Source of the DNA: Patescibacteria group bacterium UBA924
GTDB lineage: Bacteria > Patescibacteriota > Microgenomatia > UBA1400 > PJMF01
Direction of reading: 5' to 3'
DNA: 64,000 nucleotides
Assembly: GCA_002293725.1 (NCBI GenBank)
Contig: DBDU01000026.1
Location: forward strand, 6,313-70,312
This document shows positions 1 through 64,000 of the stretch, in pieces. Position 1 is the first letter of the stretch; every line of letters starts with the position of its first letter. The translations under genes and the position numbers were made by a program. Under the pieces are notes generated by a model. It saw only the letters and a list, made by a program, of their open reading frames with translations. It did not search any database and was not told the origin of the DNA.

Positions 1-993
1 TTAGAGCACCCGTATCTAGCCCTTACATCAAGTGGTACTGGAGGAATTCATGTTGCTCTCCTAGCTCTAGGGACTCAACACGGCGATGAGGTGATTACTA
101 CCAGCTATACCTTCTCCTCTTCCGTTAATATGATCTTGCAGACCGGAGCTCGTCCCGTATTCGTAGACATGACTTCTGACTTTCGAATGGATCTTTCTCA
201 ATTGGAAAAGGCAGTTTCTCCCCGAACCAAAGGAATATTGGTTACTGACCTCTTTGGCTTAGTAAATGACTACAACCGACTTCATCACTTTGCCCAGAAA
301 CACCGACTTTGGGTAGTAGTTGATGCTTGTCAGGCATTAGGTGGAAAAACTACGGATGGCAAGCTACCGATCTCCTACGCTGATATCGTGGTGAGTAGTT
401 TTTTTGAAACAAAACATATCTCCACGGGAGAAGGCGGCGTCATCCTAGCTAAAACTCCTGAGCTTCTTCAACGAGCTCATACCTATATTAGCCATGGCCA
501 ACCACGTGGCATTCAGTATCAATACGAAGTTGCCGGCATGAACTACCGACCCACTGACCTTCAAGCCGCTGTGCTTCTTCCCCAACTGACCAGCTGGGCA
601 AAAGAAAATAGCCTACGAGAGGAGCAATTTAAGTTGTATCAAGCGTTGCTCGCTCCTTTGCAACCTCAGCTCATCTTGCCGACAGTTACGCCTCACGACG
701 TGCCGGCTGTTTATCCTGTGCAAGTTCCTCAGCATCTCCATGCTCAAATACTTGCAGCCTTAACTGCTCAGCAGTTACCCTATAAACCACAGTATCCTAA
801 AGCACTCCACGAGTACCCTGTTTATGCTTCCCAGGCTGTCAAACCAACTTCTCTTTCTCGAAGTGAAGCTTTTGGTAAACGAACAGTTCTTTTGTTACTA
901 GGTCCGAGCATAGATACTCAAACAATACAAAGGATTGGTGATGTTTTTACACAAGTTACAGCACAAGCTTCAAACTCTCCAGAAACTTCGTAG
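1..993 (+). CDS. DegT/DnrJ/EryC1/StrS-family PLP-dependent aminotransferase; 5' end lies outside the window
   Basis: The reading frame is open from base 1 (LEHPYLALTSSGTGGIHVALLALGTQHGDEVITTSYTFSS...). The fold-type I sugar aminotransferase pattern is present (TSSGT...GDEVI, FETKHISTGEGG). Confidence 0.7.
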   Translation, partial: LEHPYLALTSSGTGGIHVALLALGTQHGDEVITTSYTFSSSVNMILQTGARPVFVDMTSDFRMDLSQLEKAVSPRTKGILVTDLFGLVNDYNRLHHFAQKHRLWVVVDACQALGGKTTDGKLPISYADIVVSSFFETKHISTGEGGVILAKTPELLQRAHTYISHGQPRGIQYQYEVAGMNYRPTDLQAAVLLPQLTSWAKENSLREEQFKLYQALLAPLQPQLILPTVTPHDVPAVYPVQVPQHLHAQILAALTAQQLPYKPQYPKALHEYPVYASQAVKPTSLSRSEAFGKRTVLLLLGPSIDTQTIQRIGDVFTQVTAQASNSPETS

Positions 994-1660
994 CTTACTA
1001 CACAACGTCGACGTCTTCGTCTGGGATCTAGATGGAACGCTCTACTTTAATATGGAGCTATTGGATCATCTTCGAAAACAGTGGCAAACCTACTACCAAC
1101 AGTTTCCGATCGCTCAATCACAGCTCTTCGACCAACTAGAAAAGACTGGTAAGGATTGGTTCGAGATTATTCAGCTGGGCTCTCCATATACGACCAAAGA
1201 GTTGATTTTAGAAATCGAGAGTATGATTGATAAAACCACCTTTATCACTCACTCAAAAGCACTTGCACACTTCTTTGGAAAGAAAAAGTTCCGCCACATT
1301 CTTTTTAGTAATGCTACTCACGACCAAGCTATACGCGTCCTGAAAAAACTGGGTATTGAGGCGCCCGAACAAACTTTTGAGTGCATCCTTGCATTAGAAG
1401 AGCTGCCCGATGCAAAACCACACCCATCAGCCTATACAGTCCTAACACAACAACTCGCAACTACACCTCCTCAACGTGTGGTATATGTGGGGGACTCTGT
1501 TCGTTCTGATATTCAGCCAGCTCAGCAACTAGGATTTAAAACAATTCACATCTGTAGATCAGTTACAGATACTCAAACTCAAGCAGATCTTTCTTTTACC
1601 AACGAAGCAGAGTTATTTGCTCTGCTCAATCACTTACACTTGCTTAGTTTCCTTCGGTAA
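935..1660 (+). CDS. HAD-superfamily hydrolase
   Basis: HAD motif I is present (VFVWDLDGTLY), with a later GDSVRSD motif. The start is ambiguous (TTG 935, GTG 938 or ATG 941) and overlaps the upstream gene. Confidence 0.6.
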   Translation: MVMFLHKLQHKLQTLQKLRSLLHNVDVFVWDLDGTLYFNMELLDHLRKQWQTYYQQFPIAQSQLFDQLEKTGKDWFEIIQLGSPYTTKELILEIESMIDKTTFITHSKALAHFFGKKKFRHILFSNATHDQAIRVLKKLGIEAPEQTFECILALEELPDAKPHPSAYTVLTQQLATTPPQRVVYVGDSVRSDIQPAQQLGFKTIHICRSVTDTQTQADLSFTNEAELFALLNHLHLLSFLR

Positions 1661-2236
1661 AGAAACTCCCAAGTCCTGCAAGAGTACTTCACTTGCTCCG
1701 TGTGCTTGTGCGTAGCGCATAAACTGCTCTTCCAACTCCGCAGATCGAGTAGGAAGATGTTGAAGAGCGCGAGCAGTCTCACACAGCTCCCCGGGAAAAA
1801 CAACCCAGCTCGCAGACTCAGCCATCCAAAAGTCTGGCTTGAAACGAGACTTTGGCTTCAGATATACCACTGCTGTCTTGACTGAAGCAGTATTAAACTT
1901 GGCCAGGTGTTCCATAACTAAGTGAAGTGAGTCTCCAGTATCACTAATTTCATCAAGTACTAGAACGTGCTTTCCTTGAATATCAACTGCAACTTCCTGA
2001 CTGATAAAGGGTTGCTTTGTTTGGTGTAAATCCTGATAAGAACTGACTACTAAAGTGGTAATAGGTACCTCCAATGCATCCGAAAGAATCTTGGAAAGTA
2101 CCGCACCACCTCGTTGAATAGAGAGAAGATAGTCTATTTTCTGTGGTCCATACGCTTGCTTAATCTTGACTGCGAGTTCAAGACAATGACGATAAAACTC
2201 TTCATAACTGAGGAAGAGAAAGTCTGGCATACACAC
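1634..2236 (-). CDS. Type I phosphoribosyltransferase (purine PRTase-like)
   Basis: A PRPP-binding motif is present (VLVLDEISDTGDSL). The protein is 200 aa. Confidence 0.6.
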   Translation of the reverse strand: MCMPDFLFLSYEEFYRHCLELAVKIKQAYGPQKIDYLLSIQRGGAVLSKILSDALEVPITTLVVSSYQDLHQTKQPFISQEVAVDIQGKHVLVLDEISDTGDSLHLVMEHLAKFNTASVKTAVVYLKPKSRFKPDFWMAESASWVVFPGELCETARALQHLPTRSAELEEQFMRYAQAHGASEVLLQDLGVSLPKETKQV

Positions 2237-2242
2237 TGTTCC

Positions 2243-3430
2243 TTATGGCTGTTCTAACTGTTGAAATAACTCTAACGCATTTTTGATCGCTTGATCCATA
2301 TTGAAATATTTATAGTTTGCTAAACGACCGACAAAGTAAATGCCTTGGTCTGCTAACTGTGTAGCTTGTTTTCGATACTCTTCATACAAGGATTGGTTGC
2401 GGGTAGTAGGAACAGGATAGTAGGGCTCTCCCACACTGGTACTGAACTCTTTCATTACTACTGTCTTGCCGCCAAATGTCGCGTCGGGATTTACGGCTTT
2501 TGTAAGATACTTATACTCGATCGTGCGAGTGTAGGGTGTCTTTAGGCTGGGATGATTTATGACCGCTGCTGGCTGGAAAAAAGAACGCTCATTCGTAAGC
2601 GTATGCCACTCCTCTTCAAACCTGAGTGAACGATACTCCAATGTTGCGCCGAGCTTCTGTTGAAACTCAAAGAACTGGTCAATGGGGCCCGTGTAAAAGA
2701 TTTTTTCAAACGGATGAAGAGAGAAAGGATGTTGTTTCTTCTTGAGCATCTCAAACTGAGACTTAACCATAAAGTAGTCAGTTTCTAGTAAAACTTTGAT
2801 ATTTGGGTGAGACAACATTTTCTCAAAAAAAGACGTATATCCTTTCTGAGGAAGATATTGATATTTATCAGTAAAGTAGCGGTCATCCTGATTCAAACGA
2901 AGAGGAATTCTGCCAATTACTGACGCATCTAGCTTACGAGGGTGTTGCTGCCATTGTTTCTGGGTATAAGGTAAGAAGAGCTTTTGATACAAACTTTTTC
3001 CAAAGCGGCTTAATCCCAGCTCTTCACTGGTCATCGGACTATGATGGTCTACACGTTGCTTGGCTAGCCACGCTTCCATCTCGGCTGATGTCTGCAGAGC
3101 AGTCCCAAACAGTGTATTTACCGTCTGAATATTAACTGGTAAAGGGACGTACTTTTTTCCTACTTTTGAAAGCACCCGATGTTCGTAAGGAATCCATTGA
3201 CTGAATCGATGAATATACTCATGAACTTCTTCATCGTTAGTATGAAAAAGATGTGCTCCATACTTGGAAATTCGTATTCCCGAAGAATCAAGATAGTCGT
3301 AGCAGTTCCCTCCAATGTGATTCCGCTTCTCCAGTACCAGTACCTTTTTTCCTTGAGCAGCGTAGCGTTCGGCAAGCACCGAGCCTGAAAGTCCCGCTCC
3401 TACTACCAATATGTCGAAGTTCTCCCACAT
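2243..3430 (-). CDS. glf: UDP-galactopyranose mutase
   Basis: The N-terminus has an FAD Rossmann motif (FDILVVGAGLSGSVLAERYA...KKVLVLEKRNHIGGNCYD). Length and overall pattern are typical of UGM. Confidence 0.85.
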   Translation of the reverse strand: MWENFDILVVGAGLSGSVLAERYAAQGKKVLVLEKRNHIGGNCYDYLDSSGIRISKYGAHLFHTNDEEVHEYIHRFSQWIPYEHRVLSKVGKKYVPLPVNIQTVNTLFGTALQTSAEMEAWLAKQRVDHHSPMTSEELGLSRFGKSLYQKLFLPYTQKQWQQHPRKLDASVIGRIPLRLNQDDRYFTDKYQYLPQKGYTSFFEKMLSHPNIKVLLETDYFMVKSQFEMLKKKQHPFSLHPFEKIFYTGPIDQFFEFQQKLGATLEYRSLRFEEEWHTLTNERSFFQPAAVINHPSLKTPYTRTIEYKYLTKAVNPDATFGGKTVVMKEFSTSVGEPYYPVPTTRNQSLYEEYRKQATQLADQGIYFVGRLANYKYFNMDQAIKNALELFQQLEQP

Positions 3431-3610
3431 GCTCTGGAGTGTACCATCACGCAGAGATTTTCTTGTAGCTTAAAAAATGAATCCAAATGGTGTTCAGCCT
3501 CCCTGAAAGTTTCGCCTTTTATTCCTTATTGATTTGTGTGCAGTACTTCCCCTACAGTTATAAGCAACCGAACTGGATCGGCTTATTGTGGTATTTGAGT
3601 TACAACGTTC

Positions 3611-4951
3611 ATGACTGAGACACCTGTACAACCATTAGGCAACACTTCAGCCCCGCCCGTTGTCCCTACCGAACCGGCAGTGTCTGTACCTTCTGCAAGT
3701 CCTACTCCTCCTGCAAACCCTTCTTCAGGAAACAAGAAAAAGTTTTCACCCCAAATAATGCTAGCTGCTTTAGGCTTGCTTATTCTGGTTATTGGAGCAG
3801 GAGTCGGCTTCTTTTTAATGAATCAATCTCAAGAAATTCGCCAGCAAGCGGCTGGATATGCCAGTTGTGCCGGCGGTGTTCCTCACAATGGCTTAGCTTG
3901 TTCAGGCTTCCGCCAACCTGTGCGGTGTGTGAACGGCTCATTTGAAACACTGACGGCCTGTACTTCTAGTCAGCGCTGTGACTCAGGTCTGTGTGTAAAT
4001 ACTGAGCGTGACTGTGCAGGTGGTGTTAAACATGGACAAACTGCTTGTTCTGGCCTACGTACTCAAGTAACCTGTAATGACGGTTCCTTTGTCAATGAAA
4101 CACCTTGTGCTAATAATGAAACTTGTCAAAGTGGTCGTTGTGGCGGTGGTCCAGCCGGAACATCTTCACCTACTCCACGCCCAAGTGTCTCTCCACAACC
4201 TTCAGCCTCTCCAGGAAACGGAACCTGTCGCGGTATTGGTGAGTCCTGTGATGATGGTGCCAACTCGTGTTGCGGCGGTGGGGTCTGCCAAGGCGTAGGG
4301 GGTAACCGTATTTGTCAGGTTCAGCAAGACACTTGTAACGATCCCAATAGTAATAACGATGGCGTTTGTGGCGGCAATCAAGGATGGTTGGGCTTCCGCT
4401 GTAACAATCTTAGTAACGGTCAGTGTTTAGAGAACCCTGAAACCTTTAATAACTATCGAGATGCCTATGACTATGCAAGTGCCAATGGATGTGGACAGGT
4501 TGATCAGGTATGTAATGGTGGTTGGAAAGACAGACAGCTGTGTGGTTCCTTCCAGATTATCGCTACTAACTGTGGCGGATCAGTTCCTACACCTCAACCT
4601 TCACCAAGACCGACCCCTCGTCCAACTCCAACACCTGGCGTTACCCCTTCACCAGAACCAAGCCCATCTCCAGGAGTTTCTCCATCCCCTGGCCCGATCT
4701 GTGCTTACGTAGCAATCAACAAACCAAACATTGTAGTTGGTGACCAGATCAACTTAACTTGTGGAATTATTCCTGGAGTTTCTCGATACGAGTTCCGTAT
4801 CAGCCTTCCAGATGGCAGTATCCAAGCTATTCAACCAGCTAGTGAGAACAGTAATATCTCAGCCAACTTTGCCATTACACAAACTGGCGCCCACAAAGCC
4901 CAGTGCCGTATCTGTACAGGCAATGCATGTCAGGAATGGGAAACGTTATAA
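3611..4951 (+). CDS. Membrane-anchored cysteine-rich surface protein (hypothetical)
   Basis: The N-terminus is low-complexity and followed by one TM helix (IMLAALGLLILVIGAGVGFFLM). A Cys-rich module occurs twice (GLACSGFRQPVRCVNGSF / GQTACSGLRTQVTCNDGSF), separated by Pro/Thr/Ser linkers. Confidence 0.55.
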   Translation: MTETPVQPLGNTSAPPVVPTEPAVSVPSASPTPPANPSSGNKKKFSPQIMLAALGLLILVIGAGVGFFLMNQSQEIRQQAAGYASCAGGVPHNGLACSGFRQPVRCVNGSFETLTACTSSQRCDSGLCVNTERDCAGGVKHGQTACSGLRTQVTCNDGSFVNETPCANNETCQSGRCGGGPAGTSSPTPRPSVSPQPSASPGNGTCRGIGESCDDGANSCCGGGVCQGVGGNRICQVQQDTCNDPNSNNDGVCGGNQGWLGFRCNNLSNGQCLENPETFNNYRDAYDYASANGCGQVDQVCNGGWKDRQLCGSFQIIATNCGGSVPTPQPSPRPTPRPTPTPGVTPSPEPSPSPGVSPSPGPICAYVAINKPNIVVGDQINLTCGIIPGVSRYEFRISLPDGSIQAIQPASENSNISANFAITQTGAHKAQCRICTGNACQEWETL

Positions 4952-4960
4952 GAAGGTAGT

Positions 4961-7243
4961 ATGACGAACACAACGCCAGGCAACACCAGCCCCGCCAACA
5001 CTCCTCCACCAGGAGAAGTGAAGGTGCCACCAGCCGTGCCATCTCCAATGGCAGTTCCATTTACGCCACCTGCTCCGGCTAGTATTCCTAGTGACGTCAA
5101 AGAAGAGAAAAAAGATGAACCAGTTGTTAAGCTAGACGCTCCTGACTCCAAGCCTGTTGAAGCAGAAAGCAAACCAGCAGAAGTAAAGATCGAGCCAACA
5201 CAGGCTGCAACCGAAGAGAAAGAAGAGAAAACAGAAGCACCTGTTGTTTTAAGTCCAGACACGCCAGAGAAAATGGATAACATGCCTGCCGTCTCACTTC
5301 CAGGTGGTCCAGGAGAAGCTCCCAAACCATTGGCAACACCTGCTGTTCCACCTTCAGCTGTTACGCCACCAATTGCCATGCCACCGTTGAGTGCGCCACC
5401 TTCTTCTATACCTTCACCAGTAGTTCCTTCTGCGGTAACTCCTCCACAGGAAAATAAGGTAGACGTCGTTCCTCCCGCTCCTCCATTAAAGGTTCCAGCT
5501 ACCCCTCCGGCGGACTTGGTTTCACCAGTAACCGGCAGTGTTCCTACCGTTTCTAAAGCGGGACCAGATGACAGCGATGGCGGATCCAGTAGCAAAGCGA
5601 AGAAAATCGGTGGCTCCAAAATGAAGTTTATTGCGCCACTATTACTCTTCTTCTTCTTGGTATTCGGTGGTGGAGTTGCTTTCTTCTTAAGTCAACGACA
5701 GCAAAACATTCAGAATCAGGCTTCTTCCCTCACGAGTCGCGGAAGTGTTGAAGCCTTAAGCTGTTCTCAAGTTACCGGATGGGTATGTGACTCTGCAAAC
5801 TTTGCCCAACCACTAAAAGTGGCACTCTATTACGACGAGTTTAAGGAAAGTAACCTCATTTTGGTTGCCGATGCCAACATCAATCGTGCTGATGCAGCTG
5901 AGCAGTGTGGCGGCACCACCAATCATGGTTTTGTTATCGATATTCCTAGCGATCGAGTACCAGCAGGATCTCATCGTTTGATTGTCAAAGGAATTCCAGT
6001 TGGTTCACGCAGTCAGCTCAACACGGCTGACATGTTCGACATTCAACTTGCTGCTGGAGTTAACCCGACCGTTTCCTGTGGTTCAATCTCTGAAACCTGT
6101 TCTGTAACCTTTAACGTTGGTCCTGCACCTGAAAATGCGATTGCTTGTATCAAGGATACCTTCCAAGACGAGCTAACTAACTCTGCGGGCCAATATGCGT
6201 ACACGAATGCCCAAAGCAGCTTTGAGCCAGGTGAAGTAGTAGTCTTTAGAGTCACCTTGCGCAACACTGGTCAGCAAGTTCAACAGCTCAGCATGACTGA
6301 TGCTTTGACTGAAGAAAACCTGGATCAACTTGATTTCATTGATACCAACTGTGGTACATACAATGAGAGTACTCGCACAATCACCTGGTCTCCTGATCCG
6401 ATTGCTGCCAATGATCAAATCGTTTGTGGCTTCCGAGCTCGCGTCAAGAGTACTGTGAATGAAGCGTTGATTATCACTAATACAGTGAACGTGACTTCAA
6501 ATGGCGGTTTAACAGCCAGCTGTAATGCTCCAATCACCATTAGTATTCCTAACGCTTCTCCATCTCCAAGTCCATCACCGAGTCCTTCGCCAACACCCAG
6601 TCCGTCACCAAGCCCAACCCCGGTGCCAACTCCATCTCCAACCCCAGGAGTAACACCTTCGCCAGGCCCATTGTTCTGTGGCAGCAGCTGTACCAACGTC
6701 TGTCCCGACAATCACTCTTGTGACAATGGTCGGTGCGTACTGAATGCTTGTATGACCGGCATCAGTTGTTCTGATGACATGTGTCGAGTTACTGCATGTG
6801 GCAGCAGCTGTAACACAAACACCGACTGTCCAACAGATCACACCTGTAGTAACAACCGCTGTGTCTTAACACCTTGCTTGAATGGGACAGCCTGTGACAG
6901 CAGCCAATGTACCGTGGTCGCACCAACCCCAGTAGTCGTGGTTCAAACCCCACCACCAGTTGTTGCTGAGCAACCACCAGCGGCAGTCAGTTGTAACCAA
7001 ATCTGTAACACCAACGCTGACTGTAGCGACAACAGTCACATCTGTGTAGACACCGCTTCTGGAAGACGCTGCCGCTTAGATAGCAATGTAGGTAGTGAGA
7101 CCTGTAGCCCAACTGGACAGGCCGTTGTGCCAACTCCAATTGCACAAAGCCTCCCGGTAGCTGGCAGCAACGATATCTTAAAAGCACTTGGAGTTGGAGC
7201 CATCGCCGTCATTCTCGGTATGGTTGGCTTAGTACTTCTCTAA
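4961..7243 (+). CDS. Large Pro-rich/Cys-rich cell-surface protein with a C-terminal sorting-signal-like tail
   Basis: The N-terminal ~220 aa are Pro-rich and followed by a TM helix. A long SPSPSP/TPSP linker precedes repeated 'CxxNxxCxNxRCV' Cys modules. The C-terminus is LPVAGS followed by a hydrophobic stretch (ILKALGVGAIAVILGMVGLVLL). Confidence 0.6.
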   Translation: MTNTTPGNTSPANTPPPGEVKVPPAVPSPMAVPFTPPAPASIPSDVKEEKKDEPVVKLDAPDSKPVEAESKPAEVKIEPTQAATEEKEEKTEAPVVLSPDTPEKMDNMPAVSLPGGPGEAPKPLATPAVPPSAVTPPIAMPPLSAPPSSIPSPVVPSAVTPPQENKVDVVPPAPPLKVPATPPADLVSPVTGSVPTVSKAGPDDSDGGSSSKAKKIGGSKMKFIAPLLLFFFLVFGGGVAFFLSQRQQNIQNQASSLTSRGSVEALSCSQVTGWVCDSANFAQPLKVALYYDEFKESNLILVADANINRADAAEQCGGTTNHGFVIDIPSDRVPAGSHRLIVKGIPVGSRSQLNTADMFDIQLAAGVNPTVSCGSISETCSVTFNVGPAPENAIACIKDTFQDELTNSAGQYAYTNAQSSFEPGEVVVFRVTLRNTGQQVQQLSMTDALTEENLDQLDFIDTNCGTYNESTRTITWSPDPIAANDQIVCGFRARVKSTVNEALIITNTVNVTSNGGLTASCNAPITISIPNASPSPSPSPSPSPTPSPSPSPTPVPTPSPTPGVTPSPGPLFCGSSCTNVCPDNHSCDNGRCVLNACMTGISCSDDMCRVTACGSSCNTNTDCPTDHTCSNNRCVLTPCLNGTACDSSQCTVVAPTPVVVVQTPPPVVAEQPPAAVSCNQICNTNADCSDNSHICVDTASGRRCRLDSNVGSETCSPTGQAVVPTPIAQSLPVAGSNDILKALGVGAIAVILGMVGLVLL
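6541..6665 (+). repeat. Low-complexity tandem repeat encoding (SP/TP)n linker
   Basis: The translation SPSPSPSPSPSPTPSPSPSPTPVPTPSPTPGVTPSPGP comes from reiterated tcNcca-type units. Confidence 0.6.
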
Positions 7244-7261
7244 TTCAACACAGTAGTTCAA

Positions 7262-7293
7262 AAAACGGCGTTCAGTTGGAGCGCCGTTTTTGG
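7262..7293 (+). terminator. Rho-independent terminator after the surface-protein gene
   Basis: A stem AACGGCG / CGCCGTT flanks the loop ttcagttggag and is followed by TTTTTGG. Confidence 0.5.
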
Positions 7294-7359
7294 TTTATCA
7301 GAATATTTACTTGAAGAGATATAATCTGGGATACGCTTTTATGTGATTGTGCATAAAGT

Positions 7360-7436
7360 GAGCCGATAGCTCAGTTGGTCAGAGCGGTAAGCTTATACCT
7401 TACTGGTCGCAGGTTCGAGTCCTGCTCGGCTCACCA
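7360..7436 (+). tRNA. tRNA-Ile (anticodon UAU), with encoded CCA
   Basis: A manual cloverleaf fits: acceptor GAGCCGA/TCGGCTC, D-arm GCTC-AGTTGGTCA-GAGC, anticodon stem GTAAG/CTTAC with loop CTTATAC (U33, anticodon TAT, A37), T-arm GCAGG-TTCGAGT-CCTGC, discriminator A, then CCA. Confidence 0.75.
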
Positions 7437-7506
7437 CACAGACAGGGCTACCCCACCACTATGGAGTAGCCCTTTGATCACTTTACATACCACGTATAAT
7501 CAAGGT

Positions 7507-7776
7507 ATGGGGAGTACTAAACCAAAGCACGACACTACCGAAAAGAAGCTCGATGACATGATCGCTGATCTCGAAGAGTTGGATCTCTGGGATGTAGCTG
7601 ACCCTGCCGATCAGACATTTTGGGAAGAGTTTTTTAAAGTCGAAGAAGCTCTCGAGATGAGTGATGAGTTTGATGCTCCCAGCTTCACCATCACTGTTCA
7701 AAACAACACAACTGGCGAAACAAACACATATCAAAATATTAAATTGAAGCCCTCGCGACGAAAAATTGACTGTTAA
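7507..7776 (+). CDS. Small acidic hypothetical protein
   Basis: An ATG at 7507 is preceded by AAGGT. The predicted protein is 89 aa and acidic. The earlier in-frame start at 7375 would overlap the tRNA and is rejected. Confidence 0.3.
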   Translation: MGSTKPKHDTTEKKLDDMIADLEELDLWDVADPADQTFWEEFFKVEEALEMSDEFDAPSFTITVQNNTTGETNTYQNIKLKPSRRKIDC

Positions 7777-7867
7777 GACGGTATAAACATACCTCACTCA
7801 AGGTTCTTTTTTTCTTCAAGTAACCGCCCTCTTTTTTCCTTTCGCGAATCGGGTTAGGATAGGCACT

Positions 7868-8920
7868 ATGAAGTCGTTCTCTCGACCTTTTATTTTTGTT
7901 GCCCAGTGGGTACGGAAACACTGGAAACTGTCACTTTTTCTCTTGGTAATCATTATTGGAGTAGGTTACTTTGGATACAAACGCAGCAATCCGCAACCAG
8001 AGCAACTAGAGTTTGTTTCCGTCAAACGAGGAACATTGACTAAGAAACTCAATGTTTCCGGAATTATTGATGCCAAACAAAAGGCCAGCATTCACTATGC
8101 TGCTGGAGGAAAAGTGGTCTACATTAGCGCCAAAGAAGGTGACATTGTCAGACAAGGACAGACATTAGCTAGAGTTGATACCCGTGATCTCCAAAAAAGA
8201 TTGGCTCAAGATTTAAACTTGTACTTCAATCAACGGATGACCTTTGAAACTAATGCAGCTGATCGCAGCATTATGGCTCCTACTGACGACCTCAATCGTG
8301 CGGCTCAACAGGATCAAAAAACACTGGAAAACTCTGTTCTCGCCGTTGAAATTCGTGATATTGCGATTCGTGACGCCTCACTAACTACTCCGATTGGAGG
8401 AATCTTAGTTGCCGCTCCTACTGGCGTAGCTGGCGTCGTTCTAAATCCAACTGACATTTTCGAAGTTGTTGATCCTTCAAGTTTGGTCTTTAAAGCAGCG
8501 GTTGCAGAAACTGAGATTGCCTTGGTAAAGAACGGCCAAATCGCCACGATTGAGTTAGACGCTTTCCCTGATGAACCCTTAACTGCTTCAGTAAGCTCAA
8601 TTGCCTATCGCAGCTCACAAAGTTCTAGCGGAACTGTCTTTGTGGTTGAGCTCCCCCTTCCTATAGAAAGCAGCCAATCAGCTGTTCAGCGCTATCGTTT
8701 GGGCATGAATGGTGATACTGACATTACGGTTGATGAGAAGGAAGATGTCCTCCAAATTCCGCTCGATGCGTTGATTGAACGTGATGACAAAACCTATGTT
8801 CGTAAACGAACAGGTGAGAACAGCGCAGAAGAAGTGGAAATTCAAGTTGGTCTTGAAACGGATGACATGGTTGAAGTCATCAGCGGTCTTCAAGAAAACG
8901 ATGAAGTGGTCTTACCATAG
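7868..8920 (+). CDS. HlyD/MacA-family periplasmic adaptor (membrane-fusion) subunit
   Basis: An N-terminal TM anchor is followed by a biotin-lipoyl-like hairpin (AKEGDIVRQGQTLARVD) and a beta-barrel region. A good RBS (AGGATAGG) is present. Confidence 0.7.
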   Translation: MKSFSRPFIFVAQWVRKHWKLSLFLLVIIIGVGYFGYKRSNPQPEQLEFVSVKRGTLTKKLNVSGIIDAKQKASIHYAAGGKVVYISAKEGDIVRQGQTLARVDTRDLQKRLAQDLNLYFNQRMTFETNAADRSIMAPTDDLNRAAQQDQKTLENSVLAVEIRDIAIRDASLTTPIGGILVAAPTGVAGVVLNPTDIFEVVDPSSLVFKAAVAETEIALVKNGQIATIELDAFPDEPLTASVSSIAYRSSQSSSGTVFVVELPLPIESSQSAVQRYRLGMNGDTDITVDEKEDVLQIPLDALIERDDKTYVRKRTGENSAEEVEIQVGLETDDMVEVISGLQENDEVVLP

Positions 8921-8938
8921 GTTTTAGCGAGAAGTACC

Positions 8939-9721
8939 ATGCTCTTGGCTCTAAAAAATGTCTCCAAAATTTACAAGATTGGTAGTGAAGAGATTCGCGC
9001 CATGAATGAAGTCTCTATTAATGTGGAAGAGGGTGAGTTCGTTGCCGTGATGGGTCCATCAGGTTCAGGAAAGTCCACGTTCTTACAAGTGGCCAGCTTG
9101 CTCAGTTCTGTCGAACAAGGTGAGATCCACCTCAAAGATAAAAATGTCACCAAGTATAGTGAAGTTGAACTGGCTCGGATGCGAAATAAAGAGATTGGCT
9201 TTATTTTTCAACAGTTTAACTTGTTAGCACGCACCAGTGCGCTCGATAACGTGGCTTTACCTTTAGTGTATGCAGGAGTGGATGCCCCAGAACGTAAAAA
9301 AAGAGCCACAGTCATGTTGGAAAAAGTTGGCCTTTCAGATCGCTTAAACAATACGCCTGCTCAGCTCTCAGGTGGACAGCAACAACGGGTTGCTATTGCC
9401 CGTGCTCTAGTAAACGAGCCAGCTATTATCTTTGCTGACGAGCCAACTGGAAACTTAGACTCCAAAAGTGGTGAAGATATTAAAAAACTTCTACAAGATC
9501 TTCATGACGAAGGTAAAACTATCGTGATGGTCACCCATGAAGCTGAGATTGCCCAAATTGCTAAACGGCTGATTCTCTTTCATGACGGTGAGCTAATCTA
9601 TGATGAAAAGTTCGGCTACAACAAAAGCTTGAAGAGCCAAAAAACCAAAGAGTATGTAGAGATGCTGAAGAAGAAGCGAAAAACACCGCGCCTCATCTTC
9701 GGCAAAGTCACAGGTAAGTAA
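8939..9721 (+). CDS. ABC transporter ATP-binding protein (MacB/LolD-like)
   Basis: Walker A (GPSGSGKST), ABC signature ([15 protein letters not shown]) and Walker B ([12 protein letters not shown]) are all present. Confidence 0.85.
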
Positions 9722-9723
9722 GC

Positions 9724-10926
9724 ATGAACCTAGCAAATACTTTTTCTATTGCCCTCAAAGCAATTCTGCTCAACAAGAAGCGGTCTTTTTTAACCATGCT
9801 TGGTGTGATCATTGGCGTGGGCTCAGTGGTGTTGTTAACCAGTTTGGGAACAGGCCTGCAGTCGTATGTTCAGGATCAGTTTGCCAGCCTTGGTTCTAAC
9901 ATCTTGTTCGTCACTCCTGGTGACCCATTTAGCGGTGGTCAGGAGACAAGCATTATCGAGAGCACCAAACCTACTTTGAAAGAACGTCAGTATAAGGAAA
10001 TCTTGCGAAAGCATCGCAATCTTTTTGTGGGTGGAACTACAACCGCAGTGAATACGTCTGAAGCTAAGTACGGCACCACAACCAAGAAAGCATTGCTCTA
10101 TGGTGTTACCCCAAGTTATGAAGAGATTCAAAACGCTCCTGCAGAAAAAGGAAAGTGGTTCGACAATATTGATGAAGAAAAAGGCAAACGAGTGGTCGTT
10201 TTAGGACCAGGAATTGCCAAAGAGCTTTTTGGTAACGTCGACCCAGTCAATAAACGGATTCTCTTGAATAGTCAGTCATATACTGTCTTAGGCGTCCTAG
10301 AAGAAAAAGGTGGTGGCTTTGGCGGACCCAGTTTTGACAACTACATCTACGTTCCTTTCACTACGTTAATGAATAACTTCAATACCCAGGTGATTGACTC
10401 TTTTATCTTTGAGGTTAAAGACCGAAGCCAAATTGAGCAGGCTAAAGCGGCTATTGAAGACGTACTGCTCGAAGATTTAAAAGAAGACGAGTTCACCGTT
10501 TTTGATCAGGCTGAACTACTTAAAACTATTAATGACGTGCTAGGTGTATTAACAGCTGGCTTAGGTGGTATCTCGGCTATCTCACTGGTAGTGGGAGGCA
10601 TTGGTATTTTAAATATCATGCTTGTGTCTGTCTCTGAACGCACTCGAGAAATTGGCCTGCGCAAAGCGCTGGGAGCCACTCCCAACGTCATCTTATTACA
10701 GTTCTTAATCGAAGCGGCACTGTTATCAGTCATTGGCGGCATGATTGGCGTCTTTATTGCCTTCCTAGGTACCATGGCCGTACAGAGCTTCTTCCCAGCT
10801 CGCATCTTGCCCGAATCTATCCTGATTGCATTTGGTGTTTCTACCGCCATCGGTATTATTTTCGGCGCTGCTCCAGCGCGAAATGCTGCCAAACTATCTC
10901 CTATCGAGGCACTCCGTTCGGAGTGA
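9724..10926 (+). CDS. ABC transporter permease, FtsX/MacB family
   Basis: An N-terminal TM is followed by a large extracytoplasmic domain and a C-terminal FtsX-type three-helix bundle. The gene directly follows the ATPase gene. Confidence 0.8.
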   Translation: MNLANTFSIALKAILLNKKRSFLTMLGVIIGVGSVVLLTSLGTGLQSYVQDQFASLGSNILFVTPGDPFSGGQETSIIESTKPTLKERQYKEILRKHRNLFVGGTTTAVNTSEAKYGTTTKKALLYGVTPSYEEIQNAPAEKGKWFDNIDEEKGKRVVVLGPGIAKELFGNVDPVNKRILLNSQSYTVLGVLEEKGGGFGGPSFDNYIYVPFTTLMNNFNTQVIDSFIFEVKDRSQIEQAKAAIEDVLLEDLKEDEFTVFDQAELLKTINDVLGVLTAGLGGISAISLVVGGIGILNIMLVSVSERTREIGLRKALGATPNVILLQFLIEAALLSVIGGMIGVFIAFLGTMAVQSFFPARILPESILIAFGVSTAIGIIFGAAPARNAAKLSPIEALRSE

Positions 10927-10938
10927 TATCCTATTCAT

Positions 10939-11313
10939 ATGGGATTGATCAAAAAACTGTTAATGCTTATCTTGCTTCTGGTTGTGATCGGGGCGGGAGC
11001 GGTATGGGGAGCCAAGTACATTCCTGAGGGACAGCTCAGTGGTGTTAAACATGCTGCTAATCAAGTGCAACCATTTATCTCTGCCAATATCCAACACGCA
11101 AACCTGGGAAATGTTGGCCAACTGACGAGACAACTGAGTTCAAACGTCCAGTCCGTAACAGGCAAAGTACTTGGAGTGCAAACATCAAACTCAGAAACTC
11201 AAACTGCTTCAGACTCTTCTCACAACACTGCCTCCCTGCCTCAAAAAACGTTTGAGCTTGCACGGTATAGCTACTGCAAAGAGGTTGTGAAAGAGTATGA
11301 GTCTCGACAGTAA
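10939..11313 (+). CDS. Small membrane-anchored hypothetical protein
   Basis: There is an N-terminal TM helix (LLMLILLLVVIGAGAVWG) and a Ser/Thr/Gln-rich tail. Confidence 0.4.
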   Translation: MGLIKKLLMLILLLVVIGAGAVWGAKYIPEGQLSGVKHAANQVQPFISANIQHANLGNVGQLTRQLSSNVQSVTGKVLGVQTSNSETQTASDSSHNTASLPQKTFELARYSYCKEVVKEYESRQ

Positions 11314-12355
11314 AGCTGACCGTCATCTTCGCTTCAAGCATTTGTCCCGTTATTGGTTACTTCGCCTGTTTTTTGTTGCTTTTTCAGCGGGACTGTCACT
11401 TTTTGTCTTGGAGTATGGAGCGCGTTACCTGACTGAGAAAGAAATGCTGCAGTATTACAAGCCGCTCCAAAGTCAGATCGATCCAAAAACGGAAGACTGG
11501 CGCTGGACACACACCTTTAATGATGAAAACTTTGAACCTGATCCTGTGCTTTTCTGGACCCCCAGGTTGAACCACTTCCCGTTTGATAAGGATGGAACCG
11601 CACTCTCCGAGCAGTTTGTCTGTTATCAAACCGACAACGACCAACCGAAGATTCTTATCTATGGTGATTCAAATACCCAAGGACTAGCGACTAACTCTTG
11701 GGCTAATGAGCTTCAACTCTTACTCCTCAAATCCAAGAACTCAACCCATGTTTTGAACCGTGGTGTCGTTGGTTACTCTAGTTTCCAAGGTGTTGAACGC
11801 TTAAAACAAGACTTAAAAAAGTACAAGCCTAAAGTAATTGTCTTTGCTTTTGGATGGAATGACGTTGCTCCTTCCGTCAATGCAGCAGATCCTTTTTTCA
11901 AACCATATCCGGTGGTTGGGGGCAGTATCTTGGCTCGTTCCCGTGCGTACGCAGTAGGAGTCTACTACTCTAGTCTAATTTCCCAGCGCACGCAGAGAGC
12001 TCAAAAAGCGTCGTTGCCTCAATCACGCATGACTATAGATATGTATCTCAAAAAACTTAAAGAGATGTACGTTATTGCCAAACAACACGGTGCCGAACCT
12101 ATCATCATCAGTAGACCGTATAACGATGCTGACGGTACTTTTGCGGGATCCGGAAACTGGCGCGAGCAAGTTCCTTATTACAACTCCCAACTCCGCGCAC
12201 TGATGCAGAATGACGCTGCCCATTTTGTTGATTTTGAAAGTTACTTCAAGGATAAAACAGCCATGTTTATTGATGAGAGCCACTTTGATCCAAGGGGACA
12301 TCGATTGGCGGGAATGCTACTTTTTGAGCACTTGTTACAGTACGAACAACTGTAG
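11297..12355 (+). CDS. SGNH/GDSL-family hydrolase with an N-terminal membrane anchor
   Basis: A GDS block (ILIYGDSNTQG) and a later GWND..HF.P.GH-type block are present. Confidence 0.6.
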   Translation: MSLDSKADRHLRFKHLSRYWLLRLFFVAFSAGLSLFVLEYGARYLTEKEMLQYYKPLQSQIDPKTEDWRWTHTFNDENFEPDPVLFWTPRLNHFPFDKDGTALSEQFVCYQTDNDQPKILIYGDSNTQGLATNSWANELQLLLLKSKNSTHVLNRGVVGYSSFQGVERLKQDLKKYKPKVIVFAFGWNDVAPSVNAADPFFKPYPVVGGSILARSRAYAVGVYYSSLISQRTQRAQKASLPQSRMTIDMYLKKLKEMYVIAKQHGAEPIIISRPYNDADGTFAGSGNWREQVPYYNSQLRALMQNDAAHFVDFESYFKDKTAMFIDESHFDPRGHRLAGMLLFEHLLQYEQL

Positions 12356-12356
12356 T

Positions 12357-14693
12357 TTATAGCTTAGCCCGAACCTTCATCTCAGCTTCGATCTCATCTC
12401 TGTCACGTCCATACTTCAAACGAGAAAGTTGTTTAATCATCTCGGCCAGTCGAGGATTCATCCGTGCTTTTACTGCATCCATGTCTTTCAAGAGTGACAT
12501 GCTAAATGGTGGCACCGGCTCGTTTTTGACGATAGTCTTAATGTAGACGTGGAACTTCTCAACATTGGCTAAGTCATGATCATTAAAGATTGGCGAAAAC
12601 TCGTGCTGGAGGAAGCTGGCATCAGGAACACCGACGCGGAAAGTAACAATCGTACCAACGTTACCAAAGACTGCGTTCTTGACGTCTTCATCGATCTGAC
12701 TAATGAACTGGTTTGCCACGATTAAGTTCAGACGATACTTACGAGCCTCAGACAAGATAACGGCAAAGTCTTCTGTAGCATAGTTCTGGAACTCATCCAC
12801 GTAGAGATAAAAGTCTTTACGCTTATCCATGGCCATGTTCTGTCTACTCATCGCAGCCGTCAAAACTTTTGGCACCAAGATGAGACCTAAGAACTTAGCA
12901 TCCTCTTCTCCCAAGATGCCTTTTGAAAGATTCGCTAAGAAAATCTTTTGATCATCCATGATCTGACGCATGTTAAAGGCACTTTCAGACTGGCCGATGA
13001 TGTTACGCATCGTCTTGTTGGTAATAAACTTACCAAACTTAGAGACGATGTAGTCCAGCACTTCAGATTTATGGAAGTCTGCAGTTTGAGCGATTTGGTC
13101 CGTCCAGTATCGACGAACGATCGGATCTTTAACATACGGCAACATTTCTTCTACGTACTTAGGATCAGTCAGGATCCGCACCAGCTCAATGAACGTTGAG
13201 CCCTTTTTCTGCATGATCGTTAACATAGCGTTCCGAATAGCATGCTCAAAGCGTGGTCCGATAATACCCGTTTTGTGAGGGTCGTAGAGCTTGTACATCA
13301 AACTAATAATTGAGTTCACCACAAAGTGCTGCTGCTCTTCGTTATCCACTTCCATCATGTTCATACCCATCGGTCGTTCCAGATCTGAAGGATTAAAGTA
13401 GACCACGTCTTCAGCGCGTTCAGGTGGCATTAATTGGAGGAGGTCTTCCACGAACTCTCCATGCGGATCGATTGCACAAACACCTCGACCTGCTTCAATG
13501 TCCTGCAAGATCATCTCTTTCAAGAACTCTGATTTTCCAGTACCCGTCTTTCCAATAATGTACATGTGACGACGTCTATCATCTTGTGACATAAAGATCT
13601 GTCGTTCTTGACCTCGATAGACTGACTTGCCCAACATCAGTCCCTCATTAGGAATTTCTGAAGGTGCTGGCGCCGTTTTGGCGTTCAACCAACGGATATG
13701 ATGTGTCTCCACAGTCTTATTGGGGAAGTGAAAGATCGTCGCCAACTCTTCTGAGTTTAAGATCATCGTTCCCCGATGAAAAATAGGTAAGTAGCGATAA
13801 ATAAAGTCGATCATGAACAGGTGCTTAAAGAAAATAGTCATGCGCTGGAAGTTATTTACCGATGAACTAAACTGGGCAAAAGCACCAACGATGTTATTCA
13901 AGTGAGACTGTGCCGAGTACTCTTGTGGAGATGAAACAACAATCCGCAAACTGACTTTGAAGCCTGGTTTACTAATCTTGCTATCGATACTCTCCATCTT
14001 TTTAGGATCGTGTTGATAGGTCGCTTTATCAGGATCTGCTTCGCGTTTCTTTTCCGACTGCATGTACGAGTAGCCTTGATTCTGCCACTGCCTGCTCTCG
14101 GGCTGCATTAGGAGTTGGATAATGGCACCCTCACCATCGCCCATCTTAGACATTGCTGACGTAATCAATGAAAGGCCGTCAGTGGGAAGGTCTTTATAAG
14201 TCTTAATTGGAAAGTAACTGGCTTTTTCTAGGTTAACAGTGGCAAAAGCAACTCGTCCTTTTTCAGAGAAGATGTTCACTTCATCTTGCTCTTGAATGTC
14301 TGCTCCAGGATACGCACCGTGTATCTGCTTTTCTACTAAGTCACGAATTTTTTTCGGACAGCTGACATAAAAAGAGATGTCTTCTTTCATCGCTACAATT
14401 TCAAAAGAGAACATGTCCTCTACTTCTAAGAAACTAAAGAAGCCTGTTTTTTTGAGTGAGTAGAGCGAAGCAAACATCTGTTCAGCAGCATCTATCTTGA
14501 TCTCATTTTCTTTGGGCAACCTTACCAATAACGTCACGAAATCCAGGGCATATTTTTCTCTATTTCGATAGCGAAACCACTGAAACAGCATGTACAGAAA
14601 AATACCGACAAAAACCAGACAGATAATGGCGATTACCAAGCCGGTGAAGAAAGCTGCCAACTGAGCCAGAAAGATATCAAATTGTTCGTACAT
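12357..14693 (-). CDS. VirD4/TraG/TraD-like (FtsK-HerA superfamily) membrane-anchored coupling-type ATPase
   Basis: There is an N-terminal TM segment, a Walker A (IIGKTGTGKSEF), a Walker B-like block (FYLYVDEFQNY) and the motif ARKYRLNLIVANQFISQI that is typical of T4SS coupling/VirB4-class ATPases. Confidence 0.6.
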   Translation of the reverse strand: MYEQFDIFLAQLAAFFTGLVIAIICLVFVGIFLYMLFQWFRYRNREKYALDFVTLLVRLPKENEIKIDAAEQMFASLYSLKKTGFFSFLEVEDMFSFEIVAMKEDISFYVSCPKKIRDLVEKQIHGAYPGADIQEQDEVNIFSEKGRVAFATVNLEKASYFPIKTYKDLPTDGLSLITSAMSKMGDGEGAIIQLLMQPESRQWQNQGYSYMQSEKKREADPDKATYQHDPKKMESIDSKISKPGFKVSLRIVVSSPQEYSAQSHLNNIVGAFAQFSSSVNNFQRMTIFFKHLFMIDFIYRYLPIFHRGTMILNSEELATIFHFPNKTVETHHIRWLNAKTAPAPSEIPNEGLMLGKSVYRGQERQIFMSQDDRRRHMYIIGKTGTGKSEFLKEMILQDIEAGRGVCAIDPHGEFVEDLLQLMPPERAEDVVYFNPSDLERPMGMNMMEVDNEEQQHFVVNSIISLMYKLYDPHKTGIIGPRFEHAIRNAMLTIMQKKGSTFIELVRILTDPKYVEEMLPYVKDPIVRRYWTDQIAQTADFHKSEVLDYIVSKFGKFITNKTMRNIIGQSESAFNMRQIMDDQKIFLANLSKGILGEEDAKFLGLILVPKVLTAAMSRQNMAMDKRKDFYLYVDEFQNYATEDFAVILSEARKYRLNLIVANQFISQIDEDVKNAVFGNVGTIVTFRVGVPDASFLQHEFSPIFNDHDLANVEKFHVYIKTIVKNEPVPPFSMSLLKDMDAVKARMNPRLAEMIKQLSRLKYGRDRDEIEAEMKVRAKL

Positions 14694-14721
14694 ACATTTT
14701 TAAGATCATTACTATTCTAGT

Positions 14722-15465
14722 CTATTGAGCAGGCTCATCCCTATATACTACCTTGCCCGAAAAAGACTTCATCATCTTCCAACTCCACTCAATCAACCAC
14801 CTAATACTATAGGTGGTGGGCTTATTTTTCCCTTCATCTTCCACTTGGGGTGTAATGGGTAGAACCACAACAGGTTGCGCCATTACTCTAGGCAAAACTT
14901 GTCCTGATTGAGGATCAGAGATGACGATTTCTTGAGGAATTTGATCTACATTATCTTCAACATTTTTTAAGAACCCCTCAACTTCGGGCGGAAGCTCATG
15001 ACTTTTTTCGGTCTCTACATACTGAACGCCCCCAGCTTGATCCACAGCGGGATGTTCTACAGTAACACTCAAGAGCGGCGCTTCTTTCGCTATGCCACCA
15101 CCTACGGCGTTGGGCGGATTGAGGGTATCCGTCATTGAGTCTACTGCTGTTGGAACCGCTGCGGCTACCACTTCAGGGACATCAGGTGTAACTGGCTCCT
15201 CTACGACGGGCAACGTTTCTTCTGTAGGCTGAGGAATTTGCGTATCAGCATGCATTTCTTCGGCAAGCTGATCAAGCTCAATTGGTTCTCCTTCAGGGAC
15301 TACGGGAGCTATGGGCTCTTCGGTGGGAGGAACCACTGGCTCTGGAGGGACAGCCGTAGGGCTCATCGCATTAGCTGTAGAGGCAGATAAGTTGCCTTTA
15401 AGACGTTGCAGTAACGTTGACCGTGGAGGTGTTCCAACCGCCTGGGCGGATGACTGAGCAGACAT
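14722..15465 (-). CDS. Proline-rich hypothetical protein
   Basis: The ORF is low-complexity and rich in Pro, Glu and Val, with a hydrophobic/aromatic C-terminus (YSIRWLIEWSWKMM). Confidence 0.4.
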   Translation of the reverse strand: MSAQSSAQAVGTPPRSTLLQRLKGNLSASTANAMSPTAVPPEPVVPPTEEPIAPVVPEGEPIELDQLAEEMHADTQIPQPTEETLPVVEEPVTPDVPEVVAAAVPTAVDSMTDTLNPPNAVGGGIAKEAPLLSVTVEHPAVDQAGGVQYVETEKSHELPPEVEGFLKNVEDNVDQIPQEIVISDPQSGQVLPRVMAQPVVVLPITPQVEDEGKNKPTTYSIRWLIEWSWKMMKSFSGKVVYRDEPAQ

Positions 15466-15485
15466 CCTCTCATGTTACCACTAAA

Positions 15486-16889
15486 CTAGGGTAGCTCCAA
15501 GGCATCTCCAACCTGTAACTGCCACTTTTTAGCACTCCCAGCGGGAACCTCTAAAACCCAATCTACTTCTGTGGGTGACGAGTATCTGGGTAGGTTACGT
15601 TCATTACTATCTTGAGGGTGAGGAATATCGGTGGTTATTCCGACAACCTTGCCCTGTTTTAGCCAAATCATATCCAGATCAAAATGCATTCTTAGCATCC
15701 AAAACACGCGCGTGCCTGCTTCAGGAAAAACGAACAGCATGCCGTCACTCCCAATCTCTGATCGATCACTTAATCCTTGTTGAATGCTTTGAGGAGTATT
15801 AACTACTTCCAGATTCAGTATCAATGGCTCGGTAGTAGCACTTCTTCTGACGAGTGCTGAGTGGGTACTATGGTCAGCTACCTGAAGGAGTTTGTGGGCA
15901 TTACTGAGTGGATTCGGAGTTGCGTAAGGATCCTCAGGTTTAGATAGCTGGCAACCACTTACACTTACCACTCCTAAACAAAACATCGCTAATAAGCCTA
16001 GTACTTTGGGGGTGGGTGTCGAAGATAGCTTCTGTTTGAGAAGCGCTAAGAACAAGCTCGCAACAGCTACCCCCCCAATGGCAAACAAAATGACCTGATT
16101 CAATCCCAAAGAACTTTCCCACCAGTTGGCTTTCTCCAATCGCAAAAACTCTAAGCCGCCACGAAATAGTCCATAAAAAGCCAAGTAACTTAGTGTGAAG
16201 TACCCTTGTCCAATCTTCCACACCCGTTGTTGGCGCAACCACCACAGGCAGCCAGCAAAAATAAGCATTCCAACTGCCTCATAGGCAAACAACGGATGAA
16301 AGTACCCATGCTGTTCATAGCCCGCAATTCGATGCTCAGGCTCGATATAAATTCCCCATGGTAAATCTGTGGGAGGACCGTACAACTCTTGGTTCACATA
16401 GTTGCCTACCCGTCCGATCGCTTGGGAAATGGGCACGCACAGTGCGGCAATGTCACTAAAAATAAAAAGTTTTTTTTCTAGCTTATCTCCAGAAGGTTGA
16501 ACTTTTTTTTGTGTTTCAAAGGCTAAAGTAAAACAGAGTGCTATAGCACCACCCAGTAGAGCTCCTAAGATAGAAAGTCCCCCATTCCAAATGAAAAGCA
16601 CCTGTTCCAAGTTGTATTGATATAAAGGCCAATCAGTCCAAACATGGTAGATGCGGGCACCGACAAAGCCACCCACCAGTGTGACGAGAAGCAGACGCCA
16701 AAAAAGAGCTTCTTCTTGCTGCTCGCTTTTGATTAACCACTCGGCAAGTAGTACTCCCACTACCATAGCCAGACCAAGAATAAAGCCATAGGCATGAAGC
16801 TGAAGACCAAAAAGCTGAGTGCTCATGTCATCCTTAGATAACAACCAAAAGAGAAAGAACGATAAAAAATACGGTCCATCCCACGACAA
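15486..16889 (-). CDS. lgt: Prolipoprotein diacylglyceryl transferase fused to a lipobox-containing segment and a DUF192 domain
   Basis: The Lgt core is recognisable (LHAYGFILGLAMVVG...GARIYHV...NGGLSILGALLGG...YPTDLPWG). It is followed by KVLGLLAMFCLGVVSVSGCQ (lipobox-like) and a DUF192 pattern (DGMLFVFPEAGTRVFWMLRMHFDLDMIWL). The true start is probably the ATG at 16826 (MSTQLFGL). Confidence 0.7.
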   Translation of the reverse strand: MSWDGPYFLSFFLFWLLSKDDMSTQLFGLQLHAYGFILGLAMVVGVLLAEWLIKSEQQEEALFWRLLLVTLVGGFVGARIYHVWTDWPLYQYNLEQVLFIWNGGLSILGALLGGAIALCFTLAFETQKKVQPSGDKLEKKLFIFSDIAALCVPISQAIGRVGNYVNQELYGPPTDLPWGIYIEPEHRIAGYEQHGYFHPLFAYEAVGMLIFAGCLWWLRQQRVWKIGQGYFTLSYLAFYGLFRGGLEFLRLEKANWWESSLGLNQVILFAIGGVAVASLFLALLKQKLSSTPTPKVLGLLAMFCLGVVSVSGCQLSKPEDPYATPNPLSNAHKLLQVADHSTHSALVRRSATTEPLILNLEVVNTPQSIQQGLSDRSEIGSDGMLFVFPEAGTRVFWMLRMHFDLDMIWLKQGKVVGITTDIPHPQDSNERNLPRYSSPTEVDWVLEVPAGSAKKWQLQVGDALELP

Positions 16890-17361
16890 AAGCTCGGATT
16901 TCTCGGGCTGTAAAACTTCGCTTTACTTGCCAAAAGTACTGCTTTGTAAAACGTTCCGTGTCACGACTGTATCTCCAAAAATCGTAGGTGTAGTGCAGAC
17001 CAAGCCCCAGCATCATTCCAATACCAAAGACGCTTCCAGTTGAAGTGAGCACGAACAGTGTTAAGAGAACGTAGACAATCAAGAAAAGCGCCGAACGCGT
17101 GAGCAGTTTTTCTTGTAAACTTTCCGCTTGAGTAAGAGCCTTGATAGCACCAAGGTAATTCCCCTTTTGCCAATATGCCCGCACCAGTTGATTAAACTCA
17201 GTATCTGGATAGAGATAAAATGCGTGGATAAAACGATCTAAAAATAAAAGTTGAAAACCAAATACTACGCCAATCACAAAAAAAACAAACTGTAACAGTG
17301 AAGGAAAACTAAAAAAGAAGATGGCACTGTATACAAATGGCAGAAAGATATGCCCAATCAT
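16834..17361 (-). CDS. Polytopic membrane protein (hypothetical)
   Basis: The 175-aa product has several hydrophobic helices. It lies 7 bp upstream of the likely lgt start, suggesting an operon. Confidence 0.45.
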   Translation of the reverse strand: MIGHIFLPFVYSAIFFFSFPSLLQFVFFVIGVVFGFQLLFLDRFIHAFYLYPDTEFNQLVRAYWQKGNYLGAIKALTQAESLQEKLLTRSALFLIVYVLLTLFVLTSTGSVFGIGMMLGLGLHYTYDFWRYSRDTERFTKQYFWQVKRSFTAREIRAFVVGWTVFFIVLSLLVVI

Positions 17362-17393
17362 ATCTTGATTATACCCGCCTAGGAGATTGACGA

Positions 17394-18686
17394 CTATATG
17401 CCAGACAGCTCAAACCAGTGGTTATACTTGGCTTGCCAAACTGTTTGTAAGGCTTGATCTACCTTCTGTTTAAAAAGTGGATTGCGTTGATAACGATCGG
17501 CAAGTTCGGTGACTAAGTTATCAGTCGTTTCGGGAGGAACAGTTCGTCCTAAAACAACTACGTTATGACCAGCCTCGATGGCTTGTACCGCCAAGGTTGG
17601 TAAGCTCTGCGGCGAAACTGTTGCTGAAGAGGAGGCCTGCCCTTGCGCACCAGCCATTTCTAAGCCATCAGTGAAAATCAAGTGTGGTGCTTGGAGTTGG
17701 AGTAAGTTGACACACTCTGCCGAGATAGTGCAAGGAGCAGTAGGCTCACCTTCTGCGTCTTCCAAGATGACATGAGTGGTCATAACTCCAGCACTAGGAT
17801 ACGTATTAAGCAAACCACTAAAGATTCTTAGTTCAGATGTGTTTAAAGGGATAACTTGGGTTCTGAGATGGAGATCGACCGTGGTCTGGCCAATTCCTGG
17901 ATAGTGTTTTAAGACTGGAATAACTCCCTGAGCTGCCATCGAGTTCAACCAGTACTCTCCATACGTTTTAACAACCGCAGGATCATCACTACAAAGACGT
18001 GACTTCAAAATTGGATGATCAACACCTAGATCAACCACAGGAGCAAAGACAATATCTACACCAACGCCACGCAGCTCTTTACCTAAGCGATCTAACAAAG
18101 ACTTGAGTGAGTTGCGATCCAACCCACACTGTTCTTCAGCTGAAGGGAGCGTGGTTAACCCTTCACCCCGCAGACGTTGAACAGTACCACCCTCATGATC
18201 AACAGCAATCATTGACTGTAGAAGTTTTTTCTCTTGATCATTCAAGTTAGGTAGCAACTCAGTCATCCGCGGCTGCATCGGTAACTGCTTAATGGTGGTG
18301 GTTAACCTATCGGCTTCAAGAGCTGAGATGTTCGTGCCAAATAGTGTTACAAATCCCGGAATCTCGTTCTGAATTAATCCAGCAGTACTAGCTACTTTCT
18401 CCAACTCTTCATCGTTGGTGGCAACTACTGGAACAGCCAGGAGCTGAGCAACTTTTTGACGAGGTGTTAAATCTTGCAGGAGTTGAGCAGAGACAGTTGC
18501 AATTGATCCGGCCGCTACTGGCTCTGGGCTAGGAGCCGGTTGAAGCTGACCAATAGTATTGGTACTTTGTTCTGCTATTTTTAATAACTGTGGAAAGTAG
18601 GTAGGAATCACAAAGTAGCGAAGCGTCCCCACCCCTACAGCCATTAAGGCAAGCAACAGAATGAAAACGAGTGTTCTAGGCTTCAT
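17394..18686 (-). CDS. Glycoside hydrolase family 3 (NagZ-like beta-N-acetylhexosaminidase) with an N-terminal anchor
   Basis: The GH3 N-domain pattern includes KHYPGIGQTTVDLH, matching the KHFPGHG block of the family. Confidence 0.6.
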   Translation of the reverse strand: MKPRTLVFILLLALMAVGVGTLRYFVIPTYFPQLLKIAEQSTNTIGQLQPAPSPEPVAAGSIATVSAQLLQDLTPRQKVAQLLAVPVVATNDEELEKVASTAGLIQNEIPGFVTLFGTNISALEADRLTTTIKQLPMQPRMTELLPNLNDQEKKLLQSMIAVDHEGGTVQRLRGEGLTTLPSAEEQCGLDRNSLKSLLDRLGKELRGVGVDIVFAPVVDLGVDHPILKSRLCSDDPAVVKTYGEYWLNSMAAQGVIPVLKHYPGIGQTTVDLHLRTQVIPLNTSELRIFSGLLNTYPSAGVMTTHVILEDAEGEPTAPCTISAECVNLLQLQAPHLIFTDGLEMAGAQGQASSSATVSPQSLPTLAVQAIEAGHNVVVLGRTVPPETTDNLVTELADRYQRNPLFKQKVDQALQTVWQAKYNHWFELSGI

Positions 18687-19036
18687 TTTGATGTTTCCTC
18701 TTTACGAAGCTGTTGCAGCTTCCACATAAACAACTTCGCTTTACTCTTAGCTGTTGCTGCATCAGCCACAAACGAAAGCGCTCTTTCTAGAATGGCGCGG
18801 TTCTCTTTCTTGGCAAGCCTCATGTAAAGGCTCTTGTGCTTCATGTCATCCAGTTCAAGCGCAAGGCGATATCCGAAGTCTTGAAACTCTTGCGTAATAT
18901 AGCCACCTTTATCATCAAGTTGATAGTCTTGAAAAAGGTTTTGCATCGAAGTAAATGCCGCTTTTTTGGGACGTGCACTCTTCGACTGAGTCGTAGCATC
19001 ATTTTTCATCGTAGTCGCTGTTGTAGTAGTGTACAC
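18683..19036 (-). CDS. Hypothetical basic protein
   Basis: The 117-aa ORF overlaps pth by 30 bp. The start may instead be the internal Met at about 19009. Confidence 0.3.
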   Translation of the reverse strand: MYTTTTATTMKNDATTQSKSARPKKAAFTSMQNLFQDYQLDDKGGYITQEFQDFGYRLALELDDMKHKSLYMRLAKKENRAILERALSFVADAATAKSKAKLFMWKLQQLRKEETSK

Positions 19037-19590
19037 GCAGCATCAATAGCTGTTCCTACCTGGGACACTTCCTCCCCTAAAAAAGGAGTTAGGACGTAAT
19101 CACGACCAGCTAAGGTACGGACGCCATTGCGTCCATCAACTCCAATTCGAACGTGTAAAAAAAGGTCACTCCCCAGGTGTTGTCTGATCGAGTTTACTCC
19201 ATTGTGCACCTTGGGACCTTTCCCAAACTGTACCTTTAACTGCCCCACAGGGATATCTAAATCGTCATAGATTACTATCAATGCAGGTTGATCAGCAGTA
19301 CCAGCAGGTTTTCCAGCTTTCAACGCAGCAACTAAATCTTTATCAAAGTAATCAAGTACTCCCAAAACAGCCTTTCCTGAATCATTCATGTAAGTCGTTG
19401 ATTCGGCTAAAAAGATCTCGCCAGTCCGATAGAACAGCGAGTGTGTTTTATGATGTTCTTTAGCTACTTGAGGGAAAATTTGACCAGTAAGGAGAGTGGT
19501 CAGCGCATTAATAACCTGATACCCCACGTTATGCCGGGTACGTTGGTACTCTTCGCCTGGATTACCGAGTCCAAAAACAAACTGCTTCAT
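19006..19590 (-). CDS. pth: Peptidyl-tRNA hydrolase
   Basis: The Pth N-terminal signature is clear (FVFGLGNPGEEYQRTRHNVGYQVIN). Confidence 0.85.
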   Translation of the reverse strand: MKQFVFGLGNPGEEYQRTRHNVGYQVINALTTLLTGQIFPQVAKEHHKTHSLFYRTGEIFLAESTTYMNDSGKAVLGVLDYFDKDLVAALKAGKPAGTADQPALIVIYDDLDIPVGQLKVQFGKGPKVHNGVNSIRQHLGSDLFLHVRIGVDGRNGVRTLAGRDYVLTPFLGEEVSQVGTAIDAACTLLQQRLR

Positions 19591-19613
19591 ACAGGCATTA
19601 TAATGGCTGATCA

Positions 19614-20498
19614 GTGCTCAAGACAGTCAAGTCTCAGACATCACCATTTTTTTCAATTGTTATTCCCACTTTAAATGAGGAAAAGTTTTTGCCTAAACTT
19701 CTTGCTGATCTGGAAAAGCAGACGTTCAAGAACTTTGAGGTTATTCATGTGGATGGTAAATCTGACGACTCAACATGTGTGAAAGCAGCCGAGTTTAGTC
19801 AGAAAATTGCTCTTCAAACAGTAATTAGCCCCAAACGGAACGTCAGCCATCAACGGAACACAGGTGGAAAATTTGCTCGAGGTCAATGGGTCGTATTCAT
19901 GGATGCTGACAACCGACTTAAACGAAGCTTCTTGAGCCAGTTGGCTATCAAATTAGAGACAAACTCTGACACGGAAATCTTCACTTGTTTGATAGATAAC
20001 AAGCACACTTCTGTGGTAATGAAGAACTTGCTCGATCTCTCTAATCTGATTATGGTAGCTACCGCCAAAGTTCGTCCATTTGCAGCTGGAGCATTAATCG
20101 GAATTAAACGAGAGAAGTTGAAACACATTCAGTTTGACTGTGATGCCAAGATGTCTGAAGATCATTTGTTCGTAGAAGAAGCCGTCAAAAATGGCTGCAA
20201 GTACCGGGTATTTACTCAGCCTAGATACTCATTTTCGATGCGGAGATTTGAAAAAGAAGGCTCAGTTAAAGTAATCGTAGCGTATGTCAGAAGTGGGGCT
20301 ATTCTTCTTGCAGGTCCAAGATTTGAACGCTTCCTGCCGGAGTACCCAATGATGGGTGGAAGTGATTATAATGAAGATAAAGCCTTGCGTGGATTTTTAC
20401 CTAGCATGCGCGATATTATTAGCTCGACGACGAAAAGACAACAAAAACAAATGAGAGTGATCATTTCGCGTCTTCAACAACTGATCAATGACATCTAA
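19614..20498 (+). CDS. Family 2 glycosyltransferase
   Basis: A GT-A pattern is present (FSIVIPTLNEEKFLPKLLADL...VIHVDGKSDDST) with a later DxD-type block (VFMDADN). The start is a GTG. Confidence 0.75.
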   Translation: MLKTVKSQTSPFFSIVIPTLNEEKFLPKLLADLEKQTFKNFEVIHVDGKSDDSTCVKAAEFSQKIALQTVISPKRNVSHQRNTGGKFARGQWVVFMDADNRLKRSFLSQLAIKLETNSDTEIFTCLIDNKHTSVVMKNLLDLSNLIMVATAKVRPFAAGALIGIKREKLKHIQFDCDAKMSEDHLFVEEAVKNGCKYRVFTQPRYSFSMRRFEKEGSVKVIVAYVRSGAILLAGPRFERFLPEYPMMGGSDYNEDKALRGFLPSMRDIISSTTKRQQKQMRVIISRLQQLINDI

Positions 20499-20928
20499 AA
20501 AGTACTTCTCTCTTCTCCGCTGGGTTCTTCGTTTAGGCTTTATTTTCATGATTTGTGAAGCTATCTATCACGCCTCGGGTGTGCGAATGGCTGGAGTAGA
20601 AGCTGTCTGGCCAGAAGAGGCAGTTGTCTTTAGTTACTTCTTTATGATGTTGTGGTCCTCTGTTTCAGTCTTCGTGGCAGTTGTCTTGTACTATCTCCAA
20701 CAACACTTGGAAGAGTCTAAACAGTTGCTCGTCTACTTAACTATCCCGTCTTTTCTTCACGCGGTCATGCTTATCTGTCTCTCTTTTACCCCGTACACGG
20801 AGATCTTTTCTCTGCCTAGCCTTCACGTTTGGGTGCCTTTTTATGAGTTCGTGATTCGGACAGAAGCAGCACTGTTACTGACATATGTTATCTACATTCT
20901 CTACGGCAAAACGAGAAAGTTCCTCTAA
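20488..20928 (+). CDS. Four-TM membrane protein (hypothetical)
   Basis: The hydrophobic ORF sits between two glycosyltransferase genes and its start overlaps the GT2 stop. Confidence 0.45.
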   Translation: MTSKKYFSLLRWVLRLGFIFMICEAIYHASGVRMAGVEAVWPEEAVVFSYFFMMLWSSVSVFVAVVLYYLQQHLEESKQLLVYLTIPSFLHAVMLICLSFTPYTEIFSLPSLHVWVPFYEFVIRTEAALLLTYVIYILYGKTRKFL

Positions 20929-20929
20929 C

Positions 20930-22051
20930 ATGGCAGCCCCTCGCGCCTTACTCTTTACTACCATTCAAGGTCATGCCAGTATTGCTGACTCCATTTCCAA
21001 ACAGTTAACCAAGCGTGGTTGGCACACTTTAACCGCTGCGTTTGAAGACCCGGCTTTAGCTTTTTACCGTTTAGTTTATCGGAATGCCCCCTGGGCATGT
21101 GGGATTTACTACCGTTCACTTTTTCTGCCTTTTATTAGAAAGCAGATTGCTGCCTATACCAAGAAATCACATAGACAGGTATTTGAAAAAGCGATCAAAG
21201 ATTTTCCTACCGATATCATCATCGGGACGTCATATGGTTTTGACTCATTAATCCTGGAGCTCCAAGAAACACTCCGGGAAAAGAAGCTCCTTCCGCCAAA
21301 GTTTATTAATATTGTGGTGGATCCGCGTACATTTTTTGCTACTAACTTAGTTAAAACTGCCGATCTGAACTGTGTGTTTGATGAAGAGATTGCTCGACGT
21401 TGCAAAGAGTTAGAGCCGAATGCAAACGTAGTGGCTACAGGTTGGTTTGTCCGCCCAGAGTTTGAAAGTACGACACCCAAAGCAAAGATGCGTGAGGCTT
21501 TAGGACTTGATCCACATCGGCTCACTTTTCTTTTTGTTGCTGGCTCGGAAGGTGAAAATAAAAGTGCCCATTTGATCCCCAAACTATTAGAGCATAAAAC
21601 ACCTCTGCAGATTGTTTTGGCATGTGGCAGTAACCAAAAGTTGCGCGATAGATTTCAGCCATTAGTTGATCAGTATGCTGACCATTCAGAAAAAACATTC
21701 TTAACACTGCCATTTACGAAAGAACTACATCGATATGTTCGCGCCGCTGACTTACTTGTTGGCAAAGCGGGACCGAACAGTATCTTTGAAGCCGCTGCCT
21801 GCGGAACCCCTTTCTTTGCTACTACTCATATCTCGGGACAAGAAGATGGTAATCTGGAAATCATTTCCGAGTATAAGATTGGTTACGTAGAAGAAAATCT
21901 GGGGAAAGCTGCCCAAATGCTAGATAATATTCTGGAACACCCAGAACAACTCAAAACATTTGATAGCCATCTACAGAAACTGGCTAAGTATAACGACCAA
22001 GCAGTAGATAGATTAGTGGCCGCAATTGCAGCCGTTTCCTCACAACAGTAA
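20930..22051 (+). CDS. GT28-family glycosyltransferase (MGDG synthase / UgtP-like)
   Basis: A C-terminal GT28 block is present (AAACGTPFFATTHISGQEDGN). The ATG at 20930 lies 1 bp after the upstream stop. Confidence 0.65.
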   Translation: MAAPRALLFTTIQGHASIADSISKQLTKRGWHTLTAAFEDPALAFYRLVYRNAPWACGIYYRSLFLPFIRKQIAAYTKKSHRQVFEKAIKDFPTDIIIGTSYGFDSLILELQETLREKKLLPPKFINIVVDPRTFFATNLVKTADLNCVFDEEIARRCKELEPNANVVATGWFVRPEFESTTPKAKMREALGLDPHRLTFLFVAGSEGENKSAHLIPKLLEHKTPLQIVLACGSNQKLRDRFQPLVDQYADHSEKTFLTLPFTKELHRYVRAADLLVGKAGPNSIFEAAACGTPFFATTHISGQEDGNLEIISEYKIGYVEENLGKAAQMLDNILEHPEQLKTFDSHLQKLAKYNDQAVDRLVAAIAAVSSQQ

Positions 22052-23854
22052 CTACTTAGAAATTTCAATTGATTTCAGCTCTTCTAATGTCGTGGCTTGA
22101 TCCCATCTTTTATCGTCGCGAAACTTGATAAAGCGAGGAAAACGCAGTGCCTGCCCAGCGGTGTGAATTGGCGAAGTGGTTAACTCATCGGCGGCCACTT
22201 CCACAACCAACTCTGGCGCACACCATTTATCGGGAATAAGAGCTTTATTGACAACGTAGGAAGGTGGCTGCTCGCTGACGATGAGAGCATCACAACGGCG
22301 CTTCACTTCGCCAAGCGTTTCTTCAGTCAAGCCAGTCCCAATTTTCGCTAAGCTCAGCACTTGTTGTTGCTGTTGATCGTATACACCGACCAGGAAAGCA
22401 CCAATTCCAAACTCAGCCCTCTTTCCCCGCCCTAGATAATAGCCCATGACAATGACGTCAAGCGTATCGCTGAGCTTCCCTTTTCGTCCCTCGGCCTCTT
22501 TCATCTTGACCCAACTCCAACCTTTGCGACCACTTTGATAGCCTGAGCTCATCTGTTTCATGACAACACCCTCCAGCCCCTCAGCCAGTGCTTGTTCGTG
22601 ATACTGACGGAGCTGTTCGGGATCGGATGTCACTTTGCCTTCTGTATGAACGAGCACATCATCATCGGTAAAGACTTCTTCCAATAGTGCTCGTCGCTCT
22701 TTGAGCGGTTTGTCGATGAGATTTTCACCATTCAAGTACAAGAGATCAAAGATATAGAAACGAACTGGAATCTCGGCAGCTTTCTCCGCTACTCCATGTT
22801 TGCGTTTCCGTTGAATTGTTTGTTGGAAGGAGATCAGCTGATTAGTCTGCGGATCATAGCCAATGGCCTCACCATCTAAGACACAGTTTTGGCATTTCAG
22901 CTTCTCCACTACTTTATCCAGCTCTGGGAACATGGCTGAACTTTCTTCTAGATTACGAGTGAATGTGCGTAGCAAAGTGGGTTTGCCATCTCGGGCTTTT
23001 TCAACATGAATCTGTACTCGCAGGCCATCGTACTTGGGCTCCGCAATTACTTCATGCATTTTTTCTATAACTTCGGTGGCACTGTTTAACCGCTGGCACA
23101 GTGCAGGCACTACTGGAACGCCGAGTTGAATCGTGTACTGCTCTGACAACAATTTGTGACGTGCGTCTGCATCATCTACTCTGAGATACTCTGCCGCCAA
23201 CTGACCAATATCAGCCCGCCGCTGATACGCAGCTTCCAACATCTCTCGTTCTGACTTATCTCCGCACATAGCCCACGAGAGCGCGTCCATGATCGTCATG
23301 TCGGAAAAACCCAACCGTAGACGACCCAACAGTATCCGGACTACAAACTTGGCTGAGAGAGGATCAAGCTTTTCAAAAAGCAGGACTGCTTTATCTTGTT
23401 TACGTTGCTGTGACTGTGCTCCAGAGTCTTTGGCAATATCCAGTAGAAGCTCATAGAGCTCTGCCACGGAGAGTGGAGTTGAAGTCTCACTACTCTGCTC
23501 GAAATATTGAGTAAGAGTCTCCTCAGCTACCTTACCTAAGTCACCAACTTCTTTATAACGACGCTCTACTTCTTTTTCAGCTTGAGTACTATCACTTTCC
23601 TCAAACAACCCAACTGTCCCCATTGACTGCATTGGCTTTAATCGTGCCAGGACCTTTATTACCGTTTTAACTGCAATCTGGAACTCTAGACCATAGTACT
23701 GGGGCAGCAGCTGTCCCTGTAAGAGATAACAGGCTGGTCGAACTTCAGCTGGCTCAAGTTTTTTAAGAAGATCTGACAGAATAGCAGTGATCTCTAATCG
23801 AGAAGAAGTGGTTTCTAGCTTATTTAAGTACTGGGAAAGTTGATCAATAGTCAT
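22052..23854 (-). CDS. ATP-dependent DNA ligase (three-domain, Lig I-like)
   Basis: The adenylation motif I (EPKYDGLRVQIHV) is followed by OB-fold-type motifs. The 600-aa product includes an N-terminal DNA-binding domain. Confidence 0.8.
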   Translation of the reverse strand: MTIDQLSQYLNKLETTSSRLEITAILSDLLKKLEPAEVRPACYLLQGQLLPQYYGLEFQIAVKTVIKVLARLKPMQSMGTVGLFEESDSTQAEKEVERRYKEVGDLGKVAEETLTQYFEQSSETSTPLSVAELYELLLDIAKDSGAQSQQRKQDKAVLLFEKLDPLSAKFVVRILLGRLRLGFSDMTIMDALSWAMCGDKSEREMLEAAYQRRADIGQLAAEYLRVDDADARHKLLSEQYTIQLGVPVVPALCQRLNSATEVIEKMHEVIAEPKYDGLRVQIHVEKARDGKPTLLRTFTRNLEESSAMFPELDKVVEKLKCQNCVLDGEAIGYDPQTNQLISFQQTIQRKRKHGVAEKAAEIPVRFYIFDLLYLNGENLIDKPLKERRALLEEVFTDDDVLVHTEGKVTSDPEQLRQYHEQALAEGLEGVVMKQMSSGYQSGRKGWSWVKMKEAEGRKGKLSDTLDVIVMGYYLGRGKRAEFGIGAFLVGVYDQQQQQVLSLAKIGTGLTEETLGEVKRRCDALIVSEQPPSYVVNKALIPDKWCAPELVVEVAADELTTSPIHTAGQALRFPRFIKFRDDKRWDQATTLEELKSIEISK

Positions 23855-23907
23855 ACGGCTATTCTACTGAGCGGAGTCCGCGAATGTCAGTCTGGAACAT
23901 AAGCTGA

Positions 23908-25008
23908 CTATCGACGAAGCTTATACGTTACACCTTTGGTCACGCCACGCTTCTCAATCACACCTTTCGCCAGTAAGTCTTTAATGTCACGTAAAATTGT
24001 GTCCACAGAGATATTAGGCAGAACTTCCTGAGCATCAGCTGAGGTGACTTCATCTCTACTTTGGAAGAGTTCTAGTAAGACAATCTGTCGTTCAGATAAA
24101 GCAACCTGTTGGCCACCAAGCTCTTGTTTTAACTTGGTGTCTTTAGACAACTTCAACACTTGTTGTTTAATCTTGTCTATCTCAACGGCTAAGCCATAAC
24201 AGAAGTACTCCACCCAATAGGTCATCTCATTTTGCTGCTGAACAGATAACAACGCCTGATAGTACTGCTCGACATCATCATCAAAGTATTTTTCTAAAGA
24301 AAAGAAACGTTTGAAGTCATACCCTGATGAGTACAAAACCAAGGTAGCCAAAGCACGAGCGGTTCGTCCATTCCCTTCAATAAATGGATGCACATATACT
24401 ACTTGGTAGTGGGTAATAGCCGCACGGAAGATTGGGTGAAGCTGTTGTGTTGCGGGCGAGTTTAGCCAAGCAAAAAACTCTTCGATTAAGTATGGAATCT
24501 CCACAAAAACAGGTGGTCGAAAGACTACGGAACTATCGCTGGCACTGCGGACAACAACTTGTTTATCGCGATATTGACCAATGTATTGCGGGTCAATTAA
24601 GCGCTGCATGGTAAGTTTGTGCAACTGTTTTAAGATGCCTTCGTTGAGTGCCTTGGGATCTGAGATGTAGTCCTGCCAGTTATTAATCCACTCAATGACT
24701 TGGCGATAGTTAATCACCTCTTGCACATCACGCTCGCGGGCAATAATGCCAGCTCGCTCCGCGGCTACTTTTCCATCTTGGTATGCGTCAGCTCCCTCGA
24801 GGTTAACTAACTGCCCAGCTTGCTCTTGGGTCAAGTCATTTCCCTCAATCTTGGTACCGTAGTGAATCGTTCGCCGTAAAGCATCGTCACGAAACTTCGC
24901 TTCCCAAGCAGGTACTAACGCCGCGTTATCAATTAAGGCTTTGGCTGCTTCAATTCTAGAAACATACGTCAGCAAGTTATTGGTAATCGTAAAGTTGGGT
25001 TTGAACAT
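23908..25008 (-). CDS. Fic-family protein (Fic_N + FIC core + C-terminal wHTH)
   Basis: The canonical FIC motif is complete (HPFIEGNGRTARALATL). An N-terminal TKIEGNDLT block and a C-terminal helix-turn-helix-like tail are also present. Confidence 0.85.
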   Translation of the reverse strand: MFKPNFTITNNLLTYVSRIEAAKALIDNAALVPAWEAKFRDDALRRTIHYGTKIEGNDLTQEQAGQLVNLEGADAYQDGKVAAERAGIIARERDVQEVINYRQVIEWINNWQDYISDPKALNEGILKQLHKLTMQRLIDPQYIGQYRDKQVVVRSASDSSVVFRPPVFVEIPYLIEEFFAWLNSPATQQLHPIFRAAITHYQVVYVHPFIEGNGRTARALATLVLYSSGYDFKRFFSLEKYFDDDVEQYYQALLSVQQQNEMTYWVEYFCYGLAVEIDKIKQQVLKLSKDTKLKQELGGQQVALSERQIVLLELFQSRDEVTSADAQEVLPNISVDTILRDIKDLLAKGVIEKRGVTKGVTYKLRR

Positions 25009-25083
25009 GCAAGGCTTCGATGTAGTTTGACGTAAATAGTCACTTCATCGTTAGCCCTATTTTTGCATAAATTGCAATAAAAG

Positions 25084-25959
25084 CTAGCTGGGATTCTCAG
25101 ATGCCTTACCGGTTCGCAACTGCCACAATGCTTCAGGGACAGCGGTAATTAACATTGAGGCATTAAAAAATGATCCATACTTTTCGGCTAGTACTTCCCC
25201 TGCTCGTTTATTCACGATCGAGCCCACGACGCTTGCTGTCAGCAGGTCATTTGTACACGCCAGTGCCGCTACTAAACCTGCTAACACGTCTCCAGTTCCG
25301 CCTTTGGTCATCCCTGGGTCTCCACCTTCAATGGAAATAACTTGATCGACTGTACAGACTCGATCAACTTTTCCTTTGAGCAACAAAGTGATGCCGTTCA
25401 ACTTTTGACACCATGCTTGGAAGTCAGCATCACTGGCAGTGAGGAGTTTTTCTTGCACGGAAGCTTCCTCTTGTCCTTCGATCTTAGCCAATAACATAAC
25501 CAACTCACGAAGGTGTGGTGTGATGATCATGTTTTTGTTCAACAGCTGAGGAGAGATCATCTGGAGTGCGCCGGCATCGATAACCCATTTTTTATCCGAG
25601 AATTTTGCGACCAGTTGCTCAGTTACCTGAGTAGTATCTTCACTTCTCGTCATACCAGGACCAATCAGGATACAGTCTGCTTCCTTAGCGTACTCTTCAA
25701 CCTCTTCCCGTTTGACCACAATTCCGTTCCAAAACTGCCCTTTGGCTTCCTGAATAAGGTCGTTGTTGGAAGGCACTGAGGAGTAGAAGACCATGTCTAC
25801 GAAACAGGATGCTACGTCCAAGCTCCAGCGCGAGGCCGCATGAAAAAGTTCTGAGCCTCCAACAATTAAGAGTTTTCCGTTCTGTCCTTTATGCGAATCA
25901 GACTGCGGAATACGAAGCTGTTGAAAGAAAGAGTGAAGGTGCAGAGGAAGCGTACGCAT
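25084..25959 (-). CDS. ADP-dependent NAD(P)H-hydrate dehydratase (YjeF C-terminal domain family)
   Basis: The family's C-terminal signature is present (GGTGDVLAGLVAALAC). Confidence 0.7.
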   Translation of the reverse strand: MRTLPLHLHSFFQQLRIPQSDSHKGQNGKLLIVGGSELFHAASRWSLDVASCFVDMVFYSSVPSNNDLIQEAKGQFWNGIVVKREEVEEYAKEADCILIGPGMTRSEDTTQVTEQLVAKFSDKKWVIDAGALQMISPQLLNKNMIITPHLRELVMLLAKIEGQEEASVQEKLLTASDADFQAWCQKLNGITLLLKGKVDRVCTVDQVISIEGGDPGMTKGGTGDVLAGLVAALACTNDLLTASVVGSIVNKRAGEVLAEKYGSFFNASMLITAVPEALWQLRTGKASENPS

Positions 25960-25973
25960 ATACTGATCGTGAC

Positions 25974-27047
25974 TTAGAGCTGGATGAGTTGCAAGTTGGG
26001 AATTCGTTGACGGAGGTCTTCAGCAACACTGTCTTCCGTGGTAGTCACAACGGCCTGTCTTTCATTCAGCAGCTCTTCAACTTGTTTACGGTGCTCACGA
26101 TCTAGCTCGGACAAAATATCATCTAACAACAGTAACGGACGCAGCCCCATGTGTTGTTCTACATACTGCAGCTCACTTAGTTTTAACCATAAAACCGCAA
26201 GCCGTTGCTGACCACGAGAACCAAACTGCGAGACGTCAATCCAGTCATCATTTGCTGTTGATAAAAAATTAACCAAAAAATCATCTTTATGCGAACCAAT
26301 CAATGTATGTCCTGCTGCAATTTCTTTTTCCGCATACTGCAAGAATCGCTCTTCGCTGACCACAGAAGGTACATACTCCACCCGAAATTGAAGCGGAAAT
26401 TCCGCAGTTGAAAACTGGCTAAAAAACTGCCGACGGTGCTCTTGAATCAGCTGTCCATGCTTGAGTAATAACTGTGTCCAGTAGTTAAGAACTGTCTTGG
26501 GCATGTTGCCATCACGGACTTGGTCGATCAGCTTGTTTCGCCGCTTCAGTGCGTTCTCATATGTAGTCAAAGATGTTCCATAGTGAGGGTGAACAACGGC
26601 CAAAATAGTATCAATGAACTGCCGCCTCCGAGTCGGAGAGCCTTCAATCAAGCGCATATCTTCAGGTCGGAAAACTACAGTCGTAAAGTGTCCCAAAAAG
26701 TCTTTTTTGCGGCGCCTCGTGCCATTCACAAAGTAATGTTTGCGCTGCACGGCTTTTCCCTGAAGTACCCCGCGGGTTAAAACTACTTCTAGCTCATCTT
26801 CCCCTACCTTGGTTTTTACCCGAGCTAGTTCTTGCCCGAAGGCAATCATGTCTTCATCCCGTTCGGCACGAAAGCTCTCACCAGTCGAAAGTAGAGACAA
26901 CGCCTCAATTACCGATGTCTTCCCGACGGCATTATTTCCCACAACGACAGTTACTTGTGCAGCTGCCTCAAAAGCTGAGGCACCAAACTTCAAGTTCAGT
27001 TGCTTGTGGCACCGGAAATGCTGAAGAACAAGACCATGGACAGACAT
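25974..27047 (-). CDS. recF: DNA replication and repair protein RecF
   Basis: The Walker A and N-terminal RecF pattern (VVGNNAVGKTSVIEALSLLSTGESFR) is present, with an SMC-like signature near the C-terminus (LLLLDDILSELD). Confidence 0.85.
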   Translation of the reverse strand: MSVHGLVLQHFRCHKQLNLKFGASAFEAAAQVTVVVGNNAVGKTSVIEALSLLSTGESFRAERDEDMIAFGQELARVKTKVGEDELEVVLTRGVLQGKAVQRKHYFVNGTRRRKKDFLGHFTTVVFRPEDMRLIEGSPTRRRQFIDTILAVVHPHYGTSLTTYENALKRRNKLIDQVRDGNMPKTVLNYWTQLLLKHGQLIQEHRRQFFSQFSTAEFPLQFRVEYVPSVVSEERFLQYAEKEIAAGHTLIGSHKDDFLVNFLSTANDDWIDVSQFGSRGQQRLAVLWLKLSELQYVEQHMGLRPLLLLDDILSELDREHRKQVEELLNERQAVVTTTEDSVAEDLRQRIPNLQLIQL

Positions 27048-27091
27048 GTCAGTGCAACACTACCATACAGTTTGTCGAACTACGATCAGCT

Positions 27092-28819
27092 TTATGGTTT
27101 GTGTTCAATATTAAAGAAAGCAAAGCCAGATTGCGGGATAGCGCGATAGCCTGAGGCACGAATGTTAAAGGCTGTCTTAAACTCTGTTCCGGATAAAGTG
27201 ATCTCTCCCTTATCCGTTTGGAAGACAACTTGGTTAGTACTTCCATTACCTTGAACTACTCTGACACTCGTAACCCGAGACGGACCATCTGACTTTGCTC
27301 TTAACTCTTCACGGGTATAAGGATTCCCACCCCAACACGAAGTGGTTAATGGGGTAACTCGATCATCTCGATAGCGAGCTGCGTTAATGATGTCAGCCAA
27401 GTCTTCACCTGTCAGCCAAGGGTTGGACTGGCCACACTTATCAGAGGAAGCACTATATCCTTTGGTGTACCAGGCTTTATATAACCAAGGTGAGCCACCA
27501 ATCTTGTCATAGGACTTATCAACAAAGTCACCACCACCTGAGCCATCGGTAGTATCCCACCCAATCGGCGTGGCATACCCACCATGAGTAGAAGCGTAGA
27601 AGGTCACTACATCTTCTAGAACCATACCCTTGGTGTCTTCAACTGCTTTCTTCCAAGACTCTGGAGGATTGTCTGACTTTGACTTATTGAAAACCTGACA
27701 CGCTTCAGTAGTACAGATCTCTCTTCCCTGCTCTTTATAACGATAGGCATATGTTCTAGCAGCCACAGCTTGAGCCTTGAGCGCTTCACTGTTCCAGCTA
27801 GCTGGCATTTCGGCAATACCGTACAGGTACTTTGACTCAAAGTCCATTGAACCGTGTCCAGCTACCTGAATACTGCCGCCAGTATCCTTAGAAACTGGCT
27901 CTTTTCCATAATATGCCTTGAGAATCTGCTTGTAATCTTGGCCAGACTGCGCTCTCCCTCGCGCCCCATACTGACTCATCCCTTTGCGGTGAGTGTGCGC
28001 GCCGAACGAAAAGACGGCGAAGCTGCCCGAGGGGGCTGCTTCACGGAAGCCTTTAATTGAAGCGTTATAGTCGTCTGCCAACTCACTATTACCGATAGAA
28101 GCAGTAAAGCCTCCTGACCGGGCATTTAAGATCTCCTGTTGTTTGGCGCTTAAGGCCGCAATTTGACTGGATAACTGTGACTGGTACGCTTTGGCACCTT
28201 GAATTTCTTTACGGAAAAAGTCGGCTTGGGCGTCTAGCTCTTTTTGTAAAGATGCCAACTTCACTTGCGTTTCTTCTAAAGTTTTCTTTTGGGCTTCGAG
28301 GTCACGAATTTCATTTCCAAACTGACGAATGATCCGATTGTCTTGCTCTTCTACAGACTGCCGGTAGGTAAGATCTCTCGTTAAGAGAGAAGCATCAGTA
28401 TTGTTGAGAAAGATTAAAAATGGAGACTCAAATGCGGTTCGTTTGTATCGAGTAGCCACCCGTTGAGTAAAAATTTGGTACTGCGTAGCCAAACGCAGCT
28501 CTCGCTCTTGGATAGAAGTCGCCACATCTTCGGCTTGTTTCTTGGCAGCGGTAATTCCACTGAGCGCTTTCTTAATTCGACTATCTAGGGATTGAACTTC
28601 TTTCTCTAAAGGCGTGGTAGCGTCTGCTGAAAGTTGAAGAAGTTTAGACAACTCATTTTTTTCTTTCTCTAACTCTTCGATCGGGTCCATCGCATGCACT
28701 TGGTAGTGAGAAACGTATATACCACCCACTAGACCAGAGAAAATGATACATAACGTTAAGCAAAGAGAGATTTTTGCCGTCACCGAAAGACGCCGCAGGA
28801 GTTTGGGCAGTACAACCAT
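27092..28819 (-). CDS. SpoIID/LytB-domain protein with an N-terminal TM and a long coiled-coil
   Basis: The C-terminal SpoIID pattern is present (HTHRKGMSQYGARGRA). The N-terminal ~250 aa have heptad-rich coiled-coil character. Confidence 0.65.
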   Translation of the reverse strand: MVVLPKLLRRLSVTAKISLCLTLCIIFSGLVGGIYVSHYQVHAMDPIEELEKEKNELSKLLQLSADATTPLEKEVQSLDSRIKKALSGITAAKKQAEDVATSIQERELRLATQYQIFTQRVATRYKRTAFESPFLIFLNNTDASLLTRDLTYRQSVEEQDNRIIRQFGNEIRDLEAQKKTLEETQVKLASLQKELDAQADFFRKEIQGAKAYQSQLSSQIAALSAKQQEILNARSGGFTASIGNSELADDYNASIKGFREAAPSGSFAVFSFGAHTHRKGMSQYGARGRAQSGQDYKQILKAYYGKEPVSKDTGGSIQVAGHGSMDFESKYLYGIAEMPASWNSEALKAQAVAARTYAYRYKEQGREICTTEACQVFNKSKSDNPPESWKKAVEDTKGMVLEDVVTFYASTHGGYATPIGWDTTDGSGGGDFVDKSYDKIGGSPWLYKAWYTKGYSASSDKCGQSNPWLTGEDLADIINAARYRDDRVTPLTTSCWGGNPYTREELRAKSDGPSRVTSVRVVQGNGSTNQVVFQTDKGEITLSGTEFKTAFNIRASGYRAIPQSGFAFFNIEHKP

Positions 28820-28924
28820 GGGTCGAGACTATCGGCTAATCAAGAAAAAGTAAAGTAGAACATAGGTTGGATTTTAAAAAAAGACCTAGTGATTAGTTCT
28901 TTTCCCTTCACTCGTTATCTCACA

Positions 28925-28953
28925 AAACGCCAGGTGAACCCTGGCGTTTTTTT
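28925..28953. terminator. Strong GC-rich hairpin flanked by A/T tracts on both sides (orphan, potentially bidirectional terminator)
   Basis: The motif reads aaaACGCCAGG-tgaac-CCTGGCGTttttttt. It lies in a divergent intergenic region. Confidence 0.35.
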
Positions 28954-29009
28954 GTTTCTTACGGTTTCTATCTATTTAAAACTCTTCTATTTTTATACCG
29001 AGACCCCAG

Positions 29010-29018
29010 TGATATAAT
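29010..29018 (+). promoter_or_regulatory. Extended -10 promoter element (TGaTATAAT) upstream of the 29047 gene
   Basis: The element gtgatataat lies about 28 bp upstream of the ATG. Confidence 0.4.
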
Positions 29019-29046
29019 CAATATAGTTTTAGACATCTTCGAATCA

Positions 29047-30570
29047 ATGAAAAAGTTACTGGTCGCTCTCCTCACAAGCGCCGTTTTCTTCCTTGTGGCT
29101 ACGAAAAGCGCGGAAGCGATTGGGTGTACCCCAGTTATTTTCGAAGGCGCTGAAGGTTCATCTCTTCTCCGACCAGTCAATGGTCAGATACTACCCGCAG
29201 GCTCTGCTACTAACCCCTACGTTGCCTACCCAATTACTCCTCAAGAAGCTAGTGGTGCAAATGCACTGCGAAGTCCAGGTATCCACTGGTGTTGGAGGAA
29301 TACACAAGGAACGGGATTGGGCAGCGGTGCTTGTCAAAGTAATGCTCTTTCCAGCACATATCTAAACGATGTTCGAATTTACACTGACTCCACAGGACAA
29401 CAGTATATCGCTGCACCATTCACTCCTTATTCAGGGAGCACCGCAGATATTCAGTGGGAAGTTGCTCCTTGGGCAGGTGATGGATGGGGTGAGCGTCTTT
29501 GTGTTCAAGAAGGAACTGCCATCATTCGCACCGGTGAGGTTGGCCAATTCAGTTGTAATAATCCAGGCACTTCCGCCTCTTATACCAATCAAAATGTCCA
29601 CGTCGGTGTCAGCGTTTCTGACAGGAACATGGATCGTAGTCGTTCCTATATAGCGATGATTAAAGGCCAAGGTGCCTTTGACCTCGGTGGTGGCTGGGCA
29701 ATACCTTTACAGTATGATGCCGCCCAGAACCAGTACGAGGGTGGGTCTACTTATGGGGCTAATTTTGGTGATGGCACCTATACAGTGGTGATCTCTGATG
29801 CGAGTAACTTAGGCTGCAGGACTATTACTGACAACTTTGACATTCGTAACTGTGCTGTTTTCCCCCAATGTATTAGCTCGCTGCAAGTAGATCGAACTGA
29901 TCCTGACAATCAAGTTGACTATGAAGATCGAGACCAAGTTCTAGACGATGCTTCGGAGCGACAAGGCCTTGCCCCTAACGATAGCATCACTCCATTTAGT
30001 CTGTGTCGTCAAATTCCAGTCATGGCTCAACCCGATATCGAAGCACAAGTAGCCCAAATTCAAGATCCACAAGCCGCCGCTGCCATGCGGGCAGATTTAA
30101 TGCGACGTGCACAAAGTCAACGGAGTGAAAAAGCCAAGTGTTGTCTATGTACGTATGGCACAAATGCTGTTGATCCCGCCACTGGTGCTTGCCAAGGAGA
30201 GATCGGCACACCAGGACAAACAAATCCCAGTCTTTATTACTTCCGTCGTAACTTCAAACCAGGAATTTATACTGCGGTTGGTTGTATTGGAGCTGATAGT
30301 GAAAGTATCATCACCCGTTTAGTGAGAATCGGTTTGGGAATTGCGGGTGGCTTGGCTTTGTTAATGATCTTAGCTGGAGCATTCATGTTCTCCACTTCCC
30401 AAGGGGAACCTAAACGAGCCAGTGAAGCCAAAGAGCTGATTACCTCTGCGGTTTTAGGTTTAATCTTTATCATCTTCTCTGTAACTTTGCTACAATTCAT
30501 TGGTGTCACTATCCTGCAACTTCCTGGGTTTGGGCAAACACCACAAGCTCAAGAATCTACAGGTAACTAA
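29047..30570 (+). CDS. Secreted protein with a C-terminal VirB2/TrbC-like two-helix pilin module
   Basis: A signal peptide (MKKLLVALLTSAVFFLVATKSAEA) precedes a ~400-aa Cys-containing ectodomain. The C-terminal ~100 aa (GLGIAGGLALLMILAGAFMFSTSQGEPKRASEAKELITSAVLGLIFIIFSV) align with the pilin-like paralog family at 36.7-39.8 kb. Confidence 0.55.
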   Translation: MKKLLVALLTSAVFFLVATKSAEAIGCTPVIFEGAEGSSLLRPVNGQILPAGSATNPYVAYPITPQEASGANALRSPGIHWCWRNTQGTGLGSGACQSNALSSTYLNDVRIYTDSTGQQYIAAPFTPYSGSTADIQWEVAPWAGDGWGERLCVQEGTAIIRTGEVGQFSCNNPGTSASYTNQNVHVGVSVSDRNMDRSRSYIAMIKGQGAFDLGGGWAIPLQYDAAQNQYEGGSTYGANFGDGTYTVVISDASNLGCRTITDNFDIRNCAVFPQCISSLQVDRTDPDNQVDYEDRDQVLDDASERQGLAPNDSITPFSLCRQIPVMAQPDIEAQVAQIQDPQAAAAMRADLMRRAQSQRSEKAKCCLCTYGTNAVDPATGACQGEIGTPGQTNPSLYYFRRNFKPGIYTAVGCIGADSESIITRLVRIGLGIAGGLALLMILAGAFMFSTSQGEPKRASEAKELITSAVLGLIFIIFSVTLLQFIGVTILQLPGFGQTPQAQESTGN

Positions 30571-30579
30571 GGACTCCTT

Positions 30580-30888
30580 ATGCTACTCGCTCAAAACTTT
30601 GATGAGTTCAACCCACTGGTGATGGAGTCAACGAAAGCAACTCAGTTGAGTACCCCAGGTGGAATTATTACTGAGTTACTCCGTTATATCTTCCCCGCTG
30701 CTGGTTTAATTTTGTTTGTGATGATTGTTTGGGGTGGATTCGAGATGATGACTAGTAGCGTCGCTGGTAAAAAAGATGCTGGCCGCCAACGTGTAACTAC
30801 TGCCGTCATTGGCTTCTTACTTCTCTTCGCAACATACTGGATTGCGCAGTTGGTAGAGGCAGTCTTTGGCGTTAGCTTTTTAGGATAG
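30580..30888 (+). CDS. VirB2/TrbC-like pilin-family small membrane protein (paralog 8)
   Basis: The family pattern is present (two hydrophobic helices separated by ...SSVAGKKDAGRQRVTTAVIGFLLLF...). An AAGGA RBS lies upstream. Confidence 0.55.
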   Translation: MLLAQNFDEFNPLVMESTKATQLSTPGGIITELLRYIFPAAGLILFVMIVWGGFEMMTSSVAGKKDAGRQRVTTAVIGFLLLFATYWIAQLVEAVFGVSFLG

Positions 30889-30922
30889 TTTTTCTACAGT
30901 TTAGTAGTACTACTTACCGACC

Positions 30923-31633
30923 TTACTTCCCAAAGTTGCGGGTGCGACGTTCAAACTCGGCAAGAGCTTTGTCTAGTTCATCAGCTGTAAAGTCGGGCAT
31001 TAATATGTCGGTAAAGTACAGCTCGGCGTACACGCCTTGCCAAGGTAGATACCCAGAAAGTCGGAACTCGCCACCAGGGCGAATAATCAGGTCCGGGTCA
31101 GGCATATCAGTTGTATCTAAGTACTTTGAAAACTCTTCCGGGGACAACTTAGTCGCTCTCAACTGTTCACTACTATAATCTTGAGCCATTTTTTGAATGG
31201 CTCGCAAGATCTCGTCGCGGCCACCATAGTTCAGGGCAAAGGTAATAGTTAGTCGAGTGTTCTTGGCAGTTTCTTGCTGCCAGTGATCAACTCCGTCTTG
31301 GATGTCTTTAGGAAAAGATGACATGTCACCAATGACCCGCAGTCGAATACCTAACTTATGAAGTCGCTCTCCATTCTTAACTAAGCCAGTGCGAAAAATC
31401 TGCATCAATCCTTCAACTTCGTTCTTCTCTCTGTTCCAGTTTTCTGTACTGAATGCCCACAACGTCAGATACTTTACACCACGTTCGATGCATCGTTCCG
31501 CTAGCGGCTCAATCATCTTATTAGAAACATACTCATGACCCTGTAAAGCTGCTAGCTTGTTCTTGCGCGCCCAACGACGATTTCCATCCATAATTAAGGC
31601 AATGTGTTGAGGAACGTGTGATTGTTCAGTCAT
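30923..31633 (-). CDS. uppS: Undecaprenyl-diphosphate (cis-isoprenyl) synthase
   Basis: The UppS N-terminal signature is present (HIALIMDGNRRWARKN). Confidence 0.85.
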   Translation of the reverse strand: MTEQSHVPQHIALIMDGNRRWARKNKLAALQGHEYVSNKMIEPLAERCIERGVKYLTLWAFSTENWNREKNEVEGLMQIFRTGLVKNGERLHKLGIRLRVIGDMSSFPKDIQDGVDHWQQETAKNTRLTITFALNYGGRDEILRAIQKMAQDYSSEQLRATKLSPEEFSKYLDTTDMPDPDLIIRPGGEFRLSGYLPWQGVYAELYFTDILMPDFTADELDKALAEFERRTRNFGK

Positions 31634-31644
31634 AGATATCTTTC

Positions 31645-32652
31645 TTAAAAAAGATGGTCTTCTACTATTCGTGGCGCGGAACCAGCTGTAGCGTGTAACA
31701 CCTGTTGCACAAGTGGAAGCTGTCGCAGTCTCTCTTCTACAACTTCTTTGTACTGAGGTAACGTCAAGACATGGACGTTAAAACCAGTATTGATCGTAAA
31801 GTATGCCTCAATTTTTTCCGCTCTCATTTGGCGAACTGCATGCATCACTTCAATGGTTCCTGGATACCACGCAATTAATGAAGGAGTACTGGTCAACAGA
31901 ATTGCATGAAACTCCAGAGCTTCAGCTTCTACTAAGTTTCCTAAAGCTGTAAAGTTTTTCTCTTTTAAAGCTGTTTTCACATCACTCATTTTTTGAGCCA
32001 TGTGCTGTAACCGAGCCGCATAAAAAGGACTTGATTGCGCCGATTGATGTCCCTCAGTAGACGAGATTTTTTTCTTTCCTTGATCAACAACGGCAATCAC
32101 GTCACAGATATCCCAATACTCAGGTGGATATATACTCTCTGAATACGACTCATCCGAAGTCTGTCCATCTTTCCACTCTACAAAACCAGAACACATACAC
32201 CGACAGGCCGTGCCGGAACCCTGTCGAGCGAGAATGCTTCGTTCTTTTTCCGATAGTTCCAACCCTAACGCTGCCAGTGCCGCCAAAGTCAGGGCAGCAA
32301 ACCCTGAGCCAGAACTAGAAAGTCCTGTCCCTTTAGGAAAAGTGTTACGAGAGACAACCTTAACGTTCAACTGCTCAGCTTGCTGAACAGAAATGACAGC
32401 TTTCTTGATTGCTAAAGCTTTGATACGTTGAAGGTGTTTGAGTGCTCGCTGAGCCTCTTCTTCATCAAGCTGTCCATCAATCTCAACAGTATTATGATGA
32501 TCTGGAGAAAAATCTACGGTGGTAATAGTATCCAAACCTTGCAACAACATGGAAAGACTACCATTCTCAGGTAGTCGTAATACTTCATCTTTCTTTCCCC
32601 AATACTTCACAAGTGCTACATCAGAAGACGCTTGGGCGGTGGCTTTCTGCAT
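31645..32652 (-). CDS. mvaD: Diphosphomevalonate decarboxylase
   Basis: The MvaD signature is present (VALVKYWGKKD), with a GHMP-type block (GLSSSGSGFAAL). Confidence 0.85.
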   Translation of the reverse strand: MQKATAQASSDVALVKYWGKKDEVLRLPENGSLSMLLQGLDTITTVDFSPDHHNTVEIDGQLDEEEAQRALKHLQRIKALAIKKAVISVQQAEQLNVKVVSRNTFPKGTGLSSSGSGFAALTLAALAALGLELSEKERSILARQGSGTACRCMCSGFVEWKDGQTSDESYSESIYPPEYWDICDVIAVVDQGKKKISSTEGHQSAQSSPFYAARLQHMAQKMSDVKTALKEKNFTALGNLVEAEALEFHAILLTSTPSLIAWYPGTIEVMHAVRQMRAEKIEAYFTINTGFNVHVLTLPQYKEVVEERLRQLPLVQQVLHATAGSAPRIVEDHLF

Positions 32653-32656
32653 GATC

Positions 32657-33667
32657 TTAGCTTTCTATCCGAACTCCTTCTGCGTGAAGTTTAACATGCA
32701 TCACTTGGCCACCAGCAGCCTCGAGCGCGGACTCGATCTTTTGTCGGTCAGGTTCGGCAACGGCAATCATACAATCTCCGCCACCCGCGCCTGAGAGCTT
32801 TGCTCCATAAGAGCCACTATCTACACTCGCTTGGATGAGCTCATCCAACTGCACTCCACTAACGTTTAACTGCTGTAAAAGTTCTTGATTTTTGGTCATT
32901 AACTGACCAACTTTTTGCCAATCCTGAGCCACGATAGCTTGTTGAGCATCATCAACAATTTGATGAATATCTGCAAAGATACTCCCTACGCGTTCTGGTT
33001 CTGCTTGATACTGCGTCTCTACCATCCGCACTAAAGTAGGTGTGTCGGCTTTAATACCCGTGTATCCAACTGCTAAAGGCAGTTCAAATCGCTCGCCGCC
33101 CAGTGGATTTACCGTCTTAGCCGGAGCAACGTAATACAGTGTTCCGCCCCAAATTGCGGCTGCAATATCGAACCCTGAACCAATTCCTTGGACATCGATT
33201 ACGGCCTGGTAACAGAGAGTGAAGAGCTCGTGATTTGTCAGCTCCACACCATAGAGTGTAGTTAATGCTTTAGCGAAAGCCACCGTCACAGCACTGCTAG
33301 AACCAAATCCAAATTGCGAAGAGAAGTCACTACGTGTTGTCACAACAATTCCCTCTTGCTGAGGATGTTTCTCCAAAAAACGCTTATACAAGTGCTCGAT
33401 AAAACAGACTGCTTTTGGAGTTCCTTTTTTCCCCAAGTCTGCCAAAGTGCGAGAGTAAGCACTTAACCCCATATCAGGAGCATCGAGGTGAAAAATATCA
33501 ACACCATTCTTTCTGACTGTGGCAGTAATTCTTTGATCTACCGCTGTGACGATACAAGGATGGCCATACACTACGGCATGATCACCAAAGAGCATTAACT
33601 TTCCAGGGGCTGAGGCAGTGACTTCTTTCACAGTTTCCTTATCTATAGACTTTCCATTGTTTTTCAA
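32657..33667 (-). CDS. Phosphomevalonate kinase (GHMP family)
   Basis: A GHMP ATP-binding block (FGFGSSSAVTVAFAKAL) and a C-terminal block (KLSGAGGGDCMIAV) resemble Gram-positive PMK (KSSGAGGGDCGIAL). Confidence 0.65.
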   Translation of the reverse strand: MKNNGKSIDKETVKEVTASAPGKLMLFGDHAVVYGHPCIVTAVDQRITATVRKNGVDIFHLDAPDMGLSAYSRTLADLGKKGTPKAVCFIEHLYKRFLEKHPQQEGIVVTTRSDFSSQFGFGSSSAVTVAFAKALTTLYGVELTNHELFTLCYQAVIDVQGIGSGFDIAAAIWGGTLYYVAPAKTVNPLGGERFELPLAVGYTGIKADTPTLVRMVETQYQAEPERVGSIFADIHQIVDDAQQAIVAQDWQKVGQLMTKNQELLQQLNVSGVQLDELIQASVDSGSYGAKLSGAGGGDCMIAVAEPDRQKIESALEAAGGQVMHVKLHAEGVRIES

Positions 33668-34520
33668 TTGCTAAGTTTGTGATGACTTCAGGTTGTGAAT
33701 GATACACCAAGAGTATTCCGGATCCAGATGTACAACCACCCGCACCGGTTATCTTGGCAAATCCGCCCGCCGCTTCAATGCTATGAATCATCTGTTTGGC
33801 TTGCTCACCTACGACACCCAACTCTTCCAATAATCGCTCGTTTTCTGTCAGCCTTTGGGGCACAAATACGCCTCGCTTTACTTCATCAATTACAGTTTGG
33901 GTAAGCTCGCCCATACGTTGCAAAACACTGTCCACTGTGTCTGACGCACTTTGATTCGTTTCGCGTACCAGCGTCACCATATCTTTGGTTGTTTCTGTCG
34001 GACTTCCACTCTGTATAAGTAAGAAGGGAGTCTCTTTTAAGACTGAGTTTGTAATAACTTCGTGCGTGTACTGTCCTGTCTGCATATCTTTTCTGAAAAC
34101 TACAGTTGCATCGAGTGAAATAGTAGTTGCATCTACTCCACTGGGATTCCCATGTGCGACTTTTTCACTTTCTTGGACCAAGTTAATAAGCTCGCTATCC
34201 GAAAGGTGTATTTTATGAAACTTTGCTAGCGCTCTGAAAGAGGCACATGCTAAGGCTGCTGACGAACCCAAACCACAGCCGATAGGAATAGTCGACGTGA
34301 TCTGTTGCAGGTATGCTTGATGAGGAATATCTGCATAGTGACGGTAAAAAATCTTCCAAACTTCAGCCATCAGTGAGTTTTGTTCATACTCTGTTGGCTT
34401 ATCGGTGACGATAACTTCTGTTTTTAGATCAGCAACCATCGCCAAAGCGGGGTATCCATAGACGACGCTATGCTCCCCTGAAAGGATCATCTTGGCAGAA
34501 GCCTCACCTACAAACTGCAT
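33639..34520 (-). CDS. Mevalonate kinase (GHMP family)
   Basis: The N-terminal block (MILSGEHSVVYGYPALA), the GHMP block (GCGLGSSAALACASF) and the C-terminal block (KITGAGGCTSGSGILL) all resemble mevalonate kinase. Confidence 0.65.
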   Translation of the reverse strand: MQFVGEASAKMILSGEHSVVYGYPALAMVADLKTEVIVTDKPTEYEQNSLMAEVWKIFYRHYADIPHQAYLQQITSTIPIGCGLGSSAALACASFRALAKFHKIHLSDSELINLVQESEKVAHGNPSGVDATTISLDATVVFRKDMQTGQYTHEVITNSVLKETPFLLIQSGSPTETTKDMVTLVRETNQSASDTVDSVLQRMGELTQTVIDEVKRGVFVPQRLTENERLLEELGVVGEQAKQMIHSIEAAGGFAKITGAGGCTSGSGILLVYHSQPEVITNLAIEKQWKVYR

Positions 34521-34527
34521 ACTTCAC

Positions 34528-34722
34528 TTACTCAGCTATATCCTCAGTTTCATTAAGTGCATCTAAAGCCATGTTCAGTGCCGCTGAATCAAACATAACG
34601 CTTCCTGTTACTGACGACTCAACCATCCTGGTTAAGGTAGTCAGCTCTCCCGCTTCTACCTTCGCTCTTACATCATCGACAGTGACCGTGTAAGGTACTC
34701 CATACGCTGATTTCTCTACCAT
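34528..34722 (-). CDS. Small hypothetical protein between idi and mvk
   Basis: The 64-aa ORF is tightly packed in the operon, with gaps of 23 bp and 7 bp. Confidence 0.35.
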   Translation of the reverse strand: MVEKSAYGVPYTVTVDDVRAKVEAGELTTLTRMVESSVTGSVMFDSAALNMALDALNETEDIAE

Positions 34723-34745
34723 AAAATCCTTTCCCGACCAACTTT

Positions 34746-35402
34746 CTATATATGTTTGTTTTTCTTCTCTGTCAGAAGTTCAAGTACTGGCCGTTGTTCA
34801 ATTAAAAGAGGTAACCAAGGAGCATACGTTCGATGAGTAAGTGCGTTCTGTTGATCAGCATTAACTTCAACTAACAGTGTAGATACATCTTTCCAAGCTA
34901 CTGCAGAAACTTCTTCTGGATTGGGATGAACTTCTTCATCGTAGTCACCCACAAAAATGGTATCTATCTCCCACTCGCTAAACTCGTCATTGCACTTCGT
35001 GTGGTACTCAAACTTGTGTAGCTCTCGTAAAGTTACGTTCTTAATTCCCAACTCTTCGAGTAGACGTCGATAGGCACAATCCTGGTATGACTCACCTGGT
35101 CGAACATTTCCGCAGCAGGTATTCACCCACTGTCCGGCGCCCACAATTTTTTGTTGACTGCGTTGTTGAATGAGTAACTCTCCTTTTGCGTTGAACAAGA
35201 AGACAGAAATAGCACGATGTCGCTGCGCATCGCCGCGATGTGCTTCAACTTTATCCATTTTGCCGATGGGCTGGTCGTTTTGGTCAACCAAGATAACTTG
35301 GTCAAGCGGCATGTCTGTTGTCATCTTCATCTCTTTCATTACCATCACTACTCTGATCTTGCTTTTCATCTGACTGAGACTGCGAGTTGTCATGAGCTTC
35401 AA
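34746..35402 (-). CDS. idi: Isopentenyl-diphosphate delta-isomerase, type 1 (Nudix)
   Basis: The active-site pattern is present (WVNTCCGNVRPGESYQDCAYRRLLEELGI; compare E. coli WTNSVCGHPQLGES..RR...ELG). The true start is probably an internal Met at about 35324/35312. Confidence 0.8.
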   Translation of the reverse strand: MKLMTTRSLSQMKSKIRVVMVMKEMKMTTDMPLDQVILVDQNDQPIGKMDKVEAHRGDAQRHRAISVFLFNAKGELLIQQRSQQKIVGAGQWVNTCCGNVRPGESYQDCAYRRLLEELGIKNVTLRELHKFEYHTKCNDEFSEWEIDTIFVGDYDEEVHPNPEEVSAVAWKDVSTLLVEVNADQQNALTHRTYAPWLPLLIEQRPVLELLTEKKNKHI

Positions 35403-35600
35403 TTGAGTGATAACAAGGTCTATCAGTAAAACTCACCTTGCCACAGATCCCACAGCGTGACCCTGAGAAACGTAAGAGTTGATCTTTATTTCGCCACGCT
35501 GATAAGTTCAGTAATCTTTCACCCATCTGTGAGTACTAGTCGCAAATCTGCACTAAAATCACGCACTTTTGAGGTAAAAAAAAGAGAAAACTTGAGTAAA

Positions 35601-36014
35601 CTACTTGCGAAAGGCTAGCAGGAAGCGAATAGTCAGGTAGCCCACCAGTATCTGCCAATATAAACAGAAAAAACTAATCCAGGTCGCGAGAATATTAATA
35701 GACCGACAAATCAAAGGATAGTACGGATAACAATCAAACCAAACCTCTAGGTTCGGTAGAATCCACCATCTCCATGAGAGCATTAGAAGAAATAAGATCC
35801 CTGAAGGTAGAACTGTCAGCCAAAGAAAAATCTTTTCTTGCACTACCGACTGCAAGGTTTGATAAGGATGCACAATCATTCCCGCCGTAATTCGTAGCAC
35901 GGCATACACGGCAGAAAAAAACCAAGAGTGACTACGGAGTGAGATACTCATATTTGATGAACTAAAACCATAATAATGGTGGTAACTGTCGAAAGTAGTA
36001 CCAGTGTCTGCCAA
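35601..36014 (-). CDS. Polytopic membrane protein (hypothetical)
   Basis: The 137-aa ORF is hydrophobic. It overlaps the 35948..36148 ORF in a different frame, so one of the two may be mis-called. Confidence 0.3.
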   Translation of the reverse strand: MADTGTTFDSYHHYYGFSSSNMSISLRSHSWFFSAVYAVLRITAGMIVHPYQTLQSVVQEKIFLWLTVLPSGILFLLMLSWRWWILPNLEVWFDCYPYYPLICRSINILATWISFFCLYWQILVGYLTIRFLLAFRK

Positions 36015-36148
36015 GGATGATTACCAATAAAGGTAGTTAACCAATCGGCATGTTTAGGTAAGAAGCGAGTCGTACTTAAATGCGCTTGCAGCGCTGCTTG
36101 CTCTTGAAGCTGTTTGAGGAACTGACTCTCAGAAGTGTCACGTGACAT
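35948..36148 (-). CDS. Small single-TM protein; candidate anti-sigma factor
   Basis: The 66-aa ORF sits 14 bp downstream of the ECF sigma gene and has a C-terminal TM helix. The call rests on position only. Confidence 0.3.
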   Translation of the reverse strand: MSRDTSESQFLKQLQEQAALQAHLSTTRFLPKHADWLTTFIGNHPWQTLVLLSTVTTIIMVLVHQI

Positions 36149-36162
36149 ACTAGTGCAGTAAG

Positions 36163-36702
36163 TTACTCTCCCTCTAAGGCATATAGCTCTCGAAACTCAA
36201 GCCGAGCTCTAAAGAGTAATGACTCAATTGACTTATCAGATTTCCCTAGCTCCTGTGAGATAAACTTGATCTTTTGTTTATCAATATACTTTCGTTGTAA
36301 AAGCTCTCGAGAAGTAGCTGACATCTTGCGTAGCACCGACTTTACTTTTTGGGAGATTTCATAGGAGTTTTCTAGTTCAGGAAGTTCCTGATTCTCACTG
36401 ACAGGTAGCGTTTGAATAACTTTTTTAGCGTAAAGGCGGCGATAGTAATCTGCTACTTCATGTCGAGCTACGTTTAACATCCACGTCCAAATACTTGATT
36501 CACCCCGAAAAAGTGGCAGATGCTTCATACACTCCATGAAAGTATCTTGCACAATCTCATCAGCATCGTGGTCACTCTGCACTTTTCGCTGAATATATGT
36601 CCGTAAAGGAGCAGCATACTCCTGGTACCAAGCTTGTACGGCTTCAGGCCGACCGTACTTGAGGTCAATGAGGAGTTGCTTATCGGGTAAAAAACGTTTC
36701 AT
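36163..36702 (-). CDS. ECF-type sigma-70 family RNA polymerase sigma factor
   Basis: A region-2 pattern (DEIVQDTFMECMKHLPLFRGESSIWTWMLNVARHEVADYYRR) and a region-4 HTH near the C-terminus are present. Confidence 0.8.
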   Translation of the reverse strand: MKRFLPDKQLLIDLKYGRPEAVQAWYQEYAAPLRTYIQRKVQSDHDADEIVQDTFMECMKHLPLFRGESSIWTWMLNVARHEVADYYRRLYAKKVIQTLPVSENQELPELENSYEISQKVKSVLRKMSATSRELLQRKYIDKQKIKFISQELGKSDKSIESLLFRARLEFRELYALEGE

Positions 36703-36717
36703 GTTCTTGGAGCAATC

Positions 36718-37056
36718 TTGACGTATAATATCATTATGCCATGTGACATTACCCGACCAAACCTGGATCTTGGCGAGTGCTACGCACTTAATGAAACGCA
36801 GACTGTGCGTGATGTTTACACTGACCCAGCTTTCTTGGTGAACTTAATTGTACGAAATGTATTCGTCGTCGCCGGAATTATTCTCTTTCTTTTAGTGGTT
36901 TACGCTGGTTACTTATTTATTACAGGTGGTACCAAAGGGATTGAGAAAGCTAAAGAAGTGCTTCAAGGTGCATTGATTGGTTTTTTTGTAATGTTTGCGG
37001 CATACTGGATCGTACAGATTATTAAGGTGGTGACAGGGGCTGATATTCCGATCTAA
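36718..37056 (+). CDS. VirB2/TrbC-like pilin-family protein, paralog 1
   Basis: Two hydrophobic helices flank the loop ITGGTKGIEKAKEVLQGALIGFFVMF. An alternative start is the ATG at 36736. Confidence 0.55.
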   Translation: MTYNIIMPCDITRPNLDLGECYALNETQTVRDVYTDPAFLVNLIVRNVFVVAGIILFLLVVYAGYLFITGGTKGIEKAKEVLQGALIGFFVMFAAYWIVQIIKVVTGADIPI

Positions 37057-37121
37057 AAGCGGAACTCTCTCCTAGATTGCAAGTTTTAGGAACCGAAGTA
37101 AAATATCTATCTAGTCATTAC

Positions 37122-37559
37122 ATGAATATACGAAAACGCGTTTCGCTAGCACTTCTCCTCTTAGTGACCTTTTTTGTTGCCACGCCTACTGTCGCTTTAG
37201 CCCAAGTCTTTGGTGAAGTTGAGGCTCCTCCAGGAGTTGCTGAGTACAATGCCCCTCTGGGTGAGGACGGTATCGGTATTATTGTGTTCATGTCCACTCT
37301 CATTCGCATCGCAACTATCGTTGCGGGCATCATTGTCTTCGTCAACTTCATTTTGGCTGGGTATAAGTACATTAGTTCTGATGGCAATGCCAAAGTAAAT
37401 GAAGAAGTGAGAAATCAACTGACATACAGTGTCATTGGTTTGTTAATTATTGTGGCCTCGTACACTATCATCGCCATTATCAGTCTCTTACTCTTTGGAA
37501 AAGCTGACTTTATTCTTAACCCAACAATTACAGGACCAAGTACACCTCAAGTTATATGA
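37122..37559 (+). CDS. VirB2/TrbC-like pilin-family protein, paralog 2
   Basis: A signal peptide (MNIRKRVSLALLLLVTFFVATPTVALA) is followed by helix, loop (ISSDGNAKVNEEVRNQLTYSVIGLLIIV) and helix. The ORF-track start at 37077 is probably too early. Confidence 0.55.
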   Translation: MNIRKRVSLALLLLVTFFVATPTVALAQVFGEVEAPPGVAEYNAPLGEDGIGIIVFMSTLIRIATIVAGIIVFVNFILAGYKYISSDGNAKVNEEVRNQLTYSVIGLLIIVASYTIIAIISLLLFGKADFILNPTITGPSTPQVI

Positions 37560-37951
37560 TGTTGCCAACCCTTCTCGCACAAGCAAATCTCGGCGGCGGC
37601 TTTACTCCACCAGGCGGAGAGAACACTACCTTTGTTCCCTCTAATCTTGATTCTGCTGAAGGAGTTTTCACTACTGGCTCAAACTTGATTTCGTATATCT
37701 TTACCTTCTTAACTGTTTTTGCTGGCATCATGTTCCTCTACCAATTCATCCGTGGAGCACTTGCCTGGATCTCTGCTGGTGGTGATCAAAAGAAGATTTC
37801 TGAAGCACGAGACATGATTACTCAGGGAGTAATTGGCTTAGTGATTGTCATTGCTGCCTACTCTATTATTGGTTTGATCAGTACCGTCCTCGGGCTCGAT
37901 CTCTTGAACCCAGGTCAACAACTCTTAGAACTGGTTCCACAACCAATCTAA
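37556..37951 (+). CDS. VirB2/TrbC-like pilin-family protein, paralog 3
   Basis: The start overlaps the paralog 2 stop (ATGA). The loop reads ISAGGDQKKISEARDMITQGVIGLVIVI. Confidence 0.55.
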   Translation: MMLPTLLAQANLGGGFTPPGGENTTFVPSNLDSAEGVFTTGSNLISYIFTFLTVFAGIMFLYQFIRGALAWISAGGDQKKISEARDMITQGVIGLVIVIAAYSIIGLISTVLGLDLLNPGQQLLELVPQPI

Positions 37952-37957
37952 ATACTT

Positions 37958-38404
37958 ATGAAGAAATACGTCGCACTCATCACCGCCTTCATCCTCCTCT
38001 TTACGGGAGTATTTTTGGCAACTGCATTACCTGTTTCTGCTCAGGTACCTCCTCTTCAAAACGAAGCTATTCCAGACAATCTTTCTAACTACGGTGAAGC
38101 TCGCACTGGTGCCAGTGCGGCTTTCTACTTAGTTTTCATCTGGCGAGCCTTGATTTTTGTCGGTGGCTTAATGGTAATCATCTACTTCATCTTGGCTGCC
38201 TTTGAGTGGATTACGGCCAATGGTGAAGCCAGTAAAATCAGCTCTGCCAGAAATAAAATGACTGGTGCGATTGCTGGATTTATCGTCTTGTCTGCACTTT
38301 TTGTCCTGCTTGAGTTCTTAGGTGGTTTATTTGGCTTTGATGTCTTATCACCGACAATTCCTACGCCTACACAAGCACCAGTAAATCCAGGTACATTTAT
38401 ATGA
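37958..38404 (+). CDS. VirB2/TrbC-like pilin-family protein, paralog 4
   Basis: A signal peptide (MKKYVALITAFILLFTGVFLATALPVSA) is present. The loop reads ITANGEASKISSARNKMTGAIAGFIVL. Confidence 0.55.
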   Translation: MKKYVALITAFILLFTGVFLATALPVSAQVPPLQNEAIPDNLSNYGEARTGASAAFYLVFIWRALIFVGGLMVIIYFILAAFEWITANGEASKISSARNKMTGAIAGFIVLSALFVLLEFLGGLFGFDVLSPTIPTPTQAPVNPGTFI

Positions 38405-38802
38405 TGATGCTTCCTTCTTTCCTTCAAGTTACACTCGATCTTCGTGGTGAAGCAGTTGAACAACAGCTTCCTTTTGTTAGCGCGGGTGAAGGTGGTTTTG
38501 AGCGATTTTTAAGTAGCATTTTGACCGCACTGATGGCTCTCGCTGCACTTGCAGTACTCATCTTCCTGCTCTGGGGTGCGTTCGACTGGATTAACTCTGG
38601 TGGTGAAAAAGGCAAGGTTGAATCTGCACGTAACAAGATGACCGGAGCCGTTATGGGTTTGGTTATGCTCGCTGTGGTTTTAGCCATTTTCATGTTTATT
38701 CAACAGATTTTGGGTATTCGCATTTTGAACTTCGTTGGTCAGCCAAGTTCTACTCCTGCACCTCGAGTAGTACCAGGAAGATTCCAGCCTACTCAGTTTT
38801 AA
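38401..38802 (+). CDS. VirB2/TrbC-like pilin-family protein, paralog 5
   Basis: The start overlaps the paralog 4 stop. The loop reads INSGGEKGKVESARNKMTGAVMGLVML. Confidence 0.55.
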   Translation: MMMLPSFLQVTLDLRGEAVEQQLPFVSAGEGGFERFLSSILTALMALAALAVLIFLLWGAFDWINSGGEKGKVESARNKMTGAVMGLVMLAVVLAIFMFIQQILGIRILNFVGQPSSTPAPRVVPGRFQPTQF

Positions 38803-38857
38803 GCTGGAGATAGCGGAATAAACCGTGAGTGTGCTAAAGTAAAAAAGAGAAGAATCC

Positions 38858-38886
38858 TTGACGGGATCTCGAAGAAAACATATAAT
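38858..38886 (+). promoter_or_regulatory. Sigma-70-type promoter for paralog 6
   Basis: A -35 TTGACG and a -10 TATAAT are separated by 17 bp. An AAAGGAG RBS sits 6 bp before the ATG at 38932. Confidence 0.5.
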
Positions 38887-38931
38887 TTAAACAGTATCTC
38901 AACGATACTAAACAGTAACAAAAGGAGTCAC

Positions 38932-39333
38932 ATGAAAAAACACCTGAAAGCACTCGCCGCTACAGGAAGCGCTGTGGGTATGTATCTTTCTACCGCAGTT
39001 GTCTCAACTGTAAAGGCTCAATACGATGTAGCCGTTCCAACTGGTTATGCTACCAATATTGGTAACTTAATTAGTTTCGTGCTTCGTGTAGTTTTAGCAG
39101 TTGGTGCTTTACTCGTCTTCGGTTTCTTAGTGCTGGGTGGTATCGAGTACATTACCTCAGGCGGTGAAAAAGGTAAAACTGAAGCTGCACGTAACAAAAT
39201 TACGGCTGCTATCGTTGGTTTAATTATCTTAGCCGCATCTTGGGCTATCCTAAACTTGGCCTTAGGATTCTTAGGCTTGAGTGGTTTAGAAGGTGCTTTA
39301 CAAGAAGTGGGTGATATTAACGAAACCCGCTAA
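38932..39333 (+). CDS. VirB2/TrbC-like pilin-family protein, paralog 6
   Basis: The loop reads ITSGGEKGKTEAARNKITAAIVGLIIL. Nucleotide-level similarity to paralog 5 is visible across this block. Confidence 0.55.
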   Translation: MKKHLKALAATGSAVGMYLSTAVVSTVKAQYDVAVPTGYATNIGNLISFVLRVVLAVGALLVFGFLVLGGIEYITSGGEKGKTEAARNKITAAIVGLIILAASWAILNLALGFLGLSGLEGALQEVGDINETR

Positions 39334-39357
39334 AGCATTTTTAGTAAATGAAAACAG

Positions 39358-39382
39358 AACCCCCGCTAATGCGGGGGTTTTT
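39358..39382 (+). terminator. Rho-independent terminator after paralog 6
   Basis: A 9-bp GC-rich stem (AACCCCCGC / GCGGGGGTT) with loop TAAT is followed by TTTTT. Confidence 0.7.
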
Positions 39383-39384
39383 GA

Positions 39385-39390
39385 TATAAT
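39385..39390 (+). promoter_or_regulatory. -10 box (TATAAT) 10 bp upstream of the paralog 7 ATG; short or leaderless transcript
   Basis: The element tataat is followed by ttgactgtc and then the ATG at 39400. Confidence 0.35.
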
Positions 39391-39399
39391 TTGACTGTC

Positions 39400-39831
39400 A
39401 TGAAATCTCGACCCCTCTCAATACTCACTTTCCTGCTCTCTTTCACAACCGCTGCACTCATCTTTGCCCAACCCGTTGCTGCGCAAACTAGCCCTTGGGG
39501 TGGAGTGTGTACAGATGATCGCACTGCTACAGGTGTAGCTACGATCCAAGGTTTTCAATGTTTGATTGGTAATGTTCTACAAGTTGGGGTAGCTGGAGTT
39601 GGCTTGGCAGGTTTTGTGATGATGATTATTGGAGCCTTTAAGTACTTGCTCTCTGGTGGCAATGCTAAAGGGATCGATGAGGGTCAAAAAACAATGACTT
39701 ATGCTATTGGCGGACTTATTCTGGCGCTCAGTGCCTTCTTTATTTTGAACATCATTTCTGACTTCACCGGCGTGCAAAGTATTATGAACTTTAGAATTCC
39801 GGCACCCGGAATTAATGCCGATATTCCTTAG
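39400..39831 (+). CDS. VirB2/TrbC-like pilin-family protein, paralog 7
   Basis: A signal peptide (MKSRPLSILTFLLSFTTAALIFAQPVAA) is present. The loop reads LSGGNAKGIDEGQKTMTYAIGGLILAL. Confidence 0.55.
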   Translation: MKSRPLSILTFLLSFTTAALIFAQPVAAQTSPWGGVCTDDRTATGVATIQGFQCLIGNVLQVGVAGVGLAGFVMMIIGAFKYLLSGGNAKGIDEGQKTMTYAIGGLILALSAFFILNIISDFTGVQSIMNFRIPAPGINADIP

Positions 39832-39876
39832 CCAGCTGAGCAGTGATTTCGGCAGAGTTGCGTTATAATTTCAACC

Positions 39877-42800
39877 ATGGCCTCAACCCGGAAAAGATCT
39901 CTAGTTCCGATTCTCTTGTTCTGTGTCTTACTGACCTTAGTGGTGGCGAAGGTGATCAACTTTTTATTACCAAAGCCTTTAGCCATCCAGCCTCCGACCA
40001 TTCCAATTGCCGCTCCTATCGCTGCCAATAGAAACGTCGATCCAAATAGTATCCGTGTTGTCGCGCAACTTGCTCAAGGCACGATTCCTCAGCAACCAAC
40101 CTCTACTCCTGTTTATGCCAGTTGTGCGGAGATTCCAGAACCTCCATCTGAAGAGGGCATCTTCCCCAACTGTAGTGTTTCTAATATCGCCGACTTTGTT
40201 GCTCCAGATTGTGGTGGCGTAGGTTCAAGTTGTGGAGTTGTTAATGGTAGCTCCATAACCTTAAGCGACTCGTATATCGGAAATGTGACCAATGAAGTTG
40301 AAGTTATCAAAAAAGACTCGACAGGCACATACATTAAGCAAAAATCAAATGATATTCACTTCATCTACCGCCGAAATCCTGATGGCAGCGTGAGTTTAGT
40401 ACAAGATACTATCTGGGGCGGTGGTCCGGCAGGTGGTTTCTTCACTTGTGACGGAACAACTCAAGAAGCGTTCTATCGTGTATACGACGCAAATGGCAAT
40501 CTAGGTAACAGTCAGTACGCCAGCTCTGCAACTTGTGGCGGCCCAGAACACCAGAACGTCAGTGTTTTAGGCACCTTCAAAAAAGTTAGTGATAGTGGCA
40601 TCAATATCAACGACCCTGGCACAGACCCACTCATTTCTGATGGCTCTTTAACTTCTTGTAACGTTAGCGGCCAAACTGGCATTCCAGTTGGAAATAAAAA
40701 TCGCCTAATTTATCACGGAAATGCTGTCTGTAACGGGGTTCCTTTTGAGATGATTGCGATGCAGAATACCGAGGGCGCAGGTGCTGGTGAAGTTAACATG
40801 TACTGCAAAGGAAAAGGTATCTGTGCGTTTTACCAGTTACTGGACCTGACAGTCGAAGAAAACAAACCCATTAACTGGGATGGCAAAGATCTTTGTAACT
40901 TACAAGCTGGTGGCAGCCGTGAAAATCTGACGACCTACTTTGAGTACAACCTTCAACGTCAGTGTAAAGAAACTCCCACCAAGGTTTTAAACAACTTTCT
41001 GGATGAGTACTCCGTGAGCTGTGTGCCTGAGGCTGACTATATCTTGAGTTTCCTCGACCGAGAGCTGTGCGCTCTCACAGATAAAGGCTGCTACAACTGG
41101 AACACTACTGGTGACTTGCGCTTTGCTGCTAGCGGTTCACTCTTTGGTCTCTTCCGAAATCAAAATGCAGTTGAAGCTCGATATAACACCATGAACGGAC
41201 TAAAAGATAAAGATCGTCAGGAATCCATTGAGGCATACCTAACCGCCAAAGTTGATGAGCTGCCGTTGTCTGCACAAAGTTCTAATATCCAGTTCAATGG
41301 TCTGAACCCAGCCAACGCCGAAAACTTAACAATGTATCAATCTCCGCTGTATAAGCTCAGTACTCTCGAGCAGCAGTGTCAACTTGTGTATGACAAGCTA
41401 ACTGCCGTGGAAGAGCTCTGTTTGCCTTTTAATCGAATTGAGGGCACCGAGAACGAGCCTTGTGCAATCAACCAATTTTTGCCCAATACCAGCTTGCGAT
41501 ATACCGACATGTTAACCAAGATGCGTGCGCCGAATGGTGAGTCGAAGTGTGAGTCACTCATGAACCCAAGTGCTAATAATACTGAGGCGACTGCACTGCG
41601 TGATCAAATTTTAAGTATTGATCCCGCTATGGAAGTTGCTTACCGGCCAGCATTTATCGTCGTAGCTAGTTTTGTAGGTAAAGATCCTGGTGAAATCTTA
41701 AATCCAGAGTTCTTGTCTCAGGGAAACGACAAATCAAAGTTCTGGCAAGTTGACTATATGGAAGTCAAAGTTCCCACTTTTGGTTCTGACTTCATGCATA
41801 AAGACAATATGGCAAATGCCAGTAATCCGACTCGTCCCGGTTCATCTTACCGAGATCCACTCCGTTTCTTGGCCGACGTCCTGACCACACCGGAAATTCA
41901 AGAAATGTACCGCCAAGAAGAAGAAAATGATCGCAATGCTATTCGTAGCAAAGTAATTGTTCCTCCTGATCGTGGCGCGGTGCAGCCTGGTGACATCATT
42001 GGTATGGGTGGGTACCCAATTAAGTGTCGTTTCCAAAAAGGTACCTATACTGAAGACGCATGTGATTACATGGCTCGAGCACTGATCGCATTTATCAATG
42101 CAAGTAATGTTGTACCTGTAACACCAGGTGAAGGCGAAGGTGGTGCTAGCGTCACTCGTCAATTTAGTCCTGCCCGTTCCTGGCTCCCTGCCTCCAAATG
42201 TGATACCAGTGGTTCTCAGGGAGCGTTGTACGAAAAAAATCTCTATGGGAATTCAGTCCTCACTGAAGATCCCGTTGATCCGAAGTATCGTGTCGCAGAA
42301 GAAGCTCAAACAATAGGCTCAAAGCTCGAAGCAGTTAACCAAGGTTTTTACGAAAAGAAACTCGAGGGCTTTGCCGAGGTAGAAGCTAACGTCACTGACA
42401 TGAATCCCCCCCCGGGAGCTCAAGGCCTAAAAGGTGGTGATTTCGGGCATACACAAGTCTTCTTCGTGTCTCCACATAACTACACTCTTTTATATGCCCA
42501 AAACGCAATGTTGTCGTTGTTAACCGAAGAACAACAAGAGATCTTCCTGAAGAACGAGAACTTCAACTCAGTTATGAAAACCACCGGATTAGACAACTTC
42601 TCTAGCTCGATTGCGATTAGTTACTATGATGATGCCACACCAGGAACCACTCCGCCGCCAGTCATTCCTGGCGAAACTGCGCCTCCATTAAACCGCAAAC
42701 CAGTCACTGCAGAGCTACAACGTAAGAAAGATGATGAACCACCGAATCAGGGTAAGACTCTGGATAGCCCATTGATGTGGCAAGTTGCTGGAAGCATTGC

Positions 42801-43593
42801 GAACATTCCAACTCGTCTTTACACTTTGGTTTCCACTACCTTGGATAACCCAACTCGCCTCTTTACTTTAGGCTGTACAGGGTCATATGCAACTGAGCAG
42901 TGGCTACTCGGTCGTTGTACTCCAGTCAAACCAGAAGACGCTGCAACTAACCCAGGAAATGTACCTCCCTCTAATAACGCCAGCAATCAATGTGTGGCAG
43001 TTTATATGGATGCGGCTGAGGCACAGACAGCAGCGGCTGAGATCCGCGCCAATTTACCAGGTCAACAACTGCAAAGTCCAAGCTTTGCGGGATGGGCAAG
43101 ATACTACAGTGTGGGTGATCGACCTGAGATTCAACATCTCTTCCAAAACCACTGTAATAATGGTCAGCCTTGTATCGACTACATCTTGGATCAAGTGCTC
43201 AACACCTCAATCAATGGTAAGACACTTAATCCATATCTCGTAATGTCAATTGCGATGAATGAGACAGGTGGCTTAATCAGCTCTAAGCCTGGCTATGTTG
43301 GTCCTCACTTTGGTTGTGGTATAGGTGGAAGTGGCCAGGGCGGTCAGATCATTTCCGACGGCAGCATCGAAAGTAAGCTGCAATGTTTGACGGGCTTTTT
43401 CCAAAATTATGCCGCACGTACTAGACCAGAAGAGCAATCCGATGACGCAGCACTTACTCTGTATGGCTACCGCAATGGTTCCCGCAACAACAACTTGGTT
43501 AAAATTATGGGTATCTTGAGCAATGGTAAGTATCCGTTGGAAAGTTGTAATGGCTCTGGAACAACACCTGCTCCAAGCCCCACCCAAAATTAA
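39877..43593 (+). CDS. Large (1238 aa) secreted or membrane-anchored protein of unknown function, with a possible C-terminal lysozyme/transglycosylase-like region
   Basis: An N-terminal signal-anchor (LVPILLFCVLLTLVVAKVINFLL) is followed by a Cys-containing ectodomain. The C-terminal block PYLVMSIAMNETGGLISSKPGYVGPHFGCGIGG resembles an SLT 'A.a..ES/TG' catalytic region. Confidence 0.55.
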   Translation: MASTRKRSLVPILLFCVLLTLVVAKVINFLLPKPLAIQPPTIPIAAPIAANRNVDPNSIRVVAQLAQGTIPQQPTSTPVYASCAEIPEPPSEEGIFPNCSVSNIADFVAPDCGGVGSSCGVVNGSSITLSDSYIGNVTNEVEVIKKDSTGTYIKQKSNDIHFIYRRNPDGSVSLVQDTIWGGGPAGGFFTCDGTTQEAFYRVYDANGNLGNSQYASSATCGGPEHQNVSVLGTFKKVSDSGININDPGTDPLISDGSLTSCNVSGQTGIPVGNKNRLIYHGNAVCNGVPFEMIAMQNTEGAGAGEVNMYCKGKGICAFYQLLDLTVEENKPINWDGKDLCNLQAGGSRENLTTYFEYNLQRQCKETPTKVLNNFLDEYSVSCVPEADYILSFLDRELCALTDKGCYNWNTTGDLRFAASGSLFGLFRNQNAVEARYNTMNGLKDKDRQESIEAYLTAKVDELPLSAQSSNIQFNGLNPANAENLTMYQSPLYKLSTLEQQCQLVYDKLTAVEELCLPFNRIEGTENEPCAINQFLPNTSLRYTDMLTKMRAPNGESKCESLMNPSANNTEATALRDQILSIDPAMEVAYRPAFIVVASFVGKDPGEILNPEFLSQGNDKSKFWQVDYMEVKVPTFGSDFMHKDNMANASNPTRPGSSYRDPLRFLADVLTTPEIQEMYRQEEENDRNAIRSKVIVPPDRGAVQPGDIIGMGGYPIKCRFQKGTYTEDACDYMARALIAFINASNVVPVTPGEGEGGASVTRQFSPARSWLPASKCDTSGSQGALYEKNLYGNSVLTEDPVDPKYRVAEEAQTIGSKLEAVNQGFYEKKLEGFAEVEANVTDMNPPPGAQGLKGGDFGHTQVFFVSPHNYTLLYAQNAMLSLLTEEQQEIFLKNENFNSVMKTTGLDNFSSSIAISYYDDATPGTTPPPVIPGETAPPLNRKPVTAELQRKKDDEPPNQGKTLDSPLMWQVAGSIANIPTRLYTLVSTTLDNPTRLFTLGCTGSYATEQWLLGRCTPVKPEDAATNPGNVPPSNNASNQCVAVYMDAAEAQTAAAEIRANLPGQQLQSPSFAGWARYYSVGDRPEIQHLFQNHCNNGQPCIDYILDQVLNTSINGKTLNPYLVMSIAMNETGGLISSKPGYVGPHFGCGIGGSGQGGQIISDGSIESKLQCLTGFFQNYAARTRPEEQSDDAALTLYGYRNGSRNNNLVKIMGILSNGKYPLESCNGSGTTPAPSPTQN

Positions 43594-43601
43594 TTTTTTA
43601 C

Positions 43602-44609
43602 TTACACTAGGCGAACACCTGGATTACGCGGAACTTGGTCAGGTTTGTGTTTCACTTTAGTTTTTTCAGTGATTGGTGCTTCTTTAGGCGTTACTGGAAT
43701 GAACTTCTTGGTCATCCCATCTTGGGAAGAAGCTTGCCTAGGCGCATGTTCTTCTTGAATACGAACGCGGCGCGCACCCATCACTAATAACTTCCCGGCG
43801 ATCTCAAAGGTTTGGGCCGTCACAGCGAGTGACTTAAATGTTTGCGTCGCTGACTCAATCGCCGCCAGTAACGTTGTAGAGACCTCTTCGCCAAGCTCTA
43901 CTCCCAGTTCTTGTAACAGATAGGCCACAACCTCCGCATAGGATGCGGCTCCCGAAGTATTGACTTTGACCGTGCCAAAAGGTGTATCGAAGGTGTGAAC
44001 ACTAACAATGCTGGTCTGTTCAAACAACTGTTCGTAACCGATGTACAGTTGGTCTAGATCCTCCAAGCGATCAACGCCAAAGGTAAAGATCAGATCAGCG
44101 TCTGCTCCGCTTAAGGTATAGGTCACTAAAGAGGAATCGAGTGGCTTAGCACCTCGACGAGGCTGAACCACTAAGTGAAAAGTTTTTGTTTCCTCATCAA
44201 TGTGATAACTGACTTTGTCCACTTGCTCTTCGCTATAAGGAAAAGACACATCAAGGTTTTTATTTCCAAGTTCTTTACTGACTTCACCTACTCCTGAAAA
44301 CTGCTGCAGTCTCTCTGCAACTGGACCTGGACTGGAAACCGTAACATTCTTTCCTAATGCTTGTAAGCCTTTGCCAAAACTGACCGCACTCAAAATAGTA
44401 TCGGCACTGGCCTTTGCAGGAAAAAAGATACAAACTGTCTGAGCGCTCGACAGTAAGGTAGAAATGGTAGACAGAGATTCCGCTGTCATCATATGTCCGC
44501 TTCTTTCTCTTAGTGATAACAGACGGGCAGGTATTTGATCAGGTATAACAGAGAATGAACGGGTCACGCAAGTGGCGTTTAATATGTAGCTACAGCCTTT
44601 TTTTCTCAA
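43602..44609 (-). CDS. DHH-family (NrnA-like) phosphoesterase homolog, apparently lacking the DHH motif
   Basis: The N-terminal pattern (TVCIFFPAKASADTILSAVSFGKGLQALGKNVTV) and a DHHA1-like block (GAASYAEVVAYLLQELGVELGEEVSTTLLAAIESATQTF) are present. No DHH tripeptide is seen. The start is likely MMTAE at about 44490. Confidence 0.4.
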   Translation of the reverse strand: MRKKGCSYILNATCVTRSFSVIPDQIPARLLSLRERSGHMMTAESLSTISTLLSSAQTVCIFFPAKASADTILSAVSFGKGLQALGKNVTVSSPGPVAERLQQFSGVGEVSKELGNKNLDVSFPYSEEQVDKVSYHIDEETKTFHLVVQPRRGAKPLDSSLVTYTLSGADADLIFTFGVDRLEDLDQLYIGYEQLFEQTSIVSVHTFDTPFGTVKVNTSGAASYAEVVAYLLQELGVELGEEVSTTLLAAIESATQTFKSLAVTAQTFEIAGKLLVMGARRVRIQEEHAPRQASSQDGMTKKFIPVTPKEAPITEKTKVKHKPDQVPRNPGVRLV

Positions 44610-44619
44610 GAACTTCTAT

Positions 44620-44648
44620 TTGCGGGATCTCTTGAGGTGGGATACAAT
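44620..44648 (+). promoter_or_regulatory. Candidate promoter (-35 TTGCGG, 17-bp spacer, -10 TACAAT) for the VirB6-like gene
   Basis: The -10 element ends 7 bp before the ATG at 44656, consistent with a leaderless or very short-leader transcript. Confidence 0.3.
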
Positions 44649-44655
44649 AGCGGTT

Positions 44656-46341
44656 ATGAAGAAACTGGCTGCTTTTTTCTTGGCATTTTTCCTCTTTGCA
44701 GTCTCTGTCCAACCAGCTTTAGCTCAAGACCGCGGTCTTACTGCTACTCAGCAACAAACCCAAGTTAATGAAAACTACAAAAGCGGAAATACGAGTATCG
44801 GTGGTGTCACCAACGAAATCGTCAAAGTTGCAGCCACAGTTCTCGGTCCTTGTCAGTTAACTGATGACGATTGTGGAGACTCATCTGGTGGACCATCCGC
44901 AAGCCGATCAATTATCAACGCTTTTACATATCTCTATACTCCTCCAGCAGATACTCAAACCTACATTGCTGATGTAATGAACTCTGCAGGTTTGAACATT
45001 GCTCAGCCAGCATATGCTCAAGGGCTAGGCTTCTCTTCTTTGGACCCAGTTCTTGATACCTGGAAAGCTTTTCGTAACGTCGCCTACTTGTTCTACGTAA
45101 TCATGTTCTTAGTCATCGGTTTCATGATTATGTTCCGACAGAAGATTAGCAGCCAGGCTGTGGTAAGCGCCCAACAAGCTTTACCAAAAATTATTGTTTC
45201 ACTGATTGCGGTCACTTTTTCCTACGCGATTGCTGGATTATTGATCGATGCCATGTACATCGTTATGTACTTAATCGTCGGTCTCTTCCCTGCTGCAACC
45301 TTTGGTAACCCTGGAAGTGAACAAAGTTTGAAAGACATTGCGATGGACCGCAACATCTTCCAGATTGGAACATACTTGTTGACCAGTGCCGGAACCCTTC
45401 AAAACGCCCAAGAATCGGTCCGTGCCATGATCCGTTCAGCCTTTGACACCCAACTTTCAGGCGTGGGTGATGCTTTAGGTTTAATTGGTGGACTTACCTT
45501 TGCGGTTGTCTTTGCCTTAGCCACCTTGTTTGGTATCTTCCGTTTGTTCTTTGAACTCTTGAAGACCTATATCAGTATTATTATTAGCATCGTCCTTTCT
45601 CCACTGGCATTAATGCTGGGAGCACTTCCTGGGAACAACGCTTTCCAGGCCTGGATTAAAACCTTGGTGGCTAACTTAGCAGTCTTCCCAGGAATCTTAT
45701 TAATCTTGGTCTTAGCCTTCATGTTAATTGGTGGCCAGTACGGTGGGAGACCAACTGCTCAACAGGTTGTTCCTCAAGTACAAGCGCAAGATACGTTCTT
45801 CCAAGGCTCATACAATGGTGGCTTCTTACCGCCATATATTCCTGGTGCAGGTAGTGGTAACGCTATCTCAATTATGTTGGGTCTAGGTGTAATCTTAATC
45901 ATGCCAGATCTGGCTGCTTCAATTAAGAAAACACTCGGTGGTTCCGGTGGAATCTTTGAACAGTTTGCCAATAACTTCACTACCAACTTAGAAAAAGGTT
46001 GGAAAGGTGGCGAGTTAGTTCCCGGACTGGGCTTTACCAATACCAACAACTATGGCGTATCTGGCCGTAACATCGCCTCTAAGCTATGGCGTGGCACTAA
46101 AGAAAGCCGTGAACGAGCTGAGAAGGGTCAACCAAATGTTATTGGGCGTGGCATAGTGGGTGAAAGTGCCGAGCTATATAAACGTGTTCGTCGTCAGCAG
46201 ATGGAAGAATATATGCGTAACAAAGTTCCTCGCGTGAAGCTAGGTAAGACCGAAAGCGAAGCCAAAGACCGACAGGTTCGTATGGGTGGACCTCCAAAGA
46301 CTCAAGTACCTCCATCTTCAGGGAGAATTGATGGGGAATAA
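44656..46341 (+). CDS. VirB6/TrbL-like polytopic membrane protein
   Basis: A signal peptide (MKKLAAFFLAFFLFAVSVQPALA) is followed by at least six TM helices (FYVIMFLVIGFMIMF; IVSLIAVTFSYAIAGLLIDAMYIVMYLIVGLF; LIGGLTFAVVFALATLFGIF; ISIIISIVLSPLALMLGALPG; LVANLAVFPGILLILVLAFMLIGG). The C-terminal tail is basic and hydrophilic. Confidence 0.5.
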   Translation: MKKLAAFFLAFFLFAVSVQPALAQDRGLTATQQQTQVNENYKSGNTSIGGVTNEIVKVAATVLGPCQLTDDDCGDSSGGPSASRSIINAFTYLYTPPADTQTYIADVMNSAGLNIAQPAYAQGLGFSSLDPVLDTWKAFRNVAYLFYVIMFLVIGFMIMFRQKISSQAVVSAQQALPKIIVSLIAVTFSYAIAGLLIDAMYIVMYLIVGLFPAATFGNPGSEQSLKDIAMDRNIFQIGTYLLTSAGTLQNAQESVRAMIRSAFDTQLSGVGDALGLIGGLTFAVVFALATLFGIFRLFFELLKTYISIIISIVLSPLALMLGALPGNNAFQAWIKTLVANLAVFPGILLILVLAFMLIGGQYGGRPTAQQVVPQVQAQDTFFQGSYNGGFLPPYIPGAGSGNAISIMLGLGVILIMPDLAASIKKTLGGSGGIFEQFANNFTTNLEKGWKGGELVPGLGFTNTNNYGVSGRNIASKLWRGTKESRERAEKGQPNVIGRGIVGESAELYKRVRRQQMEEYMRNKVPRVKLGKTESEAKDRQVRMGGPPKTQVPPSSGRIDGE

Positions 46342-46343
46342 CA

Positions 46344-46559
46344 ATGAATAAGACTTCTATTCTTGACTGGCTAAAGCATGTTAAAGATACCTATCGTAAA
46401 AACGATCAAGAGAACGAGCCTACCAATGCTAGTTCTTCACCACTAGTGATTGATCTTAAGTATCGAAACCCCTTTACGGCTGAAGACTATGGTCTCAGCA
46501 CTCAACGAGGTCGAATCGCTGTCTATCGTCAGGGCGGCGGAACAATTACAGGTGAATAA
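46344..46559 (+). CDS. Small hypothetical protein
   Basis: The 71-aa ORF starts 2 bp after the VirB6-like stop. Confidence 0.35.
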   Translation: MNKTSILDWLKHVKDTYRKNDQENEPTNASSSPLVIDLKYRNPFTAEDYGLSTQRGRIAVYRQGGGTITGE

Positions 46560-46644
46560 ACTCATTTTTCAGAGTTAAAAATATTTAAAGACTCAAAAAA
46601 GCAAGTGTTTTTTTTGAGATTGCGGGCTGATCGCCCAAGAACTA

Positions 46645-49600
46645 TTAATGTCCGTTCTTCTTATCACCTTCAGCTACTTCACCAATTTTCTTCCAGTCAT
46701 GCTCATAGTAGTGAGTATCAACCACAAACTGCTCAACCGTACCTACTAAACCACGGTCTCTCATCATCTGTTCTACAGCGTCTCTAGCATATGCACGAAC
46801 AATTTTTTTACTAAGGTTCTTTTGCTCTTCCATGTCTCCACCAAAGTCTGGTCCTAAGAAAGACTCCAAAGCCATATCACACATTTCTAAAAACAACTCT
46901 CGGTGAGCAAAGTCCATCGGCTTAGCTCCAGAGATCGTCTCAATCTCATGACGAACTGTCTCTAACATTCCCGTCATGTAGTGGACAGAGTGACCACCTT
47001 CTACAGACTTGTACCGATACTGATCAAGGTATAAACCAACCGCAATTAACCATGCCTCTACCACGAATTGGCTTTGACCAGCAGCATGCAACGGCTTTCC
47101 TTCATCATCTACACTGCCAATTAAGTCAGCGGCAATTCTGACACCCTCAGGGACAGCTTTGGTTTTTGCCGCGCGTAAATCTTTAGAGTCGGGATATCTG
47201 TTCCGAAGTTCTCGGATAGTCCCTTCAACCTCTCCATGACCATGAGGATCTTCAACCATTCCTCTAAATGGCTTGCGGAAAACATTCAGCAAAAGCTCGC
47301 TGACTGGAAGCACATCTTCGCCAGGTAAACGAGGCCCCGCACCAGTGCTGATTTTGTCAGAATAGTAACGAGCACCGGCTTGCGTAATCTTAGAGAATCC
47401 CATTCCGCCTTCTTTTTTCGACAGGTCGTCAATGGTCATGTGGGTAATAACCACTTTTTTGCGGAAAACTTCATCAATATGCACGGCTTCTGCAGCGAGA
47501 CTCTCTGGAGAAGATCTCAATGTACGGAACTTTCTCCATAAATCTTTAATATCTTCAGGAAAGTCACTTTTAACCGTTCGTTTATGGATGTTGTTCTTTG
47601 CTAAGTGAGTTTCGTGAATCGGTGGAAAGACTGCTTTGGTGTCTCTGGTAGAAAGAAACTCCATCCAAACTTTTCCATCACTCGCTGCTCCTGCCCAAAA
47701 CCGACCGTGCTGTGCAGTCATCGTGTCGAAACGGACATACTGTGGATCTACCATGGAGTCGACAATCTGTCTGTCTGACAAAGCAATCATATGTGCCCTA
47801 TCAGGATTTCTTTTCTTGATTGCCTGTCTGCGTGCATGTTTAAGATAGTTACGTGGCACCCGAATAAACATCATCTCTGAGATGTCTTTCGGATTCGCTG
47901 GATCATACATTGCAGCATGTTCCGGTTTAACCCGGATAATTTTGTAACGACTATTCACGGCCATGTTTTGAGCGATTTTCTTAAGCTCATCCAAAACCAT
48001 CTCGTCAATCTCACTCTTCTTCGCTTTCGGATGTGCTGTTTCTAAGCTACTACGAATTAGCGGCTGTTCCGCTTCTAAAGTATCTACAAGATCCGTCAAA
48101 CGATCAATTTCCTCTTGATCGATATTTGTTTTCTTAGACTTTAACGATTCCAAAGCCGCTATTCTTCTCTTGATATCCTGAATCTGTTCCAATGAACTTA
48201 AGTCTTCGTACTCACCTACAGCAAACTGACGGGACTCAATGATGAACTTCGTAATCTGGGTAATTCTTCTTTCCAACGTCTGTCTCTTTGGATCCCCCAC
48301 TTTGAGCGCTTTGGCTTTGGTTCGCATGTCATTACGCTCTTCAATAACCTGTTCAAGCGTATAACTCTCATATTTATCGGGAGAGAGCTCCACGTACATA
48401 TGAATAAAGTCACTTCGTGTAGGCCAGATACGACTGACTTGATCTAAACCAGTGTCTCTCCACTCATAATCCGTATTCATTCTGGTATGTGCTACTTTGG
48501 TAGCATACTCACCAGTGTTAATGTACCAAGCCAACTTAGAGTCAAGACCGTCATCGTCATAATCAAAGTTACGCAAAGTAAATACACTGGTCCAGGTAGC
48601 GATCTTCCAAGCTAAATCGACCACACTTCCATCTCTAAACTCACCAGGTTTCTTAGGATCTTTTACACGAATTCCTGCCGGAATCTCCTCAATCAGCTTG
48701 TCACGAACTTGTTGAATTTCAGTAGATTTATCACGACGAGAAAGGAAAACAAGGTCAGGGATTTCCCGTTCTATGCCACCAATAAAGTGATTGACGTAAT
48801 CTGGAATACGCCAGTACGTTTCTCGGCCGCCATCCTTTTCAAAAAGTTTGTGCAGCTCTGTTTCCACTTCACCATCAGCACCTTTTCGATGTACCTGTTT
48901 GTAAAATGGACCCAAGTCCCAGTTATAGTAACCTCCAGTATCCTGTTTTTCATCACCAACCAACTTCACAATCGCCATTGGGTTATCGCCGCTCTGCCAG
49001 TTCCCAGTTTCACGCATGGCATTGACGTAGTTATGCATTGCTTCAATATGCAAAATCCGGTACTTCCACATCGTTACCCATTCAAGGATTGTTTCGTGAG
49101 AAGCCCCCGACATAATCTCTGCCCATGGAAAATCTGTAATTAACGTGTCCACTGTTTTATTTACATCCATCTCACGACTGGGAATGTTGAACTTTAGTTG
49201 CCATAGTTTGAGATCATCCGCCGGTAGTGCAAAAACTTGTTGACCAGAAGCAACGGAAGCTGAAAAGACTTCGCTTCCCAGATAGTTAGTAAGACCCAAT
49301 ATAAACTCCGTCATGAATGCATTAAGTCCGTGTTTTTTGACGTATTCCGACATCTCCAAAAAGTCGGGCATGTATGGATTTCGCTCTTTCAGTTTGGTAT
49401 AGATTAGCCGTGTAACCTCTTGTTTCGCTAACTCACTCTCGTCTTTCGCAGACTCAGCTTTGGAACGACCTGCCTTTTGATCTTGTCGTTCAATTAACTC
49501 TTGGACGCGTGCAATTTCTGTCTCAAGATACTTTATCTTGGCTGATTGAAGGTTCTTATTAAACTGAGAGTCAGGATCGGAAACTGGGTACTCAACTACC

Positions 49601-50757
49601 GAAACAATATTCTGTTGGTTACGTAAAAAGGCAAGCACTCTTCTTAAAGCAGGTGTTTCGACGGCATCATCAATAGGCGAGTTGGTATCTAATTTTTTCT
49701 TAAAGTCTTGAAGGAACTGCTTGTAAGGACGCTCAGGCTCTCCATCAATGTATATCGTGTATTCTTGAATGACATCTGCCTGCCAACGTGTAAACTGCGG
49801 AATGAGTTCTGGGTAAGAAACAAGATCAATGATGAACAGTATTTCTCGAACTCGATCTTCCTTTAAGTTGTAGTCATCTAGTGGCTTATTTTCATTGATT
49901 GATGGAGCTATTTTCTTTTCTTTTACTAACCTGGCTTTTTCTTCTAATAATGCTCTCAATGACTCTTGAAGTTTCAGTGCTCCTTCCGGAACAGCAGCAT
50001 CCCCAGGTTCATTTCCCTCATACGACTGGGTTAGCTTTAAGAGGTTTGCAAGAGCGTCTGGATTATCAACTATCCACTTCGTCATTCGATCAATAAGAGT
50101 AGGATCTGCACCCTTGCCCAGCTTATCGATAATAAGAGATCCTAACTCGTCAGTCTCATCTTTAGTTAAAGTTGCTACATCCTGATAGAGAGATTTATTG
50201 TCTATAACGCCCGGGTACTCAGTAGCCAGATCAGCTAGCTTTTGCTGCGCTTGCTCTATAAAGAAGCCGGTAGGATGAATCTTAAGTCCTCTGAACTCTT
50301 CCCGATGTGCAGCAAAGTCTGTAGAGCCCCCTTCTTTTTCTTGATACAAAGTAGCTTGAAGTTCCAAAAATTGAGAGAAAAAGGTAGAAATCTGCAAAGC
50401 ATCTAGCACAATCGCATCGCTGACAACGTTATACTCTACTCTGAGCTTCTGGACTCTTTCCAAAGACTTGTATAAACGACGAGTAACGTATCGGCGGAAA
50501 GTTACAACTTCGTCATCTGTTGCTTTATATTTATTTTTCAACAGACGAACAATTACATCATGGGAATCATCGGTGAGTACGTCAATATATCCATATAACA
50601 ACTTAAAATCTGCTTCTGTGATTTTTTCATTTTTGGCCACCAAACGATTCTCGAGGTCTTCAACAATAAGATTGATTTCCTCAAGTGTATTCTTTGTTCT
50701 TTGATACTCGGCCGAAGCAACACGCTGAACTTCAGCTTCCTTTAAGAATTCTGCCAT
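46645..50757 (-). CDS. Giant (1370 aa) soluble protein of unknown function
   Basis: The ORF is uninterrupted. I found no TM helix, Walker motif or recognisable catalytic motif. It contains coiled-coil-rich stretches. Confidence 0.6.
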   Translation of the reverse strand: MAEFLKEAEVQRVASAEYQRTKNTLEEINLIVEDLENRLVAKNEKITEADFKLLYGYIDVLTDDSHDVIVRLLKNKYKATDDEVVTFRRYVTRRLYKSLERVQKLRVEYNVVSDAIVLDALQISTFFSQFLELQATLYQEKEGGSTDFAAHREEFRGLKIHPTGFFIEQAQQKLADLATEYPGVIDNKSLYQDVATLTKDETDELGSLIIDKLGKGADPTLIDRMTKWIVDNPDALANLLKLTQSYEGNEPGDAAVPEGALKLQESLRALLEEKARLVKEKKIAPSINENKPLDDYNLKEDRVREILFIIDLVSYPELIPQFTRWQADVIQEYTIYIDGEPERPYKQFLQDFKKKLDTNSPIDDAVETPALRRVLAFLRNQQNIVSVVEYPVSDPDSQFNKNLQSAKIKYLETEIARVQELIERQDQKAGRSKAESAKDESELAKQEVTRLIYTKLKERNPYMPDFLEMSEYVKKHGLNAFMTEFILGLTNYLGSEVFSASVASGQQVFALPADDLKLWQLKFNIPSREMDVNKTVDTLITDFPWAEIMSGASHETILEWVTMWKYRILHIEAMHNYVNAMRETGNWQSGDNPMAIVKLVGDEKQDTGGYYNWDLGPFYKQVHRKGADGEVETELHKLFEKDGGRETYWRIPDYVNHFIGGIEREIPDLVFLSRRDKSTEIQQVRDKLIEEIPAGIRVKDPKKPGEFRDGSVVDLAWKIATWTSVFTLRNFDYDDDGLDSKLAWYINTGEYATKVAHTRMNTDYEWRDTGLDQVSRIWPTRSDFIHMYVELSPDKYESYTLEQVIEERNDMRTKAKALKVGDPKRQTLERRITQITKFIIESRQFAVGEYEDLSSLEQIQDIKRRIAALESLKSKKTNIDQEEIDRLTDLVDTLEAEQPLIRSSLETAHPKAKKSEIDEMVLDELKKIAQNMAVNSRYKIIRVKPEHAAMYDPANPKDISEMMFIRVPRNYLKHARRQAIKKRNPDRAHMIALSDRQIVDSMVDPQYVRFDTMTAQHGRFWAGAASDGKVWMEFLSTRDTKAVFPPIHETHLAKNNIHKRTVKSDFPEDIKDLWRKFRTLRSSPESLAAEAVHIDEVFRKKVVITHMTIDDLSKKEGGMGFSKITQAGARYYSDKISTGAGPRLPGEDVLPVSELLLNVFRKPFRGMVEDPHGHGEVEGTIRELRNRYPDSKDLRAAKTKAVPEGVRIAADLIGSVDDEGKPLHAAGQSQFVVEAWLIAVGLYLDQYRYKSVEGGHSVHYMTGMLETVRHEIETISGAKPMDFAHRELFLEMCDMALESFLGPDFGGDMEEQKNLSKKIVRAYARDAVEQMMRDRGLVGTVEQFVVDTHYYEHDWKKIGEVAEGDKKNGH

Positions 50758-50775
50758 GTTTCTTTTTTTCTACGC

Positions 50776-52356
50776 TTAAGCTGCAATTTTTTGCAACAGT
50801 GCCGTAATGTCTTCTTTTTTCTGAGCTGGAGGAGGTTTTATCCCGTCATAAAGTTTTGGCACTTCTGATGCAACTAAGAGCAGAGCCATCTGTTCAACAG
50901 CCGTTGCATCATTAGGGTTGAAACCTTCTACTTCATCTTTACTTGCAGTTCCACTTAATAAGTTATTAAACCGATTAAATGCAACCCCTAATACTCTCGC
51001 ACGAGACTGTTCCGCTGTTGCAAGCATGTTCATCTTGGCATCTTCGTCAAGAGATTCTGGAACGAGTGTTCTAGCTTCTTCATATACTGCTTTCAGTTTT
51101 TTCTTTACGTCACCCTCACCAGATTCTGGTGCCTTTGGCGGTTCGGGCGCTGATTCTACTTTTTCGTCACTCGCTTCATCAGTAGCTACGTCCTCTGGGC
51201 TGACACCTGGCTCTGGTGCAGGTTCCGTAGCTGGTTCTTCTGTCCCAATCACCTCCGTTAAAGCAAAGATACGAGCTTTGTTTTTCTCCACCCAAATCTT
51301 GAGGTTAGCGAGGGCCTTCTTTCTACCATCTTCATCTTCTTCGTTAAATTCTTTCTCAAGATCTTGAGCTTTGCGTTTGAATGCAGTCTCATTAGCCATA
51401 GCTTGGGCAGTCCCTGTTAACTCAAAAGAAATGACTCCCAAACCTTTGACATAAGCCAAAAATGGAATCAGAGCATCTTCTCGTTCACGAGCCAAGTCTG
51501 TATCTGTAGGAGGAGTAGACTCATCAATCATCTCCACGAGCTCATTAAAAGAGATCTTCAAGGCGTCTTTTACGGGTCTGTGAATGCTAGATCGCATCTT
51601 TCTTTCTAATCGTTGAGTGCGGCTCATGTTAATCATTTGCAAGCCCTTCTCAACCCATCGGCCTACCTTCTCTTTAATACCTGTTTCAGCATCGTCTTCT
51701 TGGTCACTATCTTCCTCAGGAGTAGGTGTGGTATCGACTGGAGAAACTGGTTCTACGTTTGCTGGGGGTACATCTGGAGTCTCAGGTGTGCCAGCAGCTG
51801 GACGAGCCTTCACCAGATCAAGCACATCTCGCATTTTTTGAATTAAGGTCAGCATGTGCTCTGGGGTAACCGTACCCGCTTCCTCAACAGAAACAACTAA
51901 CTCATCCAGGTCACCTTCGATACTATCGGCTAAGTTTTCCAGAGGGAGAGTCCCTTCCGCACGTTGGTAAACAACATCTAACTCACCCATTAATTCTTGC
52001 AAGCGAATAGCGAGGGGTTTGTCTTCAAATGAAGCTGTCGTGTAATCGATGTCCGGATCTGATTCATCTAAATTATCAAGTAAAAGTACTAAGTTTGCTC
52101 TCTCCTCTTTAATGACTTTCCCTTTTGCGCTACGAGCTTCTTTTTGTAAGGCTCCCACTTTTCGACGTAACTCCACAAGCTCGTCACGAACTTCTAATAC
52201 TCTCTCTTTAGAAGGTTTACGGGATTTCTTTAACTCTGCAACTGTGCCACGGGCTGCATTAACTTCATCTTCTAAAGGTTTGTATGAATCTACAATTTCT
52301 TGGGTGCTTCGAAGTGTTTCGCTTCCTGTTTCAGGACTTAAAGGGGCGGTTGTCAT
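50776..52356 (-). CDS. Acidic coiled-coil protein (526 aa), unknown function
   Basis: The product is rich in Glu, Asp and Lys with a Pro/Glu linker. It sits 18 bp upstream of the giant protein gene. Confidence 0.5.
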   Translation of the reverse strand: MTTAPLSPETGSETLRSTQEIVDSYKPLEDEVNAARGTVAELKKSRKPSKERVLEVRDELVELRRKVGALQKEARSAKGKVIKEERANLVLLLDNLDESDPDIDYTTASFEDKPLAIRLQELMGELDVVYQRAEGTLPLENLADSIEGDLDELVVSVEEAGTVTPEHMLTLIQKMRDVLDLVKARPAAGTPETPDVPPANVEPVSPVDTTPTPEEDSDQEDDAETGIKEKVGRWVEKGLQMINMSRTQRLERKMRSSIHRPVKDALKISFNELVEMIDESTPPTDTDLAREREDALIPFLAYVKGLGVISFELTGTAQAMANETAFKRKAQDLEKEFNEEDEDGRKKALANLKIWVEKNKARIFALTEVIGTEEPATEPAPEPGVSPEDVATDEASDEKVESAPEPPKAPESGEGDVKKKLKAVYEEARTLVPESLDEDAKMNMLATAEQSRARVLGVAFNRFNNLLSGTASKDEVEGFNPNDATAVEQMALLLVASEVPKLYDGIKPPPAQKKEDITALLQKIAA

Positions 52357-52502
52357 AGTTCCTCACTTACATTCTTTACAATTACAACTTGATCCAGATG
52401 ACGAGGAAATTATAGCACCAGGAAAGAGGTCTGTGGCAAGGAAAGAACTGCCGTTTCTTCAATTGACAAACCTATAAAAAGTAGGTCAAAGTAAGCTCAG
52501 AT

Positions 52503-54023
52503 ATGAATGAGAATGAGTACGAGCGACCACCAGAAGAAACCCCTGCTCCTGAACCAGTTGAAGCTCCCGCGGATATTCCTTCTGTAAACCCACCTACCCC
52601 AGAGACAACTCCTCCTGTTGCCACACCACCTGTAGAAGCTGGTGATAGCCCCATATCAAGGCTCACTACTCCCGAAGACGCCTCTGTCGATATTCCCATT
52701 GAGGGAAGCGCTGAAGAAAATGCCGAGGGCCAACCAGACACTCCAGAAGGAGAAGAAGCTGCTACTCCTCAACCAGAAAAAAGCTTATCGGAAAAGGAAA
52801 AAGAGTTGGCCGAGAATAAAGCGCGCGAAAAAGTCTACTTTTTATTGAAAACGCGCTTTGAGATGAGCGATGAAGATATTCAAAAAGAGCTAGGGAATTT
52901 GAGCTTGGAAGAGCTGTTTGATTTTTACACCGACCTCTATCCCGATTTTGTGAATGATCTTAATACTTTAGAAGAGGCCATTCACACCGTCGTTTTGCAA
53001 GAAGCTACTGCCCATGCGGAAGCCCAGGCAGCTGAAAAAGAACAAGATGATACTAGAGAAGGCGACGATGCTGATGAAGAAGTTCCTGTTGAGGAATCAG
53101 CTCCCGAAGCCATCTCCCAAGAGGGCGAAGATGACGCTACTGAAGCCAAAGATGCCGTCACAGAAGAAAGCGAGACTCCTGAACAAAAGAGCATGCGTCA
53201 GGCAAAAGAGCTCGTTCAACGACAAGCGGCCTGGGATATCTATCGTAAGAATCACCTAGAGACATTTATCAAAGAAAACTTAGTAGACGAAACCAAGTAC
53301 CCACCCGATAAGTTCCCTAATGGACCTCAGTACGAAGATCTCGATGATGAGGATAAGGCTAAAGTTGAGGCTGCATTTAAGGAGTTCTGGACTCAAGACT
53401 ACCTCCCTGAAAATGCAGATACCGAGTTTGCCGATCAAGATCAAGACTCTTTACGCCAAGCACTTAAGAAACTAGGGAAAGAAATTTGGGTCAAAGGCGC
53501 ATCGACGACCGATGCCTCAACGTTGCTGAGAACCTTGTTCCTGCAAGGTGCATATCACTCGGGTGGTCACTCCAGCGAAGCATTCGCTCAGGATGAAAAT
53601 GACCGCGGTACAGCTATTGACGTTGCTCGCTTCCGAGAGATGTGCGGTTGGAAAGATGGTGAAGGGAGTGAAGATAACAAGAAAAAGTGGATGCAGCTCT
53701 GTGCCATCATCTATAACCAACTGCAGAAGGCAGATAATAATGAAGGTGAAGTTGTTGCAGTAAGCGAGTGGACAGATGGCGAAGCACTTGAACCAAACGA
53801 GATGAAAGAGCACATGGAAGAGCTCTATGAAGCTTGTGTAACCTCAGGAAAAGAAAAAGTGAATCGCGCGTTAGTAGAAGCTTTCGATACAACTAAGAAC
53901 GGTGGAATTGCCCTCACTAAACCAGGTGTTCTGGGTGGAGAAGTTCATGCCTCACAAGAGCTGATCGTTCACTTCCAGATGATGGCCAATCACAGCGACT
54001 ATCTACAGAACTTCTTTTCATAA
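52503..54023 (+). CDS. Acidic protein (506 aa), unknown function
   Basis: A Pro/Thr/Glu-rich N-terminus is followed by an acidic helical region. It is transcribed divergently from the 50776..52356 gene. Confidence 0.5.
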   Translation: MNENEYERPPEETPAPEPVEAPADIPSVNPPTPETTPPVATPPVEAGDSPISRLTTPEDASVDIPIEGSAEENAEGQPDTPEGEEAATPQPEKSLSEKEKELAENKAREKVYFLLKTRFEMSDEDIQKELGNLSLEELFDFYTDLYPDFVNDLNTLEEAIHTVVLQEATAHAEAQAAEKEQDDTREGDDADEEVPVEESAPEAISQEGEDDATEAKDAVTEESETPEQKSMRQAKELVQRQAAWDIYRKNHLETFIKENLVDETKYPPDKFPNGPQYEDLDDEDKAKVEAAFKEFWTQDYLPENADTEFADQDQDSLRQALKKLGKEIWVKGASTTDASTLLRTLFLQGAYHSGGHSSEAFAQDENDRGTAIDVARFREMCGWKDGEGSEDNKKKWMQLCAIIYNQLQKADNNEGEVVAVSEWTDGEALEPNEMKEHMEELYEACVTSGKEKVNRALVEAFDTTKNGGIALTKPGVLGGEVHASQELIVHFQMMANHSDYLQNFFS

Positions 54024-54069
54024 GCCACGATTACATATTCCCTCCGCCTTTTTTTTGTGGTAGAAAAAG

Positions 54070-54200
54070 CCCACTCATTTTCGGAATCGGGTGAAAGTCC
54101 CGAACTGTGCCGCAACGGTAACTTTTTCGCTAAGTCGTAAAAGAAGTCCGATCGGAAAGTGAGTGCTAAAGGACGAGCATCCATATGCACATACACTGCG
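54070..54200 (+). promoter_or_regulatory. Cobalamin (AdoCbl) riboswitch-like element
   Basis: The core CGGAATCGGGTGAAAGTCCCGAACTGTGCCGCAACGGTAA closely matches the conserved cobalamin-riboswitch core (GGGAAUCCGGUGAAAAUCCGGAACUGUCCCGCAACUGUAA). The downstream block AAGTCCGATCGGAAAGTG partially matches the B12-box start (AGYCMG...). Confidence 0.45.
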
Positions 54201-54236
54201 TGTTTGTCGGCTCTGCTCCTCTTCTGAGGAGCTTTT

Positions 54237-56075
54237 ATGTCTAAGGAGCAACTTGCTACTTCGCGATGGGACTGGAGTGAGTTGAGCTTTGGTCTGTTGG
54301 GAATGGTGGAACATAGCCGCGAGCGCCTACATAAAGTGCGTTCAAACCTTGAAGGTAGACGCGTAGTAGAGTCGGCTCACAAAAATTGGGACAATACCAA
54401 CTACTGTCGTAGCTTGAGCCAGGACGCGCCACATCAATATACCTACCAACAGCTGTTAGACGTTTTCCCAGCTAACTTCCGCGCTTTCACCGACGAGTAC
54501 TGCCTTGGCACACTAGTTCAAGAGTACCCCTTGGTTGTAGATAAACGCGGTATGTTGGGGCTTGATGATACCTATAAAGAACCATTGACCGATCAAGCTC
54601 CCCGCTTTCAAGAAAAACTATCTCGAACTGGAAAACGACAGCAACGTGGAACGATCGAAACATTTAATAGCCAGCGTTTGGACACCTGGCTTTCCACAGT
54701 TTGTCACAATGAGCAGTACCCATTCGGAACTAAACTTGTTTGGTGCAGCCCTCCTGGATTTAAGGTGGAGGGATATCACGGTACCAGCAGTAAACACCAC
54801 AGCTTCATTTGGGTGTATGAAAAAGAACTCGGCCCTGAGGGGCAACCTCGAATGAGTATGACTCAGTTCCGCTGTTGGCCAAACCTTTCACAGATGGAAA
54901 GAATTCAACACGCCTTGCGATTGAAGGCTCAACCAACCGACGTCTTAGAAGATGCTGTTGTTCCGACCAACAAACTTTCTCGAAGGAACAGTGTTATTGC
55001 CGAGTTTATTGAGCTTCCTGCTGCAATATCGATGGATGAGATCGAAGACACGATCTATGAAACAGAAGACAGTTGGCAGGTACAACGTGAGGACATGCCC
55101 CTTCTTTCAGAAGAGCGACTCTATGCTTTCGCACAGTATCGAGATGACGTTCTTCATCAGTTTTTAATTCCGACATACCAAGCGCTGCTCGCTCCCATGT
55201 CTCAACTACTGGAACCCTACTCTTCTCCTTTTTGGAGATCTCCCGAGTATATTCAGCTTATTCAACAACTGGACCTTGCCTTTGCTATCGCTTGGCAACA
55301 TTTAATGAAGTATGTTGAGGCTGTCGATCAACGGCCAACTGCTCAAGCGCTTCCGGCACTTCCACTGGCAGAGCTGCAGCGAGTGGATCACTTGCGAGAA
55401 ATCTTTGCATTGAAAGTGAAGTCAGATAATGGCGATGCAACTAAAGAGGATCGCAAACGATTTAATGATTTAGCTCCTCAACTTCTTTCTGTAGGTTCAA
55501 CGGCACTAAGTGTCGGCCAATGCGGCATTGGAACGTTGATTCCTGTTCAGCTTTTTAAAGGACTTGAAGGATTTGAGTCACTACAAGGCTTTAGCTCACT
55601 TTCAAAATTAAGCAAGTTCGATATTGCCAAGCTCTCTGCCGCAGAGCAACTTGCTTTTAAAAGCCAAGTCTTGAGCCAATATAAACCACTTACTTTAATT
55701 GGAAAATTTGGTCAAAAAGAAACATTTTGGGTACAAAATGAATATTATCAACAGTATCTGCAGGGTTCGCGTGTCACCAGCTCAGGAGAGTTTATCGGTC
55801 CTTGTGATATTCCACTCACAACTGGTGCAGACAACTTGGTACTCACCAATGCTAAGTATCAAGAACTTTTCCAGGCTGCCACACAGCCCGCACTGCCAGA
55901 CCTTGCTCAGCTCGATCTTGATGAAAAAAACTCACTTTCCCAAGCTCGAACTGAGGATGAACGTGCTCAAATTCGACAAGCTTTCTCAAGCAAACGAAGT
56001 CAGCTAAAGCACAGAGTTTCTGTTACGCAATTGATTAACAATGATCTCTTTCGGCCAACCTTTGCCAGGGTATAA
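54237..56075 (+). CDS. Hypothetical soluble protein (612 aa)
   Basis: The ORF is uninterrupted with no recognised motifs. It is the first gene after the riboswitch-like element. Confidence 0.5.
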   Translation: MSKEQLATSRWDWSELSFGLLGMVEHSRERLHKVRSNLEGRRVVESAHKNWDNTNYCRSLSQDAPHQYTYQQLLDVFPANFRAFTDEYCLGTLVQEYPLVVDKRGMLGLDDTYKEPLTDQAPRFQEKLSRTGKRQQRGTIETFNSQRLDTWLSTVCHNEQYPFGTKLVWCSPPGFKVEGYHGTSSKHHSFIWVYEKELGPEGQPRMSMTQFRCWPNLSQMERIQHALRLKAQPTDVLEDAVVPTNKLSRRNSVIAEFIELPAAISMDEIEDTIYETEDSWQVQREDMPLLSEERLYAFAQYRDDVLHQFLIPTYQALLAPMSQLLEPYSSPFWRSPEYIQLIQQLDLAFAIAWQHLMKYVEAVDQRPTAQALPALPLAELQRVDHLREIFALKVKSDNGDATKEDRKRFNDLAPQLLSVGSTALSVGQCGIGTLIPVQLFKGLEGFESLQGFSSLSKLSKFDIAKLSAAEQLAFKSQVLSQYKPLTLIGKFGQKETFWVQNEYYQQYLQGSRVTSSGEFIGPCDIPLTTGADNLVLTNAKYQELFQAATQPALPDLAQLDLDEKNSLSQARTEDERAQIRQAFSSKRSQLKHRVSVTQLINNDLFRPTFARV

Positions 56076-56083
56076 TTCGACGT

Positions 56084-59000
56084 ATGGTTGATTCCCTTGC
56101 GCCAGCTGCAGAGCAGTTGAAGAAGTGCGCTGTTCATCACTCCATCTCTCAAAAAGACCTTGAACGACTTTTAGGTGTCATTATTGAGTCGCTTCAAGTT
56201 GGAGAGAGTGTTCGCGATCCAGAGACTCAACTTCCGGCTATCTATCCCGAGTGGTTAGACATCGAGTATGTTCGTGAACACTCACCCAACAACACAACTC
56301 CAGCTGGTTTTTACGTTAACCCCCGCTTGCAAAGGCGCAACGAAGAGACACCTGCTAATATTTTGGCGCTGAAAGATGTTTGTGACATTTTCAAAAGCAT
56401 CGCTGGTTTGGGAGAAGATGGTGACAACTTCATTGATGAAAAGATTCGGAGCGGTGAGTATGGTGGCTATGATCTTCTCGATGAAGAACAAGCTAACCTG
56501 ATCAACCGCATTAAAAATGATTACAATGGCGAACTACTCCCTCCGGACCTGAACTACCTTCGTGGTGACTCCCGTGTCTTACTATCTATCATCGCCACGC
56601 TCCATGCTGGATCGGCAGCAGAAGGTGAAGAAGTTGAAACGGTACTAACCCTTCCTGACGAGTTCAAAGCATTACTAGAGGGTGACCTTAACTTAGGCGT
56701 TTCTTGGGAGTGGGTAAAACCGCTCATTGAAGACGTTCTCCCCACGAAGCTCAATGCGCCTACAGTAGTTTTCCGTTACAACGATCAGAAACGTGCTGTC
56801 GCTGTCACCGAAATTCGTTTTTTCCTTAATAATTGGTTGCGAAAGTTCTACGAGGAGTACCAGCAACGGTTCCGTGAAGTTGGATTAGAGCTTCCTGAAA
56901 CAAAGCTGTTCGATGCAACGAACAAACTCGTTGCTTACTTTGACCTTCCTTATTGGGTTGAGCTGGATCAAGACATTATCACCTTTATCTCTAAAGAGCT
57001 CTCCCCACTGATTGAGCAGTATCTGAAACGTGGTCAGCCCACAGGGGTAGGCCTTGGATACCAAAAAGAAAATACCGAAGACGAAGAGAAAAAAGAGAAA
57101 CTTACTGAGAACATCAAGAATGTTGAAGAAGCTGACGATCTGCTTGAGCGTTTCTCACAAGCGGGAAAGTCTTACTCCCAAGAATCTGAACGTTTAACTA
57201 CCATTCTGTTACCTCAGTTGTTTAACATGCATGGCATCAGCCGTGATCTCACACAGCTGGGCCAGATTGATGATAACAGTCTCTTCCTGGTGGAGCGAGA
57301 GTTTAGACAAGAACTAGAAAACGTTCTACGTACTCTGACACCACAAGAGTTTGCGCTTCTTTCTGAACGTGGTGGTTCTCTGGAATTTCGTTTAATCGTT
57401 CTCAGAAAGTTGTATGGCAAGCTTTCTACAAACCCTCGTTTTATTGCTTCAATTCAAGAGTTCAAAGAAAACTATGTTTCTTACTTAGAAGAACGGGCTG
57501 CTGATGGTGACCAGGCCGCCCAACGAGAACTCAACAAACTAGAGCGTCAAATCAATCTTCCAGATCAGCGGTTTGATGAGGAGCTCGCTAAGAGCGAAAA
57601 AGTTCCGCCAGAAGAATGGACAAAGGAATTGAGTAAAGGTGGAAAAGGTGTTGGTGAAGTAACACTCCAAGAGTTTGCAGACCTTCACAAGATTTCCCAA
57701 GAGGATTTTCGTTTCCTCGCAACAAGACTTGTTGGAAATGATATCGACTTCCCAACACTCCTACGAAACTTAGACGTCATCATCGCTGAGCGGTGGTCGC
57801 CAGAGCAAATTCGTGGACTTGATCCCGGTGGTTCTACAGCTATCTTTGGTCTCGTTCTTCCAGATTATCTCACTCAAGATGGTCACCGTTTCCAACTCTT
57901 CCTCAACTTGTGTGCAGAGTACCTTTATGCCCGTCGCCAACATCTTGCTGACCACTATCAGCTGGATGCAATTAGTCGCCAGACTGGGAGCGGGTCAACA
58001 GACCTTGCCAGCCTCCAAGCCGCTCAAGAAATGGCTGAGCGGTACAAAGAGTATGGTGGTGGTGAAGCTCTGGTGGTCGGACGCGCCAGTGATAGTAAGC
58101 GTGTAGAAGAGTATCAACACGGAAACAAATTTGGCGTGGGAATTTCCGGAGTTCACAGTGAAACCAAAGAGCAACGAAAAGGACAGTTAGAAACTCATAA
58201 AAATACTACTCGTGCGCGTTTCCACGAGATGAGCATTGATGACAAACGGAAACAGCTTCAAAGTTTAGGTCTTTTAACTCCAGATAATGAACAGTTCATT
58301 GGCGATGACGAGCTGCGAATGGCTCAGCTTTTAGATACTGGACTTAATGAAGACTATGACGACGGTGTTCGTGGCTTGGATGACTTTTCGTACTACGAAG
58401 ACCAAGATAACGGATACGTCCAAGAGCAGCTTGGAACTGGACAACGAAGTATCCCTCAACGCTATGGAAGACCGGGTGGTCGCTCTCTGCTAAAAGGGGC
58501 TCTTAACTTAAAAAATCGATTCCAGAAAGCACAAAAAAGAATCAAGCAAGCCAAGAAGATTGCCAAAGCAGCCAAAAAACTGGCTGACAAAGGTTTAGAG
58601 AAAGTTGAAGCTGCTGCTGCATCGGTGGTGATGGGTCCGTTAGCACAGAATAAAACGCTTCGTCGTGGCATTCTTGGAGTATTAACAGCCCTCGTTCTTG
58701 ATACTCTAAACATGATCCAACAAGGCTTCTTTGCCAAAGTTGGAGCTTTTTTGGGTGGAGCTTTAGGTGGAATTGCTGGTGGAGCAGCCGGTGGTGTTTT
58801 TGTTATTCCTGGCGCAATTGTGGGCACCTTTGGTGGCGCTCGACTAGGTCATGGAATTGATCAGTGGTTTGCCAATACTTTTGGTGGTGCCCCCGAGGTT
58901 CGAGTCTCAAGCCCCGGTTTGAGCTTACCACTAGCTAAACAATCAGCCGATACTTTAACTGGTAGCGCCAAAGTTAGTGGCGGCGAGTTTGCCAAGACAA

Positions 59001-60151
59001 GTACTAATGCTTGGCCTGCAATCGCAACATCTGGTGGCTTCATGGCCACGGTAGGACTAGCTGGCGCAGTTATTACGGCTTCCATTCAACCCCCACCACT
59101 CGGAACTATTGGCGCTAGTGGACTGGAGTCTGAGTATGTGATCGTCGAAAAGGTCATTACTGACCCGGCTAACTTTACAGGAGATGTTGTTCCCTCATCT
59201 ATTACCTACACCATTAGTGTTGAAACAAAAGGTAACTACCAAATTGAGATCGTCAACTTCCAGGATCAAATTCAGTTAACCCCAAATACTGAGGTGCGTG
59301 GCTCAGAAGCACCCCCGGCGGCCCTTTCCTGTCCTGATTTTACATTTGCCAACCTTGCCACTCGGGTGATTGGTCCTAATGACGGAAAAGTTCAGATCGG
59401 AACGTGTACTATCACCCTTGATCAGAGTTACCACGATACTGGGATCTTTAATAAGTTCACCATGCAGTTTAAGGTTTCAGAAAATGGCCAAGCTGTCACC
59501 AACTCTAGCCCTGATTTCAACTGTGGTGAAACGAGCGATACTTTCTGTGCAATTTCTGGTGTTCAAGCCTGTCTAGGAGACTGTCCACTTCAACAAGAGG
59601 GCTGTTGGCCAACATCGGGAAGGTTAACTCAAGGTCCTGGAGGTGAGGGTTCTCATAGAAACACTGCTGCTATTGATATTGGTGCGAGGCTTGGTACGAA
59701 TGTCTATGCCACATTTGACGGCACTGCCTATGCCTTTGACACTTACGCCGCAGAGCCATCTAACCAAGGTTTGATTGATCGCACAGGAAAGAGTGGTGTC
59801 TACTCCAAGTCTTATGGAAAGCATGTTGTTCTCATTACCAATCAAGGCTTTGCACTTCTTTTTGCTCACTTAAATAGTCACTCTTCTACCCTGCGCTTAG
59901 GTACTCCAGTTCCAGTTACAGCAGGTACTATTCTTGGATATGTGGGAAATAGCGGAAGTACCACTGGCTTACAAATGGGAATGCACCTTCACTACGAGTA
60001 TCGCGTTCCAACGGGTAATAGTTGGCAAACGATACGATCTACCAATGGTGCTCAAATTATTGGGGTTCTTCCTAATGAAACCGGAGAAGCGTTTGTCTTT
60101 AATGGCACACGACAAGTTACAAGTTGTTATGATGCAAGTACTCCACAATAA
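56084..60151 (+). CDS. Giant (1355 aa) protein with a ~900-aa N-terminal soluble region, a glycine-zipper membrane segment and a C-terminal M23 (LytM-type) metallopeptidase domain
   Basis: The glycine-zipper segment reads FAKVGAFLGGALGGIAGGAAGGVFVIPGAIVGTFGGARLG. The M23 blocks are HRNTAAIDIGARLGTNVYATFDGTAYAF and GYVGNSGSTTGLQMGMHLHYEY. Confidence 0.7.
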   Translation: MVDSLAPAAEQLKKCAVHHSISQKDLERLLGVIIESLQVGESVRDPETQLPAIYPEWLDIEYVREHSPNNTTPAGFYVNPRLQRRNEETPANILALKDVCDIFKSIAGLGEDGDNFIDEKIRSGEYGGYDLLDEEQANLINRIKNDYNGELLPPDLNYLRGDSRVLLSIIATLHAGSAAEGEEVETVLTLPDEFKALLEGDLNLGVSWEWVKPLIEDVLPTKLNAPTVVFRYNDQKRAVAVTEIRFFLNNWLRKFYEEYQQRFREVGLELPETKLFDATNKLVAYFDLPYWVELDQDIITFISKELSPLIEQYLKRGQPTGVGLGYQKENTEDEEKKEKLTENIKNVEEADDLLERFSQAGKSYSQESERLTTILLPQLFNMHGISRDLTQLGQIDDNSLFLVEREFRQELENVLRTLTPQEFALLSERGGSLEFRLIVLRKLYGKLSTNPRFIASIQEFKENYVSYLEERAADGDQAAQRELNKLERQINLPDQRFDEELAKSEKVPPEEWTKELSKGGKGVGEVTLQEFADLHKISQEDFRFLATRLVGNDIDFPTLLRNLDVIIAERWSPEQIRGLDPGGSTAIFGLVLPDYLTQDGHRFQLFLNLCAEYLYARRQHLADHYQLDAISRQTGSGSTDLASLQAAQEMAERYKEYGGGEALVVGRASDSKRVEEYQHGNKFGVGISGVHSETKEQRKGQLETHKNTTRARFHEMSIDDKRKQLQSLGLLTPDNEQFIGDDELRMAQLLDTGLNEDYDDGVRGLDDFSYYEDQDNGYVQEQLGTGQRSIPQRYGRPGGRSLLKGALNLKNRFQKAQKRIKQAKKIAKAAKKLADKGLEKVEAAAASVVMGPLAQNKTLRRGILGVLTALVLDTLNMIQQGFFAKVGAFLGGALGGIAGGAAGGVFVIPGAIVGTFGGARLGHGIDQWFANTFGGAPEVRVSSPGLSLPLAKQSADTLTGSAKVSGGEFAKTSTNAWPAIATSGGFMATVGLAGAVITASIQPPPLGTIGASGLESEYVIVEKVITDPANFTGDVVPSSITYTISVETKGNYQIEIVNFQDQIQLTPNTEVRGSEAPPAALSCPDFTFANLATRVIGPNDGKVQIGTCTITLDQSYHDTGIFNKFTMQFKVSENGQAVTNSSPDFNCGETSDTFCAISGVQACLGDCPLQQEGCWPTSGRLTQGPGGEGSHRNTAAIDIGARLGTNVYATFDGTAYAFDTYAAEPSNQGLIDRTGKSGVYSKSYGKHVVLITNQGFALLFAHLNSHSSTLRLGTPVPVTAGTILGYVGNSGSTTGLQMGMHLHYEYRVPTGNSWQTIRSTNGAQIIGVLPNETGEAFVFNGTRQVTSCYDASTPQ

Positions 60152-60174
60152 AGTGTCAGGAGAGTAACTAAAAA

Positions 60175-61227
60175 ATGACAGAGCTGCCCTCAAATCAACC
60201 TCAGTATGAAGAGCTTCAAGATATTCGCTCTTCACTTGAACAACCAAGAAAGAAACCGTCTCGGTTGTGGATCGGACTTGGAATAGTTGCTGTAGTTTTA
60301 TTAGTTGTCGCTGCTATCATCCAAACCTTCACTCCACGAACTGTTCGTATTCCCGAAACTCCTTTTGTCGTTACAAACTCGAATAACACACTTCCAAACC
60401 TAACAGAGGTTTCTTACTCCGGACCAACGCCAGACTTCCCCACTCAGTTTTCTGTATACGCCGTCACTCAGACACTCCCCGAACAAGTTGTTGTCGGTGA
60501 CATGCTAGCGAAGTACGGACTAATGAAACCCAGAAACGATGCCAACTACTGGATCAATGGTCCAATTTCATTAATCCAAGACACCTCTCCGCCAATGTAC
60601 ACACTAGTGCTCAAGGATCCTGAGAATGAAGCACTTCCTATTATTAACATCGAACAAGCTCGCTTAGTTGCCTCTCGTTTCATGCAAGATACTTTCCCTG
60701 AGTTTCAGTTTAGTTTCATCCCAGGATCTGAAGGTTACTTTATTCTCAGCACAGAGCCAGGTGGGCCCGTTCCCCCTGAACAAGCTACTGGCGTAACTCT
60801 TTCTTTCACTCCTACATTAGAAACTGAGAACTTGCCAATCTTTTATGACAAATCCTTTGAACCACCATTTATCGTTACGGTAGATGGAAACAACACTATT
60901 CGGACACTTCGTTTCTCACCCCTTTTTAAACAATATACTAAAGTTGATACCCAAAACGTCCTTTCACTCGATGAATCATTAACCCAAATAGAGAGCGGCG
61001 TGGCTTCAATTATTAGTGCCACTATTGAAGACATGAATAGAGTTTCGATGTCCGAGCTCACTGCTGCTAACTTTAGCTCTGTGGGGTTAGAGTATCGCCA
61101 AGATCCCAACTTTGACGTGCTCTATCCTTTCTTCCACTTCTATGGAACAGGAACCAGTAGTAATGGGGTGACTGCCGAAATTGAAGTGATCACTCCAGCA
61201 GTAAAGTTAACTGGCTTTCAACGATAG
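60175..61227 (+). CDS. Bitopic membrane protein (350 aa); VirB8/TcpC-like by topology and position only
   Basis: A short cytoplasmic N-terminus is followed by one TM (LWIGLGIVAVVLLVVAAIIQTF) and a ~290-aa extracytoplasmic region. Confidence 0.45.
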   Translation: MTELPSNQPQYEELQDIRSSLEQPRKKPSRLWIGLGIVAVVLLVVAAIIQTFTPRTVRIPETPFVVTNSNNTLPNLTEVSYSGPTPDFPTQFSVYAVTQTLPEQVVVGDMLAKYGLMKPRNDANYWINGPISLIQDTSPPMYTLVLKDPENEALPIINIEQARLVASRFMQDTFPEFQFSFIPGSEGYFILSTEPGGPVPPEQATGVTLSFTPTLETENLPIFYDKSFEPPFIVTVDGNNTIRTLRFSPLFKQYTKVDTQNVLSLDESLTQIESGVASIISATIEDMNRVSMSELTAANFSSVGLEYRQDPNFDVLYPFFHFYGTGTSSNGVTAEIEVITPAVKLTGFQR

Positions 61228-61305
61228 CTATTTAGTAGTCAAAAAAATCCGATCTCAATCTAAAAAACAGAGTCGAAAACTGGTATAGTTCAGAACTACC
61301 TGTCT

Positions 61306-63276
61306 ATGAGAGAACACGCCTTACCGCAGGACGTTACTGGCTATAAATTCCACATCATCGGCAACATGACGCTAAAGCAATTTGGCGAGGTGGCAGCCGG
61401 TTGTATTGTGGGTTTTTTGTTATACCAAACCAACCTCTACCCGATGATCAAGATTCCCTTGATTATCTTAGCGGCTGGTTCAGGGGCACTTATTGCCTTT
61501 GTCCCAATTGAAGAGCGACCACTTGACCAATGGATCACTGCTTTTTTCCGCGCTTTGTATAGACCAACTCAGTACTACTGGAAAAGAATGGTTAAAATTC
61601 CTGAGCCCTTCTTATATGAACCTCGGGTTGAACTCAAAACAGTAGTTGCTGATGTTGACCTTACCCCAGCCCGTCGACAGCGAGTAAAGGACTACCTTCG
61701 TTCTATTGACGAGAAACAAGCACCCCTCGATCAACTTGAAACATATACTGAGCAGCGTCTTAATGAGGTCATGGGTGTCTTTGGTCAACCGCTTCAAACT
61801 CCCCAACTTGAGACAACCACCACACCAGAGCAAACAGAGAGTCCTGACACCACGGACATCTTGAATGCCAGTCCAGAAAACGTAAGCGATACCGTTGATA
61901 GTCTTTCCTTTACCGGTCGTGCAATGACAGAGGAACCCGTCATTGAACAAGGTCCCTCAGCTGAAGAAGTAGAAATGAGCAACAACGTCTTACGTTTATT
62001 CGATACTAACGAAACGGTTGCCCCAGAGCCAGAAGTTATCCCTCCCCCCCCTCAATTTGAACCACCAGCAGAAGTGCTTCCAGAACCAGCACCGGAAGTT
62101 GAGTTGCCCAAACTTGATAGCATTCCCGATAAGGTTGACGTTTCTATCCCAGAACAAGTTCCTGTTGAAGCTCCTGAGCCTACTCCACCGCTTGAACCAG
62201 TTCCCGAGCCAGAGCCCCCACCAGAACCGTTTCCAGAGCCAAAACCACTTCCGCAGCCTGAACCTGTAACCGAGCTGAAACCACCAAAACCAACCGTCTT
62301 GCCTGAAGTTAGTTTGGAACAAAAACAAGAGAACTCAGTTCAACTTCCTGAAAAAGCAGAAGCTGTTCCTGAAGATTTGACGAGTATTCCTGAAGTGGCT
62401 CTCGAACCAGACGAAACAAATACAGAAGAGCCGGCTCCTGAAACAGAGCTTCCTCAAATTTCTACCGTATTTGACGGTGGAGGTGGCTCAGCCTCTGCAG
62501 AAAGCTTGCCTTCCGTTTCTGTAGATACCTCAACGAAGTACAGCCTTAGCGCCCATGGTTCACCCAATGCAGACAGCAGCGAGGTCGCACAAATTGCCGA
62601 TGTCATTGCCAAAAATGCTGGAAACCCTGTCGGGACAGCGGGAAAGTTCCGTTCTCGTGGCAAGAACAGCGTTCAGTTTAAAACACGCCGCAACGACCCA
62701 TCATCAGAAGCAGTTCTGCCTCACATCTTAGATATGACTGGCTCTTCAGATTCAGTCATTATGAAGCCTAAAGAAACACCGCCGCCGCCAAAAGAAACTC
62801 CTCAATCAAAAGAAGTTCTTGTTCCTGAGCTCGAAGAAATTCGGGTTGAACGCACTGTGGAAGCTGCTGAGAATACCCAGGATAAATCCGATGACAAAAA
62901 AGAAATGTCGACCGCTGTTGACCCATCTCTCCTACAGATGCCTGAAAAGGAAAGTCCTGTGCAAGGCTCAGTAGCTGTCACCTTTAATGCAAACTTGCCA
63001 TTTCCAGAGAAACCTACCGTTGCTAACAAAGTGGTGGGCATGGTCATTGATCAAGCTGGAAACTCGCTCCCCAACACCATTGTGGAGATTCTCACACCTC
63101 AAGGGGTTCCGGCTCGCGCCGTCAAAACAAACCCACTCGGTCAGTTCTTCATCGCTACTCCGCTTAATCCCGGCGATTATCTGATCACCGCCGAAAAAGA
63201 AGGTCTTACCTTTGACACACATCAGTTGTCTGTCACAAATAAAATTATCGATCCTATTGAAATAAGAGCCAATTAG
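61306..63276 (+). CDS. PrgI/VirB3-like N-terminal membrane domain fused to a long Pro/Glu-rich linker and a C-terminal carboxypeptidase-regulatory-like (transthyretin-fold) domain
   Basis: The N-terminus (LPQDVTGYKFHIIGNMTLKQFGEVAAGCIVGFLLY...PLIILAAGSGALIAFVPIEERPLDQWITAFFRALYRPTQYYW) fits the PrgI-family pattern (v..dl..yk.k..g.lTlrQ...two TM...rPld.w...f). The C-terminus (VVGMVIDQAGNSLPNTIVEIL...GQFFIATPLNPGDYLITAEKEGLTF) resembles a CarbopepD_reg-like domain. Confidence 0.5.
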   Translation: MREHALPQDVTGYKFHIIGNMTLKQFGEVAAGCIVGFLLYQTNLYPMIKIPLIILAAGSGALIAFVPIEERPLDQWITAFFRALYRPTQYYWKRMVKIPEPFLYEPRVELKTVVADVDLTPARRQRVKDYLRSIDEKQAPLDQLETYTEQRLNEVMGVFGQPLQTPQLETTTTPEQTESPDTTDILNASPENVSDTVDSLSFTGRAMTEEPVIEQGPSAEEVEMSNNVLRLFDTNETVAPEPEVIPPPPQFEPPAEVLPEPAPEVELPKLDSIPDKVDVSIPEQVPVEAPEPTPPLEPVPEPEPPPEPFPEPKPLPQPEPVTELKPPKPTVLPEVSLEQKQENSVQLPEKAEAVPEDLTSIPEVALEPDETNTEEPAPETELPQISTVFDGGGGSASAESLPSVSVDTSTKYSLSAHGSPNADSSEVAQIADVIAKNAGNPVGTAGKFRSRGKNSVQFKTRRNDPSSEAVLPHILDMTGSSDSVIMKPKETPPPPKETPQSKEVLVPELEEIRVERTVEAAENTQDKSDDKKEMSTAVDPSLLQMPEKESPVQGSVAVTFNANLPFPEKPTVANKVVGMVIDQAGNSLPNTIVEILTPQGVPARAVKTNPLGQFFIATPLNPGDYLITAEKEGLTFDTHQLSVTNKIIDPIEIRAN

Positions 63277-63303
63277 TCTGGATGTTTGTTATACTTACTT
63301 CGC

Positions 63304-64000
63304 ATGCCCTCTTCACAAGCAATTACTTCTACTACCCAAGAGTTTCTCGATATCCACGACATCACGGATAATTTATTGCTGCTCAAAAGTGGTGGGGCAG
63401 CTCTAATCGTCCAAGTTACGGCGATGAACTTCGGCTTATTGGCCGAAGAAGAGCAAGATGCCATCATTTATGGTTACGCTGGCTTGCTCAACTCACTCAA
63501 CTACTCTATTCAAATTGTAATTCGCTCCCAAACAAAAGACGTTACCAGCTATCTCAACTTGTTGCGCCAAAAGGAAGAAGAAGCACTCAGCTCTGCCCGC
63601 AAAGAACAAATCCGACAGTATCGTGAGTTTGTTGCTGATCTTGTTCAAGAACGGAATGTCTTGGATAAAAAGTTTTACGTAGTTATTCCAGCTAGTGGCA
63701 TTGAACTCGGCATTGTTCAAGCTCAAAGTATTTTGCCTGGTGTTAAGAACCCTGATATTTCGAGTTTTGATCGCAGCATTATTATCGAGCGCGCCAACAA
63801 CCTGCTTGAGCCCAAGCGGGATCACATCATGGCCCAGTTTGCTCGAATTGGTATGTTTTCTCGACAACTTATGACTCAGGAAATTATTCAGCTTTTCTAT
63901 ACTGCGTACAATCCAGAAGCTTCTGATGGTCAAAAAATGACCGATAGTCGTCAGTACACGTCCACTGCTGTAGAAGGCAACCTGGAAGAAAAGATCTTTG
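63304..64000 (+). CDS. VirB4/TrbE/PrgJ-like conjugal-transfer ATPase, N-terminal part; 3' end lies outside the window
   Basis: The frame is open to the window end. The N-terminal pattern (LLLLKSGGAALIVQVTAMNFGLLAEEEQDAIIYGYAGLLNSL...IQIVIRSQTKDVTSYLN...KKFYVVIPAS) resembles the VirB4 N-domain (kDGS...f.v.g.d....e.e.........ln.l...i..h.v.r......yl....). The gene follows a VirB3-like gene. Confidence 0.45.
   Translation, partial: MPSSQAITSTTQEFLDIHDITDNLLLLKSGGAALIVQVTAMNFGLLAEEEQDAIIYGYAGLLNSLNYSIQIVIRSQTKDVTSYLNLLRQKEEEALSSARKEQIRQYREFVADLVQERNVLDKKFYVVIPASGIELGIVQAQSILPGVKNPDISSFDRSIIIERANNLLEPKRDHIMAQFARIGMFSRQLMTQEIIQLFYTAYNPEASDGQKMTDSRQYTSTAVEGNLEEKIF

Follow-up and report, generated by a model that had tools for sequence, protein, structure and literature searches.

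A chromosomal Patescibacteria T4SS with its core genes probably located behind a cobalamin-clan riboswitch

The window, that is, the whole stretch of 64,000 nucleotides that was analysed, very probably carries a chromosomal Patescibacteria (CPR) T4SS of the published, MPF-FATA-derived class, with a string of core genes located behind a cobalamin-clan riboswitch that would act as an OFF switch. The T4SS itself is a further case of the systems already described on Patescibacteria chromosomes in 2023-2025 (PMC12102498; PMC12857230). The link between a B12 riboswitch and a T4SS is the part that looks new, and no paper connecting such a riboswitch with T4SS or with Patescibacteria was found in the literature searched. 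This link could help to reveal what the T4SS is for.

The leader is located on the plus strand at 54056..54206, where the Rfam model RF01482 (AdoCbl) matched over its full length with 41.8 bits, below its curated cut-off of 50 bits. Each of the 12 related loci that were compared has a homologous element in the corresponding place, with 27-44 bits for the cobalamin-clan models of Rfam, and the curated cut-off was passed in two of them (32.7 vs. 31.5 bits in L008 and 40.8 vs. 36.5 bits in L135). In the covariation analysis, 91.4% of cells were paired compared with 32-52% in slid controls, compensatory (double) changes were observed at 16 of the 28 base pairs, and none of 500 shuffles scored as high. 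RNAalifold also yielded a consensus structure for the leaders. What the sequence-only reading had called a cobalamin-riboswitch-like leader is, judging from these alignments, a conserved cobalamin-clan aptamer with a corrinoid as its presumed ligand. No B12-dependent or B12-transport genes were seen within the 64-kb window.

The expression platform (54171..54239, plus strand) begins with the near-invariant GGACGAGCAUCC (54171-54182), followed by a hairpin and by the ATG at 54237. The hairpin, GCUCCUC-UUCU-GAGGAGC with a UUUU tail (54215-54236, plus strand), is terminator-like by its sequence and buries the Shine-Dalgarno (SD) of the 612-aa gene, the first of the downstream string. It was present in 9 of 9 near-clade leaders, as was an alternative structure in which GACGAGCA is able to pair with UGCUCCUC. 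It also headed the list of terminator-like sites for 46000-64000, in a scan that overall remained at chance level (20 found vs. 16 ± 4 expected). The platform would alternately expose or bury the SD. With the corrinoid bound, the aptamer would hold GGACGAGCAUCC and UGCUCCUC would pair with GAGGAGC; therefore, the SD would be hidden and the terminator-like hairpin would form. With the ligand absent, GACGAGCA would pair with UGCUCCUC and the SD would be freed. The riboswitch is most likely an OFF switch, its direction being a model only, since no conserved kissing-loop partner was identified for the aptamer. If this is true, the core T4SS genes would be expressed under B12 scarcity.

It is possible, but rather unlikely, that the aptamer is a non-canonical derivative of the cobalamin clan, working as an ON switch or shifted to another corrinoid-like ligand. 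Its scores, slightly below the cut-offs of three Rfam models, suggest that it belongs to an atypical subclass, in which the P6 extension is short or missing. If the GAGCA...UGCUC helix were a ligand-stabilised equivalent of P13, it would tie up the anti-SD strand and the SD would therefore be freed. However, the core and the B12-box have ordinary cobalamin riboswitch sequences, the 24-nt core is shared with unrelated contigs from metagenomes (at least 120), and the mini-hairpin CCGA[CGAGCA]UCGG of L134 overlaps an SD-like GGAG, which fits direct occlusion by the ligand, as expected for the preferred OFF switch.

The genes after the riboswitch run in the same direction, in the order 612 aa, 1355-aa M23, 350 aa, PrgI, 294 aa and VirB4, with dnaA next, and they are separated by 8, 23, 78, 27 and 3 nt. 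Co-transcription of the six genes is suggested by this close spacing, its sole basis. The 612-aa protein (54237..56075, plus strand) is cytoplasmic; many H, D, C and E residues are invariant in its family, and no T4SS-like fold was found for it. Most known cobalamin riboswitches regulate the synthesis or the transport of B12, or isozymes that do not depend on it. With such targets in mind, and given these features of the protein, the riboswitch might govern the 612-aa gene alone, for corrinoid handling or for a B12-independent isozyme, while the T4SS genes have their own promoter. In L095, the same leader stands before an ORF in which similarity to the 612-aa family was not detectable, and this points the same way. 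We consider this unlikely, since the gene of the M23 giant directly follows the 612-aa family gene in every locus examined (8-58 nt apart), the gap between the 612-aa and 1355-aa genes contains no terminator-like site, and, as far as the loci at hand show, the 612-aa family occurs only together with this T4SS. A riboswitch acting on the full string is preferred.

The 1355-aa protein (56084..60151, plus strand) has a cytoplasmic N-terminal part, TM segments near residues 890-1000 and an extracellular C-terminal M23 metallopeptidase domain (Peptidase_M23, 42.1 bits, residues 1195-1308), as read earlier from the sequence, with M23 matches in PDB and a visible HLH motif. It is a candidate cell-wall-remodelling component analogous to VirB1. 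The 350-aa bitopic protein (60175..61227, plus strand), with one TM segment at residues 31-49 and a conserved position, gave no profile match in Pfam, NCBIfam, PHROGs or PDB; it is a VirB8-like candidate by position and topology only. The proposed PrgI/VirB3-like fusion was recovered in the 656-aa protein (61306..63276, plus strand), in which a PrgI domain (35.1 bits, cut-off 27, residues 7-88) is followed by a Pro/Glu-rich linker and a CarboxypepD_reg-like domain (28 bits, cut-off 32.3, residues 576-639).

The ORF at 63304..64000 (plus strand) had been taken for the start of a VirB4-like ATPase. This was ruled out by the parent contig, where it is a complete, separate ORF of 294 aa (11999-12883 in L001; its first 232 codons are in the window) and VirB4 is the distinct next gene, just past the window. 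The 741-aa VirB4 ATPase (12887-15112 in L001) matched P-loop_TraG with 92.5 bits, AAA_10, DUF87 and CagE_TrbE_VirB with 28.6 bits. The 294-aa ORF, directly 5' of virB4 at the reported TrsD-like position, is conserved like VirB4 (73-89% identical across relatives), and its orthologs carry a precomputed PF26593 TraC-like match. Neither a Pfam scan nor an hhalign comparison with VirB4 reproduced this match or a relation to TrsD or to the VirB4 N-terminus.

Published Patescibacteria T4SS have arrays of 2-11 pilin genes with about 25% identity, TrsD beside virB4, PrgI, no relaxase, a distant T4CP and dnaA nearby (PMC12102498; PMC12857230). The locus shares with them the probable relation to MPF-FATA, the pilin array, the absence of a relaxase, the adjacency to dnaA, the small ORF ahead of virB4 at the TrsD position and a remote VirD4-like ATPase. 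Since these features agree point by point, the T4SS is not the uncharacterised system that the sequence-only reading had taken it for. The ORFs listed in that reading were all present at their coordinates.

The seven tandem VirB2-like pilin paralogs (36718..39831, plus strand) are encoded at 36718-37056, 37077-37559, 37556-37951, 37958-38404, 38401-38802, 38932-39333 and 39391-39831. All seven matched the Pfam family PF18895 (T4SS_pilin), those at 38401 and 38932 above the curated cut-off of 26.6 bits (32.0 and 34.4 bits, respectively) and the other five with E = 3e-5 to 1.4e-2. Each has two hydrophobic helices in a two-TM hairpin, as had been described, and four have an additional N-terminal signal-like helix. 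Pairwise identity among the seven is 18-35%, and each has a collinear one-to-one ortholog in L132 and L133 with 48-70% identity; the paralogs are ancient. An ECF-type sigma-70 factor, overlooked earlier, is encoded divergently from the array (36163..36702, minus strand; Sigma70_r2, 46.8 bits; Sigma70_r4_2, 28.8 bits), a placement also found in L132, L133, L134 and L135. It may be a regulator.

The 1238-aa protein (39877..43593, plus strand) is cysteine-rich and secreted or membrane-anchored, with a single N-terminal hydrophobic segment, in line with the secreted protein proposed before. It had no match in Pfam, NCBIfam, PHROGs or PDB, and positional orthologs of 909-1201 aa come after the pilin array in all relatives. 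It may be a surface or pilus-associated factor. The next gene (43602..44609, minus strand), which had gone unnoticed, encodes a 335-aa DHH-family-like protein (PDB 4ls9 'DHH family protein', E = 2.6e-6, with weaker NrnA/RecJ-like matches), and a minus-strand gene of about 300 aa occupies this position in all relatives.

The 573-aa membrane protein (44620..46341, plus strand; likely start 44656), with a signal-like helix and about seven TM helices, had been assigned as VirB6/TrbL-like. Sequence profiles gave no match, whereas the VirB6 fold was the best match of its moderate-confidence model in two independent structure searches (Foldseek E 0.03-0.16), so that a VirB6-like identity is supported by predicted fold. 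Immediately 3' of it, a 71-aa ORF (46344..46559, plus strand) without family match is conserved in position, with ORFs of 63-74 aa in L005, L006 and L007/L133.

The motif-less 1370-aa cytoplasmic protein (46645..50757, minus strand) has no TM segment and no family or PDB match, as first read. Only three homolog clusters were found among 5.8 billion proteins; identity is 34-47% in close relatives, and tblastn detected none beyond those. Speculatively, this very fast-evolving protein is a substrate or effector, or a host-specific factor. Its acidic cytoplasmic neighbours are a 526-aa protein (50776..52356, minus strand; D+E 20%), without family match and 25-29% identical to its positional orthologs, and a 506-aa protein (52503..54023, plus strand; D+E 23%), 32-43% identical to its orthologs; in relatives further away, the gene at this position lies on the minus strand.

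The locus can be read as four blocks: the sigma factor divergent from the pilins and the 1238-aa protein; the VirB6-fold membrane protein; the fast-evolving cytoplasmic proteins of 1370, 526 and 506 aa; and the tight co-directional string from the 612-aa gene to VirB4, ending just before dnaA. By analogy with other T4SS, VirB4, anchored by PrgI/VirB3, would drive assembly and transport via a membrane channel of which VirB6 is a part; the wall would be opened by the M23 domain, and the pilins would form a VirB2-type surface filament or conduit touching the host cell.

Systems for the uptake of B12 are a typical target of repression by B12 riboswitches. The T4SS might accordingly be a ComB-like importer of host material, possibly of corrinoids, with the riboswitch closing a transporter-type feedback loop. 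The conserved riboswitch-T4SS link suits such a role, and nutrient acquisition by Patescibacteria T4SS has already been proposed (PMC11665869). However, import has no direct evidence, a known corrinoid-binding domain was detected in no component, and the fast-evolving cytoplasmic trio better suits exported substrates, which makes an importer quite doubtful.

The locus lies on a 1.17-Mb contig, with housekeeping genes upstream and dnaA-dnaN-rnpA-yidC immediately downstream. In NCBI, the proteins of the locus are listed under 'Patescibacteria group bacterium'. The extension past 64000 gave VirB4 and then dnaA; a relaxase or integrase turned up neither in the window nor within the 9 kb that follow it. 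The full gene layout is kept even among relatives whose 612-aa protein is only about 25% identical. VirB4, PrgI/VirB3, VirB2-like pilins and an M23 wall hydrolase are signature parts of a T4SS, and since no relaxase was seen there, this pilin-rich T4SS of Gram-positive type probably serves host interaction or exchange instead of conjugation, much as the earlier reading had suggested. An MPF-FATA conjugative element (ICE or integrated plasmid) for DNA transfer is hardly credible, for although VirB4, PrgI, VirB6-like and VirD4-like proteins are the core of conjugation machines, the window and the following 9 kb gave no relaxase or integrase, base composition is even, the placement between mevalonate-pathway genes and dnaA is kept across relatives with shared proteins 25-90% identical, and only 15 of 109 Patescibacteria relaxases are near virB4 (PMC12102498).

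Further genes not noted before were found upstream in the window. A 778-aa VirD4/TrwB-like, coupling-protein-type ATPase (12357..14693, minus strand), 22 kb upstream of the locus, matched TrwB_AAD_bind (36 bits, cut-off 20.5) and DUF87 (37.3 bits), with a weak TraG-D_C match. Two ORFs at 29047-30888 carry pilin domains: a protein of 507 aa whose T4SS_pilin domain is C-terminal (29047-30570, plus strand; PF18895, 27.7 bits) and a 102-aa pilin (30580-30888, plus strand; PF18895, 33 bits), both above the cut-off of 26.6 bits.

The ORFs listed in the sequence-only reading of the T4SS locus (window 36718-64000) were all found at their coordinates. The one at 63304 had been taken for the start of a VirB4-like ATPase, which proved wrong, since it is a complete separate gene of 294 aa (window 63304-64000; 11999-12883 in L001, the parent-contig record covering the window end). 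The locus does encode VirB4, as the next gene: in the sequence past 64000, a 741-aa ATPase (L001 12887-15109) directly follows the 294-aa gene, which lies 3 nt upstream. It matched P-loop_TraG (92.5 bits), AAA_10 (45.3), DUF87 (41.1) and CagE_TrbE_VirB (28.6, cut-off 21), and is thus a VirB4-family ATPase with a P-loop domain, as in Patescibacteria-type T4SSs. Two things support placing it in the Patescibacteria clade, the organism label "Patescibacteria group bacterium" and the shared architecture. About 150 nt after virB4 comes dnaA, followed by dnaN, rpmH, rnpA and yidC, and a look-up of the PrgI protein showed that the window belongs to a metagenome contig of 1,166,179 nt.

The 294-aa ORF is conserved like VirB4, with 73-89% identity in relatives where its 612-aa neighbor shows 38-69%. 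It sits at the position reported for TrsD, which is remotely homologous to the N-terminal part of VirB4 and is encoded beside virB4 in Patescibacteria T4SSs (PMC12102498). Precomputed tables list a TraC-like domain (PF26593) for its orthologs; this match was not reproduced by a live Pfam scan of the family, and hhalign found no similarity between the family and VirB4. A weak PHROG match to the terminase large subunit (E = 2.5e-5) was also obtained.

The other membrane and wall components were recognized to different degrees. The proposed PrgI/VirB3-like fusion was borne out by a PF12666 PrgI match in the 656-aa protein (35.1 bits, cut-off 27, residues 7-88), so that a VirB3/PrgI homolog lies near virB4 as in Patescibacteria-type T4SSs; the same protein carries a C-terminal CarboxypepD_reg-like domain. 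As first read, the 1355-aa protein combines transmembrane segments, here placed at about residues 890-1000, with an M23 peptidase domain; this domain is C-terminal, contains an HLH motif and is the only one recovered from the large proteins of the locus by NCBIfam and PHROGs scans. The 1238-aa protein has a single hydrophobic segment, at its N-terminus. The 350-aa protein is bitopic, the topology expected of a VirB8-like protein, and gave no match in Pfam, NCBIfam or PDB profiles. For the 573-aa polytopic protein, described as VirB6/TrbL-like, the VirB6 fold can be retained with moderate confidence. Sequence profiles leave it unrecognized: the protein has no TrbL match, only 1 of its 36 homologs gives one (E = 0.015), and PDB sequences gave nothing. 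It was counted here as the VirB6-like polytopic membrane protein of a Patescibacteria-type T4SS. PDB profile searches with the 350-, 294-, 1370- and 1238-aa and VirB6-like families were negative. All relatives also carry a conserved DHH-family-like gene (43602-44609, minus strand) on the opposite strand, between the genes for the 1238-aa and VirB6-like proteins; its product matches PDB 4ls9 (E = 2.6e-6) and is NrnA/RecJ-like.

The seven tandem ORFs at 36718-39831 had been proposed as VirB2/TrbC-like pilins, and all seven matched PF18895 ("Type IV secretion system pilin"). The match exceeds the curated cut-off in two of them and has E = 3e-5 to 1.4e-2 in the other five. Each encodes a two-helix hydrophobic hairpin, preceded in four by an extra N-terminal signal-like helix, and a loop GG(E/D/N)xxK..A(R/K) between the helices is common to all. 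Their pairwise identity is 18-35%, close to the ~25% of Patescibacteria arrays in the literature, and the locus thus holds the divergent VirB2-like array (PF18895/PF04956) typical of the Patescibacteria-type systems. In the two related loci where the seven genes were checked (L132 and L133), each pilin has its own collinear ortholog at 48-70% identity, which indicates ancient, individually maintained paralogs; on this ground, a recent duplication of the array as a means of antigenic variation was rejected. Outside the array, at 29047-30888 (plus strand), are two further pilin-domain ORFs, one for a secreted protein of 507 aa that ends in a T4SS_pilin domain and one for a pilin of 102 aa (33 bits), making nine in the window. 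The divergent sigma-factor ORF starts only about 16 nt away from the TTG annotated as start codon of the first pilin gene, on the opposite strand (36702-36718; 34 nt in L132), so either the promoters of the two extend into coding sequence or the pilin gene really begins further downstream.

The surroundings of the locus were also examined. Upstream genes are housekeeping (mevalonate pathway, UppS, ATP-dependent DNA ligase, RecF, SpoIID, Pth, Lgt, glycosyltransferases), base composition is even throughout the window, and identical proteins at NCBI are hypothetical proteins of "Patescibacteria group bacterium". Embedded in this housekeeping stretch, 22 kb upstream of the locus, is a 778-aa VirD4/TrwB-like coupling-protein-type ATPase (12357-14693, minus strand; TrwB_AAD_bind, DUF87), overlooked in the sequence-only reading. 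The regions 22052-25008 (minus) and 7868-10926 (plus) encode the DNA ligase, of archaeal/eukaryotic type, together with a Fic-domain protein and an HlyD-ABC-MacB/FtsX efflux-type trio. No relaxase or integrase was seen in any scanned ORF, in agreement with the first reading, and the combination of relaxase, oriT and linked coupling protein that marks a conjugative MPF-FATA system was not found. The cluster is relaxase-free, chromosomal and beside dnaA, as Patescibacteria-type T4SSs are. An origin as an ICE or plasmid was rejected on this genomic context and on the conserved chromosomal synteny.

Homologs of the 612-aa protein and of the VirB6-like protein led to nine related loci, in which synteny was compared. 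The entire layout is kept in all nine, including the divergent sigma factor, the pilin array and the dnaA-adjacent position. Identity to the window protein is 77-93% for VirB4, 58-83% for the VirB6-like protein, 32-53% for the 1355-aa protein, 26-51% for the 350-aa protein and 25-47%, then undetectable, for the 1370-, 526- and 506-aa proteins; judged by these values, this cytoplasmic trio is the fastest-changing part of the locus. A search of genome contigs gave one related species genome only, labeled "Pseudomonadales" against a Patescibacteria-like gene content and of the same lineage as L008, one of the related loci.

Published Patescibacteria T4SSs, whose VirB4 clade is akin to the monoderm MPF-FATA class, have arrays of 2-11 VirB2-like pilin genes with an average identity of 25%, TrsD beside virB4, PrgI, a hard-to-detect VirB6 and M23-type hydrolases, with almost no relaxases, the T4CP encoded elsewhere and a position near dnaA (PMC12102498; PMC12857230). 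The locus shares with this clade (Quinonero-Coronel et al. 2025, PMC12102498) the chromosomal, relaxase-free setting adjacent to dnaA/dnaN/rnpA, the small ORF before VirB4 in the TrsD position, PrgI/VirB3, a divergent VirB6, tandem sequence-divergent PF18895 pilins, an M23-type wall hydrolase and a VirD4-like ATPase elsewhere. Given this point-by-point match it is, as a T4SS, not a new kind: the description as a non-conjugative, Gram-positive-type T4SS is supported, while "uncharacterised" no longer applies to a kind already published (PMC12102498, PMC12857230). What differs here is a conserved cobalamin-clan riboswitch before the core string (612-aa, M23, 350-aa, PrgI, 294-aa and VirB4 genes), the lineage-specific accessories (612-aa family, 1355-aa M23 giant, 1370/526/506-aa trio), the fusion of PrgI to a CarboxypepD_reg-like domain and a collinear set of exactly seven pilin orthologs (checked in L132 and L133). 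Were it not for the riboswitch, the locus would be an unremarkable representative of the published class.

With the Firmicutes MPF-FATA systems (pCF10 Prg/Pcf, pGO1 Trs, pIP501), it shares a monoderm architecture without VirB7/9/10, a PrgI-type VirB3, the VirB4 motor and a dedicated peptidoglycan hydrolase; TrsD is reported in the literature for the pGO1 subclass. Unlike them, it lacks a relaxase, oriT and an in-cluster T4CP, is chromosomal beside the replication origin, has an M23 wall hydrolase instead of SLT/CHAP and includes VirB2-like pilins, which to our knowledge are missing from Gram-positive T4SSs. Against the R388 Trw/VirB-type (TrwI/VirB6; PDB 7o3v, 8rt9), sequence identity is 12-14%, there is no outer-membrane core complex and no VirB5 was recognized.

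At curated thresholds, Rfam found nothing in the whole window but one tRNA (tRNA-Ile, anticodon UAU, 7360-7436, plus strand). A permissive scan gave a full-length match to RF01482 (AdoCbl) at 54056-54206, with 41.8 bits against a cut-off of 50 (E ~1e-5), at the place where a cobalamin-riboswitch-like leader had been noticed, and this call is strengthened by conservation in relatives and covariation. When homologs of the 612-aa gene were fetched with their flanks, a cobalamin-clan match of 27-44 bits was found at the same place in each of the 12 examined loci, including those whose 612-aa homolog has no more than 25-26% identity. Two leaders exceed curated cut-offs, in L008 (RF00174, 32.7 vs. 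31.5) and in the distant locus L135 (RF01689, 40.8 vs. 36.5), and the other nine, at 27-44 bits, fall just under theirs. Covariation was counted in an 11-sequence alignment with a hand-specified structure (closing helix, P4, P5, P6 and 3' mini-hairpin), most helices of which were recovered by RNAalifold. Standard pairs fill 91.4% of the alignment cells, compared with 32-52% for slid partners, 16 of the 28 pairs show changes on both sides, and none of 500 shuffles reached any observed covariation measure. Covarying secondary structure, invariant core and B12 box of a cobalamin riboswitch are thus all present.

Features shared with the class-II-like cobalamin riboswitches of clan CL00101 (RF01482 AdoCbl, RF01689 AdoCbl-II, RF00174 Cobalamin) are the conserved GGUGNAANUCC T-loop helix, the CUGUGCCGCAACGGUAA core, the AAGUCCGAUC B12-box, the covarying closing helix and the short P6. 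In contrast to the clan, scores are mostly just under the curated cut-offs, a near-invariant platform element, GGACGAGCAUCC, is present, and the T4SS core lies downstream in place of genes for B12 synthesis, transport or B12-independent isozymes. The 24-nt aptamer core is identical in at least 120 unrelated metagenomic cobalamin-type leaders, which supports the family assignment and shows the core to be generic. As a metagenome probe it is not specific: most matches are cobalamin riboswitches of the ordinary kind that precede unrelated genes, and among the matches listed the T4SS-type platform is confined to L095 and L124. L095 (836-1536) combines the same aptamer with the GGACGAGCAUCC / GCUCCUC platform, and its downstream ORF, a partial 174 aa ending at the contig edge, has no detectable similarity to the 612-aa family.

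An expression platform leads from the aptamer to the 612-aa gene (start 54237). At its near-invariant GGACGAGCAUCC, 3' of the aptamer, the three most distant loci have CCGACGAGCAUCGG instead, and the stem thus covaries around a fixed CGAGCA loop. In the nine near-clade leaders it is followed by UGCUCCUC, a 4-7-nt loop and GAGG(A/G)G, in most of them then by a short U-run or U-rich stretch, and in eight of the nine by the start codon 4-6 nt further on. The Shine-Dalgarno sequence is predicted to be buried in this GCUCCUC/GAGGAGC hairpin, the top of the terminator-like list for 46-64 kb. Without the 3' arm, GACGAGCA pairs with UGCUCCUC in most leaders (computed -8.6 to -16.2 kcal/mol), and the two alternative pairings suggest a three-part switch.

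Since no L5-L13 kissing-loop complement in the platform is conserved across all leaders, the direction of the switch is a model, for which ON is the other choice. We favor an OFF switch, in which the ligand would hold the near-invariant element and the sequestering hairpin would form; a mini-hairpin in L134 (19275-19584), overlapping an SD-like GGAG, points the same way. The platform also differs in the two other most distant loci: in L135 (20059-20270), GAGCAU can pair with AUGCUC containing the start codon, and a terminator-like hairpin of its own is present in L136 (1-252). The same aptamer thus seems to work with several kinds of read-out.

The core-string genes are co-directional, with gaps of 8, 23, 78, 27 and 3 nt and no convincing internal terminator, which makes it plausible, by inference, that the candidate riboswitch controls the whole 612/M23/350/PrgI/294/VirB4 string. 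It is possible, if short of probable, that a corrinoid-sensing riboswitch sets T4SS core expression in this one Patescibacteria lineage and so ties the epibiont's host-contact machine directly to its B12 status; the core so controlled would comprise the motor VirB4 with PrgI/VirB3, the wall hydrolase and partners specific to the lineage. Ordinarily, B12 riboswitches control genes for acquiring B12. If the proposal is true, it would therefore give the first genetic clue that host metabolites, possibly corrinoids among them, are acquired with the help of the Patescibacteria T4SS.

The T4SS is essential for epibiotic growth in S. epibionticum, the single species tested, and the literature calls its role "completely unknown" (PMC11665869; Tn-seq in Southlakia epibionticum by Wang et al. 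2023, as cited in PMC12102498 and PMC12857230). The term "cobalamin riboswitch" does not occur in the Patescibacteria T4SS papers compared, and no link of a cobalamin/B12 riboswitch to Patescibacteria, CPR or T4SS was found in open-access papers and bioRxiv full text; as to novelty, this is absence of evidence, not proof. Because Patescibacteria are hard to grow, regulatory logic read from genomes is among the few clues, and a conserved putative metabolite-sensing riboswitch before the T4SS core offers a concrete, cheaply testable hypothesis. It suggests a condition for making the machine, corrinoid limitation or supply, and work on enrichment, metatranscriptomics or imaging could take this as a guide. 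The field has explicitly called for genetic tools (PMC11665869), and a native element that puts expression under ligand control would be a useful one.

Together with this B12-type riboswitch before the T4SS core, the fast-evolving cytoplasmic trio is the feature worth following. The 1370-, 526-, 506- and 612-aa proteins have no transmembrane segment and no match in Pfam, NCBIfam or PHROGs. In 1.84 billion proteins, the 612-aa family counts 103 representatives; the model predicted for the 612-aa protein is fair (pLDDT 75) and has no meaningful structural neighbors. For the 1370-aa protein, only three homolog clusters were found in 5.8 billion proteins. The trio could be host-specific substrates, and the 1370-aa protein (gene at 46645-50757, minus strand) may be hypervariable. 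Apart from the NCBI copy, its only close homolog is 52% identical (P0248) and lies on a 329,220-nt Logan contig. A 98%-identical 612-aa copy (P0001) and a DnaA at least 90% identical (P0145) come from a Logan contig likewise of 329,220 nt; if the three are on one contig, near-identical strains differ drastically in the 1370-aa gene alone.

Follow-up and report, generated by a model that had tools for sequence, protein, structure and literature searches.

A tandem array of seven VirB2-like pilin genes in a Patescibacteria type IV secretion locus

Seven consecutive plus-strand open reading frames at positions 36718-39831 of the window (the whole 64,000-nucleotide stretch of DNA analyzed here, from Patescibacteria group bacterium UBA924) encode proteins of 106-148 amino acids that belong, on the basis of profile searches, to the family that Pfam names T4SS pilin (PF18895). 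Genome comparisons indicate that the seven copies are ancient and fixed in number and order, neither recent nor fast-varying. With moderate confidence, we read them as non-interchangeable VirB2-like paralogs that contribute to one heteromeric surface structure of a type IV secretion system (T4SS), in which the sixth (p6) would be the major subunit and the others accessory. The window shows no new phenomenon, and its array is a further case of an already published Patescibacteria array type; what the genome comparison does is reduce the range of likely readings. It favors a fixed set of non-redundant parts over a variation repertoire, points to position 6 in particular as a candidate for the main structural subunit, and makes the neighboring ECF sigma factor a candidate regulator.

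Arrays of this kind were described in Saccharibacteria in 2018 (McLean et al. preprint 10.1101/258137), and that of Southlakia epibionticum was found to be essential in 2023 (Wang et al., PMC10633639). A recent survey (Quinonero-Coronel et al. 2025, PMC12102498) reports 441 pilin arrays of 2-11 genes in Patescibacteria. A first-pass annotation of the window had considered such a number of copies unusual, which holds relative to classical T4SSs but not within Patescibacteria, where such arrays are typical and the similar cases that the annotation proposed looking for were indeed found. In the single genetically tractable Patescibacteria species examined by Tn-seq, the T4SS is essential for epibiotic growth, and reviews call the function of the Patescibacteria T4SS “completely unknown.” Gram-positive-type T4SSs normally have no pilus (PMC12857230). 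The pilin array is what separates the Patescibacteria T4SS from other monoderm T4SSs.

Gene content and family membership

Hydropathy analysis gave each of the seven proteins two strongly hydrophobic segments of about 20-24 residues with a loop of 15-18 residues between them, bearing out the two-helix architecture and the seven consecutive paralogous genes of the first-pass annotation at the positions it had given. The loops are K/R-rich (2-4 K/R each), and the N-terminal tails are acidic. Sec-type signal peptides ending in A-x-A, with Q as the following residue, are present on p2, p4, p6, and p7, and none is present on p1, p3, or p5. The first gene, p1 (36736..37056, 106 aa from a conserved ATG), has two conserved Cys residues within its acidic N-terminal tail. 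It is followed by p2 (37122..37559, 145 aa), whose signal peptide is kept in all orthologs, and p3 (37556..37951, 131 aa), whose very short N-terminus (MMLPTLLAQA) is longer in some orthologs. The signal peptide of p4 (37958..38404, 148 aa) is missing in three orthologs, and p5 (38401..38802, 133 aa) has one in none of its orthologs. The two ATGA overlaps noted earlier are real, the p2 stop overlapping the p3 start at 37556 and the p4 stop overlapping the p5 start at 38401. The array ends with p6 (38932..39333, 133 aa), the candidate major subunit, and p7 (39400..39831, 143 aa from a conserved ATG), in which the signal peptide and a pair of Cys residues in the N-terminal region are conserved, with a TATAAT box lying 7-10 nt upstream of the ATG.

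The starts originally proposed for p1 and p7 were placed at TTG codons (36718 and 39391) that are probably not start codons, because orthologous loci conserve ATG codons equivalent to 36736 and 39400. Read from 39400, p7 has 143 aa, matching the NCBI gene length. The p1 TTG, which is probably promoter sequence, falls within a cTTGACGTATAAT box conserved 6 nt upstream of the ATG. The consensus block quoted for the family proved approximate: of its 24 specified positions, individual proteins agree at 7 to 21, and none reproduces it in full.

PF18895 was the top Pfam hit for all seven proteins. Its gathering score of 26.6 bits was exceeded by p5 (32.0 bits) and p6 (34.4 bits), whereas p1-p4 and p7 scored 15.9-24.6 bits, under the cut-off yet still with PF18895 as top hit (E = 4.7e-4 for p1). 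All 62 members of the family alignment matched PF18895. The model for TrbC/VirB2 (PF04956) matched none of the seven pilins at an E of 1 or below but cross-matched 17 of the 62 relatives at E below 0.1 (best E = 1.7e-6). When the family was aligned to seven genuine VirB2 proteins with hhalign, the probability was 22% over 10 columns covering the signal-peptide cleavage site only. Searching PDB sequences with hmmsearch found no pilin for the family, and Foldseek gave no significant match in the PDB. AF2 models p6 as a helical hairpin (H43-75 and H80-113) whose core pLDDT exceeds 90. Hydropathy, charge, and this model agree on the VirB2-type architecture, in which a short basic loop links two hydrophobic helices; a signal peptide is present on four of the seven copies only. 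Hence, the earlier label of VirB2/TrbC-like pilins holds as to the T4SS pilin family and the T4SS cluster but not as to membership in PF04956, and homology to classical VirB2 is weakly suggested.

Two further pilin-domain genes lie outside the array, confirming the nine copies counted previously. One encodes a 507-aa secreted protein (29047..30570, plus strand) with a large N-terminal domain and a PF18895 hairpin at its C-terminus (27.7 bits, residues 421-485), and the other a 102-aa pilin (30580..30888, plus strand, 33 bits). Divergent from p1 is an ECF-type sigma-70 family gene (36163..36702, minus strand) with Sigma70_r2 and r4_2 domains, which occupies the same place across all syntenic loci. 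After it come two small membrane-protein genes (35948-36148 and 35601-36014).

Judging from its gene content, the array sits in a chromosomal, origin-proximal, monoderm-type T4SS cluster with a split VirB4 that ends at dnaA. Homologs of VirB4 and VirB3 and a candidate VirB6 homolog give the genes a VirB2-type context, and in all genomes compared the array keeps strict synteny with T4SS genes. Directly downstream of p7 in every locus is a gene for a 1238-aa membrane-anchored or secreted protein (39877..43593, plus strand) with 52-69% identity to its orthologs and no Pfam, NCBIfam, or PDB match. A VirB1-like lysozyme domain was considered for this protein and found unsupported, its C-terminal 299 aa having no PDB relative. 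The candidate VirB6-like protein (44620..46341, plus strand) is a 573-aa polytopic membrane protein with about eight hydrophobic segments, conserved synteny, and a weak TrbC hit at residues 127-175 only. A 1355-aa protein with a C-terminal M23 peptidase (56084..60151, plus strand, PF01551 E = 1e-10) is a candidate T4SS cell-wall hydrolase. Farther along are a PrgI-family (VirB3-like) protein fused to CarboxypepD_reg (61306..63276, plus strand, PF12666 35.1 bits) and a 294-aa TraC-like open reading frame, the start of which is in the window (63304..64000, plus strand) and which is likely the detached N-terminal part of VirB4. Beyond the window on the same contig are a 741-aa VirB4 ATPase (CagE_TrbE_VirB, P-loop_TraG, AAA_10) and then dnaA. 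A VirD4/TrwB-like coupling-protein ATPase of 778 aa (12357..14693, minus strand) with TrwB_AAD_bind, DUF87, and TraG-D_C domains and matches to the NCBIfam VirD4-like and TraD families is 22 kb away from the array. Pfam and NCBIfam gave no match for six large neighboring open reading frames.

Position 6 and the assembly it suggests

One copy stands apart in its predicted expression signals. The 129-bp gap before p6 contains a promoter-like site, TTGACG-17-TATAAT (38858..38886, plus strand), that matches 11 of 12 consensus positions and is kept in all seven loci, followed by an AAGGAG ribosome-binding site. Among the seven copies, a canonical Shine-Dalgarno sequence precedes p6 only. Directly after p6, a GC-rich hairpin and then a T run (39358..39379) resemble an intrinsic terminator or attenuator. 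This hairpin is present in six of the seven loci with compensatory changes at four of its nine stem pairs; pairing holds in 90.7% of cells, against 50-65% in slid controls. These signals are consensus matches predicted from sequence, and only position 6 combines a strong ribosome-binding site with a covarying hairpin and a near-consensus promoter that is conserved. It is also the most conserved position, with 78 of 141 columns invariant in the ortholog alignment, and the sole one to be duplicated in distant relatives. Together, these features suggest that position 6 provides one major subunit and the other six positions non-redundant accessory subunits.

We propose that the membrane-embedded form of each pilin is probably a helical hairpin whose K/R-rich loop lies in the cytoplasm and whose acidic N- and C-terminal tails lie outside, a topology deduced from charge and hydropathy. 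The T4SS would then assemble the seven pilins into one heteromeric pilus or channel extension, with position 6 as the presumed abundant subunit. The remaining six, whose exposed tails are conserved copy by copy, may be low-abundance components acting in initiation or at the tip, adaptor, or base. Expression would proceed from three putative transcription units: one with the translationally coupled p1-p5, one with only p6, and one in which p7 is joined by the 1238-aa gene. Export of the N-terminal tails of p1, p3, and p5 is assumed, as signal peptides are absent there and variable at p3 and p4. The idea of a mixed-subunit pilus, raised in the first-pass annotation, is the best fit to the data. 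A more elaborate version is possible but doubtful, wherein the filament or conduit is obligately heteromeric, the 507-aa protein is a pilin-anchored adhesin on its surface, and a divergently encoded ECF sigma/anti-sigma pair turns it on upon an envelope or host-contact signal. If true, such a heteromeric, sigma-switched T4SS pilus would differ in build and regulation from all known ones.

The seven proteins might instead be T4SS subunits outside any pilus, forming a translocation channel or a cell-wall-spanning stalk, for example by lining or capping a VirB6-like and PrgI-like core. This alternative is rather unlikely. It would suit the absence of pili from monoderm T4SSs, the weak similarity to VirB2, and the missing signal peptide in three of seven copies, and the fixed, stoichiometric-looking, translationally coupled gene set resembles a defined complex. 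However, the family cross-matches TrbC/VirB2 models, and the predicted hallmarks of very high expression at one copy better fit a polymerizing subunit. Moreover, the 507-aa protein carries its hairpin behind a large extracellular domain, as an adhesin displayed on a tip or shaft would.

Age and fixity of the seven copies

Each copy's best match elsewhere was the same position in 294 of 294 comparisons among seven genomes or loci. The order 1-7 was also kept in four further species-level genomes, bringing the total to 11. Identity was 45-80% between orthologs versus 24-46% between paralogs, and the pilins diverge about as much as, and no faster than, the neighboring genes for UppS, the sigma factor, and the VirB6-like protein. 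Position-specific motifs and exposed tails are conserved within each position. We found none of the recent amplification, changing copy number, or rapid divergence of a variable array, the sole copy change being a duplication of position 6, and of no other position, in two distant relatives (L011 and L012). A scan of GTDB genomes with the 1238-aa neighbor protein alone returned no relatives, and one with the position-6 alignment returned five loci only.

A recent duplication had been proposed for p5 and p6 from two similar DNA strings. Those strings exist, at 38602 and 39160, but cover the conserved loop motif only. Over 70 aligned codons, the two genes share 55% DNA and 46% protein identity, and the same codon is used at 12 of 32 identical residues, which is not above other paralog pairs. 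The codon-level comparison thus shows no recent duplication.

These results bear on the suggestion that the array is a repertoire of interchangeable major pilins, serving antigenic variation (a possibility that the first-pass annotation had raised) or adaptation to different host strains. Such a role has been put forward for the Trw array of Bartonella and the VirB2 array of Anaplasma, and PMC12102498 favors it for Patescibacteria. Here, the paralogs are highly divergent, their exposed N- and C-terminal tails are the regions that differ most between them, and position 6 was duplicated in two lineages. Nevertheless, we consider this explanation improbable given the one-to-one positional orthology, the identical order in 11 genomes, the conservation of tails within positions, the housekeeping-like divergence, and the lack of any sign of recent duplication or gene conversion at the codon level. 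In addition, each of the six pilins in the S. epibionticum array (SEML1_0014-0019) scored as essential in Tn-seq (PMC10633639 supplement), although polar effects and the small number of insertion sites in such short genes may account for part of this essentiality. Individual essentiality of six copies is unexpected for interchangeable variants.

It is very improbable that the array encodes effectors, whether secreted or membrane-bound, or unrelated two-TM (holin-like or immunity-like) proteins merely beside a T4SS: the TM7x literature names homologous genes a “Sec secreted array,” a transcriptome preprint lists them as putative effectors, five of seven fall below the Pfam gathering threshold, and two-helix hairpins give many non-specific matches, but PF18895 is the top hit throughout, Pfam and PHROGs returned no holin, immunity, phage, or other unrelated family for the array proteins (leading us to reject a holin or immunity identity), soluble secretion is unlikely for proteins with two hydrophobic helices of 22-24 residues, and synteny with T4SS genes is strict in all genomes examined.

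Comparison with known systems

The heteromeric structure that we favor can be placed beside several characterized systems. Closest are the other Patescibacteria VirB2-like arrays, which likewise consist of divergent small tandem PF18895 pilins and share the monoderm-type T4SS with PrgI, VirB6, and VirB4 beside dnaA. Under the array definition in PMC12102498 (2-11 pilins, tandem or one gene apart, low identity, VirB4 in the genome), the genes here constitute an array, and the identity within arrays given there (mean 25%, maximum 54%) compares with 24-46% here. Southlakia SEML1_0015 and SEML1_0016 likewise overlap by 4 nt. Differences are that the window has seven copies rather than six, as well as two outlying pilin-domain genes, and that its lineage seems, tentatively, nearer Microgenomates/Pacebacteria than Saccharimonadia. 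A search with UppS returned mainly sequences labeled Patescibacteria group bacterium and a single Ca. Pacebacteria match at 57%. The available part of PMC12102498 does not report positional orthology, a promoter, ribosome-binding site, and terminator set at one copy, or a divergent ECF sigma gene, and “sigma factor” has no occurrence in the text of that paper.

Classical VirB2/TrbC proteins (Agrobacterium VirB2, RP4 TrbC) are similar in being small and T4SS-encoded, with a long signal peptide cleaved between A-x-A and Q and a pair of hydrophobic helices linked through a short basic loop. Classical VirB2 systems differ in being diderm and having one copy with VirB5 and VirB1 partners, neither of which is recognizable here, and three array copies lack the signal peptide. 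Bartonella (Trw, trwL) and Anaplasma/Ehrlichia also have several tandem VirB2-type genes per T4SS locus. Those arrays are read, in work cited by PMC12102498, as recent amplifications whose variation helps to evade immunity or adapt the host range, whereas the copies here are ancient, one-to-one orthologous, and diverging at housekeeping-like rates. Type IV pili and type II secretion pseudopili belong to an unrelated family and machine, and the array proteins show neither a class III signal peptide nor a prepilin-peptidase motif. The analogy to them is functional only, lying in one abundant subunit accompanied by conserved non-redundant minor paralogs encoded with it, as proposed for the array. 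Finally, the archaeal Ced/Ted conjugation-like pili (A. pernix pilin, PDB 8dfu) count among the closest systems.

The pilin-like array and its T4SS cluster

Seven ORFs (p1 to p7) succeed one another on the + strand at 36718-39831. Each encodes two strongly hydrophobic segments of ~20 residues by hydropathy, separated by a loop of 15-18 residues with two to four Lys/Arg, which confirms the array and the two-helix, charged-loop architecture described in the first-pass annotation. The ATGA overlaps reported for two adjacent pairs were also found (p2/p3 and p4/p5). A Sec-type signal peptide with an A-x-A|Q end was recognized in p2, p4, p6 and p7; p1, p3 and p5 have none. The consensus block proposed for the family was roughly right, with 7 to 21 of its 24 specified positions matching, and no protein matched it in full. 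The TTG starts listed for p1 and p7 are unlikely to be correct, given that ATG codons at 36736 and 39400 are conserved in the aligned orthologous loci. At p1 the "TTG" belongs to a conserved cTTGACGTATAAT element, and NCBI's own gene model of p7 has 143 aa. The total of nine copies was borne out by two genes beyond the seven. One encodes a secreted 507-aa protein (29047-30570) with a large Cys-rich N-terminal domain and a C-terminal PF18895 hairpin; the other, a 102-aa pilin gene directly after it (30580-30888), scores above Pfam's cut-off.

PF18895 (T4SS_pilin) was the top Pfam match for all seven array proteins, and p5 and p6 exceeded its gathering score. A profile of the seven found 280 relatives among 8000 scored candidates; PF18895 occurs in nearly all of them, and those few listed with an organism name are Patescibacteria. 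PF18895 was also matched by every member of a broader alignment (62/62), 17 of which additionally touched PF04956 (TrbC/VirB2; best E-value 1.7e-6). AlphaFold2 gave p6 a helical-hairpin fold with high confidence (core pLDDT >90), in which helices H43-75 and H80-113 are joined by a four-residue turn at SGGE. Searching PDB sequences with the family profile found no pilin, and Foldseek returned no significant match. When hhalign was applied to the family and seven genuine alphaproteobacterial VirB2 proteins from plasmids, the signal-peptide cleavage site alone aligned (22% probability). The relation of the array proteins to classical VirB2 is weak, and for that reason we assign the genes to PF18895 and name them VirB2-like by architecture, claiming no membership of PF04956.

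The array is part of a monoderm-type T4SS cluster on the chromosome of a Patescibacteria group bacterium. The nearest named relatives point tentatively to Microgenomates/Pacebacteria, and the longest contig that carries the array measures about 1.2 Mb. Other components of the cluster are a polytopic VirB6-like protein (44620-46341), an M23 peptidase-domain protein of 1355 aa, a PrgI-family protein, and a 294-aa TraC-like ORF that runs on past the window end (63304-64000 in the window). VirB4 is seemingly split (63304-64000 of the window, and 11999-15112 of L021, the source contig beyond the window): the TraC-like N-terminal domain is followed, just past the window, by a separate 741-aa VirB4 ATPase directly upstream of dnaA, dnaN, rpmH, rnpA and yidC. 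No relaxase was seen among the scanned ORFs. A VirD4/TrwB-like coupling-protein ATPase is encoded on the - strand 22 kb from the array (12357-14693), whereas the T4SS of the cultivated relative Southlakia epibionticum has been described as lacking a recognizable one. Within the cluster, four large ORFs of 1370, 526, 506 and 612 aa (46645-56075) matched no Pfam or NCBIfam family above noise and contain neither hydrophobic segments nor a Walker A motif. A membrane-anchored or secreted 1238-aa protein (39877-43593) always stands directly after p7; its orthologs are 52-69% identical, and it had no family or PDB match, its C-terminal 299 aa included.

Positional conservation across genomes

We compared the window with six independent metagenomic loci (L001, L003 and L005-L008). 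All six share one layout: a reverse-strand sigma gene, exactly seven small genes, a ~1200-aa gene, a reverse ~300-aa gene and a ~565-aa VirB6-like gene. In an all-against-all BLAST of these seven loci, the best match of each array protein in every other genome was the gene at the same position (294/294). Position-specific HMMs found the order 1-7 again in four more species-level genomes. Position 6 was duplicated in two of these distant genomes, L011 and L012, as the sole change in copy number; the second copy is longer, at 189-200 aa (L011 8917-9969; L012 9929-11021). A 477-aa reverse-strand gene sits between positions 5 and 6 of L011. Three contigs (L009, L011 and L012; GTDB records CAZKNL01, CAZMXT01 and CAZNOF01) carry the Patescibacteria-type array and synteny, yet are titled 'uncultured Pseudomonadales bacterium', which is probably a taxonomic mislabeling.

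Identity to the window proteins is 45-80% for orthologs, against 24-46% between paralogs. Several features are conserved position by position, including Cys pairs in p1 and p7, the presence or absence of a signal peptide, and a C-terminal tail particular to each position. The pilins have diverged about as much as their neighbors (UppS 70-82%, sigma 64-78% and VirB6-like 57-82% identity), with position 6 on par with UppS at 70-80%. A recent duplication of p5 and p6, earlier read from shared DNA strings, was not supported. The strings exist and span only the conserved loop motif; the two genes are 55% identical in DNA and use the same codon at 12/32 identical residues, as in every other pair. 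Collectively, positional orthology, identity levels, position-specific features, divergence rate and p5/p6 codon usage indicate that the duplications are ancient and that their copies are retained under constraint, contrary to a recent duplication or a repertoire for variation.

Expression signals and upstream genes

Position 6 is the only one with a long upstream gap (83-145 bp). Within this gap, a TTGACG-17-TATAAT promoter close to consensus and a ribosome-binding site, AAGGAG, are conserved in 7/7 loci. In six of the seven loci p6 is followed by a GC-rich hairpin with a T run; 4/9 stem pairs carry compensatory changes, and 90.7% of cells are paired versus 50-65% in slid controls. Genes p2-p5 overlap or follow each other closely, and none has a Shine-Dalgarno sequence. 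The ATGs of p1 and p7 are each preceded, at a distance of 6-10 nt, by a conserved TATAAT box (36718-36736; 39383-39400), and the listed TTG starts fall within these promoter-like elements. Boxes this close to the ATG suggest that p1 and p7 have leaderless mRNAs. From these signals we infer three transcription units, p1-p5, p6 alone, and p7 with the 1238-aa gene, on which reading p6 would be the abundant product.

Divergent from p1, the - strand at 35601-36702 carries three genes, one for an ECF-type sigma-70 factor (179 aa) and two for small membrane proteins (66 and 137 aa). The sigma and p1 start codons are 33 bp apart. The trio is found at the same place in all syntenic loci, and the small membrane proteins possibly include an anti-sigma factor. 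The word 'sigma' has zero occurrences in the text of a 2025 T4SS survey (PMC12102498). Between the two pilin loci lies a mevalonate-pathway block (31645-35402) of GHMP kinases, a diphosphomevalonate decarboxylase-like gene and a NUDIX/Idi-like gene. Part of this block is replaced by an amino-acid-kinase-family gene in L001 and L005 (3556-5361), and L007 and L008 have extra HMG-CoA reductase, HMG-CoA synthase and thiolase genes. The 507-aa/102-aa gene pair is conserved with uppS as its neighbor in L001, L003, L005 and L006, joined in L003 and L005 by a SpoIID-domain gene.

A proposed assembly and known arrays

The comparative results permit a sharper, testable model of the array. Its proteins would be inserted in the membrane so that the acidic tails face outward and the basic loop inward, and the VirB4/VirB6 machine would extract them to build one heteromeric surface structure. 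Position 6 would supply the major subunit and the remaining positions the accessory ones, whose exposed tails differ. The 507-aa protein, possibly a pilin-anchored adhesin, could provide adhesin display. We consider it rather unlikely that the proteins instead form a channel or stalk embedded in the membrane, without a filament. A repertoire for variation is improbable for ancient, constrained copies that correspond one-to-one by position, and the antigenic variation raised in the first-pass annotation thus lacks support. That the products are effectors or unrelated two-TM proteins is very improbable, as no holin, immunity or phage family was among their matches in Pfam or PHROGs, holin-like and immunity proteins having been named at the outset as examples of what would refute the pilin reading.

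Arrays of this kind are already known in Patescibacteria, and the window adds another member; the array was genuine and rightly recognized as pilin-like, but would come as no surprise to specialists. A 2018 preprint (10.1101/258137) described, in Saccharibacteria, arrays of 4-6 small proteins that have signal peptides and are related to VirB2. The survey of Quinonero-Coronel et al. 2025 catalogs 441 arrays of 2-11 pilin genes each from 383 assemblies, with a mean identity within arrays of 25% and a maximum of 54%, notes their proximity to dnaA and suggests antigenic or host-range versatility (PMC12102498). A 2025 review regards six divergent pilins as a remarkable trait of a Gram-positive-type T4SS (PMC12857230). 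In Southlakia Tn-seq data, all six array genes (SEML1_0014-0019) individually scored as growth-defective, later essential, unlike the unlinked pilin SEML1_0024 (PMC10633639). Allowing for possible polar effects, this pattern of essentiality agrees with non-redundancy of the array genes.

Follow-up and report, generated by a model that had tools for sequence, protein, structure and literature searches.

Genes at the locus

We analysed a 64-kb stretch of Patescibacteria DNA, referred to throughout as the window, in which an intergenic gap of 213 nt (54024-54236) separates the stop codon of a 506-aa open reading frame (54023) from the ATG of a 612-aa open reading frame (54237). Four genes follow the gap on the same strand:

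54237-56075, + strand: 612-aa orphan protein, the first gene behind the putative regulatory leader, with 15 close clusters and 105 remote representatives
56084-60151, + strand: 1355-aa M23 peptidoglycan hydrolase (Pfam), the M23 peptidase domain being C-terminal
60175-61227, + strand: 350-aa protein with no detectable family
61306-63276, + strand: 656-aa PrgI/VirB3-like protein (Pfam), with an N-terminal PrgI domain (E 1.9e-8)

The initial annotation had read the downstream genes as M23, VirB8-like, VirB3-like and VirB4-like. Pfam upholds the M23 and PrgI/VirB3-like assignments, whereas a VirB8 signature is undetectable in the 350-aa protein and no VirB4-like gene comes after these genes on the + strand of the window. 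Neither VirB4 nor VirB6 was identified anywhere in the window, which additionally carries a VirD4/TraD-like ATPase and pilin genes of the families PF18895 (E 2.8e-6) and TrbC PF04956 (a weak match, below the cut-off). An ATP-dependent DNA ligase, SpoIID and a tRNA-Ile(UAU) are also encoded in the window. The gaps downstream of the 612-aa gene measure 8, 23 and 78 nt, and no terminator-like site falls between the operon genes (nine such sites were found against 8.3 expected, all inside genes); the 612-aa, M23, 350-aa and PrgI/VirB3-like genes are probably co-transcribed. Moreover, wherever a locus reaches far enough downstream, the 612-aa homologue is succeeded by an M23 gene.

The 612-aa protein belongs to no Pfam or NCBIfam family. 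Its close homologues form 15 clusters at 98-38% identity; a profile word-index search returned no homologues beyond these first 15, and an exhaustive profile search widened the superfamily to 105 representatives. The AF2 model (mean pLDDT 75) has no significant match among solved structures. Across the superfamily, residues E87, R137, E141, S171, C429, G521, P522 and C523 are invariant, which suggests that the protein is an enzyme.

A leader related to cobalamin riboswitches

Within the gap, the initial annotation had picked out a sequence resembling the AdoCbl riboswitch core, followed by a hairpin and an AGTCCG-type block. All of these are present on the + strand: the 39-mer GGAATCGGGTGAAAGTCCCGAACTGTGCCGCAACGGTAA at 54083-54121, the hairpin at 54122-54143 and the block AAGTCCGATCGGAAAGTG at 54144-54161. 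They form part of a longer arrangement, whose promoter-like and aptamer elements are as follows:

54058-54239, + strand: complete putative riboswitch leader, comprising an extended -10 box, a cobalamin-clan aptamer and an expression platform
54058-54066, + strand: extended -10-like box TGGTAGAAA, of the sequence form TGnTAnnnn, with a T-run before the box
54069-54167, + strand: cobalamin-clan aptamer
54072-54082, + strand: 5' strand of helix P1, CACTCATTTTC, pairing with 54155-54165
54083-54086, + strand: junction GGAA of the conserved cobalamin core, aligned to GGAA in the RF01482 and RF00174 consensus
54087-54103, + strand: P4 hairpin TCGGG-TGAAAGT-CCCGA (GGUG..AA..CC motif), matching the Rfam cobalamin P4/L4 consensus
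54106-54114, + strand: P5 with its loop L5 (TG-TGCCG-CA), aligned to the RF00174 P5/L5 uG-CCCCCG-Ca
54108-54112, + strand: L5, UGCCG, the loop of P5
54116-54150, + strand: P6, in which CGG (54116-54118) pairs with CCG (54148-54150) and encloses the variable extension hairpin 54122-54143
54145-54154, + strand: shortened B12-box-like element AGTCCGATCG, conserved as AG[UC]CCG[AG]UC in 19/19 loci
54155-54165, + strand: 3' strand of P1, GAAAGTGAGTG, covarying with 54072-54082

At gathering thresholds, Rfam reports tRNA only for the whole window, and no cobalamin family reaches its cut-off. The riboswitch match appears only in E-value mode on the short stretch 53950-54300, where a sensitive scan aligns the AdoCbl model RF01482 from end to end (model 1-149 to 54056-54206) at 41.8 bits against a gathering score of 50, with an E-value of 1.6e-6 for this search and of about 3e-4 when scaled to the whole window. 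Two further matches from the same clan in this stretch were masked by clan competition. In the RF01482 alignment, the window reads GCAACGG for the consensus GCCACUG, and each of the two differences, in P5 and P6, is offset by a change in the base opposite. Matches to STnc100, FMN and FTX_2 in the same stretch were weak (E 0.16-6.9) and were set aside as noise.

The lack of a significant RF00174 hit had been named as a ground for rejecting the annotated element. The window copy itself stays below every Rfam gathering score and, taken alone, would be rejected on this ground, but orthologous copies pass curated cut-offs, namely L001 and its near-duplicate L005 with RF00174 (32.7 against 31.5) and L022 with RF01689 (40.8 against 36.5), and the rejection is overturned by these passing copies together with the covariation described below.

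Cobalamin riboswitches typically precede genes for B12 synthesis, B12 uptake or B12-independent isozymes, an association rather than a structural criterion. Here the element is likewise a 5' leader, but of genes without a recognisable link to B12, and the operon contains no recognisable B12-related gene.

Conservation across orthologous loci

We compared 19 distinct loci encoding 612-aa homologues, with proteins down to 23% identity. The question raised at the outset, whether the 612-aa family is associated with riboswitches elsewhere, can be answered directly: the same RNA lies upstream in all 19 distinct loci fetched. A match to the Rfam cobalamin clan (E <= 0.05) is found directly upstream on the same strand in 18 of them, and in the lone locus without one, L017, the P4 loop is enlarged by a 17-nt hairpin; a covariance model made from the family itself still gives this locus 62.9 bits. 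L007/L008 falls just short of its cut-off (33.9 against 36.5). Depending on the member, the best-scoring model is RF01482, RF00174 or RF01689, which indicates that the RNA family sits between three curated models of one clan.

The family-specific covariance model, R1, finds exactly one copy per locus, no further copy in the 64-kb window, and matches of 79.5, 55.3, 50.6 and 49.9 bits in the four most divergent loci. A scan of the genome collection returned one locus only. Homologues occur in independently assembled biofilm and mat metagenomes, on contigs 1.08, 1.09, 1.23 and 1.28 Mb long; a drinking-water biofilm is one of the sources. Two matches of viral contigs to the invariant L5 block are attributable to chance, scoring 21 and 13 bits with R1, and at L025, the one viral-contig match checked, Rfam gives no cobalamin match.

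A box of the form TGnTAnnnn stands at a fixed distance upstream of P1 in 18/19 loci, the 19th being cut by the contig end. In five loci (L014, L018, L019, L021 and L022) the upstream neighbour lies on the opposite strand, so the leader must bring its own promoter there, and the box is the candidate for it.

Architecture of the aptamer

Folding with covariance support, which the initial annotation had proposed as a check, bears out the structure. In the model-fitted alignment, 92.2% of cells pair against 80.1% in shuffles (0/500 as good), and sliding the partners by 1-3 columns lowers pairing to 29-51%. In thirteen pairs both sides have changed, where 7.7 are expected (0/500 shuffles). Moreover, RNAalifold, run unguided on an alignment of 15 leader sequences, recovers P1, P4, the base of P6 and the Shine-Dalgarno (SD) hairpin. 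The four-way junction P3(P1)-P4-P5-P6 is thereby supported by covariation in P1, P4 and the base of the P6 extension.

The strongest signal comes from P1, a helix of 9-11 bp with energies of -5.5 to -15 kcal/mol, in which 10/11 pairs carry changes on both sides across loci. P1 strands pair with their own partner at a mean of -10.55 kcal/mol and with swapped partners at -6.53 kcal/mol, and none of 5000 permutations was as good. The five base pairs of P4 form in 100% of cells, with compensatory changes in two of them; for example, the window has G-C where other loci have U-A. The GGAA junction is nearly invariant, and the P5/L5 block is unchanged in 19/19 loci. P5 and the three basal P6 pairs are likewise invariant, their support coming from the Rfam alignments. 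Beyond its covarying base, the P6 extension is free to change: in the 15 loci measured it ends in a terminal hairpin of 11-56 nt of unrelated sequence, and it is longer in L020 and L023 and absent in L022.

Among the core sequences of the clan, GGAA and GGUGAAAGUCC are present, GCCACUG takes the form GCAACGG, and the B12 box appears as AGUCCGAUCG. Compared with AGCCAGGAGACCuGCC of RF00174, the box carries a 2-nt deletion and has no GCC tail; it also aligns to AAGUCAGGUCUUU of RF01482. Taken together, the clan matches, the family covariance model, the covariation and a cobalamin-type expression platform sustain the original proposal of a cobalamin-riboswitch-like element on the + strand before the 612-aa gene, and we consider it almost certain that the leader is a genuine, conserved cis-regulatory RNA homologous to cobalamin riboswitches. 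It likely binds a corrinoid. Because the B12 box is shortened and lacks the usual GCC tail, the identity of the ligand and the selectivity of the RNA are uncertain.

The expression platform

Downstream of P1, the leader contains the following elements:

54171-54182, + strand: mini-hairpin P13, GGA-CGAGCA-TCC, with GACGAGCAUC invariant in 19/19 loci
54174-54179, + strand: L13, CGAGCA, the loop of the P13 mini-hairpin
54171-54221, + strand: anti-sequestor hairpin, GGA-C-GAGCA (54171-54179) with TGCTC-C-TC (54214-54221), the apical part being variable
54215-54232, + strand: sequestor hairpin GCTCCTC-TTCT-GAGGAGC, with the anti-SD at 54215-54221 and the SD GAGGAG at 54226-54231
54233-54239, + strand: TTTT spacer and ATG of the 612-aa gene; hairpin and U-run together score as terminator-like

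Mini-hairpin, anti-sequestor and sequestor are mutually exclusive. On its own, P13 is worth -1.6 to -4.6 kcal/mol, far weaker than the anti-sequestor. In its stem, the pair next to the invariant GACGAGCAUC is G-C in 16 loci; in L020, L022 and L023 it is C-G, and the stem gains one pair. This swap around an unchanged loop may reflect a single evolutionary event common to these three related loci. The anti-sequestor is the minimum-energy fold of a transcript ending before the SD in about 18/19 loci (the automated count is 16/19, with L022 miscounted and L002 and L007 partial). In the full leader, the sequestor hairpin takes the SD, which in the window ends 5 nt before the ATG, into its stem in 19/19 loci. 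L023 provides a compensatory change, an SD AAGGAG facing an anti-SD UUCCUU, within a sequestor built as a long-range helix into which a hairpin is inserted. The spacer that follows is U-rich (3 or more U among its first 6 nt) in 15/19 loci, the exceptions being L015, L016, L017 and L021.

L13 is complementary to L5: CG(A)GCA can form five Watson-Crick pairs with UGCCG while bulging one A, and 0.46% of random 6-mers do as well. The L5 consensus of corrinoid riboswitches is UCCCG (PMC10327014); the window differs from it at one position, and L13 carries the matching base there. L5 and L13 are both invariant (19/19 loci) and thus lend the pairing no covariation support, so we treat the L5-L13 kissing loop as a candidate that the sequence suggests. 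A search for other L5 partners covered the variable apical loops and the SD-hairpin loop, which are not conserved and show no covariation; a conserved GGC that could serve if L5 were read as 'GCC' was absent from most loci on manual inspection.

At equilibrium, the SD is essentially fully paired whether the 3' strand of P1 is free or blocked, and the best SD-free structure lies 1.4-8.6 kcal/mol (mean 4.4) above the SD-sequestered minimum. A simple thermodynamic model in which P1 alone operates the switch was dropped, the SD being paired in both equilibrium states. Since equilibrium folding does not separate the states, any switching must be kinetic or proceed through tertiary contacts.

In several loci, the 3' strand of P1 is additionally complementary to the apical part of the anti-sequestor, the match spanning 12 bp in L018 and L001 and 10 bp in L002/L003. 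Permutation favours own over swapped partners (0/5000 and 12/10000), and the signal is uneven, with the own partner ranking poorly in about half of the loci. This pairing might form a pseudoknot that steadies an ON state with P1 open, or else underlie the logic of an ON switch. The repression model set out below leaves it unexplained.

Comparison with known systems

With clan CL00101 (RF00174, RF01482 and the AdoCbl-II family RF01689), the leader shares the four-way junction, GGAA, a P4 with the GGUG..AA..CC motif, a short P5 with a 5-nt L5, a CAACGGUAA-type entry into P6, an AGUCCG B12-box core and a long basal helix. It departs from the clan in several respects. Most copies, including that of the window, score less than the curated cut-offs. 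P6 is extended by a simple hairpin of 0-56 nt and has no P7-P11 periphery. The B12 box is shorter by 2 nt and has no GCC tail, and L5 reads UGCCG in place of UCCCG. Finally, all members of the family have kept the expression platform nearly unchanged at the nucleotide level.

The closest parallel for the platform is the metE riboswitch of Priestia megaterium, in which ligand binding leads an L5-L13 kissing loop to stabilise P13, as compensatory mutagenesis showed (PMC10327014). In the absence of ligand, P13 gives up its 3' side to an alternative helix with the 5' strand of the terminator, a design that requires P13 to be the weaker of the two (PMC10327014). The present leader would use the same three-part relay, with a P13 that is, by itself, weaker than the alternative helix. 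It differs in that P13 has only 3-5 bp and that loop bases of L13 join the alternative helix along with the stem. Moreover, the final hairpin in metE is a terminator and the gene encodes a B12-independent methionine synthase, whereas here the hairpin holds the SD and the genes are secretion-linked; and the relay validated by mutagenesis there is predicted here from sequence and folding.

Translational control would be shared with env8HyCbl and Escherichia coli btuB, where an L5-L13 kissing loop governs access to the ribosome-binding site. Loop pairings of this kind that contain one bulged base have been described (PMC10327014), among them that of env8HyCbl, in which one L13 base is bulged (cited in PMC10327014). 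In env8HyCbl and btuB, the P13 stabilised by the kissing loop promotes the hairpin over the ribosome-binding site directly (PMC10327014), whereas in the present leader a separate anti-SD/SD hairpin lies downstream and P13 would act one step removed, through the anti-sequestor. Those riboswitches control genes of B12 uptake or metabolism, in contrast to the secretion-linked genes here.

The genes of the window resemble the monoderm-type type IV secretion system (T4SS) of Patescibacteria (CPR) in having a PrgI/VirB3-like protein, VirB2-like pilins (PF04956 and PF18895), a VirD4/TraD-like ATPase and a cell-wall hydrolase (PMC12102498; PMC11665869). This repertoire accords with a small-genome, Patescibacteria-like bacterium. 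Unlike the rest of this repertoire, the 612-aa gene is not a recognised T4SS component.

A proposed repression relay and its alternatives

The platform matches the P. megaterium metE relay, and repression by a corrinoid is therefore predicted. The aptamer would be a compact four-way junction of P1, P4, P5/L5 and a P6 with a dispensable extension. When no ligand is present, the weak P13 (GGA-CGAGCA-UCC) would fail to hold, and GA-C-GAGCA would pair with the anti-SD strand UGCUC-C-UC as soon as the latter is transcribed, forming a co-transcriptional anti-sequestor that leaves the SD GAGGAG free for translation to start. Upon ligand binding, L5 (UGCCG) would kiss L13 (CG-A-GCA) and lock P13, so that the released anti-SD could pair with the SD in GCUCCUC-UUCU-GAGGAGC and block initiation. 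In most loci, hairpin and U-run might add transcription termination to this effect. Should the RNA bind a corrinoid, repression through this relay is probable; for the statement as a whole, a corrinoid-clan riboswitch repressing through the L5-L13/P13 relay, we estimate a probability of about 0.6. The repression would probably reach the M23 and PrgI/VirB3-like genes behind the 612-aa gene.

Several other readings of the leader start from the same structures. The aptamer and its ligand might be the same and the main output be premature termination at the GCUCCUC/GAGGAGC hairpin and its U-run in place of a block of initiation. The terminator-like score of hairpin plus TTTT, a run of six nucleotides behind the SD with four or more U in 11/19 loci and the transcriptional nature of the validated metE relay (PMC10327014) all speak for this, but L015, L016, L017 and L021 keep the hairpin without a U-run, the sequestor of L023, with its long-range helix, is not terminator-shaped, and the SD lies inside the stem in 19/19 loci. 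As the U-run is missing in four loci, hiding of the SD is the universal output, and termination as the main one appears unlikely. The two outputs are compatible with each other. A reversal of polarity, with the corrinoid as activator, would have the ligand stabilise P1 and so withdraw its 3' strand, allowing the anti-sequestor to form and the SD to stay free; without ligand, the 3' strand would invade the apical part of the anti-sequestor and the SD hairpin would form. Activating corrinoid riboswitches do exist, for example that of A. halodurans cobT (PMC10327014), and in several loci the region just after P13 is complementary to the 3' strand of P1, own partners exceeding swapped ones. This complementarity is patchy across loci, however, and P1 is long and stable enough to form without ligand. 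Furthermore, an ON switch of this kind gives no role to the invariant L13 loop or the weak P13, and the known activating design has a P13 that overlaps the terminator strand, an overlap not found here. We accord it little probability.

The repression relay also presupposes that sensing of corrinoids has been kept. The RNA could instead be a descendant of a cobalamin aptamer that now recognises another ligand, offers a binding site for a protein or acts as a constitutive brake on translation; a shortened B12 box, an L5 off consensus, mostly sub-threshold copies, regulated genes without a visible B12 link and an SD sequestered at equilibrium in all modelled states would fit such a history. Against it, the clan-defining core positions are invariant even among loci whose proteins share as little as 23% identity, curated thresholds are passed at two distinct loci, and the platform follows a corrinoid-specific L5-L13/P13 logic, which makes a loss of sensing distinctly improbable. 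That the resemblance arose by chance, or that the leader is a small protein-coding gene, deserves practically no credence. An open frame on the minus strand does span the leader (ORFs 53999-54196 and 54075-54314), and the window copy is below Rfam thresholds, but the RNA recurs in 19/19 loci with plentiful compensatory changes, its invariant blocks are split by hairpins that vary in length by numbers other than multiples of three, and stops occur in all three forward frames. Covariation, the copies in divergent loci and the non-triplet length changes thus refute a coding or chance origin.

Implications for the regulated genes

As an RNA, the leader represents a new, compact member of a well-known riboswitch clan that would operate by a known mechanism; what is unusual is the regulon and the superfamily-wide pairing of RNA and gene. 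For the cobalamin riboswitch class, a regulon consisting of an orphan 612-aa protein, a 1355-aa M23 hydrolase and a PrgI/VirB3-like protein is new. The usual logic of riboswitch regulons suggests that the 612-aa family (about 105 representative clusters, no known fold) is tied to the supply of corrinoids or to life without them.

In Patescibacteria, the T4SS is needed for epibiotic growth in the one species tested, and its function has been described as completely unknown (PMC11665869, PMC12102498). No natural riboswitch or defined signal has been reported for the T4SS genes of this group in those two papers or in literature text searches. It is plausible that this organism senses a corrinoid derived from its host, and the leader could provide a first hint of a signal that might control these poorly understood T4SS-linked genes. 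A more speculative proposal, which we regard as doubtful, is that corrinoid availability is the natural signal gating the secretion-linked operon in an epibiotic, B12-auxotrophic Patescibacteria lineage. Low B12 would then turn on the orphan enzyme-like protein, the giant cell-wall hydrolase and the membrane parts of the T4SS, either to engage the host or to acquire corrinoids via the apparatus. If this were true, a CPR type IV secretion system would for the first time have a defined regulatory input, and a regulon lying outside B12 metabolism would be under the control of a cobalamin riboswitch.

For RNA biology, the gain is a compact branch of the cobalamin clan that scores below threshold and whose expression platform is unusually well conserved and easy to read. 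The Rfam models could be extended with its help, and it could supply a native riboswitch part for genetic tools suited to these bacteria.

Variation in the riboswitch aptamer

Two of the loci that carry homologues of the 612-aa protein, the orphan encoded first after the riboswitch leader (window 54237-56075, + strand), depart from the common aptamer architecture. Locus L017 has a 17-nt hairpin insert in the P4 loop (L017 1699-1715); public Rfam models return no match at all to this copy, but it reaches 62.9 bits with a covariance model built from the riboswitch family itself. The copy in L022 (3864-3945) lacks any P6 extension, reading CGG-UCAAAGU-CCG, and is the most divergent of the copies; it is also the one copy that exceeds the gathering score of RF01689, the Rfam AdoCbl-II model. 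The P6 extension is therefore dispensable.

Some loci, but not others, show complementarity between the 3' strand of P1 and the apex of the anti-sequestor hairpin, the platform hairpin proposed to free the SD. The positions concerned are 54155-54165 and 54183-54200 in the window, with equivalents in L018, L001, L002/L003, L014, L004 and L022.

The 612-aa protein and its start codon

Conservation of the SD-spacer-start arrangement identifies the true start of the 612-aa homologues, and public gene calls place the start codon of several of them wrongly. The miscalled starts in L010 (4001), L022 (4001) and L006 (281) are located within the riboswitch leader, whereas the call in L002 (739) overshoots the true ATG by 15 nt. 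Within the protein, the GQCGLGT motif is conserved in the region of residues 422-441, a loop of pLDDT < 50 in the structural model, and its Cys429 is invariant over the entire superfamily. A second invariant cysteine falls within a GPC motif (residues 521-523).

Other genes in the window

Parts resembling a type IV secretion system (T4SS) are spread across ~50 kb of the window rather than gathered in one block, and include:

12357-14693, - strand, VirD4/TraD-like coupling ATPase
29047-30570, + strand, 507-aa protein with a C-terminal T4SS_pilin domain (PF18895)
44620-46341, + strand, 573-aa protein weakly matching TrbC/VirB2

Between them are very large proteins (1238, 1370, 526 and 506 aa) for which no family was matched. 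The window further encodes:

7360-7436, + strand, tRNA-Ile with anticodon UAU (ARAGORN; Rfam tRNA, 73 bits)
15486-16889, - strand, Lgt-DUF192 fusion protein
22052-23854, - strand, eukaryotic/archaeal-type ATP-dependent DNA ligase with three domains
23908-25008, - strand, Fic-domain protein

A UAU anticodon is rare in tRNA-Ile because most bacteria decode AUA with a lysidine-modified CAU tRNA; its occurrence here may be a lineage marker.
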